DNA from: Omnitrophica bacterium GWA2_41_15 | GTDB lineage: Bacteria > Omnitrophota > Gorgyraeia > Gygaellales > UBA12090 | Direction: 5' to 3' | Length of the DNA stretch: 64,000 nucleotides | NCBI GenBank assembly: GCA_919902675.1 | Contig: CAKKRH010000032.1 | Span: 1,270-65,269 of the forward strand | Shown: in pieces, positions 1 to 64,000 of the stretch | How positions within the stretch are numbered: the stretch's first letter is position 1 | How the letters are laid out: each line of letters opens with the position of its first letter | Made by a program: the position numbers and the translations under genes | The notes under the pieces: generated by a model | Databases searched by the model: none | What the model was told of the DNA's origin: nothing | What the model saw: only the letters and a program-made list of their open reading frames with translations

Positions 1-1215
1 TAAGCCCACCGTCAGGGTAAGGGCAAACCCCCGGATAGGCCCGGTGCCGAATTGAAATAAAAAGAAGGCCGCGATTAAGGTAGTAACGTTGGAATCAAAG
101 ATCGCGCTAAAGGCCTTAGAGTAACCGTTGGTTATTGCCGCGTAGAGAGATTTGCCTATTTTTAACTCTTCTCTGATACGCTCATTAATCAGCACATTGG
201 CGTCAACCGCCATACCCAAAGTAAGCACTATACCGGCAATGCCGGGCAGGGTAAGAGTAGCCCCGAAATAAGCCATACAAGCCACTATTATCAAAAAATT
301 AAACGCCAGGGCAATGCAGGCGATAAAACCGGAAAACAAATAATAAAACAACATAAAAACAAAAACTAATCCCGTCCCGATAAGGCTGGCCCTGACCCCG
401 CTCTGAATAGAATCAGCTCCCAGAAGCGCTCCGATAGTGCGCTCCTCCTCTATCACCATCGGTGCCGGCAGGGCGCCTGAGCGCAGCACTATTCTTAGGT
501 CATTGGCTTCTTCAGGGCCAAATCCGCCGCCCCGGGTTATCTCGGCTTCACCCGAGTCAATCTTGGAACGAATTACCGGAGCCGAGTGGATTTTACCGTC
601 TAAAACTATAGCCAGCCTCTCATTGATATGCTCACCTGTAAGTCTGGCAAAGACGTCAATTCCTTTATCATTAAACTCCAGTTTTACCGAAGGCAGGCCA
701 TACTGATCCATACCCACCAAGGCGTTATTTACCGCGTCTCCGGTCAAGGAAGCGGTTTTGCTTAAAAGTATGGGCTTGTTATCTTCGTCTTTAAGATAAT
801 CAAAACCTTCGGGGATCTTGCCGGAGGCAGCCTCCTCTAAAACCCCGGGATCATCCTTTATTAATTTAAACTCTAAGAGGGCGGTCCGGCCCACCAATTC
901 TTTGGCCCGCTGGCTGTCGGTAACCCCGGGTAATTGGACCACAATCTGGTCAGAGCTCTGGCGCTGAATAAACGGCTCAGCCACTCCAAACTGGTCAACG
1001 CGGCTCCTGATAATCTCAACTGCCCGCTCTACGGCATCATTCTTATCAGCTTCCTTCAACTTGGAGGTATCCACCCTTAAAATAAGATGCATACCGCCGC
1101 TCAAATCCAAGCCTAGCTTTATCTTCTTATTTAAGGGAAAAGAGAGCCAAACCGAAAAACCCAACAATCCCAGGATAAAAAGAATTTTATATTTCAAATT
1201 TTTATTTGATGTCAT
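1..1215 (-). CDS. secD: Protein translocase subunit SecD (C-terminal end runs off window)
   Basis: Absent from the ORF track because it is open at the window edge. Minus-strand translation from ATG (1213-1215) reads MTSNKNLKYKILFILGLLGFSVWLSFPLNKKIKLGLDLSGGMHLILRVD... and continues to ...LTLPGIAGIVLTLGMAVDANVLINERIREE... with 405 codons in frame to position 1. It lies directly downstream of yajC. Confidence 0.85.
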   Translation of the reverse strand, partial: MTSNKNLKYKILFILGLLGFSVWLSFPLNKKIKLGLDLSGGMHLILRVDTSKLKEADKNDAVERAVEIIRSRVDQFGVAEPFIQRQSSDQIVVQLPGVTDSQRAKELVGRTALLEFKLIKDDPGVLEEAASGKIPEGFDYLKDEDNKPILLSKTASLTGDAVNNALVGMDQYGLPSVKLEFNDKGIDVFARLTGEHINERLAIVLDGKIHSAPVIRSKIDSGEAEITRGGGFGPEEANDLRIVLRSGALPAPMVIEEERTIGALLGADSIQSGVRASLIGTGLVFVFMLFYYLFSGFIACIALAFNFLIIVACMAYFGATLTLPGIAGIVLTLGMAVDANVLINERIREELKIGKSLYAAITNGYSKAFSAIFDSNVTTLIAAFFLFQFGTGPIRGFALTLTVGL

Positions 1216-1226
1216 GCAACACTCCT

Positions 1227-1505
1227 TTAAGCAATCTTTTCCACCCGCGTAATCGCGTCCTTATCCACTTCTATCTTAACATTATCGTCAACGCGCAAGG
1301 TAGCCGTTCTCTCTTTAACATTCAAGACTACCGCGTGTATCCCGCCGCTGGTTACCACCTCATCGTTCTTTTTGATATTTTTGAGCATATTCAAACGCTC
1401 TTTTTCTTTCTTCTGCTGAGGCCTGATCAGCATAAAATAAAAAATTATAAACACTAATAGTAACGGAAACATCTGTAACATCGGATTCACTGTCTGGGGC
1501 TGCAT
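1227..1505 (-). CDS. yajC: Preprotein translocase subunit YajC
   Basis: 92 aa with a single N-terminal TM (FPLLLVFIIFYFMLIRPQQKK) and a C-terminal VVTSGGIHAVV..V motif typical of YajC. It sits upstream of secD. Confidence 0.85.
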   Translation of the reverse strand: MQPQTVNPMLQMFPLLLVFIIFYFMLIRPQQKKEKERLNMLKNIKKNDEVVTSGGIHAVVLNVKERTATLRVDDNVKIEVDKDAITRVEKIA

Positions 1506-1526
1506 CTTAATCTCCTTTTCTTAAAG

Positions 1527-1575
1527 CCTTCAGCTATCAGCTATCGGCTGTCAGCTGAAAGCTGATAGCTGAAGG
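1527..1575. repeat. Hairpin with 15-bp perfect stem built from CAGCTAT/AGCTGA words, between rpsP and yajC
   Basis: ccttcagctatcagc (1527-1541) is the exact reverse complement of gctgatagctgaagg (1561-1575). The loop contains cagctg, and no T-run follows on either strand. Confidence 0.85.
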
Positions 1576-1593
1576 CTGATAGCTGTCAGTTGC

Positions 1594-1839
1594 TTATTTT
1601 CCCGCTTTTTTGATTAGGCTTTGTATGGTCTGGGATACCACCGCGCCTTTAGATTTCCAGTAATCAAAGCGCTCTCTTTTAATCTTGAAATTATCCTCTT
1701 TCTTAACCGGGTCATAACTGCCTAACTCCTCAATTATGGCGCCATCACGGCTTTTAGAATCATCTATCGCCGCGATCCTAAAATAAAATCTTTTCTTCCC
1801 GCCTTTACCGACTTTACGCATCCTAATTCCAACTGCCAT
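1594..1839 (-). CDS. rpsP: 30S ribosomal protein S16
   Basis: 81 aa, MAVGIRMRKVGKGGKKRFYFRIAAIDDSKSRDG..ELGSYDP, a typical S16 signature. Confidence 0.92.
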   Translation of the reverse strand: MAVGIRMRKVGKGGKKRFYFRIAAIDDSKSRDGAIIEELGSYDPVKKEDNFKIKRERFDYWKSKGAVVSQTIQSLIKKAGK

Positions 1840-1905
1840 CTCTTCCTCCCTTTGGTCGTCAGAGATTACAGATAACAGAGTACAAATTACAGTAGAAGAT
1901 AATTT

Positions 1906-1961
1906 TTCTCTGTTCTCTGTTTTCTGTTTTCTGTTCTCTGTTCTCTGTTTTCTGTTTTCGC
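1906..1961. repeat. Heptamer tandem array (TTCTCTG/TTTTCTG, about 8 units, 28-bp higher-order period)
   Basis: The sequence reads ttctctg ttctctg ttttctg ttttctg, repeated twice. It is flanked by the inverted pair cagataacagag (1871-1882) and ctctgttatctg (1961-1972). Confidence 0.85.
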
Positions 1962-1990
1962 TCTGTTATCTGTGAACTGTCAACTGTGAA

Positions 1991-3481
1991 CTAACCTATT
2001 GCCTCTAGCTGGGCCTTGGCTTTATTCAAGGTTTCCTGATATTCTCTTTGGGCTTTTGAATCTGCCACGATTCCGGCCCCGGCCTGGATATAAGCCGTAT
2101 CCTTATTAACCAGGATAGTGCGAATGGTAATACAGGTATCCAAATTTCCGGAAAAATCAAAATACCCCACTGCCCCGGCATAAGGGCCGCGGCGGTGATT
2201 CTCCAACTCGTCAATAATCTCCATTGCCCGGATTTTGGGACTGCCGCTGACCGTGCCGGCGGGAAAACAGGCCCTTAAAACATCATAGCTATCCATACTG
2301 TTTTTAAGCCTTCCCCGGACTTCACTGACTATATGCATAACATGGGAATATCTTTCAATACGCGTAAACTCGGTTATCTCAACCGAACCAAATCTACAAA
2401 CCCGGCCCAGGTCATTCCTGCCTAAATCAACCAACATTATATGCTCAGCCTTTTCCTTGGGATTATTCAGCAATTTCTTCTCTATCCGCCGGTCTTCTTC
2501 TTCAGTTTCACCGCGCGGCGAAGTTCCGGCTATAGGCCGGGTAGTAACCACGCCCTCTTCACAGCGCACCAGCATCTCCGGAGAAGAACCGGCCAAATGC
2601 AAGTCTTTAAACCTAAGATAAAACATATATGCCGAAGGATTGAGGCCGCGCAGTTTACGATAAATACCAAACGGACTCTGAACGGTTTTAGCGGATAAGA
2701 CCTGAGAAAGCACAACCTGGATTATATCACCGGAGCGGATATAATCCTTAGCCTTATTTACCATACCGGTAAAATCTTCTTTAGTAATAGCGAATTTTAT
2801 TTCTGCCCTGCGCCTATCCTTAGCCTCAGCCTTAACCTTAGCCTTCTCAATATTCGCGCCTAACTTAACCGCTATGGTTTCTATTTTTTTTAAAGCTTCC
2901 CGGTAAGCCTTAAGCGCGGTATTTTTTGAATTATTTTTAAGAAAGGCGCAGGAAACAATCTTAAGCTTACGGCTAAAATGATCAAACACAATCAGGGTAT
3001 CGCTGAGCATAAACAGGGCATCAGGAAAGCCCTTGTCGTCTAAATTCTTATCCGGGATATCCTCAAAAAAACGGATCATTCCGTAACCGAAATATCCCAC
3101 CAGGCCGCCGCAAAATCTTAAGCTTTTACAAGCGCCGCTCAAGCGGTATTTAGACATAAATTTCTTTAATTCCAAGAGCGGATCACCAAGATGAATAGTT
3201 TGAGTCAGCCCAAAACCGCCCGTGAAGTCAGCCTCGAATATCTCTAAAACCCTTCCTCCGATCTTCAACAGTGCCTGGGGCCGGCATCCGATAAAAGAAT
3301 ACCGGGCAATCTTCTCCTGGCCCTCCACGGATTCCAGAAGATATCCATAATCGCTTTCCCCACACACCTTCAAAAAAGCGGAAACCGGCGTCTCCAAATC
3401 CCCGTCTATCTCCCGATACACCGGTATCAGGTTGCCCTTTTTGGCAAATTTCAGAAAATCTTCTTTTGATGGAAAAAACAT
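1991..3481 (-). CDS. trpE: Anthranilate synthase component I (chorismate-binding enzyme)
   Basis: 496 aa with LVDLGRNDLGRV and GAGIVADS motifs, and an N-terminal IPVYREI..D.ETPVSAF region typical of TrpE. PabB cannot be fully excluded. Confidence 0.8.
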   Translation of the reverse strand: MFFPSKEDFLKFAKKGNLIPVYREIDGDLETPVSAFLKVCGESDYGYLLESVEGQEKIARYSFIGCRPQALLKIGGRVLEIFEADFTGGFGLTQTIHLGDPLLELKKFMSKYRLSGACKSLRFCGGLVGYFGYGMIRFFEDIPDKNLDDKGFPDALFMLSDTLIVFDHFSRKLKIVSCAFLKNNSKNTALKAYREALKKIETIAVKLGANIEKAKVKAEAKDRRRAEIKFAITKEDFTGMVNKAKDYIRSGDIIQVVLSQVLSAKTVQSPFGIYRKLRGLNPSAYMFYLRFKDLHLAGSSPEMLVRCEEGVVTTRPIAGTSPRGETEEEDRRIEKKLLNNPKEKAEHIMLVDLGRNDLGRVCRFGSVEITEFTRIERYSHVMHIVSEVRGRLKNSMDSYDVLRACFPAGTVSGSPKIRAMEIIDELENHRRGPYAGAVGYFDFSGNLDTCITIRTILVNKDTAYIQAGAGIVADSKAQREYQETLNKAKAQLEAIG

Positions 3482-3488
3482 CCGCCTC

Positions 3489-3812
3489 CTACACGCTGCG
3501 GTAAAAACAAGACCTGTTTCCGGTATGACACGCCGCGCCCACCTGCCTCACCTTAATCAAAATGGCGTCAGCGTCACAATCGTAACTTAAGTCTTTAACA
3601 AACTGATAATGCCCCGAGGTTTCGCCTTTTACCCAGTATTCCCGGCGCGAACGCGACCAAAAACAGGTTTTTTTAAGCTTAATCGTCCTCTTTAAAGACT
3701 CCGCGTTCATATATGCCAGCATTAAAACTTCGTTGGTTTTATAATCTTGAATTATTGCCGGAATAAGCCCATTTTTATCATATTTAAAACCGATTGACTT
3801 TAAATTTATCAT
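3489..3812 (-). CDS. hisI: Phosphoribosyl-AMP cyclohydrolase
   Basis: 107 aa containing PAIIQD...[17 protein letters not shown]...[21 protein letters not shown]. It has the cyclohydrolase domain only, with no HisE part. Confidence 0.9.
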
Positions 3813-4609
3813 CGCGCCGAAACTCCTTTTTTCCTTAAATAGCTTTTAACTTCTTTAATCGTCAGATCCTGATAGTGAAACAAAGACGCGGCCAGAGCCG
3901 CGTCCGCCATGCCTTCAGTCAAAACAGCGTAAAAATCTTCTTTTTTTCCGGCTCCTCCTGAAGCAATCACCGGAATACGGACCGCTCCGGTTATGGCTTT
4001 GGTCAAATCCAGGTCATAACCTTTCTTGGTGCCGTCAAAATCCATACTGGTTAACAGAATTTCACCCGCCCCGAGTTTTTCCGCTTTTTTCGCCCATTCA
4101 AACGCGTCTAACCCCGCGGCTGTTCTGCCGCCGTTGATATATACAGTCCACGGTCCACAGTCCACAGTCGACAGTCCTTTTCTGCGGACTATGGACCGTG
4201 GACTGTGGGCTAATTTCGCGTCAATTGCCACCACAATGCACTGGCTTCCGAACTTTAATGAGGCATCCCTAATCAGTTTAGGGTTTTTTACCGCGGCGGT
4301 ATTTATGGAAACCTTATCCGCTCCGGCATTAAGCAAATCCCTTATATCCCTCAAGCTGCTTATGCCGCCTCCCACCGTAAGTGGCATAAAGACATTTTCG
4401 GCAGTGCGCCTGACCACGTCTAAGATGATCTTTCTTTTTTCGGAACTGGCGGTAATATCCAGAAAAACCAGCTCATCCGCCCCTTCTTTCTCATATCTTT
4501 TGGCCGTCTCAACAGGATCACCGGCGTCTTTCAAGTTTAGAAAATTAACCCCTTTGACCACCCTGGCGTCCTTAACATCAAGGCAGGGGATAATTCTTTT
4601 GGTAAGCAT
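3809..4609 (-). CDS. hisF: Imidazole glycerol phosphate synthase cyclase subunit
   Basis: 266 aa: [18 protein letters not shown]...[13 protein letters not shown]...ASGGAG. It overlaps hisI by 4 nt. Confidence 0.92.
4144..4205. repeat. Imperfect inverted repeat of GTCCACA-type words inside the hisF CDS (in frame)
   Basis: cagtccacggtccacagtcc (4144-4163) pairs 19/20 with ggactatggaccgtggactg (4186-4205). It encodes ..[23 protein letters not shown].. in the variable segment after AIDAK. Confidence 0.8.
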
Positions 4610-4612
4610 TCC

Positions 4613-5167
4613 TTATTTTACCTTACGGTGCAGATAGATCCTTAGCTTCTCCCAAGTCGCCTTATCGATCTTGCCGGTAATTTCCAGGCCATTATCCTTC
4701 TGGAAATCACGGATTGCTTTTCTACTGCGGCTGCCCATCAGCCCATCAATGGCTCCGGGGTCATATCCTGCGTTCTGCAGGGCAATCTGAATCTGCTTAA
4801 TTGAGGAATTGGGAGTAGGCTTGTATTTTCCGGTTAAGACATCCAGGCGCTCAGCCAATTTTGCCCTCTCCTTGGCCTCTTTATCCAAAGCCTCCTGCAA
4901 GGAAGAGACCAAGCGCTCTTTTTCCTTAAGTTCAGCCTGGATTTTTTCATCAACTGATTTATCATTGAGTGACCTTTCTAAAGACGCGATCTGTTCATCT
5001 TTTTGCTTGGCCTGGGTAGAAAGTGAACTCATCTGCCGGCGTAAATCCTGAATTTCCTCATCCAGCTCTCTGCGAGAAACCGTAGCACAGCCAGCCAGCA
5101 ACAAAACCGCTTGAATTAATAACATAGTTTTATTTATCCGCATGTTTTTTTTCCTCCTTATTTTCAA
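4613..5167 (-). CDS. Coiled-coil lipoprotein with C-terminal peptidoglycan-binding (PG_binding_1-like) domain
   Basis: Lipobox LLLAGC after a signal peptide, then a charged coiled-coil middle. The C-terminus reads IQIALQNAGYDPGAIDGLMGSRSRKAIRDFQKDNGLEITGKIDKATWEKL. The gene is embedded between hisA and hisF, overlapping hisA by 4 nt. Confidence 0.7.
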   Translation of the reverse strand: MKIRRKKNMRINKTMLLIQAVLLLAGCATVSRRELDEEIQDLRRQMSSLSTQAKQKDEQIASLERSLNDKSVDEKIQAELKEKERLVSSLQEALDKEAKERAKLAERLDVLTGKYKPTPNSSIKQIQIALQNAGYDPGAIDGLMGSRSRKAIRDFQKDNGLEITGKIDKATWEKLRIYLHRKVK

Positions 5168-5886
5168 TTCTTAGTTAAAGCTACTGCCTCTTTCAGAGAA
5201 AATCTTTTTTCATACAAGGCCTTTCCCACAATTACCCCTTTAAGATTCAGACAATCCAGGCTTGCTAATTTTTTTATATCAGCCAGGGAAGAAACCCCGC
5301 CGGAGATAATAAAATCTATTCCTGACGAGCGCAAAACATTTTTTATCGCCGGGAGATTTATTCCGGAAAGGGTCCCGTCGCGGCTGATATCGGTATAGAT
5401 TACGGTCTTTAAATTAAGATTTTCCAGGCTTTTCAAATAATTTTTAAGGCTTATTTTAGCGGTCTTCCTCCAGCCGCGTAAACCCAGCTTCTGGCCAGAG
5501 GCATCCAAGCCTAAGGCGATTTTTTGGCCGAATTCCTCTATTGCCCGGCCTAAAAAATCAATGTCCTCAATCGCCCTGGTGCCCAGGATTACCCTCTTGA
5601 CACCACAATCAATTACTTTCTGAATGGCTGATAAATCCCTTATCCCGCCGCCTGCCTCAGCCGGGATATTGATTTTCTTTATAATCTTTTTGATGACCTT
5701 AAGGTTTTTCTGCCGGCCACAAATAGCTCCGTCTAAATCCACCAGATGCAAAAATTTCGCCCCCTGATCCTGCCAATCCAAGGCCACGCTCACCGGGTCA
5801 GAAGAATAAACCTTCTTATTTAGCCTGCCTTTGGTGTATCTGACCACCCGGCCTTCTTTTAAGTCAATCGCGGGAATGATAATCAT
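5164..5886 (-). CDS. hisA: ProFAR isomerase
   Basis: 240 aa: MIIIPAIDLKEGRVVR...HLVDLDGA...GGGIR...ISGGVSS. Confidence 0.9.
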   Translation of the reverse strand: MIIIPAIDLKEGRVVRYTKGRLNKKVYSSDPVSVALDWQDQGAKFLHLVDLDGAICGRQKNLKVIKKIIKKINIPAEAGGGIRDLSAIQKVIDCGVKRVILGTRAIEDIDFLGRAIEEFGQKIALGLDASGQKLGLRGWRKTAKISLKNYLKSLENLNLKTVIYTDISRDGTLSGINLPAIKNVLRSSGIDFIISGGVSSLADIKKLASLDCLNLKGVIVGKALYEKRFSLKEAVALTKN

Positions 5887-5916
5887 GCCACGTTAGGTTA
5901 GACATATTTTAAGAAA

Positions 5917-5962
5917 CTCTAAACACTAAACCATAAATCCTAAACAAACCCAAAAGCTAAAA
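5917..5962. repeat. CTCTAAACACTAAAC...AAACCCAAAA word element (copy 1)
   Basis: ctctaaacactaaac at 5917-5931 is identical to 8471-8485, and both are followed by ..taaacaaacccaaaa. Confidence 0.75.
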
Positions 5963-6589
5963 TCATTTCAATTCAACAAAGTTCTTTAACAGCCTAAGTC
6001 CTAAGTTCTGGCTTTTTTCCGGATGGAATTGACAGGCAAAGAGGTTATCCTTGCGTATTGCCGAGGCAAACTCCAGGCCGTAATCCGTAACCGCGGCAAT
6101 GATATTTTTATCTTCAGGATCAGCGTAATAAGAATGACAAAAATAAAAAAAAGAGTTGTCTGGGATATTTTTTAATATGCCGCGTTCCTTTGTTTTTCCT
6201 TTCGCGTTTTGCCTTTTGACTTTTATTTGGTTCCAGCCCATATGGGGTACCTTGAGCCTATCCGGAAAACGCCGGACCGTTCCTTTAAACACGCCCAGGC
6301 CGCGGGCACTGCCGCCTTCTTCACTTCGCTCAAAAAGAAGCTGTAGTCCCAAACATATCCCCAAAAACGGTTTTTTAAAAATATTTTCGTGTATAGTTTT
6401 AATCAAGTTTAATCTTTTGAGTTCTCGCATCGCCTCTTTTATCGCCCCTACCCCGGGTAAAACAATCTTATCCGCTCCCCGGATTATTCCGGCATCAGAG
6501 CTCACCCTGACCTCATTAGCGCCGGCTGACTCCAGGGCTTTAGCCACACTCCTTAAATTCCCCATACCGTAATCAATGACCGCGATCAT
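5963..6589 (-). CDS. hisH: Imidazole glycerol phosphate synthase glutaminase subunit
   Basis: 208 aa: MIAVIDYGMGNLRSV...LPGVGA...GICLGLQLL...HMGWN...FHPEKS. Confidence 0.9.
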   Translation of the reverse strand: MIAVIDYGMGNLRSVAKALESAGANEVRVSSDAGIIRGADKIVLPGVGAIKEAMRELKRLNLIKTIHENIFKKPFLGICLGLQLLFERSEEGGSARGLGVFKGTVRRFPDRLKVPHMGWNQIKVKRQNAKGKTKERGILKNIPDNSFFYFCHSYYADPEDKNIIAAVTDYGLEFASAIRKDNLFACQFHPEKSQNLGLRLLKNFVELK

Positions 6590-7185
6590 AAACTTCCCTT
6601 AGTAGATAATATTCCTTTTATCCGCGGGTCAATGCTCACTGCCTCCCTTAAAGCCCTGGCCAGGGCCTTAAAAACCGCCTCAATGATATGGTGTAAATCC
6701 TCACCTGAAATTATCTCAATATGCAAGGTTAGGCCCGCGTTAACCGCCAAAGCCCGCAAAAACTGTTTTAAATAATTTAGGCTGTATTCTTTACTATGGA
6801 CTATGGACTGTGGACTGTGGACTGTAAGCTTTGAGTACGGCCTACCGCTCAAATCCAGGCTTACCTCAACCAGGGCCTCATCAATGGGCACCGAGGCAAA
6901 ACCAAAACGGCGAATACCCTGTTTATCCGCCAAGGCTTTTTTTATGGCTAGACCCAAAACTATTCCCACATCTTCGTTGGTATGATGAATATCCACATCC
7001 AGATCACCCCGGGCTTTAAGCGTTAAATCAAACAAGCCGTGCCTGGCGAAAAGATTAAGCATATGGTTTAAGAAGCCTATCGGGGTGTGGATACTAAAAC
7101 TGCCTCTGCCGTCTAAATTTATCTTGAGGCTAATCCTGGTTTCCGTTGTCTTCCTCTCAATTACGGCTTTTCTTTTATTATTCAT
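6586..7185 (-). CDS. hisB: Imidazoleglycerol-phosphate dehydratase
   Basis: 199 aa: RKTTETRISLKINLDG...GDLDVDIHHTNEDVGIVLG...GEDLHHIIEAVFKALARAL. Confidence 0.9.
   Translation of the reverse strand: MNNKRKAVIERKTTETRISLKINLDGRGSFSIHTPIGFLNHMLNLFARHGLFDLTLKARGDLDVDIHHTNEDVGIVLGLAIKKALADKQGIRRFGFASVPIDEALVEVSLDLSGRPYSKLTVHSPQSIVHSKEYSLNYLKQFLRALAVNAGLTLHIEIISGEDLHHIIEAVFKALARALREAVSIDPRIKGILSTKGSL
6795..6825. repeat. Heptamer array (TATGGAC x2, TGTGGAC x2, TGT) inside the hisB CDS (in frame)
   Basis: Read directly from the sequence. It encodes TVHSPQSIVHS and uses the same word (GTCCACA/TGTGGAC) as the hisF element. Confidence 0.85.
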
Positions 7186-7220
7186 AAGTAAAATTTTTGC
7201 GTCTTTGCGGTTCTGCGGTT

Positions 7221-8441
7221 TTATTCAAACCTCGCCTGGACTGACTCCAGGTGTTTGTCTAATCCCTCGATACCGGCTATTTTTTCTAAAGGAGCTCGCG
7301 CGTTCTCCAGGGCTTTCTTAGAATAGCTGATGATATGGCTGGATTTAATGAAATCCGCCAAAGAGAGTCCGGAAAAAAACCTGGCTGTCCCGCCGGTGGG
7401 CAGGACATGGCTGGGCCCGGCAATATAATCCCCGATAGCTACCGGGCTATACTGGCCCAAGAATACCGCCCCGGCATTTCTTATTTTTTTAACAATCTTA
7501 CGGGGATTTTTAATCAATATCTCTAAGTGTTCAGGGGCTATCCTGTTAGCCACCTCAATAGCCTGCTCAAGATTTTTAACTAAAACCGCGTAGCCTGAAT
7601 TTATCTCCTGCCTGAAATATTTAGCTTGAGCCTTGGAGGTGGTAATCAAGACCGCCAGGCCGCCGCGATGCTCACCCTGGGCTAAAAGGTCAGCTTTAAC
7701 ATAAGAATTGTGGCTGTGGCGGTTGGCAATCACCACCAATTCCGTAGGCCCGGCCAGCATATCAATATCCACATAACCGTAAAGCTGGCGCTTGGCCTCG
7801 GTAACATAGGCATTGCCGGGCCCGACAATTTTATCTACCCGGCTAACCGTCTTTGTTCCAAAGGCCAGGGCGGAAATTGCCTGAGCTCCGCCTATCTTAT
7901 AAATTTCATCCACCTTAAGCAGGTCAGCCGCTGCCAGGATGTGAGGATTGATATTTCCGCTTTTATCCGGAGGCGTGGCCAAGGATATCCTTTTTACCCC
8001 GGCAATCTTAGCCGGCAAAACCGTCATATACACGGTAGAGACTAACGGGGCCTGTCCTCCCGGAACATATACGCCCACGGATTCAATAGGGCTAAACTGC
8101 TCACCCAAAAACACCCCGTCTTTATTTTTGATATTCCAATCCTTTTTTATCTGCCTTTTATAGAAATTAGACACATTCTCAATTATCTGCTTAAGGCTGG
8201 AAACGAAATCCGGACTGATATTCTGATAAGCCCCGCTGATTTCCGCCTGGGAAGAGCGGATCTGCTTTGGTAGGAGCTTAACCTTATCGTATTTTTTGGT
8301 ATAGCGTGTTAAGGCTTCGTCTCCGTATAAACGCACATCTTCAACAATCCTGGCTACCCGGGAAATAACCTTAGGCTTGCGGCAGAATGAGCGGTTATAA
8401 ATCTTATCTAATTCTTTTGAACCGTATTTTATGATCTTCAT
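7221..8441 (-). CDS. hisD: Histidinol dehydrogenase
   Basis: 406 aa: ...GVYVPGG.APL.STVYMTVLPAKIAGV...GPGNAYV..AK...DMLAGPTE...QGEH..., a typical HisD pattern. Confidence 0.9.
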   Translation of the reverse strand: MKIIKYGSKELDKIYNRSFCRKPKVISRVARIVEDVRLYGDEALTRYTKKYDKVKLLPKQIRSSQAEISGAYQNISPDFVSSLKQIIENVSNFYKRQIKKDWNIKNKDGVFLGEQFSPIESVGVYVPGGQAPLVSTVYMTVLPAKIAGVKRISLATPPDKSGNINPHILAAADLLKVDEIYKIGGAQAISALAFGTKTVSRVDKIVGPGNAYVTEAKRQLYGYVDIDMLAGPTELVVIANRHSHNSYVKADLLAQGEHRGGLAVLITTSKAQAKYFRQEINSGYAVLVKNLEQAIEVANRIAPEHLEILIKNPRKIVKKIRNAGAVFLGQYSPVAIGDYIAGPSHVLPTGGTARFFSGLSLADFIKSSHIISYSKKALENARAPLEKIAGIEGLDKHLESVQARFE

Positions 8442-8470
8442 CTAAGTTGGGTTAAATACCTTTTGTGAAG

Positions 8471-8562
8471 CTCTAAACACTAAACAAACCCAAAAACTAA
8501 AACCCAAAACATCTATTTTTGAGTTTTGTATTTATGGTTTTGAGTTTGTTTAGAATTTAGGG
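8471..8562. repeat. Long imperfect hairpin of CTAAAC/CCAAAA words (copy 2 of the 5917 family)
   Basis: Left arm ctctaaacactaaacaaacccaaaaactaaaacccaaaac, right arm gagttttgtatttatggttttgagtttgtttagaatttaggg, partially complementary. Located between alaS and hisD. Confidence 0.7.
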
Positions 8563-8583
8563 TTTCGGATTTAAGGTTTATGA

Positions 8584-11196
8584 TTATATCGCCTGACGGA
8601 TGATTTCCTTGAACTTCTCCAGGGCTTTATCCAGACCCGCGGGATTATCTCCTCCGGCCTGGGCCATGTTCGCCCGGCCTCCTCCGGAACCTTCAATTAA
8701 AAGGGCGGCTTCTTTAATTATTTTTGAAGCGTCCAGGCCCTTGTCTACTAAGTCAGCGGATAAGCTGACTGTCAGCCAGGCCTTTTGAGCTTGCGATGAA
8801 CCCAGGCAAAGGGCATAAGAAGAAACCCTGGATTTGATCAAATCGCTTAACTGGCGCAGTAGGCCTATATCCACATCCTGATACCGCGAGCAAATCAGGC
8901 TTGAACCTTTAATGACCTCAGACTTACCGGCCAATTCTACCGTATCGCGCTTAAACAGCTCCAGCCTTAAGCGGGAAAACTCCTTTTCTAAATTCCCTAA
9001 TTTTCTTAATTTATCCTCCAGTAAGGCTAAAACCTTATCCTCTGAAGATTGGGTTAAATCTATAAGCTTAGTAATAATTTCCTGGGCCTGCCTATAGGCC
9101 TCCCAGGCGGCCTTACCGGTTGAGGCCTCTATTCTACGCACCCCCTTAGCGATAGAACCTTCAGAAATTATCTTGAATAAACCGACCTGGGAGGAATTCT
9201 CCAGGTGGGTCCCTCCGCAAAGCTCTTTAGAAAAATCCTGAATATCCACCAGGCGCACTTTGTCCTCATATTTCTCATTAAACAAGGCAATAGCGCCTGA
9301 TTTCTTTGCCGTCTTCAGGCTCATCGCTCTTTGCGAAATTTCCAAACTTAACAAAATTTTCTCCTGGACTAAATCTTCAATCCGCTTCAGGTTTTGCGCG
9401 GATATTTTATCGGAATGAATAAAGTCGAAACGCAAACGATCAGGCTCAACTAAAGAGCCGGCCTGCTGGATATGAAAACCGAGAACCTGCCGAAGTGATG
9501 CCTGTAAAAGATGGGTCGCGGTATGGGCCCGGGCGATTGCCTTTCGCCTGGAGGAATCAACCTGACAATTAACCAAATCAGCGCTTTTTAGTTTCCCCGC
9601 GCTCAAGGTGCCGCGATGCAGATACACCTTTCCTTCTTTTTGGGTATCCTCTACCTCAAAAACGCTGTTTCCTTTTATGATTCTGCCTTGATCGCCGACC
9701 TGCCCTCCGGACTCCGCGTAAAAAGGGGTTTTATCCAAAACAATCTCGCAGGGTTCTCCCCGGCCAACCGACCGGACCACTTCACCATCCTTAATTATCT
9801 TTAAAATCCCGGCTTCTTTCAGAGAAAGCTTTTGATAGCCTGAAAATTTTGTTTCTTCCAATTTGGAAATCAAGGCGCTTGCGGTAAAAATCCCCCGGCT
9901 GATTTTACTGGATTTTTTGGAACGTTCTTTCTGTTTTTCTAAATCCTGATTAAATTCTGCTTCATTAATTTCAAAGCTATTCTCTTTTGCCCAGGCTTTG
10001 GTAATTTCAAAAGGTATGCCGTAAGTATCATAAAGCTTAAAAGCGGTATGCCCGCTAGACTCAAGGCCGGATGAAGCATCCTTAAATTCATTTTTCAAAA
10101 TCCTCGGGGCATCTTTTAAAACCGAGATAAAATTCTTCTCCTCAGTATTTATAACCTCGGCAATATTTTTTGCTTTAGCCTTTAACTCCGGATAAACCCC
10201 AAAGAAAATATCCGCCACAATCGGAGTTAGTTTATACAGAAACGGCTCTTTTATTCCCAGGGTATGTCCGTGAAACCCGGATTTACGGATAAGTTTACGG
10301 ACCACATATCCTCTTTCTTCATTAGAAGGAATGACCCCGTCGTAAATAGCGAAAACAATCGCTCGAATGTGGTCAGCGATGGCATTGATCAGCGGATAGC
10401 GGATAGCGGATAGCGGATAGCTAAGAATGGCTTTAATTATGGGCTTGAAGATATCAATTTCAAAGTTGCTTTTGACTCCCTGCAGGACTGAGGCCATTCG
10501 CTCTAAACCCATACCGGTATCTATGTTCTTATTGGGAAGCGGCTCTAGGACTCCTTTGGCAAGGCGGTTAAACTGGGTAAAGACCAGATTCCAAATCTCC
10601 ACAAACCGGCCGCAGGAGCAAGCCGGACCACAATCCGGCTTTCTACAGCCGGCATCAAGCCCATAATCGAAAAAAATCTCCGAGCACGGGCCGCACGGCC
10701 CGTTGGGGCCGTCTTCAATGGCATTAGCCGGCCAGAAATTATCTTTGGCTCCTAAGCGAACAATCCTCTCCTTGGGAAAATTGACCTTTTTGCTCCAAAT
10801 AGCGCGGGCCTCGGCATCATCCTGATACACCGAAACCCAGAGCACTTCAGGCTTAAGCTTTAACTCTTCGGTCAGAAATTCCCAGGCCCAGAGAATTGCC
10901 TCTTCTTTAAAGTAGGAGCCAAAAGAAAAATTACCCAGCATTTCAAAGAAAGTATGGTGACATGCGGTTACCCCCACCTTATCCAGGTCATCGGTTCTCA
11001 AACAACGTTGACAGCTGACTGCCCGGTTAAAATCTGAAACCTGCCCCATAAATTCATTCTTGAATTGGGCCATCCCAGCGGAAGTAAAAAGCACCGTAGG
11101 GTCATCCACGGGAACAAGCGAAGCTGAAGGTATAAGCTTATGCGCTCTTTTGGCGAAAAAATCAAGATATCTTTTACGTAATATATCCGTATTCAT
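8584..11196 (-). CDS. alaS: Alanine--tRNA ligase
   Basis: 870 aa with a class II core (FTSAGM, GNFSFGSYFK), an editing domain (HTATHLL...CGGTH) and a C-terminal DHHA1-like region (GGGRANMAQAGG). Confidence 0.95.
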   Translation of the reverse strand: MNTDILRKRYLDFFAKRAHKLIPSASLVPVDDPTVLFTSAGMAQFKNEFMGQVSDFNRAVSCQRCLRTDDLDKVGVTACHHTFFEMLGNFSFGSYFKEEAILWAWEFLTEELKLKPEVLWVSVYQDDAEARAIWSKKVNFPKERIVRLGAKDNFWPANAIEDGPNGPCGPCSEIFFDYGLDAGCRKPDCGPACSCGRFVEIWNLVFTQFNRLAKGVLEPLPNKNIDTGMGLERMASVLQGVKSNFEIDIFKPIIKAILSYPLSAIRYPLINAIADHIRAIVFAIYDGVIPSNEERGYVVRKLIRKSGFHGHTLGIKEPFLYKLTPIVADIFFGVYPELKAKAKNIAEVINTEEKNFISVLKDAPRILKNEFKDASSGLESSGHTAFKLYDTYGIPFEITKAWAKENSFEINEAEFNQDLEKQKERSKKSSKISRGIFTASALISKLEETKFSGYQKLSLKEAGILKIIKDGEVVRSVGRGEPCEIVLDKTPFYAESGGQVGDQGRIIKGNSVFEVEDTQKEGKVYLHRGTLSAGKLKSADLVNCQVDSSRRKAIARAHTATHLLQASLRQVLGFHIQQAGSLVEPDRLRFDFIHSDKISAQNLKRIEDLVQEKILLSLEISQRAMSLKTAKKSGAIALFNEKYEDKVRLVDIQDFSKELCGGTHLENSSQVGLFKIISEGSIAKGVRRIEASTGKAAWEAYRQAQEIITKLIDLTQSSEDKVLALLEDKLRKLGNLEKEFSRLRLELFKRDTVELAGKSEVIKGSSLICSRYQDVDIGLLRQLSDLIKSRVSSYALCLGSSQAQKAWLTVSLSADLVDKGLDASKIIKEAALLIEGSGGGRANMAQAGGDNPAGLDKALEKFKEIIRQAI
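10392..10421. repeat. Heptamer array (GCGGATA x4.3) inside the alaS CDS (in frame)
   Basis: The sequence reads gcggata gcggata gcggata gcggata gc. It encodes LSYPLSAIRYPLI just before the conserved IADHIR motif. Confidence 0.85.
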
Positions 11197-11317
11197 CTGT
11201 AATTAATGACCCCAGACTTTGTAAACGTCAAACAAGGAATTTTGGATCGCTATTCATTTATCTCTCTTAACCTAAACCTGAGCCTTAACCTTTACAATTA
11301 AAATAAGGGGCGTTTGA

Positions 11318-11836
11318 TTAAATCTCCGGCATATCCATCACCTTGGCTATGGTTTCGCGGGAAAAGCCGCGGCGGGTGAGATAGCCGTATAATTTGGGCT
11401 TAATTTTCTCAGCCGGCTCTTTTCTTTCTTTAAGTTTATTAAACTGCCTTTGGGTTAATTCCCGCGCCAGGCAGACCTCATTAACCTCTTTTTTCTTTAA
11501 ACTAATCAGCTCCCGAATAAGCTCGTCAGATACCCCTTTTAATTCAAGCTCCCGCTGAATTGCCTTGAAGCCCAACGGCTTACTCAGGCGGCCTTCTATC
11601 CAGAAATTAGCGAATTCCCGGTCATTAATATAGCCGTTTTCTTTAAAATATCTTACTAACTCATCAATCAGCGCGGCTTCAAAATTTTTAAACTTAAGCT
11701 TACCCCGAAGCTCCAATTCAGAGCGCGGCCTTAGCTTCAGCAGGCGCCAGACATAATTACGCCCGGATGATTTATCCCGCGCTTTCTTACCACAGCCCAC
11801 AGCAAACCGCTCCCTGGCGCAAACAGACCGAGTCAT
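11318..11836 (-). CDS. recX: RecA regulator RecX
   Basis: YVWRLLKLRPRSELELRGKL...ELVRYFKENGYINDREFA, three-helix-repeat style. It lies between htrA and alaS, near the usual recA-recX-alaS neighbourhood. The start codon is uncertain. Confidence 0.75.
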   Translation of the reverse strand: MTRSVCARERFAVGCGKKARDKSSGRNYVWRLLKLRPRSELELRGKLKFKNFEAALIDELVRYFKENGYINDREFANFWIEGRLSKPLGFKAIQRELELKGVSDELIRELISLKKKEVNEVCLARELTQRQFNKLKERKEPAEKIKPKLYGYLTRRGFSRETIAKVMDMPEI

Positions 11837-11964
11837 AATTGCTTTTTCTCTTACGGCTGAGGCGGGGTTTTCCAGCCACGCCTCGTCGAGAGCGAGACAA
11901 GAATGTCCCGCCTATCCGTAAAAAAATGCTCATTTGGCACAGTCTGAGAGTGCGGGATAAATCC

Positions 11965-13449
11965 CTATTCACTCTTAATCACAAAGAAACCCCGGACAGT
12001 GCGCACCAAACAATCGCCTTTGGCGGCCTGAATTACCTTTTTGTAGGTAATAATATTGTCAATATAAATCCGGTTAATTTCCAAAATCACATCTCCGGAG
12101 ACTATTCCTGCCTCTTCAGCCGGACTATCCGGCTGAACATCCACAACCGCTGCCCGGGCGTAATCGCCTAAGCGCGATTTCCCGGCTGAATCCGGAGTAA
12201 TCGCCTCAACCTTAATCCCTCTCCAATAATCTGACGACGTTTCGCGGGCGGCAGGTTTACCCGCCTCGTCAATATTTTCAGGCCGGCTGCCGATAACCGC
12301 GTTTAAAGATAAAGGTTTTTTGTCTCTGAGCATGTCCAGTTTAATTTTGTTTCCCGGCTCGCTGTTTCCCACTATTTTAAGCAGGACATTGGCATTATTT
12401 GTCTCTTTTGCGTCAAGCTTCAAGATGATATCGCCATTCTTTATTCCCGCCTTGGCGGCCGGACTGTCCTCTAAAACCTGAGAGACCAAAACCCCTTTTT
12501 TATCGGCCAAGCCAAAATAAGCGGCTAATTTATCGTCTAAATTCTGGATGCTGATTCCCAGCCACCCGTAAATAACCTTTTTCCCCTCAATAAGCCTCAA
12601 GACAATCCGCTTGGCGGAATTAGAAGGCACGGCAAAACCAACTCCCTGATATCCTCCGCTGGTAGAGAATATAGCCACATTTATTCCGACTATCTCGCCT
12701 TTTAGATTAACCAGCGGACCGCCGGAATTACCCGGATTTATCGCGGCATCGGTCTGGATCAGGTCGCCATAATCCCTGTCTGATGAAATCCTGCCTAAAG
12801 AGCGATGCAAAGCGCTGACCACGCCCGCGGTTACCGTGGGCTCGGGATTATGGATAGCAAAACCAAAAGGATTGCCTATGGCCACCACCCACTGCCCGAT
12901 CCTCAAGTTGTCAGAATCCCCTAATCTTACCGCGGGGAAATTACCGCCTTCAATCTTAATCACCGCTAAATCCGAGCGCTTGTCCACTCCCTTAATCTCA
13001 GCCTTAAATTCCCGGCCGTCAGGTAAAGTAACCGTGATTTTATCCGCTTCAGCCACCACGTGTTCATTGGTCAGGATATAACCTCGCGCGTCAATAATCA
13101 CCCCTGAGCCCAAACCCAGCTGTTTATATTCCCTCTGAGGAAGCTCACCGAAAAAATCTTCAAAAAATCTGCGGAAAAACTCATCTTCTAACTGACCTCC
13201 GTCTTGAGGACCGCCAAATTGATAGCGGCGCGCGGACGAAGCCCCAACCTTTTCCGTATGCTCAATGCTGATGGATACTACGGCCTTACCTACCGTCTCC
13301 GCCACCAGCTCCACCGCCTTCTCAAAGCTATCCGGATATCCCCCTTCTTGGGCATACGCGCTGTAAAACACGGGGCTCAAAATCCCACCCACAATCACAC
13401 CGGCAATCAAACCCGAAACGATAAGTAGATATCGTATTTTATTTCGCAT
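11965..13449 (-). CDS. htrA: HtrA/DegP-family periplasmic serine protease with two PDZ domains
   Basis: 494 aa with an N-terminal TM/signal, catalytic TNEHV..D..GNSGGPL, and two PDZ-like segments. Confidence 0.9.
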   Translation of the reverse strand: MRNKIRYLLIVSGLIAGVIVGGILSPVFYSAYAQEGGYPDSFEKAVELVAETVGKAVVSISIEHTEKVGASSARRYQFGGPQDGGQLEDEFFRRFFEDFFGELPQREYKQLGLGSGVIIDARGYILTNEHVVAEADKITVTLPDGREFKAEIKGVDKRSDLAVIKIEGGNFPAVRLGDSDNLRIGQWVVAIGNPFGFAIHNPEPTVTAGVVSALHRSLGRISSDRDYGDLIQTDAAINPGNSGGPLVNLKGEIVGINVAIFSTSGGYQGVGFAVPSNSAKRIVLRLIEGKKVIYGWLGISIQNLDDKLAAYFGLADKKGVLVSQVLEDSPAAKAGIKNGDIILKLDAKETNNANVLLKIVGNSEPGNKIKLDMLRDKKPLSLNAVIGSRPENIDEAGKPAARETSSDYWRGIKVEAITPDSAGKSRLGDYARAAVVDVQPDSPAEEAGIVSGDVILEINRIYIDNIITYKKVIQAAKGDCLVRTVRGFFVIKSE

Positions 13450-13515
13450 TTTTTGCTTCTGTTTTCAAAACCACCTCTTCACTCATAACTTATCACTTAT
13501 AACTTCTCCCCACAT

Positions 13516-14568
13516 CTATTCTTTAAGCTTAGCCGTAGCCTGCTTACGAACTTTATCTTCTAATTCATTAAGCATCTTAGGGCTGTTTTTGAGAAACTGG
13601 ATTGCCTGGTCTCTTCCCTGGCCTATTTTCTCGTTGTTGTAAGCAAACCAACTTCCGGACTTTTGCAAAATACCCATTTCCGAAGCGGTATCCACGATAC
13701 TTCCCGCCCGGGAAATACCTTCGGCAAAGAGAATTTCAAACTCCGCCTCCCTGAAAGGAGCGGCTACTTTATTTTTTACCACCTTCGCCTTAACCCGGTT
13801 ACCAATAATCGTTTCCCCGGATTTAATCTGTTCTTTCCTTCTTAAATCCAGGCGGACCGAAGAATAAAATTTCAAGGCCCTTCCTCCGGGAGTAGTTTCA
13901 GGATTACCAAACATAACCCCGATCTTTTCGCGCAGCTGATTAATAAAAATAATACAGGTCTTGGATTTACTGATAGCGCCGGTAAGCTTTCTTAAGGCCT
14001 GAGACATCAGCCTGGCCTGCAGGCCCATATGACTGTCTCCCATTTCCCCTTCAATCTCCGCCCGGGGGGTAAGGGCGGCTACTGAATCTATCACCACCAC
14101 ATCCACGGCATTGGAGCGCACCAGGGTCTCCGCGATCTCTAAAGCCTGTTCGCCGGTATCCGGTTGAGAGATAAGCAGCTCATCCAGGTTAACCCCAACC
14201 TTTTTGGCATAGGTAGAATCAAAGGCATGCTCGGCATCAATAAAAGCCGCCACCCCCTTAGTCTTCTGGACCTGGGCAATCACGCTTAAGGTAAGGGTGG
14301 TTTTACCGGATGATTCCGGGCCAAAAATCTCAACCACCCTTCCCCGGGGAAGCCCGCCTATACCCAAAGCCAAATCTAAAGAAAGCGCGCCTGTGGGGAT
14401 TGCCGCGACATCCACCTTTATATCGCTGGAAAGCTTCATAATTGAGCCCTTGCCAAACTGCTTTTCTATATGGGCCACGGCCAATTCTAGGGCCTTTTGA
14501 CGGTTAAGATCATCTTCTTTTTTAACTATTGGTGCTGTCTCCGCGACAGCCTTTTTATCCTGCGCCAT
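13516..14568 (-). CDS. recA: Recombinase RecA
   Basis: 350 aa: [37 protein letters not shown]. Confidence 0.97.
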
Positions 14569-14609
14569 AATAACGCCTCCTATTGTTAAATTTTTAAATG
14601 AAAAAGTTG

Positions 14610-14642
14610 AGGTTTAGGTTGAGACAAACTCAACCTAAACCT
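14610..14642. repeat. 14-bp perfect-stem hairpin (AGGTT words) within the predicted recA 5' UTR
   Basis: aggtttaggttgag (14610-14623) is the reverse complement of ctcaacctaaacct (14629-14642). It lies between the predicted recA promoter and the recA ATG. Confidence 0.8.
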
Positions 14643-14689
14643 TGACCTTAACCTTTATGATTAGTTTCCACTAAAAAAGTGTGGAAATT

Positions 14690-14718
14690 ATTATAACTTA
14701 GCAGACTGCTTAAGTCAA
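14690..14718 (-). promoter_or_regulatory. Predicted sigma70-type recA promoter (TTGACT-17 nt-TATAAT)
   Basis: On the minus strand, TTGACT (14718-14713) is followed by a 17-nt spacer taagcagtctgctaagt and TATAAT (14695-14690). This is about 120 nt upstream of the recA ATG. The spacer contains the palindrome AGCAG-N-CTGCT (14700-14710). Confidence 0.6.
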
Positions 14719-14727
14719 GCTTGACTT
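14712..14727. promoter_or_regulatory. Perfect 16-bp palindrome AAGTCAAGCTTGACTT forming back-to-back -35 boxes
   Basis: The sequence is self-complementary as read. It gives TTGACT on both strands, for recA on the minus strand and the GGDEF gene on the plus strand. Confidence 0.6.
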
Positions 14728-14749
14728 TTCCGGCGCTCTGTGTTAAATT
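14721..14749 (+). promoter_or_regulatory. Candidate promoter for the GAF-GGDEF gene (TTGACT-17 nt-TAAATT)
   Basis: TTGACT at 14721-14726, a 17-nt spacer, and TAAATT at 14744-14749. A hairpin gttgaaaaat/atttttcaac (14756-14778) follows in the 5' UTR. Confidence 0.4.
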
Positions 14750-14883
14750 GAAATTGTTGAAAAATCTTATTTTTCAACAATTTCATCCTGAGGAGGGACC
14801 TAAGTCCCGACGAAGGATCTCATACAGATATCTTTCAAGATAAGAGTTTTTAGGGATCTTATAACGGCCTCAAATTTCCTAAT

Positions 14884-16053
14884 ATGGATACGGACAAACC
14901 CAGGGATACCCAAGAGGAATTACAAAAGGTGCGCGGAGAGCTTTCCTTGCTTTATGAAATCTCCAATGCTATGCGCACTACCCTGAAATTAGATGAAATC
15001 CTCTATATTATCCTTACCGCGGTAACTGCCCATGTGGGCTTGGGCTTTAACCGGGCAATGCTTTTTTTAGTAAACGAAAAAGACGGTGTTTTAGAGGGAA
15101 AAATGGGTATCGGCCCGGATAGCGGCGAAGAGGCTAATCGCATCTGGACCTACCTAGAAAAGGAGAAAACAAATCTTGATAATTTAATCAGCAACTATAA
15201 AGTTTCGGGACATCTCGCTCACAGCCAATTTGACCAGATTGTGAAAGGCATCCGGCTTCCACTCAAAGAAGAAGAGGGCGGCATACTGGCAATGACCCTG
15301 CTTGACGGGATGCCCCTGCATATCACCCAGGAAACCATCCACACCCGTAAGCAAGACACCTTAATTAACATCCTCCGTCCAGAGGAATTCGTAACCGTTC
15401 CCCTCAAAGCCAAAGACAAGATTATCGGGGTCCTTTTCGCGGATAACCCCTATACCCATAAACCAATCACTAAAGACAATATCCGCATCCTGACTATGTT
15501 TGCCAACCAGGCCGGCCTGGCCATTGAAAATTCCAAGCTCTACGAACAAACCCTGATCAAAAGCCATACCGACTCCCTCACCTCGCTCTGGAATCACGGA
15601 TATTTTCAGTCCCGCCTGCAGGAAGAGATAAGCCTGGCTCAGAAAAATAAACAAAATTTAAGTATTATAATGGCTGATTTGGATAATTTTAAGGTCTACA
15701 ACGATACCTTGGGACACCAGGAAGGAGATCAGATACTTATTCAGATAGCCAGAATATTGAATGGCTCAGCGAGAAAACAAGATACGATTTACCGTTACGG
15801 AGGAGAAGAATTCGCGGTACTGCTACTTCAGACCACTAAACAGGAAGCCAGCGTTATTGCCGAGAAAATAAGGATATCTGTAGAGCAAAGCGATTTCCGC
15901 AGGCAAGAAATATTTCCCAACCGAAAACTTACCGTAAGCTTAGGAGTAGCCGCCTGCCCTGGAGACGGCGCGAGCAAAGATTCGCTTCTTGAATACGCCG
16001 ATAAAGCCCTCTACAGCGCTAAACACCAAGGCAAAAACCGCGTCTGCGGTTAA
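14884..16053 (+). CDS. GAF domain-containing diguanylate cyclase
   Basis: 389 aa with an N-terminal GAF-like region and a C-terminal GGDEF domain. It has an RKQD I-site five residues before the RYGGEEF active site. One of only two plus-strand genes. Confidence 0.88.
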   Translation: MDTDKPRDTQEELQKVRGELSLLYEISNAMRTTLKLDEILYIILTAVTAHVGLGFNRAMLFLVNEKDGVLEGKMGIGPDSGEEANRIWTYLEKEKTNLDNLISNYKVSGHLAHSQFDQIVKGIRLPLKEEEGGILAMTLLDGMPLHITQETIHTRKQDTLINILRPEEFVTVPLKAKDKIIGVLFADNPYTHKPITKDNIRILTMFANQAGLAIENSKLYEQTLIKSHTDSLTSLWNHGYFQSRLQEEISLAQKNKQNLSIIMADLDNFKVYNDTLGHQEGDQILIQIARILNGSARKQDTIYRYGGEEFAVLLLQTTKQEASVIAEKIRISVEQSDFRRQEIFPNRKLTVSLGVAACPGDGASKDSLLEYADKALYSAKHQGKNRVCG

Positions 16054-16103
16054 GACACAAAAAGCTCTTTTACCGCGTTATAGATTATTTTCTCGGGGAT
16101 ATT
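16050..16103. repeat. 54-bp direct repeat, left copy (duplicate of the aroB 3' end)
   Basis: ttaagacacaaaaagctcttttaccgcgttatagattattttctcggggatatt is identical to 18254-18307. It contains the GGDEF gene stop codon (16051-16053). Confidence 0.95.
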
Positions 16104-16228
16104 ATCAGCACAACCCAACACCCTTGTATCTGCGTATTATAAGCACTTGCCTTCGTCACCCCTGCGCTTCGCCCTGCCCGCCTACGGTGAGGTCTCGCCT
16201 TCGGCGGACGGGTTAACATAATACGACC

Positions 16229-16513
16229 TTAAACAAATTCAACCTTTAAATGCTTATTCAACGCCCGCGCCAGCTTTATTAATGTCCCTAAAGAATAACT
16301 TCTGTTGTGAATATCCTCTAACCGGGACACTGTTTGTTGGGTAGTGTGTAAGCGCTTAGCTAATTCCCGTTGAGTTAATCCTTCCTTTTGTCTAATCTTA
16401 GCGGTTTGAATAGCTAAAGAAGCGTAAGTCTCTTCTTCATCAAACGCTTTTTTAAATTCTGGGTTTTTCAGATCTTCCCTTAGCTTGTCTCTAAATTTTC
16501 TTAGGCCTCTCAT
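16229..16513 (-). CDS. XRE-family HTH antitoxin (HigA-like)
   Basis: 94 aa with HTH segment GLTQRELAKRLHTTQQTVSRLE. It overlaps the upstream toxin gene by 4 nt. Paralog at 63326-63619. Confidence 0.8.
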   Translation of the reverse strand: MRGLRKFRDKLREDLKNPEFKKAFDEEETYASLAIQTAKIRQKEGLTQRELAKRLHTTQQTVSRLEDIHNRSYSLGTLIKLARALNKHLKVEFV

Positions 16514-16869
16514 AACTCAATTTCACCCCCTTTATATCTTTGAAAAAAATCTCCCATTATTCGTTCTGCCCTTTCAATCTCTCCCGCGGGAACCTTATCG
16601 GTTTTTTTTAAAAAGCCGTGTGTGAGAATAATCTTCTTACCAAAGAAAAAATATAAAAACCGATAATGGTTTGAGCCAAAAACAACTCTAAGCTCCCGGA
16701 TCTTCCCCCTAACAACATCCGCGAATGGCCTGGTCAAATTCGGCCCTTCTTCCTCGAGTTTTTCTATCCACTTCTCTATCTTGGCGCGTATCTTAATGGG
16801 TAAATTATCTAAAAACTCGTCCGCGGGACAATTCCCTCTGCTATCTTCATAAGACAATACTTCATACAT
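16510..16869 (-). CDS. Gp49/HigB-like toxin (RelE/ParE superfamily)
   Basis: 119 aa: ...IRELRVVFGSNHYRFLYFFFGKKIILTHGFLKKTDKVPAGEIERA. The toxin-first gene order is typical of HigBA. Paralog at 63626-63988. Confidence 0.75.
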   Translation of the reverse strand: MYEVLSYEDSRGNCPADEFLDNLPIKIRAKIEKWIEKLEEEGPNLTRPFADVVRGKIRELRVVFGSNHYRFLYFFFGKKIILTHGFLKKTDKVPAGEIERAERIMGDFFQRYKGGEIEL

Positions 16870-16888
16870 ATATTAGTCCCTCATTTAT

Positions 16889-16917
16889 AATTTACACTAT
16901 TTTTAATGTATTGTCAA
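16889..16917 (-). promoter_or_regulatory. Predicted TA promoter (TTGACA-17 nt-TAAATT)
   Basis: On the minus strand, TTGACA (16917-16912) is followed by a 17-nt spacer and TAAATT (16894-16889). A GAGGGA RBS then precedes the toxin ATG at 16869. Confidence 0.6.
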
Positions 16918-17016
16918 GAAAATCTTTGAAATTATCTCGTTTTGTAATAAGCATGAATAGCGGCTTGGAGGAAATTATTTTGCTCTAAAGCATAAAGATT
17001 CTGCGTAATTTGGGCA

Positions 17017-17057
17017 TAAAAAATACTGCGTAGTACGCAATACATACTACGCAGTAT
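17017..17057 (-). terminator. Rho-independent terminator downstream of the lipoprotein pseudogene
   Basis: On the minus strand, a 13-bp stem atactgcgtagta/tactacgcagtat with a 9-nt loop is followed by TTTTTT. Coordinates are good to about +/-2 nt. Confidence 0.7.
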
Positions 17058-17174
17058 AGCACAATTAAATTTAGCTACAATATCCTTTGCTTATTTTACG
17101 CACTCCCGATACACACCCCTGTCGCTGTCAAAAAATAGAATCCTCCCCTTTTTTCTATCGGACTCCGGCAACTA

Positions 17175-17673
17175 TTAATTAATTTTAACTAAATATTTCC
17201 TAAGATGTTCGGGAACTTGACCCAATGTCATAATTTTCAATGTCGGTTGCTCTGTATTCAGGGCTAATTTTTGGGAAAGATTCGCGGTAACATCAGGTTG
17301 TAATTTATACATTTTACCTGATATTGGGTCAACGATTAGCAAACCAATCAGACCACCAAAAAGAATGTTACCAAAATACCAGCCGCTTAAAGTTGCTTTA
17401 ACTGTAGTATATTGTTCAGTATATCCAGGTTTTGAGAAAGTGATACTGTAGGTCTTTTGCGTGAAAATAAGACTGGCCGGCGGCCAACGAGACAGTAGTT
17501 GGCGTTGTTCCTGAAAACATCTTTTTCCCGCTTTCATCTACAATAACAATATTTGCTCCATCCGGATTACTATTAATCGTCAGCGGAAACACATCTTTAC
17601 CTACGATCGTGGCACATCCAGTCAAAAATAACACAGGCAACACTAAAGCTGGGATCATCAATTTTACTCTCAT
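17175..17673 (-). pseudogene. PEGA-like lipoprotein gene split by a frameshift
   Basis: ORF 17416-17673 has a signal peptide with lipobox LTGC and a PEGA-like PLTINSNPDGANIVIVDESGKKMFSGTTPTTVSL. ORF 17175-17537 continues KTYSITFSKPGYTEQYTTVKATLSGWYFGNILFGGLIGLLIVDP in another frame. The junction lies near 17452-17475. Confidence 0.65.
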
Positions 17674-17880
17674 TTTTCATATCCCCCTTTTCCTTTAAAT
17701 TAGAATTTTACTGCTAATATCTTTTTCGTCTCTTCCTCCCCTGGAGTTACAATTTTTGTTCGTCTTTGTTTTTAATTAACTACCCACCGCCTCCTTTCTC
17801 TATTTAAGAGACGTTTAGTTCTTATTAATTCGGTAATTTTTAACCTAAGGCTACAATCATTTGTTAACGCAAACAATGTA

Positions 17881-17900
17881 ACACCGTATATATGCGGTGT
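17881..17900. promoter_or_regulatory. Inverted repeat ACACCG-N8-CGGTGT upstream of the XRE regulator gene
   Basis: acaccgtatatatgcggtgt lies about 30 nt upstream of the 17928 start. It is a candidate operator in the divergent promoter region. Confidence 0.35.
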
Positions 17901-17927
17901 CAAGAGAAATAAAGATATGGGACAATA

Positions 17928-18155
17928 TTGCCTGTTATGAGTAAAAATATTAGGTTTGAACTTGGACTAAAGATAAGACAACTAAGGAAGAAATATAACT
18001 ACACGCAGGAAAAACTATCTGAATTAGCCGAAGTAGATTATAAACATATCCAATTATTAGAAAGCAGAAAACCTCCCGCTATAAAGATTGACACCTTAGA
18101 GAAAATAGCCAAAGCCTTTAATATATCTGCCTCTAAGCTTCTGGACTTCAGTTGA
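17928..18155 (+). CDS. XRE-family HTH transcriptional regulator
   Basis: 75 aa: YTQEKLSELAEVDYKHIQLLE. The start is TTG at 17928 or ATG at 17937. Confidence 0.75.
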   Translation: MPVMSKNIRFELGLKIRQLRKKYNYTQEKLSELAEVDYKHIQLLESRKPPAIKIDTLEKIAKAFNISASKLLDFS

Positions 18156-18253
18156 TTGGCTTAAATACCTTTTTGGTTAACGCATACCATCCAAGATATT
18201 ATTTCTATGCTTGAAATAGAGAACAAATAGAAATGCTGTATCTATCTTTTCAT

Positions 18254-18307
18254 TTAAGACACAAAAAGCTCTTTTACCGCGTTATAGATTATTTTCTCGG
18301 GGATATT
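18254..18307. repeat. 54-bp direct repeat, right copy (authentic aroB 3' end)
   Basis: Identical to 16050-16103. It encodes the last 17 codons plus the stop of aroB. Confidence 0.95.
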
Positions 18308-19345
18308 TTTAGAGATAACCGCCTTGCCTATTCCTTTAAGCAGAACAAAACGGTTTAATCTGCCGATAAACTTTTTATCCAGCCTGTAGGCCCGCAACAC
18401 ATCTTCTTCCCTGATTCCGCTTACCTCAAGGGGAAGCCCCAGACCGGCAACCAAAGCGGATATCCGCTGGCAAACTGACGCTGAAAGCAGGCCTAAATTC
18501 TCGCTCATTTGGGAAGCCGCCAACATGCCTAAGGCAATTGCCTCTCCGTGGTTATATCTGCTATAACCGCCTGCCGCCTCAATGGCGTGTCCGATAGTAT
18601 GTCCGAAATTTAAAATTGTCCTTAAACCCTTTTCTTCCTTTTCATCAAGCTCAACAATTTCAGCCTTGATTTTGGCGCACGCGTAGACTAAATGCTCCAG
18701 AGTCTGCCTGTCCCTGGAAAATACCGAGTGATAATTCTGCTCCAGAAAATTAAATAATCCCTCATCCTTGATTGCCGCGTACTTGATGGCCTCGGATAAA
18801 CCGGCGCGCGTCTGTCTCTTGTCTAAGGTTTCCAACACGCTTAAGTCGCAGAAAACCAGCTTGGGCTGATAAAACGTCCCGACCAGATTTTTGGCAATGC
18901 GCAAATCAATGGCCGTTTTTCCTCCAATGCTTGAGTCTATCTGGGCCAGAAGAGTGGTGGGAACCTGGACCAAGGGCACGCCGCGCTTGTATATGCTGGC
19001 AATAAAACCGGCCAAATCCCCAATCACCCCTCCCCCTAAAGCAAGAACAGTTATCTTTTTCTGTTTCGCGTAAAAAGCCAGGTTTTCGGCAATCCTTGCC
19101 GCGTTATTGATTGATTTGGCCTTTTCGCTGTCTATGGTGAGATAAAATTTGGTCGAAAATCCTCCTTGCTTAAGGCTCTGATTTAATTTTTTGGCATAGT
19201 ATTTTTGAACGCGATTATTGGTTATAATAAATATTTCCCGCGGCAGGTGTAATGACTTAAGATACCGCGGCAGAAACCTAAAAATATCATAACCGATAAC
19301 TATAGAATAGCTTTCTTTCCCCAAATTAACCGTTATCTTTTTCAT
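18254..19345 (-). CDS. aroB: 3-dehydroquinate synthase
   Basis: 363 aa: GGGVIGDLAGF, PTTLLAQIDSSIGGKT, NFGHTIGHAIE. Confidence 0.92.
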   Translation of the reverse strand: MKKITVNLGKESYSIVIGYDIFRFLPRYLKSLHLPREIFIITNNRVQKYYAKKLNQSLKQGGFSTKFYLTIDSEKAKSINNAARIAENLAFYAKQKKITVLALGGGVIGDLAGFIASIYKRGVPLVQVPTTLLAQIDSSIGGKTAIDLRIAKNLVGTFYQPKLVFCDLSVLETLDKRQTRAGLSEAIKYAAIKDEGLFNFLEQNYHSVFSRDRQTLEHLVYACAKIKAEIVELDEKEEKGLRTILNFGHTIGHAIEAAGGYSRYNHGEAIALGMLAASQMSENLGLLSASVCQRISALVAGLGLPLEVSGIREEDVLRAYRLDKKFIGRLNRFVLLKGIGKAVISKNIPEKIIYNAVKELFVS

Positions 19346-19417
19346 AGTAACCGCAGAAGTCTACGCGGAACTTTAGGCTGAACAACGCACAACCTTTATT
19401 GCGTAATTGCGCGCTTT

Positions 19418-20020
19418 TTAAGGAAGATTTATAAAATTAAGAATTATCTTAACTATAGGATAAATCGCGCGATCAAAGAAACCGAGATATAAAAGCACGA
19501 ATAAAATTATAAAACCGTGGCGCTCAATAGAGGCATATTTTCCGGCAACACTTGCCGGAAGCAGGCTGATTACTACGCGTGAACCGTCTAATGGCGGAAT
19601 AGGCGTAAGGTTAAATACTGCCAGGACCAGGTTCACTACTATTGCCTGTTTAAGCAAATATAGTAAAATTATAGGCAGGCTGATACTTTTTATTACCAGG
19701 CTCAGAATAAGAGCTATCGCTATGTTGGATAATGGGCCGGCCAGGCCCACCCAAAGAATATCTCTCTTAGGATTTCTTAGGCCCCAGTAATTTATCGGCA
19801 CCGGCTTGGCCCAGCCAAATACTACTGGCGATTTAGAAATAGTAAGAAGTATAGGCAAAAGCAGTGTCCCGAAAGGGTCTATATGGGCAAGAGGGTTTAA
19901 GGTGAGACGGCCGGCGTATTTAGCGGTTTTATCCCCCAGCCAAAAAGCTACCAGGCCGTGCGCGAACTCATGGATGACTACCGCGGAAAAAAAAACCGCC
20001 ATGGATAAAATAAAGGCCAC
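19418..20020 (-). CDS. Site-2 protease family (M50) membrane metalloprotease
   Basis: 200 aa, polytopic, with HEFAHG zinc motif and NLTPIPPLDG. Confidence 0.8.
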   Translation of the reverse strand: MAFILSMAVFFSAVVIHEFAHGLVAFWLGDKTAKYAGRLTLNPLAHIDPFGTLLLPILLTISKSPVVFGWAKPVPINYWGLRNPKRDILWVGLAGPLSNIAIALILSLVIKSISLPIILLYLLKQAIVVNLVLAVFNLTPIPPLDGSRVVISLLPASVAGKYASIERHGFIILFVLLYLGFFDRAIYPIVKIILNFINLP

Positions 20021-20226
20021 AATTGCTCTCTTTTCTTAGCGCAGCACAAAAACCAAATAACCAATTTCTAATAATCAAATAATAACCAATCACCAATTAT
20101 CAAACGTTCGGTTATTGATAATTCGGCCGCGTTCAAACCCCGCCCTTTAGAGCGGGGAAAAGTTACGCCGCTCTTTTGTTTATTTTGGTTATTGGTTATT
20201 AAATAGCTACCGCTTTTTAGTGGTAG
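20021..20226. repeat. Intergenic long hairpin built from AATAACC/GGTTATT words with inner GC hairpin
   Basis: The left side reads caaataaccaat...aataaccaatcaccaatt and the right side reads ttggttattggttatt. There is an inner ccccgc/gcgggg hairpin. The stem aatagctacc/ggtagctatt overlaps the stop of the next gene. Confidence 0.7.
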
Positions 20227-20514
20227 CTATTTGGTGGTTTTGGCCGCGGGACTTGCTGTCTTGGCGGATTTAGCGGTTTTAGCGGAAGCTGTCCCCGCGG
20301 CTGTACCCGCGGCTGCGGGGGCGGCAGCACCTTCAGCTTTTTCTTTCTTTACCACCTTTATCTTTAGAACCTTTATCTTGGGCAGGCCGAAAACAGAGCT
20401 CTCCTGGTTAAAAGAACCCTTATCCATAAAATACTTCATTCTCTCGACACGCTTTAAGACCGACCTTTGCTTTCTTCCTTTTAAAGATAAAGCTAATGAA
20501 GGGTGTATTGACAT
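20227..20514 (-). CDS. Small basic protein (conserved N-terminus, Ala/Lys-rich tail)
   Basis: 95 aa: MSIHPSLALSLKGRKQRSVLKRVERMKYFMDKG...GLPKIKV. From memory it resembles the 'small basic protein' family of PVC-group bacteria. Not verified. Confidence 0.45.
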   Translation of the reverse strand: MSIHPSLALSLKGRKQRSVLKRVERMKYFMDKGSFNQESSVFGLPKIKVLKIKVVKKEKAEGAAAPAAAGTAAGTASAKTAKSAKTASPAAKTTK

Positions 20515-20515
20515 T

Positions 20516-21178
20516 TTATAATCTCCTTATTTGACAATCGGGATAACTGTTTTTCATTTTAACAAGATTAATCTGGGCGTCTTCCCTGGCGTTAAACCTT
20601 CCCACGCAAATCACGGTATATTTTCCTTTAGTTAAGCTAAAAGCGGTATAACCTTTACTCCTTAATTTTGATAATTCTTTGCTTACATTTTTGCTCTTAG
20701 AAATACTGGCCACCTGGATAGTGAAATTTTTCTGGAGAAGTTCTTTACTATCCGGCTTGGCCTGAAGATTAACTTTTTCTCTGCTTTTGTCCAGCGAAAC
20801 AGACTTTCTTGTGGTGAGCGTAGTCGGACCACCTATCCCTTGAGGAAAGGTTGTATTTTTATTTACCAACAGGATCGGCCCTTGTTTGGAGGGAAACTGG
20901 CCAGCTTCCACGGTAAGAGATGTCGGCTCACCCTTAGGCAAAAAAGCCGGCTCCATCCCCATCGGCGTAATCCCGGCGAGGTGCTTCTTTCCTTTTTCAA
21001 CCCCGAAAGAAAATGAAACCAAAGAAACAAAAATAAATGCCACGAAGGTATATACGAACTTTTGATAACCGCGTATTTTATTAAGATGTAAAGGATTTCT
21101 CCCTGAGACGCCTTGACTTCCGGAGGCCTCCTCATCCGTCTTAAACATTTCCAATTGCTCAGAATTATTTTTCTGCAT
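20516..21178 (-). CDS. SPOR domain membrane protein
   Basis: 220 aa with one TM. The C-terminus FTIQVASISKSKNVSKELSKLRSKGYTAFSL.KGKYTVICVGRF..REDAQ is SPOR-like. Confidence 0.7.
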   Translation of the reverse strand: MQKNNSEQLEMFKTDEEASGSQGVSGRNPLHLNKIRGYQKFVYTFVAFIFVSLVSFSFGVEKGKKHLAGITPMGMEPAFLPKGEPTSLTVEAGQFPSKQGPILLVNKNTTFPQGIGGPTTLTTRKSVSLDKSREKVNLQAKPDSKELLQKNFTIQVASISKSKNVSKELSKLRSKGYTAFSLTKGKYTVICVGRFNAREDAQINLVKMKNSYPDCQIRRL

Positions 21179-21302
21179 ATTCCCCCTCTATATCAATATT
21201 AAAAAAACAAATACCACAAATGAATACCAAAATTAGCAGGCTTATATCCACTCCGCTTGCCGTTTACAGTTACTGGTCTTTTTATTTAATTTCGCGCTTT
21301 AT

Positions 21303-21460
21303 CCCGGAATTTGCAATAGTAATGGCATTCGCCGCCAAATAAGGGCGCATCTTCGTCAGAAAAAAGCGCTTACATACTAAAAGTATGCGCGCACTTTTTT
21401 CTGCCAAATCTGCATCCTTCTTTGGCGTCTCGGTGCCGCATTCCTATTGCAAAATCCGGG
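21303..21460. repeat. 158-bp hairpin element, copy 1
   Basis: About 98% identical to 33687-33844. The arms cccggaatttgcaatag... and ...ctattgcaaaatccggg fold into a long imperfect stem-loop around ttacatactaaaagtatg. Confidence 0.9.
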
Positions 21461-21513
21461 ATTAATCTGTAATTTTAGTTTTTGATATTTAATTTATTAT
21501 TATACCTCCAAAC

Positions 21514-22575
21514 TTATCCACTCCGCAAGTATTTTCTTAAATCAAACTTCTTTATCGCCCTTAAAAAAGCGTCAACCACGTTGGGGTCAAATTGCGTTCC
21601 GGATTTATGTTTTATCTCTTTGAGGGCATCACTTATTCCCACCCTTTCCCGATAAGGCCTGCCGTAGACTATGGCCTCAAAGGCATCAGCCACGGCCATA
21701 ATCCTTGCCCCTAAAGGAATCTGCCCCTTTTTAAGCCTGGAAGGATATCCTGTGCCGTTAAATTTTTCATGATGATGCAGAATTATCGGTATAGCCGGCC
21801 TAATGGCTTCAAGGTGCCTGAGAATTTTTACCCCTCTTACCGGATGGCCTCTGATAATAGAAAGCTCTTTCTCGGTAAGCTGGCTGGATTTGGTGAGAAT
21901 CTCTATAGGTATATCCACTTTTCCGGCGTCGTGAAGCAGGCTGGCGAATTTCAGGCTCTGAATTCCTTTCTCATCCAGATGCATCTCCCTTCCGATAGCG
22001 CACACCAAACGGCTGAAATACGGGCTATGGGTATAGGCGCAGGGCACCCGGGTGTCAAATAAAGTTACCAGGGATTTAATGCTGCCCAGAATTATCTTCT
22101 GTTGCTCTTCATAAAGCTGCAAGTTGCGGATACCGATGACTGCCTGCTCGCCTAAAGTCATTAATATTTCCTGGTCATAGGAATCAAACGGCTTATTATC
22201 TTTTCTATTATCCAAAATAATCATTCCTATTAAATCGTCGGCTATCAAAGGAACGGCTAATTTAAAACCGCTGCGGCAGGCCTGAGACTTACGGATGACC
22301 CGCCTCTCCAGCGAATTAAATACCTTCGAGTTTTTACTGACTACGCATTTGGCGTTGTGGCGGATAGCGCATTTCAGGATAACCTTCTTGTTGGCGGGAT
22401 CAAGAATAACAATCGCGCAATTACGCGCGGATAATGTCTGGCAGGTAAGCCTGGCTAAACGCAAAATCAGATTTTTCAGATCATACGTCGAATTTATCAG
22501 GCGGTATACCGTATGAATCGTGGAAAGTGCCGCTTTATACTTTTTCGTAAGGATCAAATAATTTTTTATACTCAT
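21514..22575 (-). CDS. GAF domain-containing HD-GYP c-di-GMP phosphodiesterase
   Basis: 353 aa: HDAGKV...HHHEKFNGTGYP. Confidence 0.85.
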   Translation of the reverse strand: MSIKNYLILTKKYKAALSTIHTVYRLINSTYDLKNLILRLARLTCQTLSARNCAIVILDPANKKVILKCAIRHNAKCVVSKNSKVFNSLERRVIRKSQACRSGFKLAVPLIADDLIGMIILDNRKDNKPFDSYDQEILMTLGEQAVIGIRNLQLYEEQQKIILGSIKSLVTLFDTRVPCAYTHSPYFSRLVCAIGREMHLDEKGIQSLKFASLLHDAGKVDIPIEILTKSSQLTEKELSIIRGHPVRGVKILRHLEAIRPAIPIILHHHEKFNGTGYPSRLKKGQIPLGARIMAVADAFEAIVYGRPYRERVGISDALKEIKHKSGTQFDPNVVDAFLRAIKKFDLRKYLRSG

Positions 22576-23713
22576 CTAAAGCGTACCTATCGGTCATCCC
22601 GGCGATATAATCACAGATGACCCTTTTTTTATCTTCACCGTATTTTCCTCCGGAGGCGGATCCGCCAGCGTCAGAAATCTTATCGGCCTGCTCCCGCGGC
22701 AGCTGCCGCGGGTTATTCAGATATACCTCAAAAAGTTCCCGGATAAAACGTTTGGCTTTAATAGACATCCGCACCACCCGGTAATGATGATACAAACTAT
22801 CCGTCAAATAATCCTTGAGGGGAAGCCTTACGGATTCCATCTCTTTACTAAAGGAGACCAGCTTATACTCAAGGCCGCGGCAGTCCTCTACGGATTTTAC
22901 CCCGGCCTTCTTTATTCTGCTCTTAGTTTCCTCTATCAGGTCAGTTACCTGCGTATCGATCATCGCGCGGATTATCTGATATTTTCTTATCTGGGATTTT
23001 AACTTTCCATAGCGGTGCCTCACACCGCGCTCAGCCAGTTTCCACAGTTTTTTACTTCTTAACCCGGATTCTTCAAGCAGGCCGGAAGTCAAACCATCGT
23101 CAAGGTCATGGTTATTATACGCTATTTCATCGGCAATGTCTACCACCTGAGTTTCCAGGCTGGGCATCTTATAATCAAAATCTCCCCCTTCAGGGCGCAA
23201 GTCATGAAAAGAGGAATGCTTAACTATGCCCTCTCTCACCTCCCAGCTTAAATTTAACCCGGAGAAGTCGGGATATCTCTCTTCTAAAACATCCACTATT
23301 CTTAAGCCCTGCAGATTATGATTAAACCCTCCCGAATCCGCCATCAGATCATCCAATACTTCCTCCCCGGAATGGCCGAAAGGGGCATGGCCTAAGTCAT
23401 GAGCCAAGGCAATCGCCTCAACCAAATCGGTATTTAAGCGCAATATTGAAGCGATGGTTCTGGCTATCTGGGAAACTTCCAGGGTGTGGGTAAGCCTGGT
23501 GCGGTAATAATCGCCTTCATAGTTTACGAATACCTGGGTCTTGTATTCTAATCTGCGAAAGGCCGCGGAATGTATTATCCTATCCCTATCCCGCTGATAA
23601 CAGCCGCGGTAAGGATGCTCTTTTTCTTTATGCGTCCTCCCCCGGGATAAACAGCTTTTCATGGCATAGCCTGCCAGATACTTATTCTCAAATTCTTTCG
23701 CGCAGATTGTCAT
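22535..23713 (-). CDS. dgt: dGTP triphosphohydrolase-like HD protein
   Basis: 392 aa: RTRLTHTLEVSQIAR...AHDLGHAPFGH...ADEIAYNNHDLDDG. Confidence 0.85.
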   Translation of the reverse strand: MTICAKEFENKYLAGYAMKSCLSRGRTHKEKEHPYRGCYQRDRDRIIHSAAFRRLEYKTQVFVNYEGDYYRTRLTHTLEVSQIARTIASILRLNTDLVEAIALAHDLGHAPFGHSGEEVLDDLMADSGGFNHNLQGLRIVDVLEERYPDFSGLNLSWEVREGIVKHSSFHDLRPEGGDFDYKMPSLETQVVDIADEIAYNNHDLDDGLTSGLLEESGLRSKKLWKLAERGVRHRYGKLKSQIRKYQIIRAMIDTQVTDLIEETKSRIKKAGVKSVEDCRGLEYKLVSFSKEMESVRLPLKDYLTDSLYHHYRVVRMSIKAKRFIRELFEVYLNNPRQLPREQADKISDAGGSASGGKYGEDKKRVICDYIAGMTDRYALDEYKKLFDPYEKV

Positions 23714-24164
23714 ATAGTTCTTCCAGAGATTGAGATATTACCTTGGTAGAAAATAATGCCGGCATAAAATTATTATCTTCCTTCCAGCGGGGAACGATAT
23801 GCAGGTGAAGATGATTGGGTATGCCCGCTCCGGAGACCCTGCCGATATTCATTCCTATATTAAAACCATCCGGCCTAAGCGCGCGTTTGAGCAAAAGCCG
23901 CATTTTGTTCAAGACAGCGAATAAATCCAATATTTCATCGGCATTAAGCTGACCCGGGTCCTTTATGTGCCTATAAGGACAAATCATTAGGTGTCCGTTA
24001 TTATAAGGGAATTTATTTAGGATGGAAAAGACATGCCTGGAGCGATAAATCACCAAATTCTTCTTATCTGTCTTCTTCTGAGAAACCCCGCAAAAAAGAC
24101 ATCCTTTTGTTTTCTTGGAATTGCTGATATAGCCTATGCGCCAGGGAGCCCAGAGTCTGTCCAT
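23688..24164 (-). CDS. HIT family hydrolase
   Basis: The HLHLHIVPRW histidine triad is present. I prefer ATG at 24164 (MDRLWAPWR...) over the TTG at 24182, which lies inside the repeat array. Confidence 0.8.
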   Translation of the reverse strand: MDRLWAPWRIGYISNSKKTKGCLFCGVSQKKTDKKNLVIYRSRHVFSILNKFPYNNGHLMICPYRHIKDPGQLNADEILDLFAVLNKMRLLLKRALRPDGFNIGMNIGRVSGAGIPNHLHLHIVPRWKEDNNFMPALFSTKVISQSLEELYDNLRERI

Positions 24165-24173
24165 ATCATTATT

Positions 24174-24328
24174 AATAACCAATAACCAAACATTTAGTAC
24201 TTGGTTATTGGTTATTATTTGGTTATTGGAAATTGGAAATTGGTGATTGGTTATTGGTTATTGGTTATTGGTTATTGGTTATTGGTTATTGGTTATTATT
24301 TGGTTATTGGAAATTGGTGATTGGTGAT
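24174..24328. repeat. 16-bp hairpin plus about 19-unit heptamer array (TGGTTAT/TGGAAAT/TGGTGAT)
   Basis: aataaccaataaccaa (24174-24189) pairs with ttggttattggttatt (24201-24216). The tandem 7-mers run 24202-24328, with seven perfect TGGTTAT units at 24248-24296. Confidence 0.9.
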
Positions 24329-24339
24329 TGTAATTCATT

Positions 24340-24825
24340 TTATACCTTCACTATCTTCGCCTCAAGGCTATCGCCGATAGTAATTATCCCGTAAGAATTA
24401 GTATCGCTGAAGATTTTATCCGTGGGACTGCCGGGATTAAAAAATAATATGTCGTCTTTGCGCATATTTAAAGGTTTATGGGAATGCCCGAAAACTATAA
24501 TGCTCGGTTTTTCTTTCAAAAATTCATTATGTACTTGTTCAGTAAGGTTGAAAGGGCTCCCCCGGCCATGGGTAAGGCATATCACGTATTTACCAATTTT
24601 GATAACTTCCCTTAAGGGCAACTTGTCCTTTAAAGCGGGTTCATCCATATTTCCCTGGACCGCTTTTATTTTACCGATTTTCTCTAATTTTTTTAAGAAA
24701 TCCAAAGAAATAATATCTCCAGCATGAAGTATGAGATCGGCATCCTTTAAATCATCATAGATCTGCTGCGGTAAATCTTGGGCTCTTTCCGGTATATGGG
24801 TATCAGCTAAAACTATGATTTTCAT
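24340..24825 (-). CDS. YfcE/MJ0936-family metallophosphoesterase
   Basis: 161 aa: MKIIVLADTHIP...HAGDI...LTHG...FGHSH. Confidence 0.8.
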   Translation of the reverse strand: MKIIVLADTHIPERAQDLPQQIYDDLKDADLILHAGDIISLDFLKKLEKIGKIKAVQGNMDEPALKDKLPLREVIKIGKYVICLTHGRGSPFNLTEQVHNEFLKEKPSIIVFGHSHKPLNMRKDDILFFNPGSPTDKIFSDTNSYGIITIGDSLEAKIVKV

Positions 24826-24854
24826 TATAGATTACACACTACCTAAAGCAGCAG

Positions 24855-26477
24855 CTATACAATCCTTGGCTTACCGTAAATATCAAATAAAGAATTAAGC
24901 AGGGCCGTATCCCAAGTAGAAATCTTTTCTTCCTTGGCAATCAGGCTGGCATTAGCGTCTATCTCATTAAGGGCGATAAATATCCTTTTTTGGCTTTGAG
25001 TTTTACCGTATTTAAATCTCTTACAGAAGTCGATGAACTCAATCATATCTTCTTCCCTGGCTCTATCCTCTTTAAAACCGGCTATCCAAACCGCTCCGGG
25101 GCACCTGGCGACTATTCCTTTGCCGGGCTGTTTAGCCGTGCCAAGATCCAACAGCTTTATTTCCTTAAAGAGATTCAGACGCAGGCGTTTTTTATGGACT
25201 TCAATTGATTCATTGTTAAACTTGCCGAATAATTCCACCAGCCGCTGGGAGATTTCCTTGGTCTGGGCATCACGAAAATCCGTAAACATAGACTCTAACT
25301 CATGCTTAAAAAGCTCTCTCTCTTTTTCAGGCTCCGTAGTAAAGACGCCTGTTTTCTTCGCGTACACGCGCCTAAGCCAAAGAGCGAATAAGGCGTCATC
25401 TAAAATATACACATCGGCATTCCTGGATATATAATCCTCCTCGTAAAGCTTATTCAAAATCGAAGAAACATGTTTTTTCGGCTTGGCGCATTTACGGGCG
25501 ATATCGGAAATACTATTTTTTCCAGAGGCAAGGGCGGTTAAGACGCTAAAGACAGCCGCGTCTGTAAACACCGCGTCCACTTGCTGGATCAGGCTTAAAA
25601 AACGCCTGTTCAAGATACCCCACTCGCCGATAAAAATGTCCTCCTGCGACCTGACGAAAAAGTCGAAGGTAAGCTTTGCCTCGCGCGCGCTTTTAAGATA
25701 ATAGCTCATAAGAGCATCACAAACGGCATTAAGATAAAAAGGTTTTCCCTCGCTCAAATTTACGATAAAAGATAGAATCTGCTCTGAAACGTTCAGGGAT
25801 TTAAGTTTGCCGCGGATAAAAGCACTACTTGTCTTATTATCAAACGGCTGCAAATCTATTTTCTCAAAATTCCCAAACAGGAGAGCCAGGTCCTCAGCCA
25901 AAATCTTCCGGGCGAGCTCTTTCTTTGAGCTGAGCAGGACATACATTGTATTTTTATTAAGCATGATATGCTTACGCCAGGAGGCGTAAATATCTTTAGG
26001 CGGCACTGAAGCCAAAAGATGAAATTCATCCAGGATTAAAACGCAGCATTTTCCGCTCTCAGCGTTAAATTGCTCTACCAGCTCAAGCAGTCGAGCGAAT
26101 ACTATATCAGTTCTCCCAACGTATCTCTCAGAAAGGATCTTTCTGGCAAAAGATGTCGTCTTAGGGATGTACTTAGCGCACCTTTCCAAAAGAAAAGCCA
26201 TATCATCCTTCAGTCCGCTATGGCTGTTTTTGAGAAAAGAGAAAAAAAGGTTCCCGATAAATCTCTCCCTGAAAGAATTTGCCTCTTCATGCCTGATCTC
26301 TATATACACCGTAACGACGCGCGTATCGCAGTATTGAGAAAGCCAATGCTTAAGCAGAGAGGTTTTTCCAATCAGCTCCGCGCCGATTATGGCCATATTC
26401 TGCCTATAACCCTTACTTAAGGCTTCAGAGCGCTTATTCAAAAGCTCTAACAAATCTTGGCGTCCGTAGAATTCCAT
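24855..26477 (-). CDS. AAA-type ATPase (Arch_ATPase/DUF234-like) with wHTH and C-terminal nuclease-like domain
   Basis: 540 aa: FYGRQDLLELL, Walker A GAELIGKTS, Walker B VLILDEF, wHTH ISDIARKCAKPKKHVSSILNKL. Confidence 0.65.
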   Translation of the reverse strand: MEFYGRQDLLELLNKRSEALSKGYRQNMAIIGAELIGKTSLLKHWLSQYCDTRVVTVYIEIRHEEANSFRERFIGNLFFSFLKNSHSGLKDDMAFLLERCAKYIPKTTSFARKILSERYVGRTDIVFARLLELVEQFNAESGKCCVLILDEFHLLASVPPKDIYASWRKHIMLNKNTMYVLLSSKKELARKILAEDLALLFGNFEKIDLQPFDNKTSSAFIRGKLKSLNVSEQILSFIVNLSEGKPFYLNAVCDALMSYYLKSAREAKLTFDFFVRSQEDIFIGEWGILNRRFLSLIQQVDAVFTDAAVFSVLTALASGKNSISDIARKCAKPKKHVSSILNKLYEEDYISRNADVYILDDALFALWLRRVYAKKTGVFTTEPEKERELFKHELESMFTDFRDAQTKEISQRLVELFGKFNNESIEVHKKRLRLNLFKEIKLLDLGTAKQPGKGIVARCPGAVWIAGFKEDRAREEDMIEFIDFCKRFKYGKTQSQKRIFIALNEIDANASLIAKEEKISTWDTALLNSLFDIYGKPRIV

Positions 26478-26489
26478 ATAATTGCGTAT

Positions 26490-27176
26490 CTAACGCGATA
26501 AATAATAATAAGGATTTTGCGAGATGCAGCCTTTCCTTATCTGAAAATGCATTAATCCGCCGCATTGAGCGATAGCCATCCCGCGGGTTATATAATCACC
26601 CGGCTTGACTAATATACGCGACAATAAAGCGTAAACACTCATCAGGCCCTCAGGATGAGAAATAATTATGGTCTTTCCATAACCGCTGAATTTATCTTGC
26701 GCGAAAACAACCCTTCCTGAAGCTGAAGCCACAATATCGGATTGCGCGTATAGGCGCAGGGTAAGGCCCTTGCTGGGTGAATTCCCGATTTTATCCCCAA
26801 AGCCATTGACAATTTTACCCTTCGCCGGCCAGATAAAATCTTCCGGCACACCGGTATTCAATGAATCCATGGAAAGCGCTCTATGTTTATCAGGGATAAG
26901 AATTGACTGTCCGCTGGCAATGAGAGTTGAATCAGCGATAGCATTAGCCTTGAGGATTTCCTCGATACTAACCCCGTAAATCCTGGCAATCCTCCACAAG
27001 GTCTGACCCTTTTGGACGCGGTGATACAGCACTTGCGACGGTTGTATTGTTTTTTGAGGCACGGACAACGCGGCCTGCCGGGGGGCTAACTCAACCGTGG
27101 CACAGCCTGATAAAACAGTTAACAAGGAGCAGATGACAGTCGAGAGAAAATATCTTTTAAATCTTTTATTGAGCAT
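26490..27176 (-). CDS. LysM + M23 peptidase lipoprotein
   Basis: Start trimmed to MLNKRFKRYF... (ATG 27176), with lipobox LSGC. LysM segment YHRVQKGQTLWRIARIYGVSIEEILKAN and an M23-like C-terminus. The longer ORF-track start overlaps the tRNA. Confidence 0.8.
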   Translation of the reverse strand: MLNKRFKRYFLSTVICSLLTVLSGCATVELAPRQAALSVPQKTIQPSQVLYHRVQKGQTLWRIARIYGVSIEEILKANAIADSTLIASGQSILIPDKHRALSMDSLNTGVPEDFIWPAKGKIVNGFGDKIGNSPSKGLTLRLYAQSDIVASASGRVVFAQDKFSGYGKTIIISHPEGLMSVYALLSRILVKPGDYITRGMAIAQCGGLMHFQIRKGCISQNPYYYLSR

Positions 27177-27203
27177 CTTGGCTAAATTTACAAACGGTAA
27201 AAG

Positions 27204-27274
27204 AGCGGGTGAGCGGAATCGAACCGCCATAAACAGCTTGGGAAGCTGCCATTCTACCACTGAATTACACCCGC
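27204..27274 (-). tRNA. tRNA-Gly (anticodon CCC)
   Basis: The minus strand reads GCGGGTGTAATTCAGTGGTAGAATGGCAGCTTCCCAAGCTGTTTATGGCGGTTCGATTCCGCTCACCCGCT. It folds as a cloverleaf with 7-bp acceptor, D arm ATTC/GAAT, anticodon loop TTCCCAA and T loop TTCGATT. CCA is not encoded. Confidence 0.9.
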
Positions 27275-28548
27275 ACACATTCCTCAACTAATTTTATCGA
27301 ACAAAACTCACTGCACATAGTGCAGACATCCTCGACTTTCGGTTTAGAGCTATGGCGATATTCCCGGGCTCTTTCCGGGTCAATTGACAAGGATATCTGT
27401 TTATCCCAATCCCTTTTTTTTCTGGCCAAAGACATTTCCCTGTCCCAGCTTAAGGCGCCCTTAACCCCTTTAACAATATCCGCGCTGTGAGCGGCAATCC
27501 TCGAGGCAATCACCCCTTCCCTCACATCATCCACCGAAGGATGCCTTAAATGTTCGGCCGGGCTGACCACGCATAGAAAATCCGCGCCCAGGCTTGCCGC
27601 TAACGCCCCTCCGATAGCCCCCGAGATGTGGTCCCGGGTTGAAGCGATATCAGTTACCAGCGGCCCTAAAACATAAAATGGGGCGTTGTCGCAAAGCTTT
27701 TTTTGGAGGTCTATGTTTTTTTGAATCTGATCCAAAGGCACATGTCCCGGCCCCTCAATCATCACTTGGACATTTCTTTTTCGTGAACGCCGGGCGAGTT
27801 TTCCCAAAAGCCTCAACTCCCCTATCTGGGCGCTATCAGTAGCATCCAATATTGAACCCGGCCTTAGTCCATCGCCCAAACTTAAGGTAACATCATACTC
27901 ATACGCGATATCCAGGATTTCATCGAAACACTCATAAAACGGGTTTTCTTTTTTATTGTTAAACATCCAGTTGGCTAATATCGCCCCTCCCCGGCTGACG
28001 ATATCCAAAACACGCGGACTTTTCTTAACCAACGCGGCTGTTTTTTGAGTAACTCCGGAGTGGATAGTCATAAAATCCACTCCGTCTTCGGCCTGAGAAC
28101 GAATAACCCCCAGGATATCCTCGGCAGTCATCTTAAGCAGAGAACCTTTATTTTTAGCCGCGCTTTGAGCCGCCTCATATATAGGAACGGTACCAAAAGG
28201 AATATCCGAATCCTTAATCAGAGTTTTTCTTATTTTAGGGATATCTCCGCCTACGCTTAAATCCATTACCGTATCCGCGCCGACTGAAACCGATACCTTT
28301 AACTTTTGAAGCTCATCGCCGACATCAATTTCATCGCCGGATGTCCCGATATTCACGTTTATTTTAGTAGACAAGCCTTTACCAATCGCGCATGGTTTCT
28401 TAATCCGACGTTTTTTATTATTAGGAATAACAATTATCCCCGAAGCGATACCCTTCTTCAAAAAAGAAATACTTACCCCTTCCTTTTTAGATACCGCTTC
28501 CATCAGTTCGGAGGATTTATTATTCAATGCTAATTCTAATTGAGTCAT
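27265..28548 (-). CDS. thiC: Phosphomethylpyrimidine synthase
   Basis: 427 aa, ThiC-like throughout, with the C-terminal CTMCSEFCSIK cluster motif. The last 10 nt overlap the tRNA-Gly 5' end. Confidence 0.9.
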   Translation of the reverse strand: MTQLELALNNKSSELMEAVSKKEGVSISFLKKGIASGIIVIPNNKKRRIKKPCAIGKGLSTKINVNIGTSGDEIDVGDELQKLKVSVSVGADTVMDLSVGGDIPKIRKTLIKDSDIPFGTVPIYEAAQSAAKNKGSLLKMTAEDILGVIRSQAEDGVDFMTIHSGVTQKTAALVKKSPRVLDIVSRGGAILANWMFNNKKENPFYECFDEILDIAYEYDVTLSLGDGLRPGSILDATDSAQIGELRLLGKLARRSRKRNVQVMIEGPGHVPLDQIQKNIDLQKKLCDNAPFYVLGPLVTDIASTRDHISGAIGGALAASLGADFLCVVSPAEHLRHPSVDDVREGVIASRIAAHSADIVKGVKGALSWDREMSLARKKRDWDKQISLSIDPERAREYRHSSKPKVEDVCTMCSEFCSIKLVEECVRV

Positions 28549-28553
28549 AGTTT

Positions 28554-28588
28554 TAGAGGTTAGAGGTTAGAGGTTGGGGGTTAGGTTT
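28554..28588. repeat. Heptamer array (TAGAGGT x3, TGGGGGT, TAGGTTT) spanning the thiE stop and the thiE-thiC spacer
   Basis: Read directly from the sequence. It encodes the thiE C-terminus ..LTPNL and the stop. The same word occurs at 62173-62190. Confidence 0.85.
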
Positions 28589-29241
28589 ATATTTATCATC
28601 TCGCTCTTTAAACCATCTATTGCTTTTTCAATATTTCCGGCTTCACAAATTGCCCGCACCACGGCGATATTTTTGGCTCCTGATCCTCTTACTAATCCTA
28701 TGTTATTTTTATCAATTCCCCCGATAGCCGTAACCGCGAGGCTAACCCTGGAAAGAACATTTTTCAATAGTTGTAAACCCACGGCCTGATAATCCGGCTT
28801 TGTGGGAGTTGAGAAAATCGGGCCCACGCTGATATAATCAACCTTTTCATTCTCGGCCGCGACTGCCTGCGCGAGGCTATGGCAGGATTTCCCGATGATT
28901 TTTCCCGGACCAAGCAATCCGCGGACAGCTTCTACCGGTAGATCATCCTGTCCGATATGCAGACCGTCGGCATTAACCAGCTTAGCGATATCCAAGCGGT
29001 CATTAATGATGAATAAAGCCTTTCCTTTTGTAGTCTTCCTGATCAAAATGGCATTCCGATAAAATCCCCGGACATCATCGGTTTTATCCCTAAGTTGAAT
29101 TATTTTAACTCCTGCCCGGACGCAGCTTTCGGCTATATTAATGAGCGATCTTTTTGTGCCGGCGGCGCGGTTTACACTGAGCAAGGTCGAAGTGTCGATT
29201 ACCGCGTATATTCCTAATTCTCTTATCTGAATCTTTTTCAA
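28567..29241 (-). CDS. thiE: Thiamine-phosphate synthase (catalytic domain)
   Basis: 224 aa: LGIYAVID...IIQLRDK...NDRLDIA...GLHIGQDD...ISVGPIFSTPTK. The listed start is TTG and lies inside the upstream ORF. Confidence 0.85.
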   Translation of the reverse strand: MKKIQIRELGIYAVIDTSTLLSVNRAAGTKRSLINIAESCVRAGVKIIQLRDKTDDVRGFYRNAILIRKTTKGKALFIINDRLDIAKLVNADGLHIGQDDLPVEAVRGLLGPGKIIGKSCHSLAQAVAAENEKVDYISVGPIFSTPTKPDYQAVGLQLLKNVLSRVSLAVTAIGGIDKNNIGLVRGSGAKNIAVVRAICEAGNIEKAIDGLKSEMININLTPNL

Positions 29242-29662
29242 TCTGATATAACCGGTAACGGATATCTTTAAAGCCCGCGGATATCTTTTTATCCCGCCCC
29301 TTCCCTACGTTGGATAAGGGGCGAGATTTATTTTCTAGCTTGGAAAATTCCTCTAAAACTCTGGCCGATTCTTTGGCCCTCTGAATATTCGCGAAGAATA
29401 TATCCTGAAAATTACGCCTCTTTAACTCTTCTTTAATTGAAGGTTTGCCTACATCTTTAAGGCTGTCGCGGGAATCTAAGAGCCGGACATCTTTAATCTT
29501 CCATTTCCCGCTCAAGCCCGCCACATTATGGCGCAGATTTTTAAAACGCGAAGTTAAATTCTTATCTAAAACTACAAAGCGGGTTATTTCCTCGCAAACC
29601 CGTAAACCCTCTAAAATCCGGTTCAAGTTGGCATCAATAATCCGTAATATACCCTTATCCAT
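29138..29662 (-). CDS. ThiE-associated N-terminal domain ORF (probably the 5' part of a split thiE)
   Basis: MDKGILRIIDANLNRILEGLRVCEEITRF...FKDIRYRLYQIEK matches, from memory, the N-terminal extension of long ThiE proteins. It overlaps thiE by 104 nt in another frame, with the shift at the T5/A5 run 29234-29238. Confidence 0.55.
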   Translation of the reverse strand: MDKGILRIIDANLNRILEGLRVCEEITRFVVLDKNLTSRFKNLRHNVAGLSGKWKIKDVRLLDSRDSLKDVGKPSIKEELKRRNFQDIFFANIQRAKESARVLEEFSKLENKSRPLSNVGKGRDKKISAGFKDIRYRLYQIEKDSDKRIRNIRGNRHFDLAQCKPRRRHKKIAH

Positions 29663-29716
29663 AGGAGGCGTCTAATTCGCCCCGCCATATCTCTCGCGCG
29701 GTAATACCACCTAATG

Positions 29717-30199
29717 CTAGAAAAGACGGGATGAATGTATTTTATTTATCAGTTTAGTTGTGGAATATCCCTTGATATAAGGTATGGCCAAAACCTTTCC
29801 TCCGCGCGCCTTTACAAAATCCGCCCCCACAATCTTTTCTGTCTGCCAATCTCCTCCCTTAACTAACACATCCGGCTGAATCAACCTTATCAATCCTAAC
29901 GGGGTATCCTCGGAAAAAATAGTCAGATAATCCACGCAGGATAAAGCGCTCAATACCCGGGCCCGGTCAAGCTGTTTGTTTATCGGCCGGGCCGGACCTT
30001 TGATCTTTTTTACCGAAGAATCACTATTTAAACCGAGAACTAACACATCTGCCAGGCCCTTAGCATCCTGAAGGTACTTTATATGTCCGTAATGCAGGAT
30101 ATCAAAACAACCGTTGGTAAAAACAATTCTTTTGCCTTGCTTATTCAGAGAAGAAATTATATCCTTAAGCTCTTTCTTAGTCTTTATCTTGCCTGGCAT
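29717..30199 (-). CDS. hldC: D-glycero-beta-D-manno-heptose 1-phosphate adenylyltransferase (RfaE domain II type)
   Basis: 160 aa: FTNGCFDILHYGHIKYL cytidylyltransferase motif. It is adjacent to gmhA. Confidence 0.85.
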   Translation of the reverse strand: MPGKIKTKKELKDIISSLNKQGKRIVFTNGCFDILHYGHIKYLQDAKGLADVLVLGLNSDSSVKKIKGPARPINKQLDRARVLSALSCVDYLTIFSEDTPLGLIRLIQPDVLVKGGDWQTEKIVGADFVKARGGKVLAIPYIKGYSTTKLINKIHSSRLF

Positions 30200-30243
30200 A
30201 TTCCATAAGTTATAAGCTATTAACCATAAACTATCAATTATTC

Positions 30244-30825
30244 TTATTTGCTGCTTACTCTAAAGAGCTCATCCTCAACTAACTCACAAATAATATGCCC
30301 TATGGTAATATGCGCTTCCTGTATCCTGGCGGTAACCAGAGAAGGAACAATAAAAGAAAGCTCAGCGGCCTTACTTAACTCTCCGCCTGTGGCTCCGGAA
30401 AAACACATCGTCTTAAGCCCCATCTCCCTGGCCTTTTTTATCCCCATAATCACATTCTTGGCCTTTCCGCTGGTAGATATGCCTATAGCCACATCGCCGC
30501 TTTCACCTAAGGCCTCTACCTGCCGGGCAAAAACTATCTCATATCCGTAGTCATTGCTCACCGCGGTAAGGATTGAGGTGTTGGTATTTAAGGCTATCGC
30601 CGCCAGGCCCGGCCTTTCCTTTTGGAATCGTCCCACAAATTCAGCCGCGATATGCTGGGCATCCGCGGCCGAGCCACCATTACCAAAAATCAAAACCTTA
30701 CCCTTGGCCTTGTAACAAGCGATAATCAACTTAGCGGCCTTAATGATATTTTCTATCTGATTATGCAGAATTTCTTCTTTGATGTGAATGGCGTCGTTAA
30801 TAATATCAATAATTTTATCGCGCAT
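30244..30825 (-). CDS. gmhA: Phosphoheptose isomerase (SIS domain)
   Basis: 193 aa: GNGGSAADAQHIAAEF...ISTSGKAKNV. Confidence 0.88.
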   Translation of the reverse strand: MRDKIIDIINDAIHIKEEILHNQIENIIKAAKLIIACYKAKGKVLIFGNGGSAADAQHIAAEFVGRFQKERPGLAAIALNTNTSILTAVSNDYGYEIVFARQVEALGESGDVAIGISTSGKAKNVIMGIKKAREMGLKTMCFSGATGGELSKAAELSFIVPSLVTARIQEAHITIGHIICELVEDELFRVSSK

Positions 30826-30837
30826 TTTTTAGACTCC

Positions 30838-30903
30838 TTAATGAGCACGCAACTTACGAAACGAGCTTTAGCTGAAGTGAACGTAAGTTGCTGTGCGAAT
30901 TAA
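30838..30903. repeat. About 60-nt hairpin element immediately upstream of the gmhA RBS (copy 1)
   Basis: The ends read ttaatgagcacgcaacttacg...cgtaagttgctgtgcgaattaa. The inner 10-bp stem gcaacttacg/cgtaagttgc is perfect. The termini are shared with 56586-56641. Confidence 0.8.
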
Positions 30904-30933
30904 CCAATTCACCCCACCAAGCATGACGGATTT

Positions 30934-31959
30934 TTATCCGAAAAAAACTCTGGCTATCTCGTAATATTCCGGATCAACCGTCTTAAGGGTTCCGGTCGCC
31001 TTTTCTAAAGGCACCGAGATAATCTTATTTCCCGACAAAGAGACCATCTGGCCGAATTTCTTTTCCTTGACCAGCTCAATGGCCTTAACACCGAAACGCG
31101 TTCCCAGGACCCGGTCAAACGCACTAGGAGACCCTCCTCTTTGAATATGGCCTAACACCGAAACCCGGGTCTCATAACCGGTGCGCTTTTCAATTTCCTT
31201 AGCCAGGATTTCCCCAATCCCGCCTAAACGCACATGGCCAAACTCATCTAACTTTTGCTCCTGTAAAACCATTGTCGCTTCTTTAAAACGCGCCCCCTCA
31301 GAGACCACTACAATACTAAAGGTCTTTCCCCGCTGATGCCTTTTTTTAATCAAATCGCAGACCTCCTCGATATCAATAGGAAATTCCGGAATCAACACCA
31401 CATCCGCTCCTCCGGCAATACCTGCCTCCAGAGCGATCCAGCCGGCATGCCTGCCCATCACCTCCGCTACCATAATCCGATGATGGCTTTCGGCAGTGGT
31501 ATGCAAACGGTCAATACATTCGGTGGCAATATTGAGGGCGGTATCAAAACCAAAGGTATAATCGGTGGCTGAAAGGTCGTTATCAATTGTCTTGGGCACC
31601 CCAACCACATTCAAGCCTTCTTTAGCCAGTTTAGTAGCTACCCCTAAAGTATCCTCTCCTCCCACGGCAATCAGGGCGTATAAGCCCAGAGCCTTAAAAT
31701 TAGCTTTTACATTCTCCAGTCCGCCTTCCTTTTTATAAGGATTAGTCCGGCTGGTGCCTAAAATCGTCCCCCCTTTAGGCAAAATTCCTGAGATTGAATC
31801 CAAATTTAAAGCTGTGGTATCATTTTCTATAAGGCCCTTCCAGCCATTTTTAATGCCGATAACCTCAAATCCGTCATTCATTGCTTTACGCACTACCGCC
31901 CGGATTACCGGATTCAATCCCGGACAATCCCCACCTCCGGTCAAAATTCCTATTCTCAT
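30934..31959 (-). CDS. pfkA: 6-phosphofructokinase
   Basis: 341 aa: MRIGILTGGGDCPGLN...GGEDTLG...PKTIDNDL...MGRHAG. Confidence 0.9.
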   Translation of the reverse strand: MRIGILTGGGDCPGLNPVIRAVVRKAMNDGFEVIGIKNGWKGLIENDTTALNLDSISGILPKGGTILGTSRTNPYKKEGGLENVKANFKALGLYALIAVGGEDTLGVATKLAKEGLNVVGVPKTIDNDLSATDYTFGFDTALNIATECIDRLHTTAESHHRIMVAEVMGRHAGWIALEAGIAGGADVVLIPEFPIDIEEVCDLIKKRHQRGKTFSIVVVSEGARFKEATMVLQEQKLDEFGHVRLGGIGEILAKEIEKRTGYETRVSVLGHIQRGGSPSAFDRVLGTRFGVKAIELVKEKKFGQMVSLSGNKIISVPLEKATGTLKTVDPEYYEIARVFFG

Positions 31960-32072
31960 TTTTTAATTACTCCTTTTTAAATTTATTTAGTCTATGAAAT
32001 AGCTTGTGCTGCTCAAACCTAACTCAATAAACTCAATGAACTCTATAAACTCAATAAACTCTATAGACTGAG
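31960..32072. repeat. Intergenic array of ACTCAATAA/ACTCTATAA 9-mers
   Basis: ctcaataaactcaatgaactctataaactcaataaactctatagac. The same word family occurs in 35736-35813. Confidence 0.7.
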
Positions 32073-32672
32073 TTATCTCCCGTAACCGTAAAACGGGATT
32101 GCCGGCTCCTTAGGCTCGGAATCGCTTTTCTTCTTTTCTTCCCCAGAAACAATCTTAGCCACGTGTATCTTTACCACAATCGGCTCGTCAATTCCCCTCA
32201 GGATTTCGCGGATTTTGTTTTTGACCAATTCCTGCAGACGCTCGGTAAGCTCAGGAATGCTGGTTTCCGAACGCAGGTCAAGCCGAAGGTTAACCGTAAA
32301 GCCTTTTTTACCTACCACCACATCCGGCCTTAAACTTTTAACCTCGGGGACCTGTAAAGCTATTCTCTTGATTAAATCTTCAAGGGCGGCCAAAGCAATG
32401 CTCACCTCGCCGCTAGGAGTAGTAAAAGCGATATTTTTTTCTCTCTGCATCTTACCGATGACGCTCTGGGTAAAAGAAACGCTGATTAGAATTATCAAAG
32501 CGCTGATTAAGCTTAAAATCAAAGCCGAATTGGGATTTCTGCTGATTTCAGTAAAGATATTAAAAACCATAAGCGGAGTAACAATATTAAAAGCCAGGCC
32601 AAGCAAGCCTAAGGCAAAGAATATAAAAAAAACCATGTTAAATACAAGTCCAAATAAAGTAAATGTCCTCAT
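32073..32672 (-). CDS. Membrane protein, possibly AmaP-like anchor for Asp23
   Basis: 199 aa with two or three N-terminal TM segments and a soluble C-terminal domain. It lies in the same gene string as an Asp23-family gene. The name is an inference only. Confidence 0.35.
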   Translation of the reverse strand: MRTFTLFGLVFNMVFFIFFALGLLGLAFNIVTPLMVFNIFTEISRNPNSALILSLISALIILISVSFTQSVIGKMQREKNIAFTTPSGEVSIALAALEDLIKRIALQVPEVKSLRPDVVVGKKGFTVNLRLDLRSETSIPELTERLQELVKNKIREILRGIDEPIVVKIHVAKIVSGEEKKKSDSEPKEPAIPFYGYGR

Positions 32673-32862
32673 TGTCGCGCCCTCGTTTTAAAATCACCAA
32701 TAACCAAAGGTTGAGGCTAAGGCTTAGGTTAAGCTTGTCTCAACCTTAACCTCATCCTCAACCTTTATAAATATTGGTTATTAATTAGTTAGTACTGAAA
32801 AAGTATCATTTTTATGATTACAAGTTCCTGATGGGTTTTTCAGCGGGAACTAATTATCATTG
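32673..32862. repeat. Intergenic compound hairpin (AATAACC plus AGGTTGAGG/AGGTTAAGC words)
   Basis: caccaataaccaaaggttgaggctaaggcttaggttaagc ... ctcaaccttaacctcatcctcaaccttt..attggttatt. It is followed by ttagttagtactgaaaaa..tttttatgattaca, which resembles 43601-43628. Confidence 0.75.
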
Positions 32863-33267
32863 TTACGACTTATGGTAGCCCAATTGAATAAGCTTGGTAA
32901 GCAAAATAAGCTCTAAATAAAATAAATCAAACGGCTTGATGATATAATCGTATACGCCTTCCCTGATTGCCTCCTTGGCCTTTTCTTCATCGGGATATCC
33001 GGTAATCATAATCACGCTGATATCCTTGTTTATAGCCTTGATTTTACGTAAAACCTCAACTCCGTTCATTCCCGGAAGCATCACATCAAGCAGGATCAAT
33101 TTTATATTTTCCTTCTCAACAATCTTAATGGCATCCTCGCCGTTTTCGGCTGAGACAACATTAGCAAACCCTTTGGTCTTTAAAAAAAGCTCTAAAAAGC
33201 CTCTTACCGTCTTATCGTCATCCACGACCAATATCTTACTTGAAGCGTTAATATTTACATCAGTCAT
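32863..33267 (-). CDS. Single-domain response regulator (REC)
   Basis: Start trimmed to MTDVNINASSKILVVDDDK, with AAGGAG 8 nt upstream. It has LLDVMLPGMNG and a conserved K. Confidence 0.8.
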   Translation of the reverse strand: MTDVNINASSKILVVDDDKTVRGFLELFLKTKGFANVVSAENGEDAIKIVEKENIKLILLDVMLPGMNGVEVLRKIKAINKDISVIMITGYPDEEKAKEAIREGVYDYIIKPFDLFYLELILLTKLIQLGYHKS

Positions 33268-33319
33268 CTTTATCTCCTTAATAATGAGCCCTGCCGGCGG
33301 CGGGGAGAGGCGAATAAAT

Positions 33320-33673
33320 TCATGCCTTCTCAATCGCCTGAATACTTATCCTGATATCTCTGGGAGTTTTATCAATCATCTTCTCAAGGGCCTGCCTGAT
33401 TTTTACCTCCGTGTTTTCAGCCATCTCGGATATGTTACACCCATACTTAATTGTCAAGGGGACGGTGAGGATTATTTCATCATTTTTACTGAACTCTACC
33501 TTTATCGCGCTTCTGAGGCTCTTTATGCCCAATAGCTCTATAATACTAAAATCTTTTCTCCCGCCGACTCGCTTTACCCCCTCTATTTCCAAGGCTGCTA
33601 TCTCGGCGATAGAAGCGATAACATCTTTATGGATTTTTACCGTGCCCACTTCCAGTTTTGAGTTTTTCTCCAT
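33320..33673 (-). CDS. Asp23/Gls24-family (alkaline shock) protein
   Basis: Start trimmed to MEKNSKLEVGTVKIHKDVIASIAEIAALEIEGV. The longer ORF-track start runs into the 158-bp repeat. Confidence 0.75.
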   Translation of the reverse strand: MEKNSKLEVGTVKIHKDVIASIAEIAALEIEGVKRVGGRKDFSIIELLGIKSLRSAIKVEFSKNDEIILTVPLTIKYGCNISEMAENTEVKIRQALEKMIDKTPRDIRISIQAIEKA

Positions 33674-33686
33674 CGAGAATATTAAA

Positions 33687-33844
33687 CCCGGAATTTGCAA
33701 TAGTAATGGCATTCGCCGCCAAATAAGGGCGCATCTTCGTCAGAAAAAAGCGCTTACATACTAAAAGTATGCGCGCACTTTTTTCTGCCAAATCTACACC
33801 CTTCTTTGGCGTCTCGGTGCCGCATTCCTATTGCAAACTCCGGG
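33687..33844. repeat. 158-bp hairpin element, copy 2
   Basis: It differs from 21303-21460 at about 3 positions and abuts the accC stop codon (33845-33847). Confidence 0.9.
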
Positions 33845-35203
33845 TTAAACCTTCGCGCCCTCAACCTTAAAGGTATCATTTATAAAATTGGTGGAAAACT
33901 CACCTTTAACAAAGAAAGGATTCTTCAAGACCTCCCGGTGAAAATCTATGGTAGTCTTTATCGGCTCAATAATAAATTCATCCAGGGCCCGGCGCATAAT
34001 CTGGATAGCTTCCTTTCTGTCTTTTCCCCGGACAATCAGCTTGGCCACCAGGGAATCATAATACTGGCTTATGGTGTACCCGGAATACACATGGCTGTCT
34101 ACCCTCACGCCCGGACCACCCGGAATGTTCAACATCTCTATCTTTCCCGGTGAAGGCATGAAATTGTTCTGATAATCCTCGGCATTAATGCGGCATTCTA
34201 TGGAAGAACCGTTCAGTCTGATATCATCCTGCTGAAGTTTTAACTTCTCGCCCCTGGCGATTTTGATCTGCTCTTTAACTATGTCTATCCCGGTAACCAT
34301 CTCGGTAACCGGATGCTCAACCTGAATCCTGGTATTCATTTCCATAAAATAGAAATTTTTCTTATCATCAAGCAAGAACTCAATAGTTCCGGCGCTCACA
34401 TATTTTACCTCTTTAGCCGCCCGTATCGCCGTTTCACCGAGGCGTTTACGCAATTTACTGTCCACAGCCGGCGAAGGAGATTCCTCTAAGAGCTTTTGAT
34501 GGCGCCTCTGGATTGAACAATCCCTTTCCCCTAAATGAAGAATCCGGCCGTATTTATCGCTCAGAATCTGGATCTCTATATGCCGCGGCCTCTCAATATA
34601 TTTCTCAATATACACATTGGAATTGCCGAAATTCGCCTCGGCCTCGGCCTGGGCGGTCATTAACCCTGAAGCCAAACTGATGTCGTTATGGCAGACCCGC
34701 ATACCTTTTCCGCCGCCTCCTGAGGCAGCCTTAATGATAACCGGATAGCTTATGCGCTTGGCTACTTTTATCGCTTCATCCTTGTCCTTTATGGCGGATA
34801 GGCTTCCGGGAACTATGGGTATGCCGCATTTACGCATGGTTTCGCGGGCATGCATCTTATCGCCCATAAGGCGGATATTTTCCGGGGTCGGCCCGATAAA
34901 GGTTATCCGGCAAGATTCGCAGATTTCGGCAAAATGGGGATTCTCAGACAAAAAACCGTAACCCGGATGTATGGCATCCACGTCGGTTATCTCGGCGGCT
35001 GAAATGATGGCGGGAATATTAAGATAGCTGTTGGCTGAGACTGCCGGCCCGATGCACACCGCTTCATCAGCCATGCGCACATGCAAAGAATCCCGATCGG
35101 CCTGAGAATACACGGCGACAGTGCGTATACCCAGCTCTTTACAGGCCCGGATAACACGCAAAGCAATCTCTCCGCGGTTGGCTATAAGTATTTTGGAAAA
35201 CAA
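33845..35203 (-). CDS. accC: Biotin carboxylase
   Basis: 452 aa: [20 protein letters not shown]...ATP-grasp...[14 protein letters not shown]. Confidence 0.95.
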
Positions 35204-35273
35204 TATAATGGAGTAACGGTTTACGGTTTATGGTTTAGAGCAAACCATAAACCATGCCTAATAAACGCGTTAA
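35204..35273. repeat. Intergenic hairpin of GGTTTA/AACCAT words
   Basis: ggtttatggttt agag caaaccataaacc lies between accB and accC. Confidence 0.75.
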
Positions 35274-35735
35274 TTAACGGGTTTCTATCAAAAAAAGGGC
35301 CTGGCCGAATTCTACCGGCTCGGTGTTATCCACGAGAATCTCTAAAACCTTGCCTCTAACCTCAGACTTAATTTCGTTCATTAACTTCATCGCTTCAATA
35401 ATACATACTACCTGTCCGGGCTCAATATCCTGATTAACCTGCGCGAACGGCGGAGCTTCGGGGCTGGGGGCGCGGTAAAAAGTCCCTACCATCGGAGACT
35501 TAACCTCTATCCGGTTAGAAGCTATTTTTGAAGAAGCCGCTTCCTGGGCCTTTGACTCAAGGACAGGCGCCAGGGCCCTTTCCCGCTCAATAAATATAGG
35601 CGCTCCTTGAGCCTCCGGAGCTTGAGCGGTATTCTTCTTAAGCTTTATACGCATCCCGTCCTTCTCAACCTCCAGCTCCAGAAGATTGTTCTCATTCATC
35701 AAAACCACCATTTCTTTAATCTCTTTTACATTCAT
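35274..35735 (-). CDS. accB: Biotin carboxyl carrier protein
   Basis: 153 aa with the EAMKLMNEI biotinylation motif. Confidence 0.92.
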   Translation of the reverse strand: MNVKEIKEMVVLMNENNLLELEVEKDGMRIKLKKNTAQAPEAQGAPIFIERERALAPVLESKAQEAASSKIASNRIEVKSPMVGTFYRAPSPEAPPFAQVNQDIEPGQVVCIIEAMKLMNEIKSEVRGKVLEILVDNTEPVEFGQALFLIETR

Positions 35736-35813
35736 CCCGCACCTTGATTAGTTCGTTGAGTCTTTTGAGTTTAAGAACTCAATAAACTCAAGCAACTCAA
35801 CAAACTCTATAAA
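35736..35813. repeat. Intergenic hairpin of ACTCAA words
   Basis: gttgagtcttttgagttt ... aaactcaagcaactcaac. Confidence 0.7.
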
Positions 35814-36377
35814 CTAATTAACCCGCTCCACATAGGCGGCGGTCCTGGTATCCACCTTAATTTTATCCCCGATATTGATAAATAAAGGAACTAAAATCGT
35901 GGCACCGGTTTCAACCTTTGCCGGCTTGTTCCCGCCTTTAGCCGTATCCCCTTTTATTCCGGGCTCGGTTTCCACGATTGCCAGCTCAATAAAATTAGGC
36001 ATTACAATATTTAAAACCTGATTCTTGTAAAAGAATCCTAATACCTCCAGATTATCCTTAAGAAACCTGGAATTCTCTCCCAGGACATCGAATGAGATTG
36101 CCAACTGGTCATAATTCTCCTGGTCCATAAAATGATACATCTCGCCTGAGGCATAAAGATACTGCAGTTTTCTCTGCTCCACAAAAGCTTCTTCTACCGT
36201 ATCCTGGCCCCTGAAGGTGCGCTCCAGCAAGCCTCCGGTGCGCATATTCTTTAGCCGGGTGCGCACAAAAGCCGAGCCCTTGGCCGGCTTGACATGCTCG
36301 GTCTCCGTGATCTGAAAAACCTGGCCGTCCATAAGAATAGTTACCCCAACCTTAAATTGATTTATCGAGAACGCCAC
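35814..36377 (-). CDS. efp: Elongation factor P
   Basis: 187 aa: ...[19 protein letters not shown]... Confidence 0.93.
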
Positions 36378-37410
36378 TTAACACCTCAAAGCCTTTCTTG
36401 GTTACCAATACCATATCCTCTATCCTGATCCCAAACTTACCCGGAAGGTATACTCCCGGCTCAACCGTAAAAACCATTCCCTCTCTGATTATAGCATTAT
36501 TTTTATTGGATATAGAGGGCTCTTCGTGAACCTCTAAACCTATCCCATGGCCTAAACTGTGGCCAAAAAAACTCCCGTATCCGAAGCCGGCAATATGCGC
36601 CCTAGCAATATCATCCACAACACTTATCGCCACCCCAGGGCGAATTGCCTCTATCGCCTTGACTTGGGCCTCCCGGACGATTCTGTAAACCTTACGCTGA
36701 ATAGTTGTTATTTTACCCAAGAAAAAAACCCTTGTCAAGTCAGATTTATAACCGTTTATCTCTGCCCCCATATCTACCAGCACCATATCATTCTTACATA
36801 GCCGTCTTTTGGTGATGCCGGCGTGTGGAAAACAAGAATTTGTGCCGCTGGAAACAATTATCTTAAAAGAGGCGGCCTCTGCCCCTTTCCGGCGGATAAA
36901 ACGTTCCAGCTCACCAACAATCTCCGGCTCGGTCAACCCGGGCCGGAGATAACCTTTAATAAACCTGAAAGCTGAAACCGCGATATTCACTGCCGCGCGG
37001 ATTTTCTTAAGCTCATCCCGGCTTTTAATTTGCCTTAAGGATTCAACTATATTAAAGGTATCTAAGAATTTAGTCTTTTTGCCAAGGCCATCCTTTATCT
37101 TGGCATACTCGGCATAAGTAAGGCCGCGAGCCTCAAACCCCAGACGTTTGATTTTTAATTCCTTGACCAAAGCACAAACATCTTTAAACAGATTCTTGTA
37201 CTGAAAAACCTCTATATTTTTGAGGTTTTTCCTGGCTTCTTCTAAATAGCGAAAATCAGTGATAAAATAAACCTTGGGTTTAGAAACCAAGAGATAAGAA
37301 TCATGAGCGCTAAAGCGGCTCAAATAAGAAACATTGGCCTCTTGAGAAACTAAAAAACCGTCCAAAGAACTGTTTTTCAGCTTTTCCCGGAAGGAATTCA
37401 GGCGGGACAT
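36352..37410 (-). CDS. pepP: M24-family Xaa-Pro aminopeptidase
   Basis: 352 aa: [16 protein letters not shown]...[13 protein letters not shown]...EPG.Y..G..GIRIED. Confidence 0.85.
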
Positions 37411-37854
37411 TTATTTTTGTGGGCCCAGGAGCTTAAGGATAGCCAAAAGCCCCAGAAGATAGCTATTCTCGCCAAAGCCGGAAATTTGGCCTTTAGCCAC
37501 CGGGGCAATCAGGGAGTTATGACGGAATTCCTCACGGCTGTAGATGTTAGAAAGATGGACCTCGACCGCGGGCAAACCGCAGGCTGAGATGGCATCGCGG
37601 ATGGCTACGCTGGTATGGGTATAGGCCGCGGGATTAATCAAGATAGCCTTAAATTTATCTTTACTTTTTCCGATTAAATCCACTATCCGGCCTTCGTGAT
37701 TAGATTGAACAATCTCTAATCCTACCTTTTTTTCCTTGGCCAGCTTAAGCAGTTTAGAATTTATTTCTTTGAGGGTAATCCGGCCGTAAATCCTGGGCTC
37801 ACGCGCGCCCAGAATGTTCAGATTCGGCCCATGGATGACTAAGATTTTAAGCAT
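37411..37854 (-). CDS. aroQ: Type II 3-dehydroquinate dehydratase
   Basis: 147 aa: [18 protein letters not shown]...[16 protein letters not shown]...EVHLSNI..RE.FRH. Confidence 0.93.
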
Positions 37855-37857
37855 TAT

Positions 37858-38034
37858 TTATTCTTTGGGTGTTTCGGCCTCATCAATCAGCATTATCGGG
37901 ATGCCGTCCTTTACCGGATACTTACGTTTACATTTGGTGCAGGCTATTTTTTCCTCACTACCGGCAGTTTCCAGAACTACATCCGCCTTACAGGCCGGGC
38001 AAGCCAGGATATCCAATAATTCCTTATCTATCAT
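37858..38034 (-). CDS. Trm112/YcaR-family small zinc-ribbon protein (58 aa, below the ORF-track cutoff)
   Basis: My translation reads MIDKELLDILACPACKADVVLETAGSEEKIACTKCKRKYPVKDGIPIMLIDEAETPKE, with CPxC...CxxC and the DGIP.ML motif. Confidence 0.8.
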   Translation of the reverse strand: MIDKELLDILACPACKADVVLETAGSEEKIACTKCKRKYPVKDGIPIMLIDEAETPKE

Positions 38035-38036
38035 TC

Positions 38037-38870
38037 TTATCCTCCTGATGTAACAATCATTCCGGCATAACCAACCACGCTTGAGGTATCGCCGGTTGCT
38101 TCAGCGCTGGTCTGATACTTGATTAATTCCGCCTTCTTCGCTCCCAGGTTTTTGGCCGCGCAAAGCATCGCGATCGCCGGGGCATAACCGCACATTGAGA
38201 TATTTAATTCCTTTACCCTGGAGTAAAGTTTACGCTCATCTAATTCCTGGATAGCCTCAATAGCCTGATGATCCTTATGCCGGGCGCTCTTGGCGTCTTC
38301 ATAATGGGTCATATCCGATGAGGCCGCGATCAAGGTTTCTTTTTCTAAGCCGGCTTCTTTTAAACCCGCGGCGATATCCAGGCCTAATTGCTGATAATTT
38401 TTAAAATCACCGCTCCCTACCGCGATAGGGACAAAGGTAAAGTCTTGGGAGAAATACTGAAAGAATGGGAGCTCAACCTCAATGGAATGTTCACATTTAT
38501 GCGCCTGAGTATCAGATTTCAGTAAAGCGGACTTACTTAATAACTTATCGGCTAAGTCCGGATTTATCTCAACTTTCCCCAAAGGCGTCTCCCAAGAGCC
38601 TTGAGCCATAATGCTGAAATTCGCGCCCATTCCGGTATGGTTCGGCCCTAAGATGATCAGGTTCTTTTTTATCTTAAGCTGAGAAACCACACTATAGGCA
38701 ACACTGCCGGAGTAGATATATCCGGCATGGGGAAGCAGGCAGGCAACAGCCTCTTTTTGAATAACCGCGCGTATTCGCGGGCCGGCAAATGATTTTATCT
38801 GTTCCCGCAATTCCCGCGGGCTTAGAGGATAAAACTGTCCGGCCACTGCCGGCGGTCTAATTTCAGCCAT
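38037..38870 (-). CDS. Memo-like protein (AmmeMemoRadiSam system protein B family)
   Basis: 277 aa: PPAVAGQFYP...PHAGYIYSG...GPNH.G. Confidence 0.8.
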   Translation of the reverse strand: MAEIRPPAVAGQFYPLSPRELREQIKSFAGPRIRAVIQKEAVACLLPHAGYIYSGSVAYSVVSQLKIKKNLIILGPNHTGMGANFSIMAQGSWETPLGKVEINPDLADKLLSKSALLKSDTQAHKCEHSIEVELPFFQYFSQDFTFVPIAVGSGDFKNYQQLGLDIAAGLKEAGLEKETLIAASSDMTHYEDAKSARHKDHQAIEAIQELDERKLYSRVKELNISMCGYAPAIAMLCAAKNLGAKKAELIKYQTSAEATGDTSSVVGYAGMIVTSGG

Positions 38871-39780
38871 AGAGGCCCTCTAACAATTCTTTGGCTCTAA
38901 CAATCTCTCGCGGGCTTGCCGGATAATGCGCCTCCAGGATTTTGATAGTATCTTTTTTAATATAAGGCTTAAGAATACTAAAATCAAAATCTCCCGCTCC
39001 GGGAGCCAGATGGTCATGAGTTCCTTTAATATCATGCAGATGCAGGCCCAATAAATACTGCTGATATCTCTCTAAATAATCCTGGTGCCTTAAGAAACCT
39101 AAATTCTCCCAAAGCTGGGCATGCCCGGTATCATGCCAATAAAAGACATTTGCTCCCTGAAAACGTTCTAAAATCTTAGCCGTTTCCTCAAAAGAAGGAA
39201 TTTCCCGGAAATAAAACCTGTTTTCTATTCCCAGTTTAACCTTTAACCCGGCGGAATAACCTGCCAATTCCTCCAGGCTCTTTAAGGCCGCGTCAAGGTG
39301 ACCGGATATCTTTTCTTCTCTTTCCTGGCACATCTCATCCTTAAGGCGCAGGGCCGAAACCGACGATAATCCGCTTTTATTATCGTAAAAAGCGAACAAT
39401 TCCCGGGTGCGATCAGGAATCTCCACCCTTCCGCAATGCAAAACCACAGCCTCTGCCTTCAGTCTGAATGCGGTATCAATACTGATTTTGGTGTACTTGA
39501 CTGCTTCCTGCCTTTGTTCCGGGTCAAGGGAAGACAAGGAATAACAATCCGGCAAAGCCTCCTCCCGGTTCAGCCCTTCAGGCACGGGACAGTAATTATG
39601 CAGAGAGCAAACCTTAATCTGCTCTTCTTCGGTTAAGCGGGTGATATCCCTGACAATTCTCTCGGTAAGATTAAAGCTCAATTCTACCGTCTTAAAACCT
39701 AAATCCTTTATTTCCCGGATAATCGCTTTACCGTCATTATAACGAAAAGCATTCCAGGAGGTAGAAAGAGAAACGCCCAT
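38863..39780 (-). CDS. Sugar phosphate isomerase/epimerase (xylose-isomerase-like TIM barrel)
   Basis: 305 aa: ...GIENRF...WHDTGHA...HLHD..G.. pattern. Confidence 0.7.
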   Translation of the reverse strand: MGVSLSTSWNAFRYNDGKAIIREIKDLGFKTVELSFNLTERIVRDITRLTEEEQIKVCSLHNYCPVPEGLNREEALPDCYSLSSLDPEQRQEAVKYTKISIDTAFRLKAEAVVLHCGRVEIPDRTRELFAFYDNKSGLSSVSALRLKDEMCQEREEKISGHLDAALKSLEELAGYSAGLKVKLGIENRFYFREIPSFEETAKILERFQGANVFYWHDTGHAQLWENLGFLRHQDYLERYQQYLLGLHLHDIKGTHDHLAPGAGDFDFSILKPYIKKDTIKILEAHYPASPREIVRAKELLEGLYG

Positions 39781-39941
39781 TACCTTGTGCTTTTAGATCT
39801 CTTACGCTTGCGTTCGCTGGGCTTTTCGTAATGCTTGCGATCGCGCACTTCTTTCAAGATGCCTTCCTTGTCGATTTTTTTCTTAAATCTGCGCAGGGCC
39901 GCTTCAAACGGCTCATCTTTTCTGATTACCACTTCTGACAT
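39780..39941 (-). CDS. rpsU: 30S ribosomal protein S21 (53 aa, below the ORF-track cutoff)
   Basis: My translation reads [53 protein letters not shown]. An AAGGAG RBS lies upstream. Its stop overlaps the next ATG as TAATG. Confidence 0.9.
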
Positions 39942-40026
39942 TTATCTCATCTCCTTTTGCCTAATCATATCACCTATGATTAGAACTGTCAAACACCTTT
40001 TTTAAACCGCAAAGGCACAAAAATGA

Positions 40027-40135
40027 TTTAAACCGCTAAAACGCAAAATGGTGCTTAATGAACCCAATTAATCAAAAAAACAAAAACTGAAAAACGAAAA
40101 AAGCACTTTTTTTTGCTTTTGAAGTTTTTCAGTTT
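40027..40135. repeat. About 105-bp A-rich repeat element, copy 1
   Basis: tttaaaccgctaaaacgcaaaatggtgcttaatgaac..attaatcaaaaaaacaaaaactgaaaaac...ttttgcttttgaagtttttcagttt is about 75-80% identical by eye to 56124-56226. It contains a hairpin aaaaactgaaaaac/gtttttcagttt. Confidence 0.75.
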
Positions 40136-40148
40136 AAGCGGTTTTGTA

Positions 40149-43100
40149 TCACAAGAGATAATTTACCAAGATCTTAATCTGTTCCGCATCGAATGGCTTA
40201 CCCACTACTGGTATGGCCTTCCTTTTAACATATTCCTTTAGCTTCTCAATTTCTTCCGCATATCCCGACATGATTAATATTGGCATATCTTTTGTCTGCG
40301 CGTTCTCCTTAAGCATACCAATTACTTCATAACCACTCATCGGCATTTTTATATCCAGCATTAACAAATCAGGAATAGCAGTTTTTATTTTTTCTAATGC
40401 TTCCTTTCCATCACCGGCTTCGCTAAAATTAGAATACCCGCTTGCCTGTAAAATTTTCCTTAAAACATTCCTCACTTCTGGCTCATCATCAACAATCATA
40501 ATGGACTTCTTTAATCTTGTTTCTCTTTCGCTAACACAAAAACCGTAGACCCGCTCCAATAAATCCTTACTATTACTTGCATCGCCAGGATAGGTAGCGT
40601 ATCCATATGAAAAACCCGTCCTAAGTTGTTCATCAATTTCAAAAACAGACACTTTTATAATCATCTTCAATCGTGTCATCATGTTGGATGCCTCTTGTTT
40701 GTTAACTTGTATAAAAACAATGATCTCATTTTCACTCCCTTTAATTACAAAATCCCTGCTTCGTATAACTTTTTCTAAAGCCGTCCCTATTGAAAGGAAA
40801 ACTTTTTGTACTCTATCTTTTCCGGACTCTTTCTCAACCTCTAAATAATTATCTAACCTGATAATAAATATTGAAAATTCCTTATTTTCTTTTTTAGCTT
40901 CTCTAATTCTCTCCTCTATCGTTTCGCGCAGGAACTCTTCTTTGTTATACTTCGGCAGGGTAAAGCTAAACTTGCTGCCCTTGCCAAGGCGGCTTTCCAC
41001 CCAAATCTTACCGTGATGCAGCTCAACCAGGGCTTTAGCTATAGAAAGGCCTAAACCCGTGCCTTTTTCGCCGAATCCGGGGACGCGGTCAAACTGCTGA
41101 AACTTGCTAAATACCTTAGGAAGGTCATCCCCTGAGATGCCCACACCAGTATCAGCTACGCCGCACTCTACTTCATTTTCTTTCTCTAAAACCGAAATCT
41201 CTATTGAGCCTTCTTTAGTGAATTTAAGAGCGTTGGCGATAAGGTTGGTCAAGACCTCGATTATCTTCTCCGTGTCAGCATAAATATACAGCTGTTTTTC
41301 AGGAAGGTTGACTTTCAATTCCAGCCCAGCATCTCTTGCGCGTTTAGAAAAAGAGGAGATAAGTCCACTAATTAAACTGTTAAGGTCAGCTGAGCCTCTT
41401 TTTAGCTCCACCTTTCCCGCCTCAATCTTGGAGATATCCAAGAGGCTGTTGATAATATTTGCCAATCTATCTATATTCTTCTTTGCGGTAGTAAGAATTT
41501 TTTCCTGCTTTTCATTTACCTTGCCGGCAAGTCCGTCTAAAACTAGAGCCAGGCCTTCTTTGGTAATAGAAAGCGGGGTCCTGAGTTCATGGGAGACTAT
41601 AGAGACAAATTCGGTCTTCATTCGATTCACTTCTTTCTCTTTGGTGATATCTCTAAGAATAATAACTATACCGATAGTTTCGTTCTTTGCGTTTCTCACC
41701 GGCGCTGTATCACAGTGTAAGGATACAGGCTCTCCCTGCACAGATACCGTTAGATCCTTAAAAACTAAACAGCTAATATCTGCACACTTTTTTAATACCT
41801 CCTCTAAACCAATGGCCTCGGCCTTTTCTTTCCATATTTTAGCCGTAACCTGCTCCTCGAACCTAAAACCCAACAACTGCCTGGCCCGCGGATTTATAAC
41901 CATCACCTCACCGCATTCATCCACCATCACCACGCCCTCAACCATGCTCTCTACCATACTCTCCATCTTTGACTTTTCAGCAGTGATCACTGCCCGCAGT
42001 CTTTCAATAGCATTAGAGGCCTGATTGGCAATGGTGCAGGTAAGCTCAATATCCTCTTCTGAAAAGGCATTCTCTTTACAGCTGGAGACATTAATCATCC
42101 CGACAGTTTTACCATGCGCTGTAAAAGGAACATTAAAGAAACTATGTAATTCCTTAAATTCCCTTTTTTCTTTATGGTTTTGGCTATCGGTAGCCAAACC
42201 ACGGCCTTCTGGCCTGGAGGTTACCTCTGTAGTGCTGGGAATAAGCATGGCGCTCAGGCGTTTCTTACGGATATTCTCTCCAGTTAAGATAGAGGTAGAG
42301 TCAATCAGGCCATCTTTTACCTCATCCGTAAATTTAGCACTTTCGGAATAGACGGGCTTTAGAGTAATGTTGGCGGTATGGGTATCAAATAAAAGCGAGG
42401 CGCAGATATCATAATTGATTGTCTTGAACAATGATTCCATGATAAACTTGAGTAACGTCTGATAATCCAAGGTATAAGAAATAGCATTGGAAATCTCATA
42501 TAAAACAGATAATTCCAAAGTCCTCTCTTTTACCTTCTTCTCGAGGTCTTTAGAATATGATTCAATCTCAGCCTTTGCTTTGGTAAGTTCGGCGGTTCGT
42601 TCTTCAATCATCCCTTCTAAACTTTTAGAATATTTTTCAATTTCTGCTTTTGCCCCTGCCAAATCCTCCATCATATTCAAGGTTGCTTCCTGGGTTTGGG
42701 CTAAATCTTTGGTGCGCTCCTTAGCCTTCTTCTCTAAAGTCTTGGCAAATTCCTCTAATTCTGCCTTAGACTTCTCTAAGTTAGCAATCAGCCCATTTAT
42801 CCGGCGCATATCGTGGGCTACGCCGACAATGCCGATTATTCGTCGTTCTTCAGGAGCTTTCAGCTTTCGGCTTTCAGCTTTCGGCTCTAGATCTTCTGCT
42901 GATAGCTGAGAGCTGATGGCTGATGGCTGACTCTCATACATTACTGAACCAGAGAAACTCATCGGTATCTTCCCGCCATTTTTAGTCACATAAATCAAAT
43001 CAAAATCGCGTACCGAACCTTCCTCAACCAGTTTCCTTAGGCGTGTTCCCTTAAGGAGAAGTTCTTCCTCAAAAATATTTTCCACCGGCTGACCGATCAG

Positions 43101-43589
43101 CTCTTCTTCGGTATATCCTAATAAATCTAAAGTGGCTTTATTTGCTGTCTTAATTACGCCTTCAGGGTCAACCACAATTAAGGTATCAATCATATTGGCG
43201 ATGATAGAGTCCACGTAGCCTTTATCCAGCAATTGCGCCCTCTGTCTTTTTAAATCCTGGAGCATTTGATTAAAGGCTTTAGCTAATTGGCCAATCTCAT
43301 CAAAGCTGGTGATTTTCACCTCTGCATCAAAATTGCCCTGCCGTACGGTAGAAATTGTTGAGAGGATTGATTTTAGCGGCTTATTTAAAAGAAAGTAAAA
43401 TACCACGATAATAAGGATGCTTAAACTTAAAGTATCTATGAACGCTTCCAGAATAGGATATTGCCTAATCGCCTCAAACTTAGCAAAGATAAACATAATT
43501 ATTAACTCAAATAACGCTACCATAGAAATGAGCTTAAAGGCAATACTAAATTTTAGGCGATGTTGTCTTTTCAAGCCGTTATCCTTCAT
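40149..43589 (-). CDS. Hybrid sensor histidine kinase (2TM-HAMP-PAS-coiled coil-GAF-PAS-HisKA-HATPase-degenerate GGDEF-REC)
   Basis: 1146 aa. H-box FVSIVSHELRTPL, G-box GTGLGLSIAK and a C-terminal REC (IMIVDDEP...LMLDIKMP). Between HATPase and REC lies a GGDEF-like fold with RSRD-FVIKG-SENEI in place of RxxD-x5-GGEEF. Confidence 0.85.
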   Translation of the reverse strand: MKDNGLKRQHRLKFSIAFKLISMVALFELIIMFIFAKFEAIRQYPILEAFIDTLSLSILIIVVFYFLLNKPLKSILSTISTVRQGNFDAEVKITSFDEIGQLAKAFNQMLQDLKRQRAQLLDKGYVDSIIANMIDTLIVVDPEGVIKTANKATLDLLGYTEEELIGQPVENIFEEELLLKGTRLRKLVEEGSVRDFDLIYVTKNGGKIPMSFSGSVMYESQPSAISSQLSAEDLEPKAESRKLKAPEERRIIGIVGVAHDMRRINGLIANLEKSKAELEEFAKTLEKKAKERTKDLAQTQEATLNMMEDLAGAKAEIEKYSKSLEGMIEERTAELTKAKAEIESYSKDLEKKVKERTLELSVLYEISNAISYTLDYQTLLKFIMESLFKTINYDICASLLFDTHTANITLKPVYSESAKFTDEVKDGLIDSTSILTGENIRKKRLSAMLIPSTTEVTSRPEGRGLATDSQNHKEKREFKELHSFFNVPFTAHGKTVGMINVSSCKENAFSEEDIELTCTIANQASNAIERLRAVITAEKSKMESMVESMVEGVVMVDECGEVMVINPRARQLLGFRFEEQVTAKIWKEKAEAIGLEEVLKKCADISCLVFKDLTVSVQGEPVSLHCDTAPVRNAKNETIGIVIILRDITKEKEVNRMKTEFVSIVSHELRTPLSITKEGLALVLDGLAGKVNEKQEKILTTAKKNIDRLANIINSLLDISKIEAGKVELKRGSADLNSLISGLISSFSKRARDAGLELKVNLPEKQLYIYADTEKIIEVLTNLIANALKFTKEGSIEISVLEKENEVECGVADTGVGISGDDLPKVFSKFQQFDRVPGFGEKGTGLGLSIAKALVELHHGKIWVESRLGKGSKFSFTLPKYNKEEFLRETIEERIREAKKENKEFSIFIIRLDNYLEVEKESGKDRVQKVFLSIGTALEKVIRSRDFVIKGSENEIIVFIQVNKQEASNMMTRLKMIIKVSVFEIDEQLRTGFSYGYATYPGDASNSKDLLERVYGFCVSERETRLKKSIMIVDDEPEVRNVLRKILQASGYSNFSEAGDGKEALEKIKTAIPDLLMLDIKMPMSGYEVIGMLKENAQTKDMPILIMSGYAEEIEKLKEYVKRKAIPVVGKPFDAEQIKILVNYLL
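42192..42216. repeat. 25-nt element inside the kinase CDS, identical to one in cheW
   Basis: agccaaaccacggccttctggcctg is identical to 50477-50501. On the coding strand it gives RPEGRGLA. A flanking tggYtttggct inverted partner is present in both copies. Confidence 0.9.
42854..42931. repeat. In-frame heptamer inverted array (CAGCTTT/CGGCTTT versus GCTGATA/GCTGATG) inside the kinase CDS
   Basis: Five units lie at 42854-42888 and five complementary-type units at 42898-42931. It encodes QPSAISSQLSAEDLEPKAESRKLKAPEE. The word family is the same as the 1527-1575 intergenic hairpin. Confidence 0.8.
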
Positions 43590-43621
43590 ATTTAGTTAAT
43601 ACTGAAAAATCCTCTTTTTAT

Positions 43622-43706
43622 GATTACACCGATTGAAAATCCGATTACGCAGATTAAAGTCTCGTCGAACAAACTCTGTGTAATCATTCTTATAATCTGT
43701 GTAATC
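43622..43706. repeat. GATTACRCMGAT box array (2 forward, 2 reverse)
   Basis: gattacaccgat at 43622-33, gattacgcagat at 43643-54, ctctgtgtaatc at 43674-85 and atctgtgtaatc at 43695-706. Located between the HAMP gene stop and the kinase start. Confidence 0.85.
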
Positions 43707-43738
43707 AAGTTTCTGTCAGCTTTTTCAGCAGAAACTAT

Positions 43739-44374
43739 TTAACTTTTTTCTTTCAATTTTTGTTCCAGCTGACTAATCACTTCCTTCAGCTCCTTCATTT
43801 TAAGTTCTCTATCAACGGATAATTTATTGAATCGCTCAAGGTCAGCTGCTTTTTTCTCCAGCACTTGTTTGGCCTCGGTTATCTCTCGTGTGCGTTCTTC
43901 CACCTTTTTCTCCAGGCCTTCGTTAAGGACATTTAGCTCCTTATCCGCCTGCCTGAGTTCTTCGTTGGCTGCCTCAAGCTTTTCATTGGATGCGTTAATT
44001 TCCTTGGTTCGCGCCTGAATTTCTTGTTCTAAATCCGTACCCCAATTTTTAAGTTTTTCGGCCATCTTATTGAAATGGACAGCGATGAAACCAAACTCAT
44101 CCTTTCTTTCTTCGTTAGCTTTTACGGAGAAGTCTCTCTTTTCTACCGCGTTCATAACCTTAAGAAATTCATCCAGGGGCTTTTTTAACAACCTAAGGTA
44201 AATGATAGTAATAATCAGAATTAAAATAGAGATATCTATTATCGGCCCCAAAAAGGCGTATTTTTCTATTAAACTCCTTAGTGGGGCAAAATATTCGTAG
44301 ATAAGCATTATAAAAAGCTCTACAAGAGCAACTAAAAAGATAAGTTTCATTAAAATACTGTTACGGATTCTCAT
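43739..44374 (-). CDS. Membrane HAMP + coiled-coil protein without output domain
   Basis: 211 aa. It has 2 TM with a short loop, a HAMP (KKPLDEFLKVMNAVEKRDFS...FNKMAEKL), then coiled coil containing LEKKVEERTREI. The N-terminal module is paralogous to that of the kinase. Confidence 0.7.
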   Translation of the reverse strand: MRIRNSILMKLIFLVALVELFIMLIYEYFAPLRSLIEKYAFLGPIIDISILILIITIIYLRLLKKPLDEFLKVMNAVEKRDFSVKANEERKDEFGFIAVHFNKMAEKLKNWGTDLEQEIQARTKEINASNEKLEAANEELRQADKELNVLNEGLEKKVEERTREITEAKQVLEKKAADLERFNKLSVDRELKMKELKEVISQLEQKLKEKS

Positions 44375-44408
44375 GTTGATTTTCCTCCCGGTTGCGCTCT
44401 ATTGCATT

Positions 44409-44550
44409 CAGACTGTGTCACAATAGCCTTTTGTGTCATTGCGAGGTCGCCAAAGGCGACCGTGGCAATCTTTATTCCGACGATGTCTGAGTTAAAGATT
44501 GCTTCGCTGCGCTCGCAATGACACATGTTTTACCATTATGACACAGCCTG
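44409..44550. repeat. 142-bp compound inverted-repeat element (outer 37-nt arms, two inner hairpins)
   Basis: The arms are cagactgtgtcacaatagccttttgtgtcattgcgag (44409-44445) and ctcgcaatgacacatgttttaccattatgacacagcctg (44512-44550). The inner hairpins are gtcgcc/ggcgac and gcaatcttt/aaagattgc. Confidence 0.8.
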
Positions 44551-44592
44551 ATTGCGATATGTAATCAGCCGTAAATCCATCTTTGTATCGCG

Positions 44593-45396
44593 CTACTTGC
44601 GCTCCTGGTCCCAGCGCTCAATGAGGATATCTGAAGTCAAGATGCGCATCAGATGCATAAAGGCATAGATATAGTCCCTGAAGGCAAAACTGAGCAGCCG
44701 AACTTCTACAGTCTTGGAGGCGCTGTCTACGGCTTCCAGGGAAATATGCCCCTCTGAATATTTTATCTGCTGTAAATAGGGATACTGTTGGCCAAACGTG
44801 TCTTTAAGCCGCGTAATAATGGCTTCCAGCACCGGCCCTCCAACCACCGGCTTGAGATTAGCTAAAAGTAGTTGATTAAGAATAGTTGAAACTAAGAGAA
44901 AAAAATCCTCACGGCTGGCATAGCCGCAAAGCTGGATTAAGTAATTGATGAGATTTAAATTTACCAACCTTTTTTTTACTGAAGCCTGACCAGGCCTGCT
45001 TAAGAGCTCTTTTAAACCCTTAAGAAATTGGTCTTTGTTCGCGCCTTCAGTTAAAACATTATCTACGCCGGCATTGATTGCCGAGGCGATTATCTTAGCC
45101 GCCTTTTGAGAGGTGATTAAAATAGCGGTTGTTTGCCGCGTTGGCGCGGATGTTTTTAGGGTACGCAGCAAGGCTAAAGCACTCTCAATAGCCGGATCTA
45201 CACACAAAGACGAATCTATGCCTTGGTGCAGGCTTAAGAGCAAACAATCAAACTTTTCTTTTAACAAAGCAGCTTCTAATTTTTTTAGCTCGCCTTCTAT
45301 CACAAAATCTAAGTTTAGCTCTTTAAGCCAGTTCTCAAGGGTCTTGGCGGCAGATGGCTCTGGTTCGAAAATAATTAGCTTTTTAATCTCCTCCAT
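44593..45396 (-). CDS. Pseudo-receiver domain protein with uncharacterized C-terminal domain
   Basis: 267 aa with an N-terminal CheY-like fold pattern (KKLIIFEPEP...FDCLLLSLHQ). Ser replaces the phospho-acceptor Asp position. The C-terminal roughly 140 aa has no motif I recognise. Confidence 0.5.
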   Translation of the reverse strand: MEEIKKLIIFEPEPSAAKTLENWLKELNLDFVIEGELKKLEAALLKEKFDCLLLSLHQGIDSSLCVDPAIESALALLRTLKTSAPTRQTTAILITSQKAAKIIASAINAGVDNVLTEGANKDQFLKGLKELLSRPGQASVKKRLVNLNLINYLIQLCGYASREDFFLLVSTILNQLLLANLKPVVGGPVLEAIITRLKDTFGQQYPYLQQIKYSEGHISLEAVDSASKTVEVRLLSFAFRDYIYAFMHLMRILTSDILIERWDQERK

Positions 45397-45466
45397 TACG
45401 CGCCTCCGGTATAATCTTCAGGTATAATCAAAGGATTATACCTGATTACACAGATTAATTTCATAA

Positions 45467-45946
45467 TTAAAAGCTTATTTTCACCGTGACAATACCGGTA
45501 GCTACCGAGAATTCCACAGACCTGCCTACTGAACCGCCAATAGATTCCCCGATTAGTTTTATGCCTTCGTGTTTTAACTTCTTTTTAGCGCTTAAAACAT
45601 TTTCCTTACCGATATCTGAGTTAGAAAGGCCAAACATATTTGCCCCGCCCACCAGCTTGGCCTCTAAATCTTTTCTGTCAGCGCCAAGCGCCTGTATCTT
45701 TTCTAAGGCTGAATCTACGGCGGTGTCCACGTATTTGGCATCTGGCTGCCTGAGGGAAGCCGAAGGGTCGTGCGTTACAGACAAAGGCAACATCGCATGG
45801 ATCATTCCGCCAATTTTAAGTTTAGGCTCATATAGGGTAATCATAAGACAGGAGCCCACTGCACGGGAGTAAAGGTTACCCTCTTCTTTACTTACCACTA
45901 ATTCTCCCATTGGCACTTCAATTTCCATTATTTGCTCACAAGGCAT
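45467..45946 (-). CDS. cheD: Chemoreceptor glutamine deamidase CheD
   Basis: 159 aa: ...LYSRAVGSCLMITLYEPKLKIGGMIHAMLP... Confidence 0.85.
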   Translation of the reverse strand: MPCEQIMEIEVPMGELVVSKEEGNLYSRAVGSCLMITLYEPKLKIGGMIHAMLPLSVTHDPSASLRQPDAKYVDTAVDSALEKIQALGADRKDLEAKLVGGANMFGLSNSDIGKENVLSAKKKLKHEGIKLIGESIGGSVGRSVEFSVATGIVTVKISF

Positions 45947-46514
45947 TCAACAAGACCTTAACCTCTTCGGGCTTAAATATAAGCAGGAGATACCCTTTCA
46001 TACTCATGGCCTTGACCATTAGTTCAATTCTTACCACCAGCGCCTCAGCGCTATCCTTGGCAAAACCTGCGATGACCTCTTCTAATATCGCGCCAAACAT
46101 ACCGGAAGATAATTTAGGCATACCCTCGGTTATCTCTCCTTTAAGGCTGTTGGAGAGGACGGCTAAATAATTGCCTAAGAGGATATTCCCTACTTCTTTA
46201 AGTACCATTTCGTCAAAAGGAATTAATTTTTTGATTGTTCTTGGTTTTTTTTTCATCAGCAGATCACATAAATGAAATGAAGTTTCTTTAGGAAATAAGA
46301 AAAGGCTTGAACCTGTAACTCCTCCGGCAACGGGTAAAAAGACTCCTACTCCCAGCTCCTGAGAACCGATAAGGGGAGAAACCTTTCTGACATTGGTTAT
46401 TACGGGTTGAGAGAATACCACCCCTGTCTCCGCGCCGATGAGCTTAGACAAGGCGGCAGTGCAACGTTGACTGGCTGTTTCGTTAATCTTGTTTAATTTC
46501 TCCTCATTCGCCAT
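45936..46514 (-). CDS. cheC: CheY-P phosphatase CheC
   Basis: 192 aa with the CheC-type motif EVGNILLGNYLAVLSN. It is adjacent to cheD. Confidence 0.8.
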   Translation of the reverse strand: MANEEKLNKINETASQRCTAALSKLIGAETGVVFSQPVITNVRKVSPLIGSQELGVGVFLPVAGGVTGSSLFLFPKETSFHLCDLLMKKKPRTIKKLIPFDEMVLKEVGNILLGNYLAVLSNSLKGEITEGMPKLSSGMFGAILEEVIAGFAKDSAEALVVRIELMVKAMSMKGYLLLIFKPEEVKVLLNAL

Positions 46515-46538
46515 GATTTTATTCCTCCTTTTTAAAAT

Positions 46539-46615
46539 GATTACACAGATTTTTGAATAAGATTACACAGATACACTTTTAATCTGTGTAATCTGCTTTT
46601 ATAATCTGTGTAATC
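46539..46615. repeat. GATTACACAGAT box array (2 forward, 2 reverse), second locus
   Basis: gattacacagat at 46539-50 and 46561-72, atctgtgtaatc at 46582-93 and 46604-15. The last box overlaps the cheA stop. A single box also occurs at 45444-45455. Confidence 0.9.
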
Positions 46616-48242
46616 ATCGTATGTCTTTTTTTAACGCCAATTTCCTCTTAGAAAGTATGAGGTTAGCTGCATCTAAAATAAGCGCGACCTCGCCAGAGCC
46701 AAGAATAGTGCAGCCGGTAAAATATTTGCCCTCCTTGGCTAACCTTAACGGCTTATGCACAATCTCCTGGGTCTGGCCTAACTCGTCTACCGCCAGACCT
46801 AATCGGTCTTCATCCTTTCGGACAATGACGATAGGCTGTGAATTTTGGTCTAAGCGGGGCAGATTAAACAACTCATTTAAACGGGTGATAGGGATATCCT
46901 CGCCTTCAAAGACAATGGCCTCATAATTCAACATCCCCTTTATATCTTCTTTTTTTACATGAATTAACCTCTCCACATTGGCTAAAGAAATGGCGTATGC
47001 TTTAGGGCCTACCTTGACGAATAAGACCTTAAACACTGCCAGGGTTAAAGGTATCTCTAAGATAAATTTTGTGCCTTTTAAGGGAAGCGACTCTACTTTC
47101 ACTGAGCCGCCCAAAGATTCAATCCTTTGCTTGACGATATTCAGGCCAAAGCCTCTGCCTGAAATTTGGGTAACCTCTTTGGTAGTGCTCACTCCGGAAA
47201 AGAGCGCGTTAACCAATTCTTCCTGAGCTGGATGGCTGGAAATTAGCTTGAGCCTTGAGGCATACCTTTTTACTTCTTCCCAATCAATGCCTCTTCCATC
47301 ATCGCTAACCTCTATAACCGCAAATCCACGCGCTCTTTTAGCAGAGAGTTTTAAGGTGGCTTGAGAAGGTTTTTTCAGGCCCTCTCTTTCTTTGGGGATT
47401 TCTATGCCATGGTCAATGGCATTTCTGACTAAATGCACCAGGGGCTCAGCCAAGGCCTCCACAATTGAGCGGTCTAATTCTATGTCGCCGCCAACCATCT
47501 CTAAATTAACCTCTTTTTTCTCTTGCTTAGCTAAGTCTCTTACTAAGCGTGGAAAACGGTTAAAGACGAAATCTAAAGGCACGGTGCGCGACTGCATAAT
47601 ATTAAACTGCAGGTCAGAGACTAATCTGGTTAAGGTATCTACGAAACCGGAAAGCTCGGGGTTTTGCAAAGTTTCCTTAATCCGCTCTAATCCCAGTTTA
47701 TTAATCAACAGCTCTTCGGATAAGCGCATCAATAAATCCAGCCTTTCTACCTTAACCTCGATGCTCTTGATCTTCTCAAGAGAGGCAGGCTCTTCCAGGG
47801 ATCCCTCGGAAGCCGCGGTTTCGTCGTGCCTGCCTGCCGGCAAGGCAGGCGTCGTGCGTATTGCGTCGCACGTAGCCAGAGCCTGTAATTTTTTGACTAA
47901 ACCCGCGGTGTCCAGTTCTTCTTTATCCTTGGAAACTGCTTTTAGGCTTGCTTCTAAGGCATCAAAACATTCAAATAATAAATCGGCGCAAGCGCCAACC
48001 TTTAATTCCTTCTTTTTTGTCCTGACTAAGACATCCTCTATGGCATGGCATAGGGCAGAGGTCTTGAAATAACGCGCGATTCCGGATATGCTCTTGTAGG
48101 TATGGCAGGCGTGCAGCATAGGGCCAAACAGGATCAGATTACCCGGGGTCTTCTCTAATTTAATCAGAGAACTATTCAGGGTATTCAGGTATTGCCTTGC
48201 CTCTCTTAGGTAAGTGTCTTTGTATTTGTCTATAATCTGCAT
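46614..48242 (-). CDS. cheA: Chemotaxis histidine kinase CheA (no recognisable P2 domain)
   Basis: 542 aa. It has Hpt (ACHTYKSISG), dimerisation and HATPase domains (DHGIE...GRGFGLNIV) and a C-terminal CheW-like domain. The P1-P3 linker carries a palindromic low-complexity insert (47822-47872). Confidence 0.9.
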   Translation of the reverse strand: MQIIDKYKDTYLREARQYLNTLNSSLIKLEKTPGNLILFGPMLHACHTYKSISGIARYFKTSALCHAIEDVLVRTKKKELKVGACADLLFECFDALEASLKAVSKDKEELDTAGLVKKLQALATCDAIRTTPALPAGRHDETAASEGSLEEPASLEKIKSIEVKVERLDLLMRLSEELLINKLGLERIKETLQNPELSGFVDTLTRLVSDLQFNIMQSRTVPLDFVFNRFPRLVRDLAKQEKKEVNLEMVGGDIELDRSIVEALAEPLVHLVRNAIDHGIEIPKEREGLKKPSQATLKLSAKRARGFAVIEVSDDGRGIDWEEVKRYASRLKLISSHPAQEELVNALFSGVSTTKEVTQISGRGFGLNIVKQRIESLGGSVKVESLPLKGTKFILEIPLTLAVFKVLFVKVGPKAYAISLANVERLIHVKKEDIKGMLNYEAIVFEGEDIPITRLNELFNLPRLDQNSQPIVIVRKDEDRLGLAVDELGQTQEIVHKPLRLAKEGKYFTGCTILGSGEVALILDAANLILSKRKLALKKDIR

Positions 48243-48261
48243 TCTCTCTGCTCGATAGTCT

Positions 48262-49335
48262 CTACCTGCTCAACAGGCAGGCTTCTTCTAATATCGCCCT
48301 GGCTATCTCTTGCGCAGGAAGCACTTTATCCGCCAATCCCGCGTCAATCACGGCCTTGGGCATACCAAAGATTAACGCGGATTTATCCTGCGCGATGGTC
48401 CTGCCGCCTGCCTCTTTAATAGAACGCATACCTTCTAAGCCATCGTTGCCAATACCGCTTAAGATAATGCCGATAGAATTTTGCTGATAAATACGGCTTG
48501 CGGATTTCATCGCTATATCAATAGAGGGGCTTAAGGTATCGGGTGAAACCTCTTCTAAAGTAGTAAAATTATTCTCTCTGCTTTCTACTCTTTCTTCTCT
48601 GCTCTTTATTTTTAAATTAAAACCGCCGGGAGCAAGATATGCGGCTGGGGAGAAAATAGTTTCTCCGTCGCAAGCTACCCTGGTCTTAAGTGAGCAATTT
48701 TTGTTTAAATGCCCGGATAAACTTTCGCTAAAAAACCTGTTTGGCATATGTTGAGCTATCAAGATCGGAAGAGAAAAATCAGCAGGCAAAGAGGGCAAAA
48801 TCATTTCCAGTGTTTGCGGCCCGCCGGTAGAGGCGCCTATAACAATAATTTTATCTTCTGCTAATAACTTAGGTGAAGGATGAAACGGCTTAAGCCTAAA
48901 AGCTTTAAATCTTTTCAAATTAACCTTAGAGGCGGCTTTTACTTCTTGAGTAAGCCTTTCTTTTATCTTTTCTATATCTAAAGATAGCTCTCCTGATGGC
49001 TTAAGTACAAAACTTACTGCGCCCAGCTCCAGGCATTCTAAAGCAATACCTGCCTCTTCCTGGCTATAGGCAGAAAGTATCACTACCGGAGTGGGAAAAT
49101 CACGCATTATATGTTTTAAGGTAGTTAAGCCATCCCATCCCGGCATTGCCAAATCCAGGATTATGCAATCGGGTTCAACAGAAGGGATTTTTCTTAACGC
49201 CTCTTGGCCGCTGGAGGCTGTCCCTACTACCTTAATCTGGGGGTCTTTATTCAGGAAATCCGAGACTAAGCTGCGGATAAAGAGGGAATCATCTATGATC
49301 AGGACTTTTATGGGGAGAAGACCTGGGGTATTCAT
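48262..49335 (-). CDS. cheB: Chemotaxis methylesterase CheB
   Basis: 357 aa: REC (VLIIDDS...IILDLAMP) plus a methylesterase domain (GASTGGP...). Confidence 0.9.
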   Translation of the reverse strand: MNTPGLLPIKVLIIDDSLFIRSLVSDFLNKDPQIKVVGTASSGQEALRKIPSVEPDCIILDLAMPGWDGLTTLKHIMRDFPTPVVILSAYSQEEAGIALECLELGAVSFVLKPSGELSLDIEKIKERLTQEVKAASKVNLKRFKAFRLKPFHPSPKLLAEDKIIVIGASTGGPQTLEMILPSLPADFSLPILIAQHMPNRFFSESLSGHLNKNCSLKTRVACDGETIFSPAAYLAPGGFNLKIKSREERVESRENNFTTLEEVSPDTLSPSIDIAMKSASRIYQQNSIGIILSGIGNDGLEGMRSIKEAGGRTIAQDKSALIFGMPKAVIDAGLADKVLPAQEIARAILEEACLLSR

Positions 49336-49377
49336 ACATTTTAGCTTAAAAATTAGGAATCAATCATTTCTACTTTT

Positions 49378-49752
49378 TTACTCTCTCTTGATATACTTGT
49401 TTAGCACTTGTTCAATCTGCGCGTCATCGAAGGGTTTAACAATATAGTCCTCGACGCCTAATTCCTTACAGCGATTAATCATCGCATCATGCCCCACAGC
49501 AGTAATCATAATTATCTTGGCCTCGGGCACGGCATCCTTTATCCGCTTAAGGACATCCACTCCCTCATTTTCGCCTTCAGGCATAATGATATCTAAGAGC
49601 ACCAAATCCGGTATTGCCTTCTTAAATTGTTTAAGGGCGGTTGTGCCTGAATCCGCTTCGATTACTTGCGAGTCTGGGATAGTCTTTTCCACAATATTTT
49701 TAAGCACCATGCGAATAAATGGCGAATCGTCCACAATGAGAATCTTTTTCAT
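49378..49752 (-). CDS. cheY: Chemotaxis response regulator CheY
   Basis: 124 aa: MKKILIVDDSPFIR...VLLDIIMP...K. Confidence 0.88.
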   Translation of the reverse strand: MKKILIVDDSPFIRMVLKNIVEKTIPDSQVIEADSGTTALKQFKKAIPDLVLLDIIMPEGENEGVDVLKRIKDAVPEAKIIMITAVGHDAMINRCKELGVEDYIVKPFDDAQIEQVLNKYIKRE

Positions 49753-49804
49753 CCTTCGGCTCCTTTCATTCGCTCAGAATGAACCCTGAGCTTGTCGAAT
49801 GGGT

Positions 49805-50554
49805 TCATTTGCGCCTCCCACTTTCTTTTGCTTTTGCCGGCTTACTTTGCGTTTTTTGGCTTTGGCTATGGATGCGGCTATTTGGTTGCCCACCATCGCC
49901 CTCTGGCTTATGGCTGCGGCTATTGGAAGCCGCACCATCGCCCTCTGGCTTATCGGAGGCAAAACCACCGCCCTCTGGCTTATGAGCTAAGGTTATGCGC
50001 GCTAACTTGCTGAGATCCTCTTCAGAAAGCACCTTCTTTAAGTCCAACAGCATAATCAGGCGCTCATCCAAGGTGAGCACTCCGCTGATATAGGCGCGGT
50101 CAATTTTGGTAATCAGATGGGGCGTGGCCTTTATCCCTGTGCGGGGAATCCTTAAGACCTCAGTAACCTCATCTACCAAAACGCCGTAGAGGTTCCCCTC
50201 CTGTCCGGTAATAACGATATGCTTACTTTCCACTGGCTTTTTTACCGGCAGAAAGAAACGCTCTTTGAGGTCAATGACAATAATGATTTCGCCCCTGATA
50301 TTAGTTACCCCTTTGATGAAATTAGGCGAATCCGGTATGGGTGTAACCGCTCCGACACGGACAATCTCTCGGACTTCATTAATATCTACGCCAAAGGACT
50401 CGTCTTCTAAACTAAAGACGACTAATTGGATGAGCTCTGCCTCCGGGGTGATGGGTTTGTGGCTTTGGCTAAAGGAAGCCAAACCACGGCCTTCTGGCCT
50501 GTGCCTTTCCTGAGCGGCTTGGATATTGCTGGTATCTTTAATTTCAGTCGGCAT
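49805..50554 (-). CDS. cheW: CheW coupling protein with repeat-derived N- and C-terminal extensions
   Basis: 249 aa with core LVVFSLEDESFGVDINEVREI...PNFIKGVTNIRGEII. The N-terminal extension contains HRPEGRGLASFSQSHKP. The C-terminal tail has HKPEGGG/DKPEGDG/HKPEGDG repeats. Confidence 0.85.
   Translation of the reverse strand: MPTEIKDTSNIQAAQERHRPEGRGLASFSQSHKPITPEAELIQLVVFSLEDESFGVDINEVREIVRVGAVTPIPDSPNFIKGVTNIRGEIIIVIDLKERFFLPVKKPVESKHIVITGQEGNLYGVLVDEVTEVLRIPRTGIKATPHLITKIDRAYISGVLTLDERLIMLLDLKKVLSEEDLSKLARITLAHKPEGGGFASDKPEGDGAASNSRSHKPEGDGGQPNSRIHSQSQKTQSKPAKAKESGRRK
50477..50501. repeat. 25-nt element inside cheW, identical to the one in the kinase gene
   Basis: agccaaaccacggccttctggcctg is identical to 42192-42216. 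Confidence 0.9.
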
Positions 50555-50555
50555 T

Positions 50556-53500
50556 TTATTTATCCTCCCCTTCCTCTTCCACTACCTCCTGAGCAGAAAC
50601 CTTAAACCTGCGCAAAGCGGTGCGCAATTGCTCGGCTAAGCCGGACAAGTTTTGCGCGGATGAGGTCATCTGCTGCATCGCTTGAGTCTGCTGTTGAATG
50701 GAAGTAGACATCTCGGATGAGCCTGTAGCTGCCTGCTCAGCAGTCAAAGCGATTTCCTCAATAGTCTTGGCTACCTGTTGCGCGCCTCCTGCCTGCGCGG
50801 TAGTGGCAGCGGAAACTTCCTGGGCTTTAGAAGTAATTTCCTGAGTGCCTACGCCAATCTGGCCTAAGATAGCCAGCGCCTGATTAACGATATCAATACT
50901 CTCGGAAACCTGCTGGGTTCCGGCAGTCATACCCGTAACCACCTCAGCGGTAGAATCAGTTATCGTGCTCACCATACCTTCAATTTGCACCGCGGCTTTT
51001 TTGGTCCCTTCAGCTAATTTTCTGATTTCATCAGCAACTACGGCAAAACCCCGGCCTGCCTCTCCGGCATGGGCGGCTTCAATAGCGGCGTTTAAGGCCA
51101 AAAGATTAGTCTGGTCAGCAATATCTTTGGTCGTACCGACGATTACCGCGATTTCCTTGGCGCGCTTATCTAAGTCTTTAACTGTAGTAGTATTGGCTTT
51201 AACAATATCATCTATGGTCTTCAATCTTCCGGCTGCCTGCTTGCCTGATTCCGTGCCTTTCTCTGCCAGTTTGGCTGCTTCCTGAGTAGCCTCAGCCGCT
51301 GCCTTGGAATTAGCCGCGCCTTGTTGTATAGACTTAGAAAGCTCAGCTACTACTTTGGTAGAGGTCTCTAATTTCTTAGACTGCTCCCTTGAGCCGGCAG
51401 CTATTTCTTGGGTGGTCTTGGCAACTTGGCCTAAGGCAGTATTTACCTGCCGGGAGGCATTAGATAATTGATTGGAAGAGCTAGCAACCTTGGTAGAGCT
51501 TTCCATAGCCAAGCGAATAGTTTTTCCTAAGTCATCAAAGGATTTGTTTAAGGCATCAGTCAAGGTCTTGATATCTCCTCTTGCCTCCAAGGCATATCTT
51601 TGTGAAATGTCTCCTTTGGAGAGGGCAAGGCTAAGCCGGATTACTTCCTGAACCGGTTTGGCGATAGAATCAATCAAGGTGTTCAAGGTGTCCACGATAT
51701 TTTTCCAACTGCCGCCAACGCCTTCCACTTTTGCCCGTTCGCTAAGCTTTCCTTCCACACCAGCTACCTGAGCCACTCGGGAAACTTCATTGGCTAAGCG
51801 GTTTAAATTATCCACCATGCTATTTAGTGTATCTTTTAACTGTAGAATCTCCCCTGCTGCTTCTACAGTTATCTTTTGAGTTAAGTCTCCCATAGCAATA
51901 GCTGTGCCAACCTTAGCAATGTTTCTCACCTGAGCAGTAAGGTTAGCCGCCATAGCATTGACCCTGTCAGTAAGGTCCTTCCATGTCCCGGCTACGCCCG
52001 GCACTGCTGCCTGTCCGCCGAGTTTTCCTTCCGTGCCTACTTCTTTGGCTACGCGGGTAACTTCTGCGGCAAAAGTATTTAATGAATCCACCATAGCATT
52101 GATCGTATTCTTAAGCTCTAAGATTTCACCCATTGCCTCTACGGTAATCTTCTGAGCCAGGTCCCCCTTGGCAACTGCGGTGGTTACTAAAGCAATGTTA
52201 CGCACCTGCGAGGTAAGGTTAGCCGCCATAGCATTAACCCTGTCAGTAAGGTCCTTCCATGTCCCGGCTACGCCCGGCACTGCTGCCTGTCCGCCGAGTT
52301 TTCCTTCCGTGCCTACTTCTTTGGCTACGCGGGTAACTTCTGCGGCAAAAGTATTTAGTGAATCCACCATTTTATTGATGGTATCTTTTAAGGCTAACAT
52401 CTCTCCCTTAACCTCTACAGTGATTTTTTGCGCCAGATCTCCGTTAGCAACTGCGGTAGTAACCTGAGCAATGTTACGCACCTGAGCAGTAAGATTTCCC
52501 GCCATAGCATTGACGTTATCCGTAAGGTCTTTCCATGTCCCGCCAACACCCGGCACTGCTGCCTGTCCGCCGAGTTTTCCTTCCGTGCCTACTTCCTTGG
52601 CCACGCGGGTAACTTCTGCGGCAAAAGTATTTAGTGAATCCACCATTTTATTGATGGTATCTTTTAAGGCTAACATCTCTCCCTTAACCTCTACAGTGAT
52701 TTTTTGCGCCAGATCTCCGTTAGCAACTGCGGTAGTAACCTGAGCAATGTTACGCACCTGAGCAGTAAGATTTCCCGCCATAGCATTGACGTTATCCGTA
52801 AGGTCTTTCCATGTCCCGCCAACACCCGGCACTGCTGCCTGTCCGCCGAGTTTTCCTTCCGTGCCTACTTCCTTGGCCACGCGGGTAACTTCTGCGGCAA
52901 AAGTATTTAGTGAATCCACCATTTTATTGATGGTATCTTTTAACTGTAGCACCTCTCCGGCAGCCTCAATGGTAATCTTTTGCGCCAGGTCTCCTTTGGC
53001 AACTGCGGTGGTTACTAGAGCAATGTTACGCACCTGCGAGGTAAGGTTAGCCGCCATAGCATTGACTCTATCGGTTAAATCTTTCCATAGACCGCCAACA
53101 CCCGGCACTGTTGCCTGGCCGCCTAACTTTCCATCCGTGCCTACTTCTTTGGCTACGCGGGTAACTTCTGCGCCAAAGGTGTTAAGTGAATCTACCATTT
53201 TATTAATCGTATTCTTCAACTCCAAGATTTCACCTTTCGCCTCAACCGTAATCTTCTGCGCCATATCTCCGTTAGCAACTGCGGTAGTAACCTGAGCGAT
53301 GTTACGCACCTGACTGGTTAAGTTTCCCGCCATAGCATTGACGTTATCCGTAAGGTCTTTCCATGTCCCGCCAACACCCGGCACTGCTGCCTGTCCGCCG
53401 AGTTTTCCTTCCGTGCCTACTTCCTTGGCCACGCGGGTAACTTCTGCGGCAAATAGGTTTAAACTATCCACCATCTTATTGATGGTCTCTTTTAACTGTA

Positions 53501-54524
53501 GCACCTCTCCGGCAGCCTCGATGGTAATCTTTTGCGCCAGGTCTCCCTTGGCAACTGCGGTAGTAACTAAAGCAATGTTGCGCACCTGTGCAGTAAGGTT
53601 AGCTGCCATAGCATTAACCCGGTCAGTAAGGTCCTTCCATGTCCCGGCTACGCCCGGCACTGCTGCCTGTCCGCCGAGTTTTCCTTCCGTGCCTACTTCC
53701 TTGGCCACGCGGGTAACCTCTGCGCCAAAAAGAGTAAGATTATCTACCATTTTATTGATTGTATTCTTTAGCTCCAGAATTTCACCTTTCGCCTCAACCG
53801 TAATCTTCTGCGCCAGATCTCCGTTAGCAACTGCGGTAGTAACCTGAGCGATGTTACGTACCTGACTGGTTAAGTTTGCTGCCATAGCATTAACGTTATC
53901 TGTAAGGTCCTTCCAAAGACCGGCTACTCTTTCTACCTTTGCCTGGCCGCCTAATTTTCCTTCTGTGCCTACCTCTTTGGCAATACGGGTAACTTCTGCG
54001 CCAAAAGTATTTAGTGAATCCACCATAGCATTAATGGTATTTTTAAGTTCAAGTATCTCGCCTCTTGCTTCCACGGTAATCTTCTGAGATAAATCTCCTT
54101 TGGCTACTGCAGTAGTAACCTGAGCGATATTACGCACCTGAGCGGTAAGGTTTGAAGCCATGGCATTGACGTTGTCAGTAAGATCCTTCCATGTCCCGGC
54201 CACACCCTGAACTGCTGCCTGGCCGCCGAGTTTACCTTCCGTGCCTACTTCTTTGGCCACGCGGGTAACCTCACCGCTAAAAGCTGTTAAGAGATCAACC
54301 ATACTGTTATAGGAATCCGCTAATTCGCCAAAGATATCTTCTCTTCCTGATTTTAACTTTTTAGTGAGATCGCCTTTTCTCACAGCTTCTAAGGCCTCTA
54401 ATAAATCTCTTAACTGTTTTTCTGACCCCTCGCTAAAGCCCTCTTCTCTTTCCAATGTTGCAACATCAGCCTCTGATTCGCCAAATAAAGCCTTCTTTGC
54501 CGCTTGTCTAATTGGCTTTGCCAT
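50556..54524 (-). CDS. Soluble methyl-accepting chemotaxis protein with poly-HAMP array
   Basis: 1322 aa with no hydrophobic TM segment. It has an N-terminal HAMP, ten tandem 92-aa units and a C-terminal MCP signalling domain ([24 protein letters not shown]). Confidence 0.9.
51525..54284. repeat. Ten tandem 276-bp (92-codon) units encoding paired HAMP domains
   Basis: The unit is [84 protein letters not shown]. Units 1-9 are highly similar and unit 10 is diverged. Confidence 0.9.
52327..52943. repeat. Perfect period-276 tandem duplication (2.2 units, 100% identity)
   Basis: 52327-52667 is identical to 52603-52943 base for base. The identical shadow ORFs 52428-52634 and 52704-52910 in the track confirm the 276-nt offset. 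Confidence 0.95.
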
Positions 54525-54559
54525 TTTTTTCCTCCTCCATTTAGTAGCGTTTAGTTTTT

Positions 54560-55378
54560 CTATCCGCTATTAACTATTTCCTTCGCAATCCTTCTATACG
54601 TCCTTCCTGCATCACTAAAAGGCGCATAATGAGAAATGGGCATTCCCTTCATCTGCGCTCTACAGATTTTTCGCGAAAACGGTATGGTGAAAATTTTAAC
54701 TTGCGGCATATTATTTTCGCTTAAGAATTCCTTTAATAGCTTTTTAATTTCCCATGCCTGGTATTTATCCAAGACTGATATGGAGGTTTCCCTTAAAAGC
54801 ATCATTAACAGATTGATTTCTACCCCCAGTTCTTTATTCAGCTCTATAACTAGGCTCTTCAGGGTCGCCAGCGTCTCATAGGCAAATATCCCTGAATCTA
54901 AGGGAATGATAATATTTTCTGAAGCAACAATTCCATTAATCATAAGCAGTGTTGAGCCCGGAGGAACATCTATCAACACATAATCGAAATGCCCCGTTAT
55001 GCCAGCTAAATTTTGTCTCAATAAAGCTGTATTATTGGCTTGACCAGCCATATGGGTTTCCGCGGCCAGAAGATCTAAAGAGGAAGGCGCAAGATATATC
55101 TTTGAGCTTGTTTCCAATATTGTTTCCTCTATATTCTTTTGCCCAAAGAGGACATCATAAATTGAGAAATCAACGGTTTTTCTATCAATGCCCAAACCAG
55201 AGGTGGCATTACCTTGTGGATCTAAATCTATAACCAATACTTTCTTATTCATCTTGGTAAACCACCCGGCGATGTTTAGACAAGATGTTGTTTTTCCTGT
55301 ACCTCCTTTATGGTGGACAAAGGCGATACTCATTGGTTTTTTCGTATCAGTTGATGTTTTTGTGAACATATTTTTCAC
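54560..55378 (-). CDS. ParA/MinD-family ATPase at the head of the che cluster (PpfA/ParC-like position)
   Basis: 272 aa with deviant Walker [11 protein letters not shown] and DLDPQGN. It lies immediately upstream of the soluble MCP. Confidence 0.8.
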
Positions 55379-55447
55379 TTAATGGATCCTCAAATAAAAA
55401 AACCCAAGCTCTAATTATTTAGAAACTTGGGTTTAACCTTATATTTT

Positions 55448-55546
55448 CCCGTTTTTCCCGTAAAAAACGGGATCCCGACTTTGTCGGGAAAATCCCTCCG
55501 CTTTAATAATAAAGCGGAATGTTTTACTCTCTCTCTCTCTCTCTCT
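55448..55546. repeat. Three consecutive small hairpins followed by a (CT)10 microsatellite
   Basis: cccgttttt/aaaaacggg (55448-55471), tcccgac/gtcggga (55473-55489), tccgcttta/taaagcgga (55497-55518), then ctctctctctctctctctct (55527-55546). Confidence 0.85.
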
Positions 55547-55608
55547 GCTAAAGCCATTAGAATTATGGCATCTTCTTTCACTTATTGTTCCCCATTTTTA
55601 TGTATGGC

Positions 55609-55833
55609 CTATTTACCCGACAACTTACTACGAATCAGACGCAAGGTATAACCTTCAAGCATCATTGCTTCTATCTTCTTTAACGTCTCGGAAACCACCG
55701 CCTCATCGTACAACCTGACACCACCACCCTTTTTAACCACTGTAAGCAACCCAATAGTAGTATAGTAGTTTAACGTATGATAAGCAAGATTAAATTTTTT
55801 AACTATGTTTTTTGCGGAAATAGGTTTTCCCAT
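55609..55833 (-). CDS. Small MerR-type HTH protein
   Basis: 74 aa: ISAKNIVKKFNLAYHTLNYYTTIGLL...GGGVRLYDE. Confidence 0.55.
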   Translation of the reverse strand: MGKPISAKNIVKKFNLAYHTLNYYTTIGLLTVVKKGGGVRLYDEAVVSETLKKIEAMMLEGYTLRLIRSKLSGK

Positions 55834-56123
55834 TCTATAGAGTCTTTTTATCTAACTACCGCGCACTTGACCTTTCGACTGCCTAAAGTTAGAGTAATTA
55901 CTACAATTGTCTAATTTGTATTATTTATATCACATTTTAAATATTTGTCAAGAATATTTTCCTTTGTTGTTTTTTTAAACCGCAAAAACGTAAAATAGCC
56001 GTTAGAAGTAAATGTTCCGCGGAGACGCAGAAAAAAACTTATTGAATTTCCGCGCTTCAGCGGAGAGTATTTATCTTGATTCAACGTTTCGGCGGTTGCA
56101 AAACCGTAGAGGCGTAAAAAGAA

Positions 56124-56226
56124 TTTAAACCGCAAAAACGCAAAATGGAGCTTGATGAACGCGATTAATCAAAAAAATAAAAACCGAAAAACAAGCGTTT
56201 TATTTGCTTTTAGGTTTTTCGGTATT
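56124..56226. repeat. About 105-bp A-rich repeat element, copy 2
   Basis: tttaaaccgcaaaaacgcaaaatggagcttgatgaac..attaatcaaaaaaataaaaaccgaaaaac...tttgcttttaggtttttcggt. It aligns with 40027-40135. An extra half-site aaaccgcaaaaacgtaaaat occurs at about 55978. Confidence 0.75.
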
Positions 56227-56266
56227 TCGGTTTTTAGTTTTTCGATTCTATCTGATACTTCCTTAT

Positions 56267-56584
56267 TTACACTACCGCCCGGAGTTGAATCCTTAAGGAG
56301 TTGATGAAAGATACTAAACACAGCCTGTTTTCAAAGGAAAAATACATACTTCCTTTTATCCGGCAGTAAAATATCTCCATCCGGTTCTTTTTATCCTGCT
56401 TCTTAAAGACATAAAGGTTAGGCTGGGGCAGGGCTTTATTCTCGCCTTTGGCCTCAAAAACCCGGCAGACCAAATGACGGTTAACCGTGGTCCGGATGCC
56501 TTCCTGCTCAGACAATTCCGAGCAGGCTAACACCCTCTGGCCTTTGGCTAGTGAGGTAATATTCCTGAATTGCAGGTCTCGCAT
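56267..56584 (-). CDS. Hypothetical protein (no recognisable motif; weak gene call)
   Basis: 105 aa from ATG 56584 (MRDLQFRNITSLAKGQRV...). There is no SD sequence. The ORF-track GTG start lies inside the hairpin element. Confidence 0.35.
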   Translation of the reverse strand: MRDLQFRNITSLAKGQRVLACSELSEQEGIRTTVNRHLVCRVFEAKGENKALPQPNLYVFKKQDKKNRMEIFYCRIKGSMYFSFENRLCLVSFINSLRIQLRAVV

Positions 56585-56585
56585 T

Positions 56586-56641
56586 TTAATGAGCACGTAA
56601 CTTATAGAACGATAGTGTTCATAAATTACTGTGCGAATTAA
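56586..56641. repeat. About 60-nt hairpin element (copy 2 of the 30838 family)
   Basis: ttaatgagcacgtaacttat...ctgtgcgaattaa. The termini ttaatgagcacg and ctgtgcgaattaa are shared with 30838-30903. Confidence 0.75.
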
Positions 56642-56921
56642 TCCCGCCGAATGAGGCGGGATAAGCTCCTTTAAGGTAAAACAGATGCAAATGTTAACTA
56701 TACTTTTTAAAAGTGCTTAAGAATAGCTCAAAAAAAAGGTTTTTCTGCTTTTGCTTGTCTACTTCTTCTCTCCTGCTACTCAAAGTATACCATTAATATA
56801 TATGGTTTTCAACCCCATATTTGGCTTTTCGAGAAAGCGCTTTCTTTAAAAACACGGATACACACGGATTAAAATGCGCGGATACGCACAGATAAAAAAC
56901 ATAGATGAGCGCGAATAAAAA

Positions 56922-57560
56922 TTAGATTTTCTTTTTTTTGTTAAGGGTTAGGCGAGGTTCTTGATTTTTTAATAATCTGGAGATGTTAGATTTGTGGCGG
57001 GCAATTATAAAAACGGATAAACCCAGGCTCATCAGGATAAGCGGCCAGGGTTGCCTGAGGACGATAAAAAACACGGGAAAAATAACCGCGCTGACCAGGG
57101 AAGCCAGAGAAACTATCCGACTGGATAAAAAAACCATAAGCCAAATCAAGATTTCACTGAGTAGGATAATTTTAAGGACGGAAAACTTCAGGCTGAGGCC
57201 GATCAAAACTCCTAAAGTAGCGGCCATGCCTTTGCCGCCTTTGAAATTCAGGAATACGGTAAAACTGTGGCCTAAAACCGCGATAACTCCGCACAAAACC
57301 CTGATCAACAATTCATTAATTGCCTGCTGTTTAAGAATAAAATCCGCGACCGGGACAACGCCTATCACTCCCTTAAGGGCATCCAAAACCAAAACCGCTG
57401 CCCCCATACCCGGACCCAGAACCCGGAAGGCATTAGTAGCCCCGACATTCCCCGAACCGTGCCTGCGAATATCAATTCCTTTAAATATCCTGCCAAAGAT
57501 ATAGGCGGTGGGAATTGAGCCGATAAGATAACTCAGCAGCAAACCTGAAATCAGGATCAA
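56922..57560 (-). CDS. plsY: Glycerol-3-phosphate acyltransferase PlsY
   Basis: 212 aa: GSIPTAYIFGR...DIRRHGSGNVGATNAFRVLG...FKGGKG. Confidence 0.9.
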   Translation of the reverse strand: MILISGLLLSYLIGSIPTAYIFGRIFKGIDIRRHGSGNVGATNAFRVLGPGMGAAVLVLDALKGVIGVVPVADFILKQQAINELLIRVLCGVIAVLGHSFTVFLNFKGGKGMAATLGVLIGLSLKFSVLKIILLSEILIWLMVFLSSRIVSLASLVSAVIFPVFFIVLRQPWPLILMSLGLSVFIIARHKSNISRLLKNQEPRLTLNKKKKI

Positions 57561-58117
57561 AACAGCACCTTCAATCCTTTTCTTAAATAATCTATTCCGG
57601 AAAGAACAGTAAATGCCGCGGTAAGGGCCGCGATTATTTTTAGGTCCGGGAATTTTAACAGAACCGCGATAATGGTGAGCATCTGAAAGAAGGTAGTGTA
57701 TTTACCCCATTTACTGGGGGTAAGAATAAGCTCGTCTTTGATTACATAAATCACTGCCGAGCCCAATAGTATAATCAGGTCGCGGCTTAAGACGATTATC
57801 ACCAGCCACAAGGGGATATTTATGCCGGGAAGGTTATCTTTAAGGTAGATAAAAATAAAGGAGCAAGAAAGCATAACCTTATCCGCCAGAGGGTCTAATA
57901 TCGCCCCGGCCTTGGTCTTCTGTTGCATAATCCTGGCCAGGAATCCATCCAGGGCATCAGATATCACCCCTAAGAAAAATATCCCCAGGGCCAAAAACCT
58001 TAAATAATCCTTGGCCGGCTGATAGTATAAAATCGTGGTAACAAAAAAAGGGACCGAAACAATCCTGAAAATAGAAACCTTATTGGCAAAGCTCATTCCT
58101 TTGGTTTTTTTATCCAT
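57557..58117 (-). CDS. pgsA: CDP-alcohol phosphatidyltransferase (PgsA-like)
   Basis: DALDGFLARIMQQKTKAGAILDPLADK motif. Start trimmed to MDKKTKGMSFANK (ATG 58117) because the longer ORF reads through the 28-bp palindrome. Confidence 0.8.
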   Translation of the reverse strand: MDKKTKGMSFANKVSIFRIVSVPFFVTTILYYQPAKDYLRFLALGIFFLGVISDALDGFLARIMQQKTKAGAILDPLADKVMLSCSFIFIYLKDNLPGINIPLWLVIIVLSRDLIILLGSAVIYVIKDELILTPSKWGKYTTFFQMLTIIAVLLKFPDLKIIAALTAAFTVLSGIDYLRKGLKVLF

Positions 58118-58125
58118 GGCACTTT

Positions 58126-58153
58126 GTAGGGGCTGTTCGCGAACAGCCCCTAC
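58126..58153. repeat. Perfect 28-bp palindrome GTAGGGGCTGTTCGCGAACAGCCCCTAC between lepB and pgsA
   Basis: The sequence is self-complementary as read and has no flanking T-run. Confidence 0.9.
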
Positions 58154-58167
58154 CCGCGAACCTTCCT

Positions 58168-58848
58168 TCATTTTATTATTTTTATCCTGTTGGGCGGCCA
58201 ATAAACTACCATTGCCTTGCCTAAAACATTCTTTTTAGGCACAAACCCCCAATAACGGCTGTCCCGGGAAGATGAAGAATTGTCCCCCAGAACATAAAAA
58301 GAACTCTCCGGCACCTTAATTATCTGCCCTTCTTTACCGAAGTCGCTCTCCGGGCGGTTATAATAGTAGCGGTTATGAATAAACTGGTCTTTATTCAAGA
58401 TGCCGTTAATATAGATACTGCCGTTACGGATTTCCAGCGTCTCTCCCGGCAAGGCCACCAAGCGCTTGATAAAATCCTTTTTGGGGTCTTCGGGGTATCT
58501 AAAAACAACCACATCCCCTCTCTGAGGCTGTCTGAGCGCCGGGAGCCTGATTCCGACGAAAGGCACTTCAGCTCCGTAGATAAACTTATTCACCAAAATC
58601 CTGTCCCCCTCTATCAAGGTCATGCGCATTGAACCGGTAGGTATTTTAAAAGCCTGGACAATAAACTGGCGGATAACCAAAGCCAGGATTAGGGCGATAA
58701 TGATTGACTCGGTCCACTCCCGGATCTCGGATTTTATTTTATTTTTCCGTGTTCCCTGTCTGTTTATCCCGCTATCGGCGGAGCCGGCAGACAAGTATTC
58801 CTTAACCCTGCGCCTGAGCCGGAAGCGGGGGGGATTTATCGCTTTCAT
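58168..58848 (-). CDS. lepB: Signal peptidase I
   Basis: 226 aa: IPTGSMRMTL...GDRILVNK...GDNSSSSRDSRYWG. Confidence 0.92.
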   Translation of the reverse strand: MKAINPPRFRLRRRVKEYLSAGSADSGINRQGTRKNKIKSEIREWTESIIIALILALVIRQFIVQAFKIPTGSMRMTLIEGDRILVNKFIYGAEVPFVGIRLPALRQPQRGDVVVFRYPEDPKKDFIKRLVALPGETLEIRNGSIYINGILNKDQFIHNRYYYNRPESDFGKEGQIIKVPESSFYVLGDNSSSSRDSRYWGFVPKKNVLGKAMVVYWPPNRIKIIK

Positions 58849-60644
58849 ATCTTAAGCACCTCCAAAAATGCCTCTTGAGGAATCTCCACTTTGCCGAACT
58901 GCTTCATCCTGGCTTTGCCTTTTTTCTGTTTCTCCCATAATTTGCGTTTGCGGGTGATATCCCCGCCGTAACACTTTGCGGTTACATTTTTACCGGCGGC
59001 CCGGATTTTCTCCGAAGCGATGATCTGACTGCCGATAGCCGCCTGAATGCTTACCTCAAACAACTGTTTAGGAATAACATCTTTTAACCGGCTCACCAGG
59101 TTTCTTCCTTTTTCATAAGCCATTTCTTTATGAATAATACAGGAAAAGGCGTCGCAGGCTTCCCCGTTTATAATAATTTCTAATTTTACCAATTTAGCCG
59201 GAAAATAACCGATAAACTCATAATCCAATGAACCGTAACCCCGGGTTGACGATTTTAAGCGGTCATAAAAATCAACTAAGATTTCTGCCAGGGGCATATC
59301 ATACACCACCTTGACCCGGTCAGCACCCAAAAACTCCGTGGCATTATAAATCCCCCTCTTTCCCCGGGATAGCTCATGCACCGCGTCTAAGTTCTCCGTT
59401 GGCACCAGCATAGTTACCGAAACATACGGCTCTTCACACTCGTCAATATCCTGAGACGATGGAAATTTAGCCGGGTTATCCACATCCACGATCTCACCGC
59501 CGCGCTTCTTTATCCTGTAGCCGGCGCTGGGAACGGTCAATATCAAATTCAACCCGTATTCTCTTTCCAGCCGCTCCTGGATTATCTCCATATGCAAAAG
59601 CCCAAGAAACCCGCAGCGAAAGCCAAAACCAAACGAAGGAGAGCTCTCCGGCTCGTGAATAAAAGAGGCATCAGTAAGCCTAAGTTTCTCAATCGAAGCC
59701 CGCAGTTCGTCAAAATCCGACGCGTTCACCGGATACAAACCGCAAAAAACCAAAGGCTTCAGCTTCCTAAATCCGGGCAAGGGCGCGCTTACGGCATCCT
59801 TGGCGTTAACCACAGTATCCCCCACGGCCACATCCGAGGCGCTTCTAATATTAGAAATAAAATATCCTACCTCACCACAGCTTAAAGTTTCCACCTTAGT
59901 CATCTTTAAATTCTTTAAAACCCCCAACTCTTCTATCTTATAGGCCCGGCCCGGGAGCGAGAGCATCTTCAGGGCGTCATTTGCCTTAATCATCCCCTCA
60001 ACTATTTTTAAAAAAACTATCACTCCCCGGTAGACATCAAATACCGAATCAAAGATCAGGGATTTTAAAGGCTGATCCGGGTTACCGGAGGGAGGCGGCA
60101 GGACCTCAATGATCCTCTCCAAAATTTCCTCCACCCCTTTGCCTTCTTTGGCCGAAGCTAATATTAGTTCATTCTCATCAAAGCCGAAAGCGTCAACCAA
60201 CTGCGATTTTACCCTTTCCACATCCGCGCTCTGCAGGTCAATCTTATTGATCACCGGAATGATTTTTAATTTCAGCTCTTTAGCCAGGTTGAAATTGGCT
60301 ACAGTCTGGGCCTCAACGCCCTGGGTAGCGTCTACCACTAAAATCGCGCCTTCGCAGGCGGCCAGGGCCTTAGAGACTTCATAGGTAAAATCCACGTGCC
60401 CAGGGGTATCAATCAAGTTAAGAATATAGGACTTAGAGTCTTTAGCCTTATATTCCACCCTGACTGCCGAGGCCTTAATAGTAATACCCCGCTCGCGCTC
60501 TAACTCCATATCATCGAGCATCTGCGCGTGGAAATCACGTTTGTCAATCGCGCCCACAAACTCCAGCATTCTATCCGCCAGGGTGGATTTACCATGGTCA
60601 ATATGGGCGATGATGCTAAAGTTACGAATCAGGGATTTATCCAT
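58845..60644 (-). CDS. lepA: Elongation factor 4 (LepA)
   Basis: 599 aa: IRNFSIIAHIDHGKSTLADR...DTPGHVDF...NKIDL, plus a LepA C-terminal region. Confidence 0.96.
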   Translation of the reverse strand: MDKSLIRNFSIIAHIDHGKSTLADRMLEFVGAIDKRDFHAQMLDDMELERERGITIKASAVRVEYKAKDSKSYILNLIDTPGHVDFTYEVSKALAACEGAILVVDATQGVEAQTVANFNLAKELKLKIIPVINKIDLQSADVERVKSQLVDAFGFDENELILASAKEGKGVEEILERIIEVLPPPSGNPDQPLKSLIFDSVFDVYRGVIVFLKIVEGMIKANDALKMLSLPGRAYKIEELGVLKNLKMTKVETLSCGEVGYFISNIRSASDVAVGDTVVNAKDAVSAPLPGFRKLKPLVFCGLYPVNASDFDELRASIEKLRLTDASFIHEPESSPSFGFGFRCGFLGLLHMEIIQERLEREYGLNLILTVPSAGYRIKKRGGEIVDVDNPAKFPSSQDIDECEEPYVSVTMLVPTENLDAVHELSRGKRGIYNATEFLGADRVKVVYDMPLAEILVDFYDRLKSSTRGYGSLDYEFIGYFPAKLVKLEIIINGEACDAFSCIIHKEMAYEKGRNLVSRLKDVIPKQLFEVSIQAAIGSQIIASEKIRAAGKNVTAKCYGGDITRKRKLWEKQKKGKARMKQFGKVEIPQEAFLEVLKI

Positions 60645-61342
60645 TTATATAAAATGTCAACGGTTCCTTCAATAGTCATCTTGGTGGTGTCTATGTAAAT
60701 CGCGTCTTTTGCCTGTTTCAGGGGGGCGCATTTGCGGCTGGAATCAATGGTGTCCCGGTTTTGCAGGTCTTTTCGCACATCCTCCCAGGAAATATCCTGG
60801 CCGTTTTCTTTTAACTCTTTATGCCGCCGGCGCACGCGCTCTTTGAAATCAGCATCTAAAAAAAATTTCTTATCCGCGTTAGGAAATACCGCGGTTCCGA
60901 TATCCCTTCCGTCTAAAACGCAAGAAGCCTTGGAACCCAGTTCCCGCTGGCGGATAAGCATCTCTTTTCTCACCCCCGGCACTTTGGCGGTATCTGAAAC
61001 AAAACTGCTGATATTCGGTTTTCTAATGTCCAAGGAAACATCCTCTCCGTCTAACAAAACCCGAATCGCGCCGTCAGATTTATTTTCTAAATCAATCCTG
61101 GTCTTTTTAGCCAGCCCGGTCAATTGCCGGCCTTGAGCAAAATCTAATCCCTGCCTGATTGCCTTTAGGGTTAAGGCCCGATACATTGCCCCGGTATCAA
61201 TATAAAGAAACCTCATCCGCTTGGCTAAAAGCTTAGCCACAGTTGACTTTCCCGCTCCAGCCGGTCCGTCAATAGCTATAATTATTTTCTTAGCCTTAAC
61301 TTTAATCTTAGAGGCCATTTCTTTTATCCCTGGATTTTTCAA
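60629..61342 (-). CDS. cmk: Cytidylate kinase
   Basis: IIAIDGPAGAGKST...YIDTGAMYRA. An alternative start is MASKIK at 61318. Confidence 0.9.
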   Translation of the reverse strand: MKNPGIKEMASKIKVKAKKIIIAIDGPAGAGKSTVAKLLAKRMRFLYIDTGAMYRALTLKAIRQGLDFAQGRQLTGLAKKTRIDLENKSDGAIRVLLDGEDVSLDIRKPNISSFVSDTAKVPGVRKEMLIRQRELGSKASCVLDGRDIGTAVFPNADKKFFLDADFKERVRRRHKELKENGQDISWEDVRKDLQNRDTIDSSRKCAPLKQAKDAIYIDTTKMTIEGTVDILYKWINP

Positions 61343-62138
61343 GATAGGCCTTTAAGGCGCCGTCATCGTTGTTTTTAATCAAAAGCTTCAACCCGCGGAG
61401 CGATTTTTCAAAGGTATTTATTGCCGCCAGCAGCTCCTTGCGGTTAGTCAGAAAGATATCCTTCCACAATAAGGGGTCGGATAAACCTATACGGGTGGTA
61501 TCTTTCAGCCCGCCGGCGCCGAATTTAAGATACTCGCTTTTTAAACAATCAATCAGGCTAAAAACAACAGCGTGGGGAAGATGGCTGGTAAAGGCCAAAA
61601 TACGGTCGTGGAGCGCGGAATTTAAAATCAGCGTCCTGGCGCCTAAAGCCTCCCAAAGCTTTCTCGCCCGGCTTAAATCCTGGGAATTATATTTCTTAGG
61701 CGGCACTAAAAGGCAAAGGGAATTCATAAAAAGGTCTGCCCGGGCATTCTCAGGGCCCTTCTTCTCCATTCCGGCTAAAGGATGACAGCCGATAAACCTG
61801 AGTTTGTGTTTCTCGGCGATTTTAATAATCGCGGACTTGGTTGAACCGGCATCAATTATTAAGCAATCTTCACCGGTGAGATTCTTTAGCTTGGGCAGGA
61901 TGTTGATTATCTCTTTAACCGGAGCGGATAAAACCACCAAATCCGCTTCCTTGAGATGGTCTAACCCTAAATATCCCTGATCAATAGCACCGGCTTTTAA
62001 AGCCTGGTTAATTGATTTTTGGCGATGGCCGATGCCGATTATTTCTTTGGCCAGGGACTTTTTCTTTAAAGCCAGCCCGAAAGAACCGCCGATTAAACCC
62101 ACGCCAATAATCGCGACTTTATTAAATAAACGCATCAC
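61308..62138 (-). CDS. tyrA: Prephenate dehydrogenase
   Basis: 276 aa: VAIIGVGLIGGSFGLALKK...D.GS.K...GCHPLAG. Confidence 0.85.
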   Translation of the reverse strand: MMRLFNKVAIIGVGLIGGSFGLALKKKSLAKEIIGIGHRQKSINQALKAGAIDQGYLGLDHLKEADLVVLSAPVKEIINILPKLKNLTGEDCLIIDAGSTKSAIIKIAEKHKLRFIGCHPLAGMEKKGPENARADLFMNSLCLLVPPKKYNSQDLSRARKLWEALGARTLILNSALHDRILAFTSHLPHAVVFSLIDCLKSEYLKFGAGGLKDTTRIGLSDPLLWKDIFLTNRKELLAAINTFEKSLRGLKLLIKNNDDGALKAYLEKSRDKRNGL

Positions 62139-62172
62139 TTATATCCGAATTTGGACAGCAACAACCAATTAC

Positions 62173-62190
62173 TAACCTCTAACCTCTAAC
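62173..62190. repeat. TAACCTC x2.5 word array between aroF and tyrA
   Basis: taacctc taacctc taac is the reverse complement of the GAGGTTA word in the 28554-28588 array. Confidence 0.75.
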
Positions 62191-63206
62191 TACAGCCTTC
62201 TTTCCACCGCCTGGGCCACTGCCCTCAAAGAAGGAACCATCTTTCCAAAGCCTTCAGGAGTCAAAGACTGGGCCCCGTCAGAAAGGGCATCTTCGGGATG
62301 GATATGCACCTCAATTATCAAGCCGTCCGAGCCGACGGCAAGGGCGGCCTTAGCCAGAGGTTCAACCAAATCCCTGCGGCCTGAGGCATGCGAAGGGTCA
62401 ATTATTATCGGTAAGTGGCTTAGGGCCTTGACCACCGGCACAGCGCTGATATCTAAGGTATTGCGGGTAGAATCCTCAAAGGTGCGGATACCCCGCTCGC
62501 ACAAAATCACATTCATATTCCCTCCGGCCAGGATATATTCCGCGGACATCAGCCACTCTTTGACCGTTGCCGAAAGCCCGCGCTTTAAAATTACCGGTTT
62601 TTTGGTTAAGCCCACTTCTTTTAGGAGGTTAAAATTTTGCATATTGCGCGCGCCTATCTGCAGGACATCGGCATAGCGAACCACCAGCTCCACATCCCGG
62701 GTATCCATTACCTCAGTTACCGTAGGCAGACCGAATTTATCTCCCGCCTCTTTCAGGTATTTTAACCCTTCTTCGCCTAAGCCTTGAAAATTATAGGGTG
62801 AGGTCCGGGGCTTAAAGGCCCCGCCTCTTAAGGCCTTGGCCCCGTGGGATTTGACTATTTTCGCGGTTTCATAAAGGCTGTTGTAGTTTTCCACAGCGCA
62901 AGGCCCGGCAATAATCACCAGCTCCGTGCCTCCGATTTTGACCCCTTTGCCTAAATCAATAACCGAATTTTCTTTTTTGAATTCCCGGGAAACTAACTTA
63001 TAGGGGGCCAAGACCGGAATTACTTTTTCTACTCCCGGAAAGGCCTCCAGCGGGGTTGAACGCAGGATATCCTCCGGCCCGATTACCCCGATGATAGTGC
63101 GCTCGGTCCCCTTAGACACATGCGGCTTAAGCCCCAGCTTAGTTACCCGCTCAACTATATGCTCAATCTCTTTTTCCGTGGTTTCTGGACGCAGAACTAT
63201 AATCAT
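62190..63206 (-). CDS. aroF: DAHP synthase (type I-beta, with N-terminal ferredoxin-like regulatory domain)
   Basis: 338 aa: ...IIAGPCAVE...LRGGAFKPRTSPY.FQGLG...IIDPSHA.G.R. Confidence 0.88.
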   Translation of the reverse strand: MIIVLRPETTEKEIEHIVERVTKLGLKPHVSKGTERTIIGVIGPEDILRSTPLEAFPGVEKVIPVLAPYKLVSREFKKENSVIDLGKGVKIGGTELVIIAGPCAVENYNSLYETAKIVKSHGAKALRGGAFKPRTSPYNFQGLGEEGLKYLKEAGDKFGLPTVTEVMDTRDVELVVRYADVLQIGARNMQNFNLLKEVGLTKKPVILKRGLSATVKEWLMSAEYILAGGNMNVILCERGIRTFEDSTRNTLDISAVPVVKALSHLPIIIDPSHASGRRDLVEPLAKAALAVGSDGLIIEVHIHPEDALSDGAQSLTPEGFGKMVPSLRAVAQAVERRL

Positions 63207-63325
63207 TTTCCCCTCGCTATATTTTGATCAAATACTAAGTGGTCAAAAACATAAAAATAGAAATAAATCTACTTTCTTCAATCCTTCAACTTCGCTCAGG
63301 ATTAATGGTGAGCGCGGTCGAACCA

Positions 63326-63619
63326 TCAACGAAACTGAACCTCTAAATGGGTCCCAGTAGCTAAAGCTACCTTCTCTAATGTCCGAAGGCTATAGCCCAG
63401 GTAATTGCCTCCCTCTAACCTGGCAACGGTGGCTTGACTGGTGTGAATCTCTTTAGCCAGCTCTTTTTGAGTCAATCCTCGTTTCTGTCTAATCTTGGCA
63501 ATCTTATACCCCAAAGCTAATCTTCGGCCTTCTTCCTCGTATAATTTCTTGAACTCTTTGTCTTTGAGTTCTTTTTTTAAGACATCTTGAAAATCTAAAA
63601 GCTTCTTAGCCATTTTCAA
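63326..63619 (-). CDS. XRE-family HTH antitoxin (HigA-like), second copy
   Basis: 97 aa: GLTQKELAKEIHTSQATVARLE. Its architecture is similar to 16229-16513. Confidence 0.8.
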   Translation of the reverse strand: MKMAKKLLDFQDVLKKELKDKEFKKLYEEEGRRLALGYKIAKIRQKRGLTQKELAKEIHTSQATVARLEGGNYLGYSLRTLEKVALATGTHLEVQFR

Positions 63620-63625
63620 CGCCTC

Positions 63626-63988
63626 CTACATTTCAAATTCACCTTGATGATATCGTAGAATAAAATCCTCCATATTTTTCTTTGCCTGCTCAATTTCCTT
63701 TTCAGGTAATTCTTGCGTCTTCTTCTTAAAAGCATGGAGCAATATAATATTGCCTTGCAGAAAAAAGAAATAAAAAATACGCGCGTTACCCGCTTGGAGA
63801 CTTACCCTTAACTCTCTGATTTTATCTTTTACGGAATCAGCATAAGGCCGCAATAAGTTTGGGCCGTGTTCTTCTAAAAGCGCGACATAGCGCCAAACTT
63901 TTGCCCGGGATTTTTTATCCATCCGTTGAATGAAATCTTTTACCGGATAATCTCCCCTATGCGTGGGATAAAATTTAATTTTATACAT
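63626..63988 (-). CDS. Gp49/HigB-like toxin, second copy
   Basis: 120 aa: EEHGPNLLRPYADSVKDKIRELRV....IFYFFF..NIILLHAFKKKT. About 40-45% identical by eye to 16510-16869. Confidence 0.75.
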   Translation of the reverse strand: MYKIKFYPTHRGDYPVKDFIQRMDKKSRAKVWRYVALLEEHGPNLLRPYADSVKDKIRELRVSLQAGNARIFYFFFLQGNIILLHAFKKKTQELPEKEIEQAKKNMEDFILRYHQGEFEM

Positions 63989-64000
63989 TTATTACTTTCA

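Follow-up and report, generated by a model that had tools for sequence, protein, structure and literature searches.

Cyanobacterial genomes reportedly carry STRR heptamers and small dispersed repeats (SDRs). In these systems tandem heptamers lie between genes, hairpin repeats are nested in heptamer arrays and in other repeats, conserved genes receive insertions, and sequence may be replaced without a change in length. These traits recur in the DNA that we examined, a window of 64 kb (i.e., the whole stretch under study) from an uncultured groundwater Omnitrophota, read together with about 150 kb of its syntenic relatives; and two words of the window, CCACAGT and TTGGTTA, are one mismatch away from the words reported for STRR1/3 and STRR2. 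The window differs in its Omnitrophota host and in the dominance of an array-loop-inverted-array architecture; and whereas SDRs are near-identical units of 21-27 nt, most of the elements here are degenerate arrays.

REP, BIME and REPIN sequences with their RAYTs are known from Enterobacteria and Pseudomonas as GTAG- and CGTC-tagged palindromes (PMC3733652, PMC3116915). Like them, the elements of the window are short, interspersed, imperfect palindromes, mostly flanked by co-directional or convergent genes. In both cases a genome has several families, whose members nest or cluster, sit now and then within genes, and may be present in one relative and absent from another. The elements differ in that each arm repeats a word of 6-12 nt in a degenerate tandem array with a highly variable number of units, and in that they are 50-170 nt long and not the tagged palindromes of 20-40 nt that characterize REPs: the ends of the word hairpins (e.g., CATGAAA...TTTCGTG or ATAAAGGTT...) contain neither GTAG nor CGTC, and no RAYT was seen near them in the DNA that was read.

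Rickettsia palindromic elements (RPEs) form families of 105-146 bp with a fixed consensus, a CGTC tag and conserved inserted peptides (Ogata 2000, as related in PMC3184786 and PMC3733652). As in the window, they are palindromic repeats that occur both between genes and in frame within protein genes, where they add a tolerated peptide; however, RPEs are not word arrays, and in contrast to their conserved peptides, one and the same loop here bears different words in related genomes. A sequence-only reading of the window had compared its hairpins to both REP/BIME and RPE systems, and the comparison is apt, in the latter case because in-frame copies are found inside genes. Homology to the RPE families themselves is unlikely, given that the elements are built as word arrays and reside in an Omnitrophota.

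The TAACTGA repeats of Beggiatoaceae, cyanobacteria and Bacteroidetes (PMC4679880) resemble the elements in their 7-nt period, their placement a few nucleotides ahead of start codons, their occasional overlap with the ends of open reading frames, and their patchy phylogenetic distribution. They consist of one dominant word that is repeated directly, apart from one indirect repeat that has been described (PMC4679880), whereas the window has many words, mostly paired with their complements into hairpins, as well as in-frame copies in protein loops. MITEs such as Nezha and Chunjie (PMC3184786, PMC10969869) have a comparable size (100-170 nt), a stable fold-back structure, filled and empty sites, and occasional fusions to open reading frames. 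Unlike MITEs, the elements here show an internal heptamer periodicity that is not a MITE trait, and occupy three filled sites without flanking direct repeats. They are palindromic over their whole length, and we know of no parent insertion sequence (IS) with matching terminal inverted repeats.

Results

Each element is a degenerate run of a 6-12-nt word (mostly 7 nt), followed by a short loop and the run of reverse-complement words (Table 1). The elements are real, periodic and hairpin-forming. Their arrays are identical in three independent assemblies from the same population, including one obtained by nanopore (L001) and one by Illumina sequencing (L086), which removes the doubt that they might be artefacts; and since these assemblies show no copy-number polymorphism, slippage cannot be rapid over such a span of time.

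Table 1. Positions of the repeat elements in the window, all on the minus strand, and the evidence for each.
Position	Element and location	Evidence
1525..1577	CAGCTAT/AGCTGAT word hairpin, rpsP-yajC	period-7 segment; MFE -39 kcal/mol, z = -6.2; no T-run
1840..1992	TTCACAG/TTGACAG array and (ACAGARA)n array, trpE-like to rpsP gap	TRF periods 7 and 28; z = -4.9
4148..4213	in-frame 66-nt hairpin in hisF	MFE -42, z = -8.4
5887..5962	AAACCNT-family array, 3'-arm type only, fills hisH-hisA junction	24 11-mers in common with gap 8442-8583
6792..6827	in-frame (ACAGTCC)x5 array, hisB loop (peptide TVHSPQSIVHS)	period-7 segment
7186..7220	three 8-nt units (AACCGCAG), fill hisD-hisB junction	2-nt junction in L082; homologue in L124
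8442..8583	AAACCNT / ANGGTTT word hairpin, fills alaS-hisD junction	z = -5.0
10389..10424	in-frame (GCTATCC)x4 array, alaS loop	TRF 100% match
11266..11292	AGGTTNA-family array, recX-alaS gap	TRF
13479..13505	AAGTTAT array, recA-htrA gap	TRF period 7/14; period-7 segment
14610..14655	AGGTTNA-family hairpin with T-run, recA leader	14-bp perfect stem
20040..20200	CCAATAA/TTGGTTA-family palindrome and nested GC-rich hairpin	TRF
24165..24339	CCAATAA-family element: ~19-unit 5' array and 2-unit 3' arm	TRF 19.4 copies
28549..28584	AACCTCT array, thiE 3' tail and thiC leader	TRF; period-7 segment
31960..32072	9-nt word array (TTTATTGAG / ACTCAATAA)	TRF period 9, 5.4 copies
32696..32778	nested palindrome: CCAATAA-family outer arms enclosing AGGTTNA-family hairpin	MFE -63, z = -7.9
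35204..35273	GGTTTAT / AAACCAT word hairpin, accB-accC	12-bp perfect core; z = -4.1; no T-run
35736..35813	9-nt word hairpin, efp-accB	z = -5.2; TRF period 9
42854..42932	in-frame CAGCCAT / AGCTGAA hairpin, first PAS domain of 1146-aa hybrid kinase	period-7 segment
43590..43738	GATTACACAGAT 12-nt word palindrome	z = -6.1
45397..45466	GATTACACAGAT-family copy and second hairpin	z = -3.8
46515..46613	GATTACACAGAT 12-nt word palindrome upstream of cheA	z = -6.8
62139..62193	TTAGAGG array overlapping DAHP-synthase gene stop	TRF 100% match; period-7 segment

Tandem head-to-tail runs of 7-nt units, as in heptanucleotide long simple-sequence repeats (LSSRs) and STRRs, exceed chance, extend to 19 units and are mainly non-coding. 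The prevalence of this period, as claimed from the sequence alone, is borne out by TRF, which found 21 period-7 arrays against 0.9 per dinucleotide shuffle (about 20 times chance) and five period-14 arrays against 0.25. A separate custom detector returned 15 period-7 segments (529 bp) where 0.25 were expected, and 0-5 for other periods. In intergenic DNA, the self-match at lag 7 was 0.325 (the baseline being about 0.28) and the signal came back at lags 14 and 21; it was absent from the coding DNA of the window. Intergenic DNA has period-7 segments at 18 times the density of coding DNA, yet five of the 15 lie inside open reading frames, so that the elements are not confined to gaps. On folding, half of the 34 gaps of 40-400 nt were far more stable than their shuffles: 17 had MFE z < -2 and 13 had z < -3, compared with two and none of the length-matched coding controls.

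The nine words listed in the sequence-only reading all occur in the window, and a clear array or hairpin is present at 15 of the 16 positions that it gave, the exception being a weak one at 30200 (z = 0.1, no TRF hit). Its statement that almost every intergenic gap is occupied was too strong, in that about 20 of some 45 gaps (of at least 25 nt) are affected, and several supposed gaps contain small genes (rpsU-like, Trm112-like). Reuse of the words at distant loci does hold: 30 gap pairs have an 11-mer in common against 13 in shuffles, with numerous k-mers shared in each pair, and the words also recur in other genomes. Each word family has 2-5 copies within the 64 kb, and the families are reused both within the host genome and in other Omnitrophota.

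Several of these relationships connect particular elements. A common 5' boundary, ATAAAGGTT, marks the AGGTTNA-family copies at 11266..11292, 14632 and 32739; the AACCTCT array is the reverse complement of the array at 62170; the 9-nt word family of 31960 returns at 35736 and, in the relative L124, at another junction; and the element at 43590..43738 has two direct and two inverted copies of GATTACACAGAT spaced by 21-22 nt.

Elements as wholes are present or absent at gene junctions that are otherwise conserved. Between alaS and hisD, the window has 142 nt where L082 has 5 nt (TAA-cttaa-ATG), and because the flanks in L082 are near-identical, this constitutes a filled versus an empty site of 137 nt; L084 and L124, too, have a tight junction there. 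L082 likewise has 1 nt against 76 nt between hisH and hisA, and 2 nt against 35 nt between hisD and hisB (a homologue of this last element is present in L124), while its recX and alaS overlap by 4 nt. The 128 nt between htrA and recX correspond to an overlap in a relative. No direct repeats indicative of the target-site duplication of a MITE border the alaS-hisD, hisH-hisA or hisD-hisB filled sites. Relatives have arrays at equal density (4 per 21 kb) but at other sites, and the rpsP-yajC junction of L082 contains a different element. Related genomes with the same gaps free of repeats, which the sequence-only reading had named as evidence against itself, do therefore exist; however, these relatives carry their own repeats at other gaps, which indicates turnover and mobility and not an artefact.

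Elements evolve much faster than the sequence that flanks them. In the gap between the trpE-like gene and rpsP, the 3' arm is partly complementary, and the (ACAGARA)n array has a perfect 28-nt higher-order repeat (unit distance at lag 4 = 0). Because L123 (with flanks 95-98% identical) and L082 have only a short version of 53-60 nt, about 100 nt of this array are a recent expansion. Within the element at 24165..24339, adjacent units differ by 1.24 mismatches and distant units by 2.99. The gradient in neighbour similarity, the 28-nt repeat and the expansion relative to L123 together would be the signature of slippage.

The sequence-only reading had overlooked that elements also lie in frame in hisF, hisB, alaS and a PAS kinase; i.e., copies occur in surface loops of essential proteins. 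As in RPEs, these are in-frame insertions with the fold retained, for hisF according to a predicted structure. The hisF hairpin (an ACAGTCC arm, an AGAAAAG loop and a GGACTGT arm) adds 16 residues relative to solved HisF; in the AF2 model, residues 136-151 have pLDDT < 50 and form a loop that separates two strands of a barrel predicted with confidence elsewhere. Hairpins occupy the identical site in six relatives and have been kept over 67-94% protein identity; the insert forms a hairpin in six of seven genomes (z from -3.5 to -8.4) from unrelated word pairs, and its length is a multiple of 3 in all seven. Between the window and L123, both arms show compensatory changes (ACAG/CTGT vs. ATAG/CTAT, and GTCC/GGAC vs. 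GTCG/CGAC), which suggests copying from arm to arm. Selection, and not template switching, could account for the persistence of this hairpin over such deep divergence.

The arrays in hisB and alaS substitute for loops at native length, there being no net change in alaS relative to solved AlaRS. Other heptamer words (54-57 nt) fill the hisB loop in L082, L083 and L124; the alaS array is identical in L082 and replaced by (GACTATC)x5 in L124. Such differing words at constant length in one loop could reflect overwriting by an ectopic copy instead of drift. In the kinase, the PAS_9 match ends at model position 87 of 103, immediately before the insert, which sits between PAS strands and belongs to the same word family as the element at 1525.

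The most informative family for dispersal is CCAATAA, of which at least 28 distinct metagenome copies contain one exact 21-mer. Its consensus ends, CATGAAA...TTTCGTG, were seen in at least 20 genomic contexts, and an asymmetric bulge, TTTCC opposite GATAC, is common to at least 10 non-orthologous copies. Because local homogenization of the arms would erase such a bulge, it must be inherited; its recurrence within a family of at least 28 copies implies that whole units are copied between sites. The string CACCAATTTCCAATAACCAAATAATAACCAAT from 24165..24339 is identical at a non-orthologous site in L083, and two genomes have the same aperiodic order of unit variants, over 31 nt, at sites that are not orthologous. 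Inside the window, the elements at 20040..20200 and 24183-24339 share 40 11-mers, and the 2-unit 3' arm of the latter ends 9 nt upstream of the start of the HIT gene. About 75% of copies are co-directional with the flanking genes, and in some copies the tail is conserved and includes a -10-like box, ATATTAYA (a good -10 box in only 6 of 24 copies); the orientation bias and the tail hint at a function or at strand-specific insertion.

As had been noted from the sequence, most word hairpins lack a T-run (12 of the 13 strong ones), and they are not ordinary terminators, given their location between co-directional housekeeping genes. Only the recA-leader hairpin (14642-14610) passes an intrinsic-terminator scan, on the sense strand; the combination of GC-rich stem and sense-strand U-tract is absent from the other 12. 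It lies downstream of TTGACT-17-TATAAT (14718-14690), an 11/12 match to a sigma-70 promoter, and this copy, which bears the T-run, might have been recruited as an attenuator. G·U and A·C mismatches number 20:20 in the stems of the window and 46:69 in those of the CCAATAA family, and this lack of a G·U excess argues for symmetry at the DNA rather than the RNA level. At the gathering score, an Rfam scan of the window hit a tRNA-Gly only and matched no element.

The dedicated generating or maintenance enzyme that had been postulated was not encountered: neither a RAYT nor a transposase is present in the window, in the approximately 150 kb of relatives, which were read at six loci in synteny, each some 20 kb long, for the RAYT, or within 3 kb of the 28 copies. 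Nor was a donor copy identified in the 64 kb read of the 2.15-Mb genome or in these relatives, and no IS element was seen in any locus read. What survives of the original interpretation is the non-terminator nature of the hairpins, the reuse of words and the likeness to REP/BIME and RPE systems.

Discussion

The elements are best read as kin to the REP/MITE, RPE and cyanobacterial STRR/SDR repeats, i.e., as an unusual relative of the junk-like repeats of bacteria; a new regulatory code is not the reading that we favor. More specifically, we give an even chance to the view that several families of small palindromic simple-sequence elements are present in the window, neither coding nor autonomous, which disperse and are remodelled by slippage and by arm-to-arm copying. 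Whole units would be copied to new sites, probably by a process acting on single-stranded hairpin DNA and without target-site duplication, after which replication slippage would lengthen, shorten and homogenize each arm, favoring a 7-nt period and yielding higher-order blocks of 14 and 28 nt. The complementarity of the arms might be maintained by intrastrand template switching, one arm templating the other. Selection would act only as a filter on copies: in junctions, those would survive that follow a stop codon and precede the next ribosome-binding site, and in protein loops, those that contain no stop, have a length divisible by 3 and come close to the native loop in size. Any RNA hairpins in polycistronic transcripts would be mainly a by-product. 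Prokaryotic LSSRs are known to have a 7-nt period, which has been put down to polymerase slippage (Mrazek 2007, as related in PMC4679880), so that the period alone does not require a special mechanism.

Possibly, though we are doubtful, the elements belong among the classical transposable elements of the non-autonomous kind (REP/REPIN- or MITE-like) and are mobilized in trans by a transposase encoded elsewhere, such as a RAYT or an IS200/IS605-type HUH enzyme acting on single-stranded hairpins, with the heptamers serving as reiterated binding sites. This would fit the filled and empty sites among relatives, the nesting of elements within each other, and the occurrence of defined CATGAAA...TTTCGTG ends and an inherited bulge in at least 20 genomic contexts; yet three of the filled sites lack a target-site duplication, and no transposase or RAYT lies in the window, the syntenic relatives or the 3 kb around 28 copies. 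These genomes also contain small REP-type palindromes with a GTAG tag (intragenic REPs have been reported, as have GTAG REPs from the PVC superphylum; PMC3733652), but the word hairpins themselves have neither a GTAG nor a CGTC tag, their unit copy number is highly variable, and each of their many unrelated word families would need its own recognition.

The persistence of the hisF hairpin at 67-94% identity, the high stability of hairpins between co-transcribed genes, the T-run of the recA-leader copy downstream of a strong promoter match, the 75% orientation bias, and the fact that copies stop 9-45 nt upstream of start codons, a subset with a -10-like tail, could all be taken to mean that the elements are functional in cis, i.e., that they are hairpins stabilizing or processing mRNA, terminators or attenuators independent of a U-tract, or arrays of regulator sites upstream of start codons. 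A regulator-type role near start codons has been proposed for the TAACTGA repeats of Beggiatoaceae, and a translational role suggested for heptamer repeats (MacGregor 2015, PMC4679880). We nevertheless consider function in cis unlikely, in that the orthologous junctions of close relatives do without elements and show no compensating change, the words are many and unrelated, and equal designs occur in frame within proteins; moreover, the sense strand shows no surplus of G·U, a T-run is missing from 12 of the 13 strong hairpins, no element matches Rfam, and a good -10 box is present in only 6 of 24 copies. If, on the other hand, each site had expanded independently by slippage, without dispersal, shared words would be convergent outcomes among heptamers that expand easily. 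Among the LSSRs of many prokaryotes, heptanucleotide repeats form the most frequent class and have been ascribed to slippage (Mrazek 2007, as related in PMC4679880), the array-plus-complement design also occurs in Acidobacteria and other phyla, (GACTATC)n arrays are found in Roseiflexus, cyanobacteria and Aeromonas, and 16 pairs of words from the window and from cyanobacteria or Beggiatoa differ by at most one mismatch (7.8 +/- 2.9 for random words). Purely local expansion is nonetheless very improbable, being at odds with the 31-nt aperiodic order of unit variants that two genomes have in common at non-orthologous sites, with the bulge common to at least 10 copies in different contexts, and with whole elements of 75-137 nt where the junctions of relatives measure 1-5 nt.

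Two smaller palindromes occur beside the word hairpins. CCTGCC...GGCAGG is nested in the hisF hairpin of L085 and lies in frame in cheA; this palindrome, nested and within genes, is the only SDR-like one. A GTAG...CTAC palindrome at 58126-58153 is REP-like and separate from the word hairpins.

Results

The word elements of the window, each a run of a degenerate 6-12-nt word (mostly 7 nt), a loop and the reverse-complement run, leave a strong periodic signature. TRF returned 21 period-7 arrays and five period-14 arrays, whereas dinucleotide shuffles averaged 0.9 and 0.25, respectively, and a second, independent detector found 15 period-7 segments (529 bp) where 0.25 were expected, with 0-5 segments at the other periods within 4-12. 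Lag-7 self-identity is elevated in intergenic DNA only and echoes at lags 14 and 21. When 34 gaps of 40-400 nt were folded and scored relative to dinucleotide shuffles, 17 had z < -2 and 13 had z < -3; among length-matched coding controls, two fell below -2 and none below -3. Units within an array are graded in similarity (in an 18-unit array, 1.24 mismatches between adjacent units vs. 2.99 between distant ones), a pattern that slippage or unequal exchange would leave; heptanucleotide long SSRs are generally explained by slippage (Mrazek 2007, as summarised in PMC4679880). 11-mers common to pairs of gaps are well above shuffles and define the families tabulated below.

The words and positions named in the sequence-only reading are present in the sequence, and its overall observation is confirmed and extended here. 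Its statement that such elements occupy almost every intergenic gap was too strong, because about 20 of about 45 gaps of at least 25 nt are affected; some apparent gaps contain small genes.

Word families and other repeats or features of the window
Feature	Position(s)	Remarks
CCAATAA family	20021, 24183, 32673	11-mer sharing
AAACCNT family	5887, 8442	11-mer sharing
GATTACACAGAT family	43590, 45397, 46515	11-mer sharing
9-mer family ACTCAATAA	31960, 35736	11-mer sharing
AGGTTNA family	11197, 14569, 32673	11-mer sharing
AACCTCT family	28549, 62139	11-mer sharing
CAGCTAT family	1506	11-mer sharing; also within kinase gene
ACAGTCC family		11-mer sharing; within hisF and hisB
54-bp direct repeat	16050-16103, 18254-18307	exact; flanks 2.15-kb low-GC (38%) stretch with small HTH/XRE-type genes
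Long fold-back element	21179-21513, 33713-33844	two copies, 163 bp, 97% identical; GC-richer; z about -8
tRNA-Gly(CCC)	27203-27274	single; between thiC and M23/LysM peptidase gene; overlaps same-strand long ORF calls
Repeat of ~100 nt	39781-40148, 55379-56266	terminator-like hairpin, then TTTTGCGTTTTAGCGGTTTAAA-type motifs
Palindrome CCTGCCTRCCGGCAGGCAGG	47829-47849	20-21 nt; in frame in cheA linker; peptide ALPAGR
276-bp tandem repeat	51909-54269	8.6 copies, within 1322-aa HAMP-repeat chemoreceptor
GTAG-tagged palindrome	58126-58153	first codons or leader of pgsA-like gene

The window is 45% G+C and carries nearly all of its genes on the minus strand. The gene set is a housekeeping one (recA-htrA-recX-alaS, the his operon, rpsP, yajC-secDF, thiamine genes, pfk, accBC, efp, aro genes and a che cluster), and no transposase, integrase or RAYT occurs among the window genes. 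RecA and HisF have their best matches in Candidatus Omnitrophota MAGs (72-94% identity) and the HIP1 motif GCGATCGC occurs only twice, which rules out a cyanobacterial origin. Assembly artefact is also ruled out: the same DNA was recovered from a nanopore assembly (ENA ERZ1286166 contig_28, 2.15 Mb; 99.76% identical, with homopolymer indels only) and from an Illumina contig of Hainich groundwater, virtually identical except at a protein-coding 276-bp tandem repeat, and both carry identical arrays. The chemoreceptor with this 276-bp repeat is 1230 aa in the Illumina contig, one unit fewer, which reflects either a true polymorphism or collapse of the repeat during assembly. In the public assemblies of two relatives, N-runs (L123, ~3250-3350; L084, ~8450-8550) fall exactly at hairpins or arrays of the window, suggesting that word repeats break short-read scaffolds. 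The low-GC stretch between the 54-bp repeats looks like an island integrated at the 3' end of a DHQ-synthase-like gene with an att-like duplication; no integrase was seen.

Element sites vary between the window and related genomes. Six syntenic Omnitrophota loci were recovered via HisF homologues (HisF identity to the window: L123, 94%; L082, 87%; L124, 82%; L083, 77%; L084, 70%; L085, 67%), of which L123 is 95-98% identical to the window at the nucleotide level. L082 to L085 each contain four period-7 segments per 21 kb, equal to the window density, whereas 80 RecA loci from other taxa contain 25 in a total of 1.25 Mb. Between alaS and hisD, the window has 142 nt where L082, with near-identical flanks, has TAA-cttaa-ATG, and this junction is also tight in L084 and L124. 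Comparable differences between the window and a relative occur at hisH-hisA (76 vs. 1 nt), hisD-hisB (35 vs. 2 nt), htrA-recX (128 nt vs. an overlap) and recX-alaS (121 nt vs. an overlap), and no target-site duplication is visible at the borders of these filled and empty junctions. The reverse also occurs, with elements in relatives at sites that are empty in the window, and the same families appear at non-orthologous junctions: CCAATAA-type palindromes at hisB-hisH and trpE-rpsP (L083) and at rpsP-yajC (L082, L124), and, in L124, the 9-mer family at mfd-surA and the AGGTTNA family at surA-pdxA. In the trpE-rpsP gap, L123 and L082 have only a TTCACAG/TTGACAG array of 53-60 nt, and the window has gained about 100 nt more, consisting of (ACAGARA)n with a perfect 28-nt higher-order repeat and a partly complementary arm; this gain is a recent event.

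The CCAATAA family appears to have spread as units. CACCAATTTCCAATAACCAAATAATAACCAAT, an aperiodic order of unit variants, is identical in the 24183 gap of the window and at a different junction in L083, and a 21-mer from it occurs at 36 metagenome loci, representing 28 distinct copies; it is absent from viral contigs, which speaks against a phage origin. The copies define an imperfect palindrome of 110-170 nt, CATGAAAATAACCAA...CACCAATTTCCAATAACCAAA...loop...TTTGGTTATTGTATCTTGGTTATTGGTTATTTCGTG, with arm complementarity of about 74%. Because the asymmetric bulge TTTCC opposite GATAC, common to at least ten copies in different contexts, must be inherited, whole elements have been copied between sites. 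Unit indels make the register of an alignment or covariance model of the family unreliable. Genes beside the copies are diverse (rpsP, purA, aspS, an ABC ATPase and others), and no protein family recurs beside non-orthologous copies, so that no neighbouring gene stands out as a candidate enzyme. Orientation is biased: read in the direction of the flanking genes, about 75% of copies begin with the C/A-rich arm.

Elements also lie inside genes, where they had been overlooked: five of the 15 period-7 segments are within ORFs. The hisF insert is a 66-nt hairpin (ACAGTCC-type arm, AGAAAAG loop, GGACTGT-type arm; -42 kcal/mol) that makes the protein 16 residues longer than solved HisF structures, and an AlphaFold2 model of the protein, confident overall (pLDDT 84, pTM 0.85), places residues 136-151 in an unstructured, low-confidence loop linking two strands. 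In hisB, (ACAGTCC)x5 codes for TVHSPQSIVHS in a loop two residues longer than that of plant IGPD; in alaS, (GCTATCC)x4 occupies a variable segment with net length unchanged; and a CAGCCAT/AGCTGAA hairpin splits the first of the PAS domains in a 1146-aa hybrid kinase, at position 87 of the 103-position model. The arrays at 28549 and 62170 provide thiE and the DAHP-synthase gene, respectively, with their final codons and stop codons. Word elements inflate ORF calls, and annotated proteins of an uncultured phylum gain array-coded peptides.

Evolution in place is seen among these intragenic elements. Each of the seven hisF genes examined has an insert at the same loop, 66-108 nt long and always a multiple of 3, and six fold with z from -3.5 to -8.4 (the seventh, in L083, with z = -1.8). 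The word pairs differ: ACAGTCC/GGACTGT in the window, ATAGTCA/CGACTAT in L082 and L123, ATAGTCC/CGACTAC in L084 and ATGGCAT/ATAAGCC in L124. Between the window and L123, both arms have changed in a compensatory and homogenised manner at 95-98% flank identity, and the insert measures 66 nt in the former vs. 102 nt in the latter, which has an extra small nested hairpin. An alignment of 34 HisF homologues displays the same hypervariable loop across the clade, absent from some members. Similarly, the hisB loop of four genomes (54-57 nt) is built from (CACAGTC)5, (CGGCTGT/CAGCTCT)5, (TTTCAGC)5 or (GTTTACC)4, and the alaS loop from (GCTATCC)4 in the window and L082 and (GACTATC)5 in L124. The hisF hairpin of L085 has a CCTGCCTGCCGGACAGGCAGG palindrome nested within its 3' arm. 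The palindrome CCTGCCTRCCGGCAGGCAGG behaves like a very small dispersed repeat, recurring in intergenic DNA of L082 (8464, 11194, 17733) and nested in the hisF hairpin of L085 (10464).

Discussion

In these repeats of an uncultured phylum, the evidence for turnover, for in-frame entry into essential genes and for rewriting in place is unusually clear. We give an even chance to the whole of the following account: these are non-autonomous palindromic simple-sequence elements whose units are copied, remodelled by slippage and template switching, and passed through a selective filter. Whole units would arrive at new sites by some copying route; as no enzyme was seen and no target duplication is left, single-strand hairpin chemistry or recombination fits this step better than DDE transposition. 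Replication slippage would then expand, contract and homogenise the arms, and intrastrand template switching at quasi-palindromes could restore arm complementarity. Such switching is familiar from bacterial mutagenesis studies. Selection would sift the elements by position, reading frame, stop codons and loop length, and the outcome of this sifting is shown.

Three other explanations, not fully exclusive of one another, bear on the same observations. Local slippage alone, with no dispersal, is very improbable, given the inherited bulge of the CCAATAA copies. A REP- or MITE-type element served by a distant transposase is somewhat unlikely. Like REP/BIME elements (PMC3733652, PMC3116915), the elements are palindromes scattered mostly outside genes, nest in one another and vary between strains. 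However, they depart from the REP definition in size and in having no GTAG/CGTC tag, and no RAYT linkage was seen in the DNA read.

That the elements are functional RNAs or regulator-binding sites is unlikely, even if particular copies have features that such roles would call for. The recA-leader hairpin lies downstream of the region's best promoter match (TTGACT-17-TATAAT) and may well have been co-opted, and a subset of CCAATAA-family copies (among metagenome loci L087-L122) has a conserved tail, TTTCGTG-N8-12-ATATTAYA, followed by a G-rich RBS and a start codon. With this tail the element may carry a promoter or leader that faces outward, although only 6 of 24 copies have a good, properly spaced sigma-70 -10 box. 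As had been claimed, most hairpins lack a T-run: on the sense strand, that of the recA leader alone combines stem and T-run, and terminators are ruled out for 12 of 13 hairpins. Apart from the tRNA, nothing in the window matches a known RNA family. We also compared the two arms of each element directly, aligning the 5' arm with the reverse-complemented 3' arm independently of any folding program (RNAfold), such that a G·T mismatch corresponds to G·U in sense RNA and an A·C mismatch to G·U in antisense RNA. The counts (G·T : A·C of 20:20 for the window, 46:69 for the CCAATAA family) lack the asymmetry expected of sense-strand RNA selection and give no sign of pairing maintained for a sense transcript; the arm symmetry is of the kind that a process acting on DNA would produce.

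Returning to copied and remodelled palindromes, the earlier interpretation, a dedicated mechanism analogous to REP/BIME or RPE systems with a different grammar, is supported in part: the analogy holds in several respects, and no dedicated enzyme was seen in the DNA read. A broader proposal, which we consider unlikely, is a new mode of DNA mobility. Under that proposal, a word palindrome without fixed ends would use its hairpin as the template for copy-conversion of hairpins or arrays already in place, overwriting them at constant length even in essential genes, possibly through a dedicated enzyme or a peculiarity of replication or repair that measures 7 nt, in Omnitrophota and perhaps also in Acidobacteria and cyanobacteria with near-identical heptamer words.

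Like Rickettsia RPEs (PMC3184786), the elements enter genes in frame, but unlike them they have no fixed consensus. They fall within the heptanucleotide long SSR or STRR-type definition and have positional features in common with the TAACTGA repeats of Beggiatoaceae (PMC4679880). Their hairpin architecture and intragenic copies go beyond these descriptions of heptamer repeats, and the literature searched did not mention such elements from Omnitrophota. Cyanobacterial small dispersed repeats (Elhai et al. 2008) reportedly nest in heptamer arrays, enter genes and replace sequence without length change, and, going by this description, would be the closest behavioural match.

The phenomenon is not limited to Omnitrophota, since the array-plus-complement design (e.g., AGTCGTTGGTCGCTGGTCG...CGACCAGCGACCAACG) also appears in control RecA-neighbourhood loci from Acidobacteria (Terriglobia; L018, L030, L055, L069, L071), Fibrobacter (L022) and Desulfuromonadales (L040). 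(GACTATC)n arrays occur in Roseiflexus, Microcoleus, Richelia and Aeromonas; searching with the peptide (DYRLSTI)n yielded no invaded proteins, only spurious short ORFs that overlie arrays in other phyla. Window words within one mismatch of TAACTGA and of STRR1-3 form 16 close pairs vs. 7.8 +/- 2.9 for random heptamers, which hints at a heptamer vocabulary shared or convergent across phyla.

Palindromes of the REP, RPE, STRR and SDR kinds are common, yet how they originate and spread is poorly understood. As a natural experiment, this lineage is unusually clear, with conserved gene order across 67-98% identity, clean filled and empty sites, and hisF, hisB and alaS loops written in different heptamer words, so that comparative and population genomics could directly test the birth, copying and homogenisation of repeats and how essential proteins absorb them.

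Other repeats accompany the word elements. GTAG-tagged perfect palindromes of REP type (GTAGGG...CCCTAC) occur in the window, in L082 (13037) and in L124 (7009, 11387, 17304), where an AGGTTNA word hairpin encloses one of them. The long fold-back element, in which short words play no part, has the appearance of a distinct MITE-like family. The two regions sharing the ~100-nt repeat both precede small genes, rpsU-like in one and MerR-like in the other.

Follow-up and report, generated by a model that had tools for sequence, protein, structure and literature searches.

Hairpins of 7-bp repeats, the short tandemly repeated repetitive sequences (STRRs), have been described between co-transcribed cyanobacterial genes (PMC2670836), and heptameric simple sequence repeats (SSRs) are over-represented in some bacteria, GGGNATC heptamers showing a preference for ~4 units (PMC4692102). 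As a class, STRRs lie mostly between co-directional genes and often form hairpins (PMC2670836; PMC4692102), as do the arrays described here. The STRRs of heterocystous cyanobacteria and the GGGNATC SSRs of Xanthomonas and Nostoc further share with them tandem 7-nt units, a dispersed distribution and several word families. A functional gene, that for RNase P RNA, reportedly harbors STRRs as well, as announced in the title of a 1997 report by Vioque (listed in the references of PMC2858038).

Rickettsia palindromic elements (RPEs) are discrete sequences of ~100–150 nt, with a family consensus and no known internal tandem periodicity. They are palindromic and, like the hisF hairpin described here, lie in frame in conserved protein genes and add a tolerated peptide to a gene that stays functional; a preliminary description of this DNA had compared its repeats to them. 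The RAYT-mobilized REP/REPIN sequences and the small dispersed repeats (SDRs) of Nostoc are short hairpin repeats found mostly in spacers, again as here.

We analyzed a 64-kb stretch of DNA (hereafter, the window), part of the genome of a Candidatus Omnitrophota, an uncultured groundwater bacterium whose closest proteins are named Candidatus Omnitrophota or Omnitrophica WOR_2. In two of its histidine-biosynthesis genes, a 7-base unit is repeated a few times, and these runs are translated into peptides located in loops.

Results

Heptamer arrays translated in hisF and hisB

The two host proteins align end to end with solved structures, HisF with E = 5e-100 and a 16-residue gap opposite the insert, HisB with E = 1e-54 and a gap of only 2 residues at the array (features are listed in Table 1). 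On the mRNA strand, the hisF segment reads (GYCCAYR)x4, AGAAAAGG, (ACYGTSG)x4, a hairpin of GTCCACA and its complement whose 25-nt arms (4143–4167 and 4182–4206) are 92% complementary and separated by 14 nt; positions 4143–4177 have a period of 7 with 5.0 copies (Tandem Repeats Finder). The hisB array has 4–5 units of GTCCACA (period 7, 4.7 copies, 96% matches with the same program). Both genes are open, and their ORFs yield the HisF peptide and the TVHSPQSIVHS quoted in the preliminary description, whose account of real repeats translated in frame is thus correct. Since 7 is not a multiple of 3, each array is read in the three frames in turn, giving a peptide with a 7-aa period (VHSPQSI / VHS...). 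The hisF hairpin is predicted to fold, as RNA, at −49.3 kcal/mol (z about −9.1 to −9.5), and none of 200 shuffles folded as well.

Table 1. Heptamer arrays, hairpins and host genes in the window
Feature	Position	Strand	Remarks
Intergenic heptamer hairpin, word TCAGCTR	1520..1589		word family that of the right arm at 42898–42930
hisF, imidazole glycerol phosphate synthase cyclase subunit, 266 aa	3809..4609	-	hairpin host; ORF, structure match, AlphaFold
Two-arm heptamer hairpin in hisF	4143..4208	-	encodes L133–P153
Degenerate period-7 stretch in hisH	6200..6224	-	weak; counterpart region in hisH of relative L094 carries GAATCAC x4.5
hisB, imidazoleglycerol-phosphate dehydratase, 199 aa	6586..7185	-	single-arm array host; ORF, structure match, AlphaFold
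Single-arm heptamer array in hisB, GTCCAYA x4.7 (mRNA strand)	6793..6825	-	encodes TVHSPQSIVHS
Intergenic hairpin of short-period repeats, hisD–alaS spacer	8467..8566		
In-frame alaS array, CTATCCG x4.4, all units identical	10391..10421	-	encodes SYPLSAIRYPL
Intergenic hairpin, short-tandem-repeat arms (GGTTNAG units)	14595..14657		
Longest array in the window, TTGGTTA x19 + inverted AATAACC arm	24161..24330		
TTAGAGG x4.6, thiE–thiC spacer	28553..28584		word recurs as reverse complement at 62172–62190
Intergenic hairpin, short-tandem-repeat arms, TTGGTTA-family flanks	32706..32766		
Intergenic heptamer hairpin, GGTTTAT / ATAAACC	35204..35273		
In-frame two-arm hairpin, (CAGCYAT)x4 ... (GAAAGCY)x4	42855..42930	-	sensor kinase linker after PAS domain; kinase of 1146 aa, 40149–43589
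Intergenic hairpin, repeated unit GATTACACAGAT	46537..46617		word also at 43621–43707
CTAACCT x2.7, reverse complement of TTAGAGG word	62172..62190		

Both peptides fall in loops of AlphaFold models, as had been proposed. In HisF, L133–P153 is flanked by two strands, beta5 on one side and 154–158 on the other; D130, which aligns with the Asp of the conserved AIDAK motif, is in beta5. Residues 137–150 have pLDDT < 50, forming a low-confidence protruding loop. In HisB, T121–S131 comprises a strand end and the loop preceding helix 136–150 (mean pLDDT of the block, 68).

The effect on protein length differs between hosts. The hisF segment is a net gain of 16 aa; the 12 nt encoding K-R-W-Q beside the array are missing in the window, and the conserved Trp154 is now encoded by the array itself. 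HisB is just 2 aa longer than canonical IGPD at the array, which therefore replaces native loop sequence instead of adding 11 aa; the preliminary description is corrected on this point. The single-arm alaS array, identical in strain L269, brings no net insertion either (−1 aa when compared with AlaRS of E. coli) and likewise replaces native sequence.

The hisB array and the hisF left arm, 2.6 kb apart, have the same reading phase and 23/27 identical nucleotides. Past the 7-nt word, the 66-nt segment of hisF and the 33-nt segment of hisB have nothing in common. Judging from the sequences compared, the sharing of the GTCCACA word by hisF and hisB is recent and confined to the lineage of the window. 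The bare 7-mer is not significantly enriched in the window (6 occurrences vs 2.4 expected); when 3 mismatches or fewer are allowed, the dimer GTCCACAGTCCACA has 13 matches vs 1.5 expected, a number reached in 0/100 shuffles.

Period-7 arrays in the window and beyond

The arrays of the window define a period-7 class. Of the periods 4–12, period 7 has 10 strong arrays and no other has more than one, and a lower threshold gives at least 18 period-7 arrays of many words, vs 0–2 in 20 block shuffles. Across 17 Omnitrophota loci (140 kb), we found 19 arrays of period 7 and none of other periods, compared with 4 period-7 arrays in 553 kb from other phyla. Arrays reside mainly in spacers between co-directional genes, with a minority within genes, and most spacers of the window hold hairpins with short-tandem-repeat arms. 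Words recur at unlinked loci of the window, in which no palindrome common to the arrays was found.

On >120 metagenome contigs, dozens of housekeeping genes that are unrelated to each other contain in-frame GTCCAYA arrays, some of these with an A-rich loop and an inverted arm, and TruA in L137 has an apparent clean 10-aa insertion. Arrays of the GTCCACA word peak at 30–32 nt in coding sequence and reach 145 nt in non-coding sequence. Triple-unit matches in viral contigs number 12 for GTCCACA and 7, 17 and 11 for three control heptamers of equal base composition; the controls being as common, the GTCCACA word is not special.

Orthologous sites hold other words in relatives

The preliminary description had proposed lineage-specific segments, and comparison bears this out: in other phyla, the loops at the two sites are short and canonical. 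In 10 relatives (DNA), heptamer arrays immediately follow the hisF AIDAK motif, with words GTCCAYA/ACTATCG, GTCWATA, CATATGG/CCATAAG, GTTCAKA/ACGAATC, CGAACCA and GTACAGA, and hisB arrays following SGRPY have words CRGCTNT, CAGCTTT, CCGTTTA and AAAGTCA. The sites are thus orthologous while their words turn over. At the protein level, the proportion of loop-peptide positions that are identical at lag 7 is 21% for HisF (120 homologs) and 28% for homologs of HisB, vs 3–10% at other lags; this periodicity is absent from the canonical HisF and HisB loops of other phyla. In-frame arrays are conserved across hundreds of homologs, and the HisF, HisB and HisH sites keep them across the clade down to ~65% protein identity, the canonical short loop being found in 15/120 HisF homologs. 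The words of the two hisF arms co-vary between lineages, with one mismatch per unit between arms in most relatives. Most two-arm versions fold better than shuffles (z −2 to −9.5); z in relatives ranges from −5 to +0.8, the single-arm versions of L094 and L007 being at +0.8 and 0.

Word sharing between his genes recurs in other genomes. In L267, hisF and hisB have ~70 nt in common in the same frame, comprising heptamers and a nested 39-nt hairpin, and in L094 the hisF word ACGAACC and the hisH word ACGAATC differ by one base. The array peptide of the window also recurs in distant HisB proteins: P0156/P0157, with an overall identity of 76% to that of the window, have TVHSPQSIVHS, from which closer relatives differ. 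A mobile array inserting repeatedly would be an explanation for this too.

Unit-wide changes in a near-identical strain

The flanks of strain L087/L269 are 95–98% identical to the window (about 97%), whereas 26–30% of array positions differ, usually by the same base change in each unit. In the hisF right arm, 8/31 positions differ (ACTATCG x4 in the strain, ACTGTSG x4 in the window), and in the hisB array 10/33 (ACAGTTC-type units in the strain, ACAGTCC in the window). As ACTATCG is common to L087, L088, L090 and L091, the derived version of the hisF right arm is that of the window, where it has come to match the left arm of the hairpin. By these comparisons, the arrays are rewritten much faster than the surrounding genes. 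The strain has no empty sites, arrays being present at the same sites with altered units, and neither target-site duplications at the borders of the hisF and hisB arrays nor terminal repeats were seen.

Discussion

Relation to known repeat classes

The window arrays resemble STRRs in their head-to-tail 7-nt units, their period-specific excess and their mainly intergenic location. They differ in host, an Omnitrophota rather than a cyanobacterium and, by peptide signature, also Verrucomicrobiota, and in their words, compared with what we take to be the canonical STRR words: STRR1 CCCCAGT, STRR3 CAACAGT and STRR2 TTGGTCA would each be one base from window words (GTCCACA, TTGGTTA). Unlike STRRs, the arrays here are translated in frame as parts of core enzymes, and their sites are conserved throughout a clade. 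The part of the literature on STRRs and heptameric SSRs that we covered reports no fast coordinated rewriting of words. Since the window words are not G-rich, the G-quadruplex rationale does not apply.

Two mutational mechanisms established in model organisms would produce what we observe. Quasi-palindrome correction, in which template switching makes an imperfect inverted repeat perfect, would alter the right arm of hisF exactly as observed, and gene conversion among dispersed repeats would yield the word sharing of hisF and hisB. We infer that one or both may act on the window arrays.

A proposed model for the maintenance and confinement of the arrays

Probably, both the hisF hairpin and the hisB array belong to an STRR-like, genome-wide population of heptamer arrays, kept uniform by template switching or gene conversion and confined by selection. 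Such arrays, typically of ~4 units per arm and either single or paired as inverted arms forming a hairpin, would abound in related genomes and throughout that of this Candidatus Omnitrophota, of which the window covers 64 kb. Within genes, they would persist only at permissive loops, with a word free of stops in the three forward frames, a total length that preserves the frame (with a peak at 30–32 nt) and an acceptable loop length, the array replacing the loop and neighboring native codons being lost. Templated copying at the DNA level, by template switching or conversion, may keep the arrays periodic and rewrite them, acting between the units of one array, between hairpin arms, as in quasi-palindrome correction, and between separate arrays of one genome, as ectopic conversion. 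GTCCACA would then have spread recently from the hisF left arm to the right arm, giving a near-perfect hairpin, and have passed also to the hisB array. Note that tracts of ~30 nt are at the lower limit of homology for RecA-dependent conversion, which counts against that route, and that simple slippage does not obviously explain a copy number of ~4 or a period of 7 rather than 5, 6 or 8. The coding copies are presumably neutral passengers, not functional ones, although their persistence at three his-gene sites over a deep clade could mean function.

Alternative explanations

The closest competitor is a short discrete element, RPE-like or MITE-like, consisting of the array with or without its inverted partner, that is copied to other sites much as in transposition and survives in genes when in frame, a proposal we consider unlikely. 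It would account for one word in one phase in two genes 2.6 kb apart, for the composite of array and nested hairpin common to hisF and hisB in L267, for the in-frame GTCCAYA arrays of the metagenome contigs, for TruA of L137 and for the sharp peak of genic length at ~30 nt. The likeness to RPEs drawn in the preliminary description stands insofar as the segments are in frame, translated, lineage-specific and located in loops; it fails for copies of a discrete mobile palindrome, as only the 7-nt word is shared, hisB is single-armed and the same sites in relatives hold other words. The arrays here measure 30–66 nt, share no ~100–150 nt consensus and reside in an Omnitrophota host, neither Rickettsia nor a close relative of it; hisF forms a hairpin, hisB and alaS have single arms, and only hisF shows a substantial gain (+16, +2 and −1 aa, respectively). 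Words change at a fixed site, control words are equally common, and the near-identical strain differs by unit-wide substitutions rather than by presence or absence of arrays; together with the lack of border duplications, the latter also distinguishes them from MITEs. Transposase, RAYT (REP-associated tyrosine transposase), Y1 transposase and reverse transcriptase were found in 0/60 ORFs of the window. Selection for a nucleic-acid structure is improbable in our view. In that case the hisF hairpin, in mRNA or DNA, and the intergenic hairpins would influence how RNA is processed or how stable it is, make translation pause or couple it, or bind proteins, with compensatory changes between arms. 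Cyanobacterial STRR hairpins have been proposed to stabilize transcripts or couple translation (PMC2670836), and both the deep retention at the HisF, HisB and HisH sites and the co-varying, well-folding arms agree with it. Against this, the hairpin is not conserved: L094 and L007 have a single arm that does not fold, most relatives carry one mismatch per unit, some HisF homologs have the canonical loop, and the hisB and alaS arrays are single-armed. The hisF hairpin moreover has no downstream U-tract, was not flagged by the terminator scan and matches no Rfam family.

Heptanucleotide repeats drive phase variation in some pathogens, e.g. Haemophilus (PMC8262952), and each 7-nt unit gained or lost shifts the frame, so hisF or hisB might be toggled as contingency loci. 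This is very improbable given the hosts (genes of core biosynthesis and one for an essential tRNA synthetase), a low copy number (~4 units), in-frame arrays that are identical in the window and in five further assemblies from its population, and recovered homologs that are all in frame (in database gene calls, which may miss frameshifted alleles); P0191 has +21 nt, i.e. three units, and stays in frame. Short repeats are also prone to mis-assembly, but the chance of an artefact is practically nil: six contigs, which come from different samples and were built with different assemblers, encode the same HisF protein, the hisF hairpin is present in those five assemblies, and its DNA is identical on the three contigs aligned, two more matching the window at 100% from end to end. 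With the conservation of in-frame arrays among homologs, this effectively refutes the artefact reading.

A more speculative extension of the heptamer-array model, which we regard as rather unlikely, is an active process specific for a 7-nt period and indifferent to the word, which would write and rewrite ~4-unit arrays in Omnitrophota and Verrucomicrobiota, perhaps also in cyanobacteria and others. It might be driven by an enzyme, such as a stuttering polymerase, a primase, a reverse transcriptase or a dedicated template-switching activity, and its targets would include loops of essential enzymes; if real, it would be an unrecognized source of loop diversification in core proteins.

Palindromes nested in the arrays

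Small GC-rich palindromes are nested within arrays of L087, L092, L267 and L268, and those of the latter three resemble REP/REPIN or SDR elements. The window arrays differ from REP/REPIN in having neither a conserved palindrome nor a RAYT gene within 64 kb. The nested palindromes show that genuinely mobile short elements are also active at the his-gene array sites, and the heptamer arrays appear to be the substrate that small palindromes enter rather than the palindromes themselves. The hisF gene of L268 carries the AAAGTCA word and a nested palindrome, both of which match the HisB peptide of P0180, another case of sharing between his genes.

Heptamer arrays in hisF and hisB

We found the GTCCACA/TGTGGAC word in frame in both hisF and hisB, as the preliminary description had claimed, with both ORFs intact and matching, from end to end, the solved structures of HisF and IGPD. 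In mRNA (minus-strand) orientation, the left arm of the hisF hairpin reads GCCCACA GTCCACG GTCCATA GTCCGCA, the spacer between the arms GAAAAGG, and the right arm ACTGTCG ACTGTGG ACTGTGG ACCGTGG ACT; the hisB array reads ACA GTCCACA GTCCACA GTCCATA GTCCATA GT. The GTCCACA dimer has 13 matches in the window for 1.5 expected, far above chance. The worry that the repeats are assembly artefacts can be dismissed: six contigs, which differ in sample and assembler, encode the identical HisF protein, and the hairpin DNA of hisF was identical in every comparison made, hence the features are real.

Coordinates of heptamer arrays and nested elements in the window and in contigs of relatives (L-numbers)
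Feature	Sequence	Position	Strand	Remarks
hisF hairpin arms	window	4143-4167 and 4182-4206	minus	25 nt, 92% complementary (repeat tools)
hisF period-7 array	window	4143-4177	minus	repeat tools
hisB array	window	6793-6825	minus	period 7, 4.7 copies, 96% matches
hisH array site	window	6200-6224		degenerate (KVKRQNAKGKTKERG)
TTGGTTA array	window	24201-24330		19 units; word again at 20185-20200 and 32770-32800
Nested GC-rich palindrome	L087	790-815		
Nested GC-rich palindrome	L092	~4950-4975		
Nested GC-rich palindrome	L268	~2560-2580		
Nested element, same in both genes	L267	hisF ~5420-5460; hisB ~2815-2855		

Position of the segments in the proteins

Relative to solved HisF structures, the HisF insert fills a 16-residue gap between the beta5 strand (...VVAIDAK) and the following strand, D130 matching the aspartate of the conserved AIDAK motif. 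An AlphaFold model of HisF, built from 68 homologs, displays a strand at 125-133, residues 137-150 at pLDDT <50 and a strand at 154-158. In HisB, plant IGPD already has residues opposite the array-encoded T121-S131 segment, and the alignment gap is just 2 residues; in the model, the segment forms the end of strand 117-122 and the loop preceding helix 136-150, within the block of lowest internal confidence. Structures and models thus place both segments in loops, as had been proposed, whereas the proposed insertion holds for one gene only, the hisF segment being the sole real net insertion of the pair. Note that the conserved Trp preceding VYINGGR in HisF is an array codon in the window (CCG TGG ACT). 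Beside the array, window hisF has lost the 12 nt for the native K-R-W-Q (4143-4208 vs 739-879 of L087, a contig from a nearly identical strain), and L087 carries a nested 24-nt insert in this region instead.

Period-7 arrays across the window and the phylum

The window contains 10 strong period-7 arrays, and at most one at each of the remaining periods between 4 and 12; at a lower threshold, 18 period-7 arrays were detected vs 0-2 in shuffles. Their words vary (TTGGTTA x19, TTAGAGG, TCAGCTR, TCTGTTT, AGCGGAT and others), and TTGGTTA is presumably one base off the cyanobacterial STRR2 word TTGGTCA (STRR, short tandemly repeated repetitive sequence). The majority of spacers between co-directional genes harbor hairpins with short-tandem-repeat arms. 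Within genes, alaS carries an in-frame array (CTATCCG x4.4, encoding SYPLSAIRYPL) that takes the place of a loop without net change in length against E. coli AlaRS, and a sensor kinase carries an in-frame two-arm hairpin in its inter-domain linker. Loci of 17 Omnitrophota genomes (140 kb) gave 19 period-7 arrays and none at other periods, compared to 4 period-7 arrays in 553 kb of other phyla. The contigs listed by a HisF scan, mostly of other phyla, served as a negative control, and contigs of close relatives were taken individually.

The same sites in relatives carry other words

The nearest proteins belong to Candidatus Omnitrophota (WOR_2) from groundwater metagenomes, in which the gene order alaS-hisD-hisB-hisH-hisA-PG-binding gene-hisF-hisI-trpE is conserved. 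The product of the PG-binding gene (window 4613-5167, between hisA and hisF) combines a coiled coil and a PG_binding_1 domain, and almost every Omnitrophota locus examined has the gene at this place. At the exact HisF site, relatives carry heptamer arrays of other words, with one arm in some and two in others; at the HisB site, they carry 4-5 units of CRGCTNT, CAGCTTT, CCGTTTA or AAAGTCA with total length unchanged. At the hisH array site, contig L094 displays GAATCAC x4.5 (2791-2822), and HisH varies from 202 to 233 aa among relatives.

The HisF loop is longer than canonical in 105 of the 120 homologs. At a lag of 7 aa, 21% of loop-peptide positions in HisF and 28% of those in HisB are identical, compared to 3-10% at other lags, a protein signature of 7-nt units since three units (3 x 7 nt) make seven codons. 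One HisB homolog (P0191) is longer by 7 aa, i.e. three units, and keeps the frame. The ortholog comparison thus bears out the lineage-specific character of the arrays: HisF and HisB loops of other phyla are short and canonical. In a few Nitrospirota, the HisF loop holds long inserts without repeats, which indicates only that this loop is permissive.

Rewriting between near-identical strains

Contigs L087 and L269 originate from a neighbouring well (H43), are 99.4% identical in their mutual overlap, and share 95-98% identity with the window in the flanks. In the hisF right arm, L087 has ACTATCG x4 where the window has ACTGTSG x4, with 8 of 31 positions differing and the same substitutions recurring unit by unit. 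In the hisB array, 10 of 33 positions differ, L269 having ACAGTTC-type units and the window ACAGTCC. The window and the H43 strain have the same alaS array. ACTATCG is common to four lineages (L087, L088, L090 and L091) and ACAGTTC-type peptides are found in the nearest HisB relatives, so both array states of the window are the derived ones. The change turned the window hisF right arm into the complement of the left arm (25 nt, 92%), and gave the window hisB array its match to the hisF left arm (23 of 27 nt, with identical phase). Separately, L269 (4839-4940) lacks ~175 nt relative to window 5826-6101, which removes the end of hisH (3') together with the next spacer; HisH of the H43 strain is truncated past residue 162. 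With a coverage of only 4x, the gap may be an assembly error.

Sharing of words extends to other lineages. In L267, hisF and hisB have ~70 nt in common, composed of heptamers and, nested among them, a 39-nt hairpin, with the frame identical in both genes; AAAGTCA units enclosing a CCTGCC...GGCAGG palindrome are common to L268 hisF and the HisB homolog P0180; the hisF and hisH words of L094 differ by one base; and array words of the window reappear at unlinked loci. As judged from these sequences, templated copying among arrays fits the pattern better than independent origins. The heptamer arrays of relatives also enclose small GC-rich palindromes (20-40 nt), for example CCTGCCTGCCGG(A)CAGGCAGG, encoding PACRQAG.

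Arrays in metagenomes

A metagenome scan revealed three GTCCAYA units on at least 120 contigs. Among the matches listed, at least 53 arrays lie in long open frames spread over many housekeeping genes; conserved motifs point to putative LeuRS, MoeA, TruA, Fmt, FabD, MiaB, UvrA, Der and PurH, with UvrA the sole identity confirmed by search. Coding arrays encode VHSPQST... or, antisense, GLWTVDC..., and among the matches listed their length peaks at 30-32 nt, non-coding ones reaching 145 nt. The contigs listed range in GC from 0.24 to 0.70, and the one that could be placed is a Verrucomicrobiota UvrA (high GC). In contig L131 (~4130-4157) and the UvrA homologs P0241-P0360, a hypervariable loop of 15-62 aa lies past a Cys-x2-Cys motif. 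Because the loop peptides of the Verrucomicrobiota UvrA homologs look as if derived from heptamers (e.g. ...DSGLRTVDSGL, NDEFQMTNG...IRHSSFVI), the arrays probably extend beyond Omnitrophota. GTCCACA itself is not a special word, as three control heptamers of the same composition were equally frequent as triple units (viral contigs). Roughly half of the heptamer classes contain no stop in any of the six frames.

Origin of the arrays

The best-supported reading of the hisF and hisB arrays is a class of STRR-like heptanucleotide arrays. The arrays, which favour about four units, would be kept uniform and rewritten by templated copying from unit to unit, arm to arm and locus to locus, and selection would act as a filter for loops, stop-free words and frame-preserving lengths. 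A dedicated enzymatic process may generate the arrays; no transposase, REP-associated tyrosine transposase (RAYT) or reverse transcriptase was found among the window's 60 ORFs. What cyanobacterial STRRs do and where they come from has, to our knowledge, been a puzzle for decades. The title of a 1997 paper by Vioque, cited in PMC2858038, places one inside the RNase P RNA gene. Over-representation of heptameric SSRs (PMC4692102) and STRR hairpins in cyanobacterial spacers (PMC2670836) are already known; our literature search found the array sequence in no paper, and no work on tandem repeats in Omnitrophota.

The hisF segment folds as RNA at -49.3 kcal/mol, with z = -9.1 against shuffles. A selected RNA structure is unlikely, given that the fold z-scores (-9.5 in the window, -5 to +0.8 in relatives) rule out conservation of the hairpin across lineages, and that the hairpin is not terminator-like and matches no Rfam family. 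An intrinsic terminator or attenuator in hisF was rejected, the hairpin being unflagged by a scan in which terminator-like sites occur at chance level, and the Rfam search of the window returned one tRNA and no other RNA family. Phase variation of hisF and hisB by unit number is not supported either, given that both hairpin DNA and HisF protein are the same across the compared assemblies. The likeness to Rickettsia palindromic elements (RPEs) drawn in the preliminary description stands for the effect of the hisF segment on the protein, a tolerated palindromic segment kept in frame, and falls for family membership and origin.

Arrays similar to STRRs occur in at least one further phylum, Omnitrophota, and probably in Verrucomicrobiota, making comparative tests possible. 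Repeat units that are not triplets can persist for long in essential enzymes, read in all three frames and becoming the loop itself. The same substitution in every unit between near-identical strains is a natural record of concerted evolution, and such coordinated changes make it possible to study, in uncultured bacteria, template switching or the conversion of short tracts. Array segments also give low-complexity peptides (VHSPQST..., GLWTVDC...) in many metagenome-predicted proteins, inflate apparent divergence, and mislead alignments and domain boundaries.

Other features of the window

Two near-identical palindromes of ~95 nt (46-nt arms) lie in separate spacers (21333-21427 and 33717-33811); they form a dispersed palindromic element with no relation to the heptamer arrays. 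Two Gp49-like genes (DUF891, toxin-type; 16510-16869 and 63626-63988) are present, and the spacers 16870-17174 and 44375-44592, neighbouring Gp49-like genes, contain long perfect hairpins. The start of the mechanically called ORF 26490-27287 is probably placed too far upstream, since a tRNA gene (27204-27274, minus strand) overlaps its 5' end. Lastly, a chemoreceptor gene (50556-54524, 1322 aa) contains 8.6 copies of a 276-bp unit (51909-54269), which encode ten consecutive HAMP domains.

Follow-up and report, generated by a model that had tools for sequence, protein, structure and literature searches.

The alaS gene and its heptamer array

The window, which is the whole 64-kb stretch of DNA that was analysed and comes from an uncultured Omnitrophota bacterium, contains an intact alaS gene for alanine–tRNA ligase (AlaRS), 870 amino acids in length (Table 1). 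It has orthologs in Candidatus Omnitrophota with identities of up to 94%. Inside the gene, TRF detects a perfect repeat at 10391–10421 (period 7, 4.4 copies, 100% matches, unit AGCGGAT), and the uninterrupted period-7 run in alaS is 31 nt long. An earlier note on this DNA had placed a GCGGATA ×4.3 array at 10392–10421, which is the same array short by one base. TRF, the open reading frame and the TIGR00344 match all bear out its description of a perfect, translated array in an essential aminoacyl-tRNA synthetase gene, immediately upstream of the IADHIR sequence. The array is read in all three phases and yields SYPLSAIRYPL, in the context ...KAIL-SYPLSAIRYPL-INAIADHIR. As the array is in a coding frame and 7 is not a multiple of 3, its length is locked; the same note was correct that gain or loss of one or two units shifts the frame.

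Table 1. Positions of alaS, its linker, and the repeat elements of the window discussed in the text
Feature	Position	Strand	Remarks
hisF array, GGACTGT ×5	4143..4177	-	amino acids 145–156; other units in relatives
hisB (IGPD) array, ACAGTCC ×4.7	6793..6825	-	amino acids 121–131; relatives have TTTCAGC, AGAGTTC or AAAGTCA at these codons
hisD-alaS intergenic heptamer arrays	8486..8585	.	array plus its own reverse complement
alaS, alanine–tRNA ligase, intact, 870 amino acids	8584..11196	-	TIGR00344 full-length match, E = 1.6e-260
AlaRS variable linker (slot), 22 codons between NFEIDIF and IADHIR	10380..10445	-	occupied by the array
Perfect heptamer array, sense unit TATCCGC ×4.4	10391..10421	-	plus strand AGCGGAT; AlaRS amino acids 259–269
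Two adjacent arrays, TCAGCCA ×4.7 and GAAAGCT ×4.6 (sense)	42855..42930	-	PAS-GAF interdomain linker of a 1146-amino-acid hybrid sensor kinase
21-nt palindromic mini-element, CCTGCCTTGCCGGCAGGCAGG (sense)	47829..47849	-	in-frame PALPAGR, CheA P1-dimerisation linker

Shuffles of the window yield no period-7 array at all, and thus the array is beyond chance. The same four alaS units recur in another assembly of this organism (L160, 99.84% identical), and independently sampled relatives have arrays at this site too; the array is therefore not an assembly artefact. The alaS gene of L160 is fragmented, and a frameshift allele at the array was considered and rejected: the gene is broken at other places, by homopolymer errors of a single base.

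The array fills a variable linker, here termed the slot, where the catalytic core of AlaRS joins the helical tRNA-recognition domain. The slot aligns with the KTAAALAGTTDLSNSSLRV linker of a solved AlaRS (9jc7) with zero net insertion. Its sequence is hypervariable among orthologs, and inserts of +7 to +17 amino acids are tolerated. Twenty of the 21 array-bearing clade members have a linker of 22 amino acids, and linkers with an array are no longer than those without one, which shows that nothing was inserted. An AlphaFold2 model from a 29-sequence alignment has a mean pLDDT of 68.5, with values below 50 over most of the catalytic half, the slot included. The slot is taken to be a sequence-tolerant, putatively surface-exposed linker, and it has this role in the explanation preferred below.

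The same linker in related genomes

Orthologs at 94% down to ∼62% identity have a heptamer array at the same codons and of the same total length. The units differ in register (TATCCGC, TATCAAC, TATCGAC and CATCGAC), and the peptides encoded at these AlaRS codons are, accordingly, SYPLSAIRYPL, DYQLSTINCQL, DYRLLTIDYRL and SYRPSTIDHRP. Each peptide follows from its heptamer read in three frames: TATCCGC gives YPLSAIR, TATCAAC gives YQLSTIN and CATCGAC gives HRPSTID. Slot arrays with other units are also present in Omnitrophota at ∼53% identity. The earlier note had named, as evidence against its proposal, an AlaRS alignment in which relatives with non-repetitive DNA keep this peptide. The two relatives that keep the peptide, L081 and L154, have repetitive DNA as well.

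At the protein level, the three-frame translation of a perfect heptamer fits 35 of 110 Omnitrophota AlaRS linkers (at least eight of nine residues), and at least 15 different units are represented among the fitting linkers. At the same threshold, not one of 550 control segments fits. At the DNA level, period 7 is found at the slot in seven of 11 close relatives and, among the matches listed, in seven of 64 distant relatives. A metagenome contig search with a clade-specific AlaRS sub-alignment provided at least one of the close relatives (L085) and at least 68 distant ones, and the distant relatives contributed at least seven further slot arrays. The AlaRS genes of other phyla served as negative controls and were taken from the matches listed in a contig search with the full AlaRS alignment; among these matches, period 7 at the slot is found in none of 64. 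Of periods 4 to 11, none other than 7 rises above threshold at the AlaRS slot. The array is not universal in the phylum: some 60% of Omnitrophota AlaRS lack an array at the slot, and four sequences (P0004, P0017, P0021 and P0022) have decayed ones.

Concerted evolution at constant length

The copies of the alaS array show concerted evolution. Outside the slot, the alaS genes of the window and L084 are 94.3% identical, yet they differ at 12 of 33 slot positions, with unit positions 5 and 6 different in every one of the four units. The in-register change observed was not reached in any of 100,000 permutations, and its analytic probability is ∼8e-8. Mean unit identity is 0.87 within arrays versus 0.68 between orthologs at homologous positions. 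In addition, slot divergence is decoupled from gene divergence: the slot differs from that of the window at none of 33 positions in L081 (89% identical), at one in L154 (83%) and at three in L158 (64.5%). For codons of conserved amino acids, the degree to which the window, L081 and L154 conserve the perfect array is only mildly above expectation (estimated P ∼0.1 per pair). Identity falls locally around the slot, where L084 is nearer to L082 than to the window, and the disagreement of the slot with the gene tree is therefore due in part to recombination between alleles rather than to change in situ.

Copy number, on the other hand, has been found not to vary. There are no copy-number variants in ∼50 near-identical alaS alleles (ten 90%-identity clusters), no change among ∼30 clade orthologs, none among 21 array-bearing clade orthologs, and no difference between the window and the L160 assembly. 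The sole length changes at the slot are palindromic inserts, the lengths of which are multiples of 3. Since array-bearing linkers are not longer and copy-number variants are not seen, the array has overwritten a tolerant linker and is kept homogeneous at constant length.

Relatives thus have different units in one and the same place, in arrays that do not differ in length. The copies therefore evolve together, and neither recent insertion nor selection for the peptide accounts for the array. The alternatives offered by the earlier note, an array either strongly constrained or recently inserted, can be assessed from this. Constraint holds for length, where no copy-number change was seen, but not for the unit sequence or the peptide, as four peptides are found at the same codons. 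Recent insertion does not stand, with arrays in the slot down to ∼62% identity, other units at ∼53%, and a linker that has not been lengthened.

Heptamer arrays elsewhere in the window and lineage

The alaS array is one of many. The window has 9–12 period-7 arrays (nine by stringent scoring) versus zero to three for any one of the other periods between 5 and 12. Stringent period-7 arrays number 14–20 per 100 kb in the clade, as judged from the 64-kb window and ∼100 kb of relatives, and 0.8 per 100 kb in other phyla among the matches listed. Five of the nine stringent arrays are inside coding sequences of housekeeping or signalling genes and three to four are intergenic, an enrichment given that intergenic DNA makes up 11% of the window; with looser TRF scoring, the majority of arrays in the window are intergenic. 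Arrays within coding sequences of the window are of similar size (4.4–5 units). The copy number of intergenic arrays varies widely, up to 19 units. Intergenic arrays also come and go: the hisD-alaS spacer is 142 nt in the window versus 5 nt in the 91%-identical relative L081.

The hisB, hisF and hisH genes show slot behaviour like that of alaS, and linkers of signalling proteins are affected in the same way. In relatives, the hisF slot sometimes has two arrays and sometimes a nested palindrome, and hisF loops differ in length and in array number. Long-range RNA pairing between the hisF GGACTGT and hisB ACAGTCC units was considered as a function and rejected, in that the complementarity is missing in all relatives. 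Arrays are often exactly at domain boundaries, as in AlaRS and the sensor kinase, and the nested palindrome of CheA is similarly located. A functional pause-site or linker model would likewise predict arrays at domain boundaries.

The earlier note had pointed to the word CGGATA in intergenic DNA at 56850–56900. The word is present, but a link to the alaS array does not follow, as this region has loose ACGGAT-like words only and no array. Counted together with its complement, CGGATA is present 97 times in the 64-kb window, and the word is hence uninformative.

Possible origins of the array

The explanation judged best, with a probability of roughly 0.6, is that an STRR-like heptamer repeat took over a tolerant AlaRS linker in the heptamer-rich Omnitrophota. 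The alaS array would have no function of its own, and its peptide would be the current unit read in three frames and tolerated by the linker. The copies would be homogenised by a DNA-level process with no net length change, of which no intermediate or conversion tract was directly seen. In one candidate mechanism, the nascent strand misaligns transiently by 7 nt, copies a neighbouring unit and realigns (templated conversion). In a second, mismatch repair would act out of register within slipped duplexes. Copy changes that are not multiples of three units shift the alaS frame and are presumably lethal and purged. With such variants presumably removed and with no length variant of any size observed, what is seen is limited to length-neutral outcomes. 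Slot variants may also be shuffled by homologous recombination between alleles. Templated conversion is favoured over simple expansion because the linker is overwritten with no added length, the copies are alike, and the units turn over in a lasting slot.

A functional nucleic-acid element under selection is an unlikely alternative. It could be an mRNA or DNA binding platform, with a cold-shock-type or S1-type protein binding one heptamer per domain, or a translational pause at the domain boundary that aids co-translational folding of AlaRS. The arrays stay repetitive at the same codons over deep divergence, the coding arrays are similar in size, and the arrays of AlaRS and the sensor kinase and the nested palindrome of CheA are in interdomain linkers, all of which a function would account for. 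Regulatory roles have also been proposed for intergenic heptamer arrays of Beggiatoaceae and Nostoc (PMC4679880; bioRxiv 10.1101/2022.06.06.494920). However, the 15 or more unrelated units found in one slot leave no room for a conserved sequence-specific reader, and the array-free majority of Omnitrophota AlaRS, together with the decayed arrays of some clade members, speaks against a required element. Moreover, RNA structure is lacking in the alaS array (z = 0.06), and a complementary partner for it is absent from the 64-kb window. Location does not discriminate, since neutral repeats would survive in tolerant linkers too.

Ordinary microsatellite slippage, with only three-unit changes (21 nt, seven amino acids) surviving and homogenising the copies, is considered about as improbable as a functional element. 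Slippage is a textbook mechanism, and heptamers have been proposed to be prone to it (Mrazek et al., 2007, as related in PMC4679880 and PMC4692102). The variation in hisF loop length and array number between relatives and the wide range of intergenic copy numbers are in line with it, and an insert of 21 nt in the alaS array of L158 has the length of three units. That insert is a palindrome, however, and not three additional units. None of ∼170 AlaRS proteins examined has an array longer or shorter by seven amino acids. Moreover, with four units present, a three-unit slip would mean loss or duplication of nearly the whole array, and expansion alone cannot replace a prior linker with no net change in length.

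Recent insertion of a ready-made array in this strain, by a small mobile element or by duplication, is highly improbable. The perfection of the array might suggest it, small, dispersed palindromic elements are seen as inserts in arrays of this kind, and intergenic arrays are gained and lost between closely related genomes, as between hisD and alaS. Against this, the linker is no longer than in array-free orthologs or solved AlaRS structures, two relatives, at 89% and 83% nucleotide identity, have exactly this array and a third, at 64.5%, has the TATCCGC unit, and no second TATCCGC (GCGGATA) array that could have been the donor is found elsewhere in the 64-kb window. Least probable of all is protein-level selection for a seven-residue repeat, Y-x-L-S-x-I-x, with the DNA repeat as a by-product: the Y, L, S and I positions do recur in many clade members, but the variable residues co-vary as one unit in three frames predicts (P/A/R, Q/T/N, R/T/D), synonymous positions are identical between units as well, unrelated peptides of distant orthologs (VSSVKCQVS, KPQASS, YGLRTTDYG) are equally heptamer-derived, other phyla have ordinary sequence at the slot, and no orthologs with a peptide repeat but non-repetitive codons were found.

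A broader and decidedly tentative proposal is that Omnitrophota, and perhaps other heptamer-rich lineages, have a dedicated or polymerase-intrinsic process that actively rewrites short, tolerant DNA stretches into homogenised 7-nt arrays in a length-neutral manner. The variable loops of AlaRS, HisB, HisF and HisH would then be permanent slots in which the peptide is rewritten as the unit drifts. Such a process would be a hitherto unrecognised source of diversity, driven by mutation, in the linkers of core proteins, and would offer a first handle on the mechanism of STRR-type repeats, open since 1990. The frame-locked array in an essential gene can be regarded as a natural experiment that exposes the length-neutral part of the process, and it gives testable predictions on the replication and repair machinery of Omnitrophota. 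Linker peptides of core proteins in these lineages are set by DNA repeat dynamics, with consequences for alignment, phylogeny and annotation of Omnitrophota genomes.

Comparison with known repeats

The alaS array is a heptanucleotide tandem repeat by definition, with 7-nt units arranged head to tail in three or more copies. The STRR (short tandemly repeated repetitive) heptanucleotide arrays of heterocystous cyanobacteria, work on which is associated with Mazel in 1990 and Vioque in 1997, are reportedly also found inside the essential RNase P RNA gene. Their canonical units are CCCCAGT (STRR1), TTGGTCA (STRR2) and CAACAGT (STRR3). Heptanucleotide repeats are normally studied in intergenic DNA, where length is unrestricted, and to our knowledge their origin in bacteria has been unexplained since their discovery in cyanobacteria. 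The arrays described here are like STRRs in having tandem 7-nt units, many unit sequences per genome and a strong lineage-specific over-representation. They are likewise tolerated in a variable part of an essential gene. STRRs are mostly in short intergenic spacers between co-directional genes; in the window the picture is mixed, with five of the nine stringent arrays in coding sequences and the majority intergenic by looser scoring. They differ from STRRs in that the host is Omnitrophota, the array is in a protein-coding frame with its length locked, and apparently also in that the same slot is filled across the phylum with turnover of units, in hisB, hisF and hisH as in alaS. With a Candidatus Omnitrophota host and TATCCGC as its unit, the alaS array is not a cyanobacterial STRR sensu stricto; two units elsewhere in the window, TTGGTTA and CCACAGT, resemble canonical STRR units but are not identical to them.

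Tandem repeats evolve in concert through gene conversion or slipped-strand mispairing, and transient misalignment can cause templated mutagenesis, known as Kunkel dislocation and Ripley quasi-repeat correction. Concerted evolution is usually described for long arrays such as rDNA and satellites, and templated mutagenesis for single mutational events. The alaS copies conform to the former in that they are alike within an array, share in-register substitutions in all units and need no net change in length. We know of no description of concerted evolution in a 31-nt array frame-locked in an essential bacterial gene.

Other heptamer repeats are known from prokaryotic genomes. An excess of heptamers among long simple sequence repeats was noted by Mrazek, Guo and Shah (2007), as related in PMC4679880 and PMC4692102. 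Further cases are the GGGAATC / GGGGAYT arrays of Xanthomonas and Nostoc (PMC4692102) and the TAACTGA arrays of Beggiatoaceae (PMC4679880). Omnitrophota arrays share with these the preference for period 7, an enrichment in intergenic DNA near gene ends, and copy numbers and sequences that differ between close relatives. The cause proposed is polymerase slippage with a 7-nt footprint, and repeats in coding sequences are either fewer than expected or built of units divisible by three in length, with one unit, TAACTGA or GGGAATC, dominant, at least in the accounts given in PMC4679880 and PMC4692102. In contrast, many units coexist here, five of the nine stringent arrays are in coding sequences, and orthologous codons are occupied.

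A translated heptanucleotide array is also known from neuO, the E. coli K1 capsule O-acetyltransferase gene, where a VNTR in the 5′ coding region makes a phase-variable contingency locus (PMC13001214). In both genes a 7-nt array is translated and the frame is kept only at copy numbers divisible by three. However, neuO is non-essential and its copy number is free to vary, whereas alaS is essential and its copy number invariant in the alleles seen. The alaS array is not a contingency locus, given the lack of copy-number variants in assembled alleles and the identity of the gene as the alaS equivalog.

Palindromic mini-elements nested in arrays

Some orthologs have inserts nested in their arrays that others do not have. 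These are 21–51 nt in length, palindromic and dispersed. The CheA linker in the window has a 21-nt palindrome, flanked by heptamer-like ACGCAnn units, and an identical copy of CCTGCCTTGCCGGCAGGCAGG is in the alaS array of L158. Variants are found in L157 hisF and at position 2074 of L158, which makes four copies seen in total; the element was not found at orthologous sites of other relatives. Palindromic mini-elements may thus occasionally insert into arrays, with coding survivors limited to lengths that are multiples of 3. Cycles of palindrome insertion and excision with a 7-bp target-site duplication were considered as the origin of the arrays. This was rejected because the L158 insert cleanly interrupts one unit and leaves no duplicated heptamer.

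The inserts recall the small dispersed repeats (SDRs) of Nostocaceae, hairpin-forming mobile mini-elements of 21–27 nt (Elhai et al., 2008, as related in PMC5861425, PMC4390886 and PMC3116915). As far as the account in PMC5861425 goes, SDR-like repeats have not been found outside Nostocaceae. The Omnitrophota inserts are similarly short, palindromic and dispersed, are located inside genes, and are present or absent between orthologs; they differ in host and in their insertion within heptamer arrays rather than HIP1. SDRs of Nostoc may also be associated with heptamer repeats. SDR-like palindromic mini-elements thus appear to have counterparts outside Nostocaceae, in an unrelated phylum.

Five inserts were folded, and stems of 7–8 bp are predicted in all of them, with mixed z values of -4.0, -3.4, -1.7, -0.8 and -0.6.

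The alaS array and its linker

The alaS array is a heptamer repeat, resembling the short tandemly repeated repetitive (STRR) arrays of cyanobacteria, that occupies a tolerant protein linker. Its slot is an old one and occurs widely. The unit turns over, its copies undergo homogenisation and the length is fixed. The longest perfectly periodic run is 31 nt, in an ORF that encodes a full-length alanine–tRNA ligase (AlaRS). In the sense direction the unit is TATCCGC, and all three phases are translated, giving SYPLSAIRYPL (aa 259-269) in the context KAIL-SYPLSAIRYPL-INAIADHIR. TRF, the ORF, the TIGR00344 match and translation bear out the position, unit, peptide and place before IADHIR reported in the earlier note. 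That note had also pointed to CGGATA at 56850-56900. The words are present but uninformative, consisting of loose ACGGAT-like words only, with 97 copies of CGGATA or its complement window-wide. These (50 and 47 vs 12 expected per strand) are about four times commoner than base composition predicts. The window has no second GCGGATA array at up to two mismatches. The RNA of the alaS array is unstructured (z = 0.06).

The slot is the variable AlaRS linker of 22 codons between NFEIDIF and IADHIR. It aligns, to within one residue in length, with the linker KTAAALAGTTDLSNSSLRV before IADHIR in a solved bacterial AlaRS (9jc7), and also matches the 3hxu and 1riq families; the structure model is poor over the AlaRS half containing the slot. 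Array-bearing linkers of the clade are exactly 22 residues in 20 of 21 cases, and those of distant groups have 22-25 residues, within the range of array-free linkers. Among about 50 alleles (ten 90%-identity clusters) there are no copy-number variants, only rare point variants, and the sole length changes at the slot are extra inserts. The array overwrote the linker and was not inserted. The proposal that the array, if not strongly constrained, was recently inserted is contradicted by the data, since slot length matches array-free linkers and the solved AlaRS.

A second assembly of the same organism, a 2.155-Mb ENA contig, is 99.84% identical to the window. They differ only by point changes and single-base homopolymer indels, which leave every heptamer array intact. 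The names carried by orthologs make the organism a Candidatus Omnitrophota bacterium. An assembly artefact as the source of the alaS array is contradicted by the data. This contig (ERZ1286166 contig_28), whose positions 1-19620 match 44364-64000 of the reverse-complemented window, is a near-complete genome of long-read-style assembly, with alaS, hisB, hisF, trpE and secDF broken by single-base homopolymer deletions.

Unit turnover and concerted evolution

When AlaRS is aligned with its 60 best homologues, the same columns show a seven-residue peptide logic in every clade member (about 60-94% identity). The peptides vary by member, e.g. SYPLSAIRYPL, DYQLSTINCQL, DYRLLTIDYRL, SYRPSTIDHRP and SHQPSTINHQL, and the DNA of eleven alleles confirms that the heptamer units differ.

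Slot units in relatives' loci (L numbers) and identity to the window; total slot length is equal in the window and the seven relatives with units listed
Locus	AlaRS aa identity	Rest-of-gene nt identity	Slot differences	Units
Window				TATCCGC x4
L081	91%	89.2%	0/33	TATCCGC x4
L154	85%	83.0%	1/33	TATCCGT, TATCCGC x3
L084	95%	94.3%	12/33	TATCAAC x3, TGTCAAC
L082	92%			TATCGCC TATTGAC TATTGAC TATCGAC
L158		64.5%	3/33	
L155				TATCCGC TCTTCCG CATCCGC TATCCGC
L085				TATGAAC TATCAAC TACGAAC TATCAAC
L156				TATAGAC CATCGAC TATAGAC CATCGAC

Differences at the slot do not track divergence of the rest of the gene. In L084 compared with the window, the same base changes occur at unit positions 5 and 6 in four of four units, a pattern given by none of 100,000 random placements of nine differences (analytic probability about 8e-8). 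Mean unit identity is higher within arrays (0.87) than between orthologs at homologous positions (0.68). These two properties establish concerted evolution of the array copies. Sliding windows reveal mosaic alleles; around the slot L084 is nearer to L082 than to the window, and thus allelic recombination adds to the discordance between slot and gene. Homogenisation within arrays is still required, because L084 and L082 differ in register. In some slot arrays two unit variants alternate with a period of 14 (L156, 1582-1686; L085, 6004-6108), which suggests that copying may sometimes proceed in two-unit steps.

The spread of slot arrays was assessed by a three-frame test, in which any 9-residue linker stretch is compared with the translation of a perfect heptamer array. 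At least 8/9 residues agree in 35 of 110 Omnitrophota AlaRS, and 9/9 in 20. At least 15 different units are represented (TATCCGC, TATCAAC, CATCGAC, AAGCTCC, TCAAGCC, TCAGCTG, GTGTCAA, TACGGAC, GTTCAGA and others). Control segments of equal length from the same proteins never reach 8/9 (0/550), and two reach 7. At the DNA level, with at least 17/21 period-7 matches, the slot is periodic in 7 of 11 close relatives and, among the matches listed, in 7 of 64 distant metagenomic relatives (units such as TACTGCG, CAGAACC, GAGCCAC, ACCAGAA and GCTGTCA) and in none of the 64 AlaRS genes from other phyla. At the remaining periods between 4 and 11 the slot never reaches 17/21. One distant relative (L116, 1332-1484) has TACTGCG x4 and, after it, a near-inverted CGCACAA/CGCACGA array, a layout typical of intergenic spacers but here within AlaRS coding sequence; its linker is 14 aa longer than that of the window.

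Proposed mechanism and alternatives

Homogenisation may be a length-neutral templated process, in which a neighbouring unit would be copied during transient 7-nt misalignment, or mismatch repair would act within out-of-register duplexes. Frame-shifting variants of the essential alaS would presumably be purged by selection. Classical expansion and contraction in three-unit steps, which would change the protein by 7 aa, is a live rival, but such a variant is seen in no allele; array copy number at alaS shows no length variants of any size. A functional role, whether in translational pausing or as a platform for periodic binding where domains meet, is disfavoured by the diverse units at the slot, the decayed arrays of some lineages (proteins P0004, P0017, P0021, P0022) and the lack of an array in about 60% of orthologs. 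Selection on the protein to keep the peptide repeat is contradicted by the data. We infer that the slot peptide is read out passively from the unit, with the array itself serving no function.

Relation to known heptamer repeats

Cyanobacterial STRR arrays are established, and Vioque (1997, cited in PMC2858038) reportedly described them in the essential rnpB as well. An excess of heptamers among long simple repeats is established, as summarised in two later papers (Mrazek et al. 2007, in PMC4679880, PMC4692102). Also known are TAACTGA arrays in Beggiatoaceae (PMC4679880) and G-rich heptamers in Xanthomonas and Nostoc (PMC4692102). These reports stress intergenic location, and repeats in coding sequence tend to have multiple-of-three units (PMC4679880, PMC4692102). 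In neuO, a dispensable gene, the one translated heptamer array that is well known works as a phase-variable switch (PMC13001214); the alaS array behaves oppositely. A full-text literature search, with key older STRR and SDR (small dispersed repeat) papers outside its reach, found nothing on heptamer arrays in Omnitrophota or on housekeeping genes whose in-frame heptamer slots are conserved while the unit changes.

Heptamer arrays elsewhere in the window and in relatives

Stringent period-7 arrays number nine in the window, every other period from 5 to 12 gives 0-3, and shuffled window sequence gives no period-7 array. Five lie wholly in coding sequence (two of them in a sensor kinase of 1146 aa, the others singly in hisF, hisB and alaS), one crosses a gene end and the remaining three are intergenic, in a window with 11% intergenic DNA. 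When the 70 ORF-based genes, 61 of them on the minus strand, are scanned at the protein level, the same five are recovered plus one weaker candidate, with none in shuffled proteins. The census covers 64 kb from this genome and about 100 kb from close relatives. Densities per 100 kb are 14 in the window and 20 in ten close relatives; among the matches listed, they are 4 in 68 more distant metagenomic relatives and 0.8 in 1.39 Mb around alaS from 79 genomes of other phyla. Among the matches listed, the metagenomic loci that hold a slot array also have the most arrays overall.

Coordinates of arrays and related features in the window
Feature	Position	Strand	Details
alaS ORF	8584-11196	minus	870 aa; TIGR00344 positions 2-847 of 847, E=1.6e-260
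alaS array	10391-10421	minus (sense)	TRF: period 7, 4.4 copies, 100% matches, unit AGCGGAT on the plus strand
hisB array	6793-6825		ACAGTCC; aa 121-131
hisF array	4143-4177		GGACTGT; aa 145-156
Sensor-kinase arrays	42855-42930		TCAGCCA x4.7, GAAAGCT x4.6 (sense); ORF 40149-43589
Array plus reverse-complement array, intergenic	1522-1596, 1860-1995, 8484-8588, 24168-24330, 35208-35262		
thiE-thiC array	28552-28585		Sense CCTCTAA, TAA included; thiE 28567-29241, thiC 27265-28548
CheA palindrome CCTGCCTTGCCGGCAGGCAGG	47829-47849	minus	21 nt; ORF 46614-48242; in-frame, PALPAGR
Poly-HAMP array	51909-54269		276-bp unit x8.6, 82% identity; ORF 50556-54524

The hisB and hisF arrays lie inside catalytic-domain matches, and in these segments orthologs differ in sequence and, for hisF, also in length. 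At the hisB codons relatives carry ACAGTCC/ATAGTCC (L158), TTTCAGC (L082), GCTGTCA-like units (L081, L157), AGAGTTC (L155, L085) or AAAGTCA (L159). At those of hisF the units differ from that of the window, two arrays are present in some cases, length varies and there are nested palindromes; hisH arrays are present in L155 and L157. The hisF and hisB units, 2.6 kb apart in one operon, are exact reverse complements, and a putative duplex of ~30 bp could form in the mRNA. This complementarity is conserved in no relative, and so its probable source is a restricted set of unit families, not a function. Interdomain linkers hold the CheA palindrome and both sensor-kinase arrays. The kinase arrays, separated by 11 nt, occupy the PAS-GAF linker of a hybrid kinase with the architecture HAMP-PAS-GAF-PAS-HisKA-HATPase-GGDEF-REC.

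Intergenic arrays are often paired with their own reverse complement and form strong hairpins (z from -4.4 to -7.0): that at 1522-1596 has dG -40.5 kcal/mol and z -6.95, and three other spacers have z -4.4 to -5.8. The genes on either side are co-directional (trpE-rpsP-yajC, hisD-alaS and others), and the hairpins may terminate transcription or stabilise mRNA. Between hisD and alaS the spacer measures 142 nt in the window and 5 nt in L081 (91% identical). Another array covers the thiE stop codon and the 18-nt spacer to thiC; the stop codon region appears to be supplied by the repeat itself.

Palindromic inserts

Inserts interrupt the alaS array in three relatives (L158, 21 nt; L159, 42 nt; L157, 51 nt). 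All are multiples of three and contain inverted repeats, with predicted stems of 7-8 bp and mixed z-scores. The L158 insert (2992-3012) is identical to the CheA palindrome, which lies in the P1-dimerisation linker flanked by ACGCAnn units. Variants occur in the hisF array of L157 (7595-7615) and at 2074-2094 of L158. The palindrome resembles a mobile mini-element of the SDR or REP kind, whose length, divisible by three, lets it persist in coding sequence. The inserts behave like the SDRs of Nostocaceae, which had not been found outside that group (PMC5861425). The poly-HAMP array, 9-10 HAMP domains in a 1322-aa methyl-accepting chemotaxis protein, is a domain repeat of the ordinary kind, with no relation to the heptamers.
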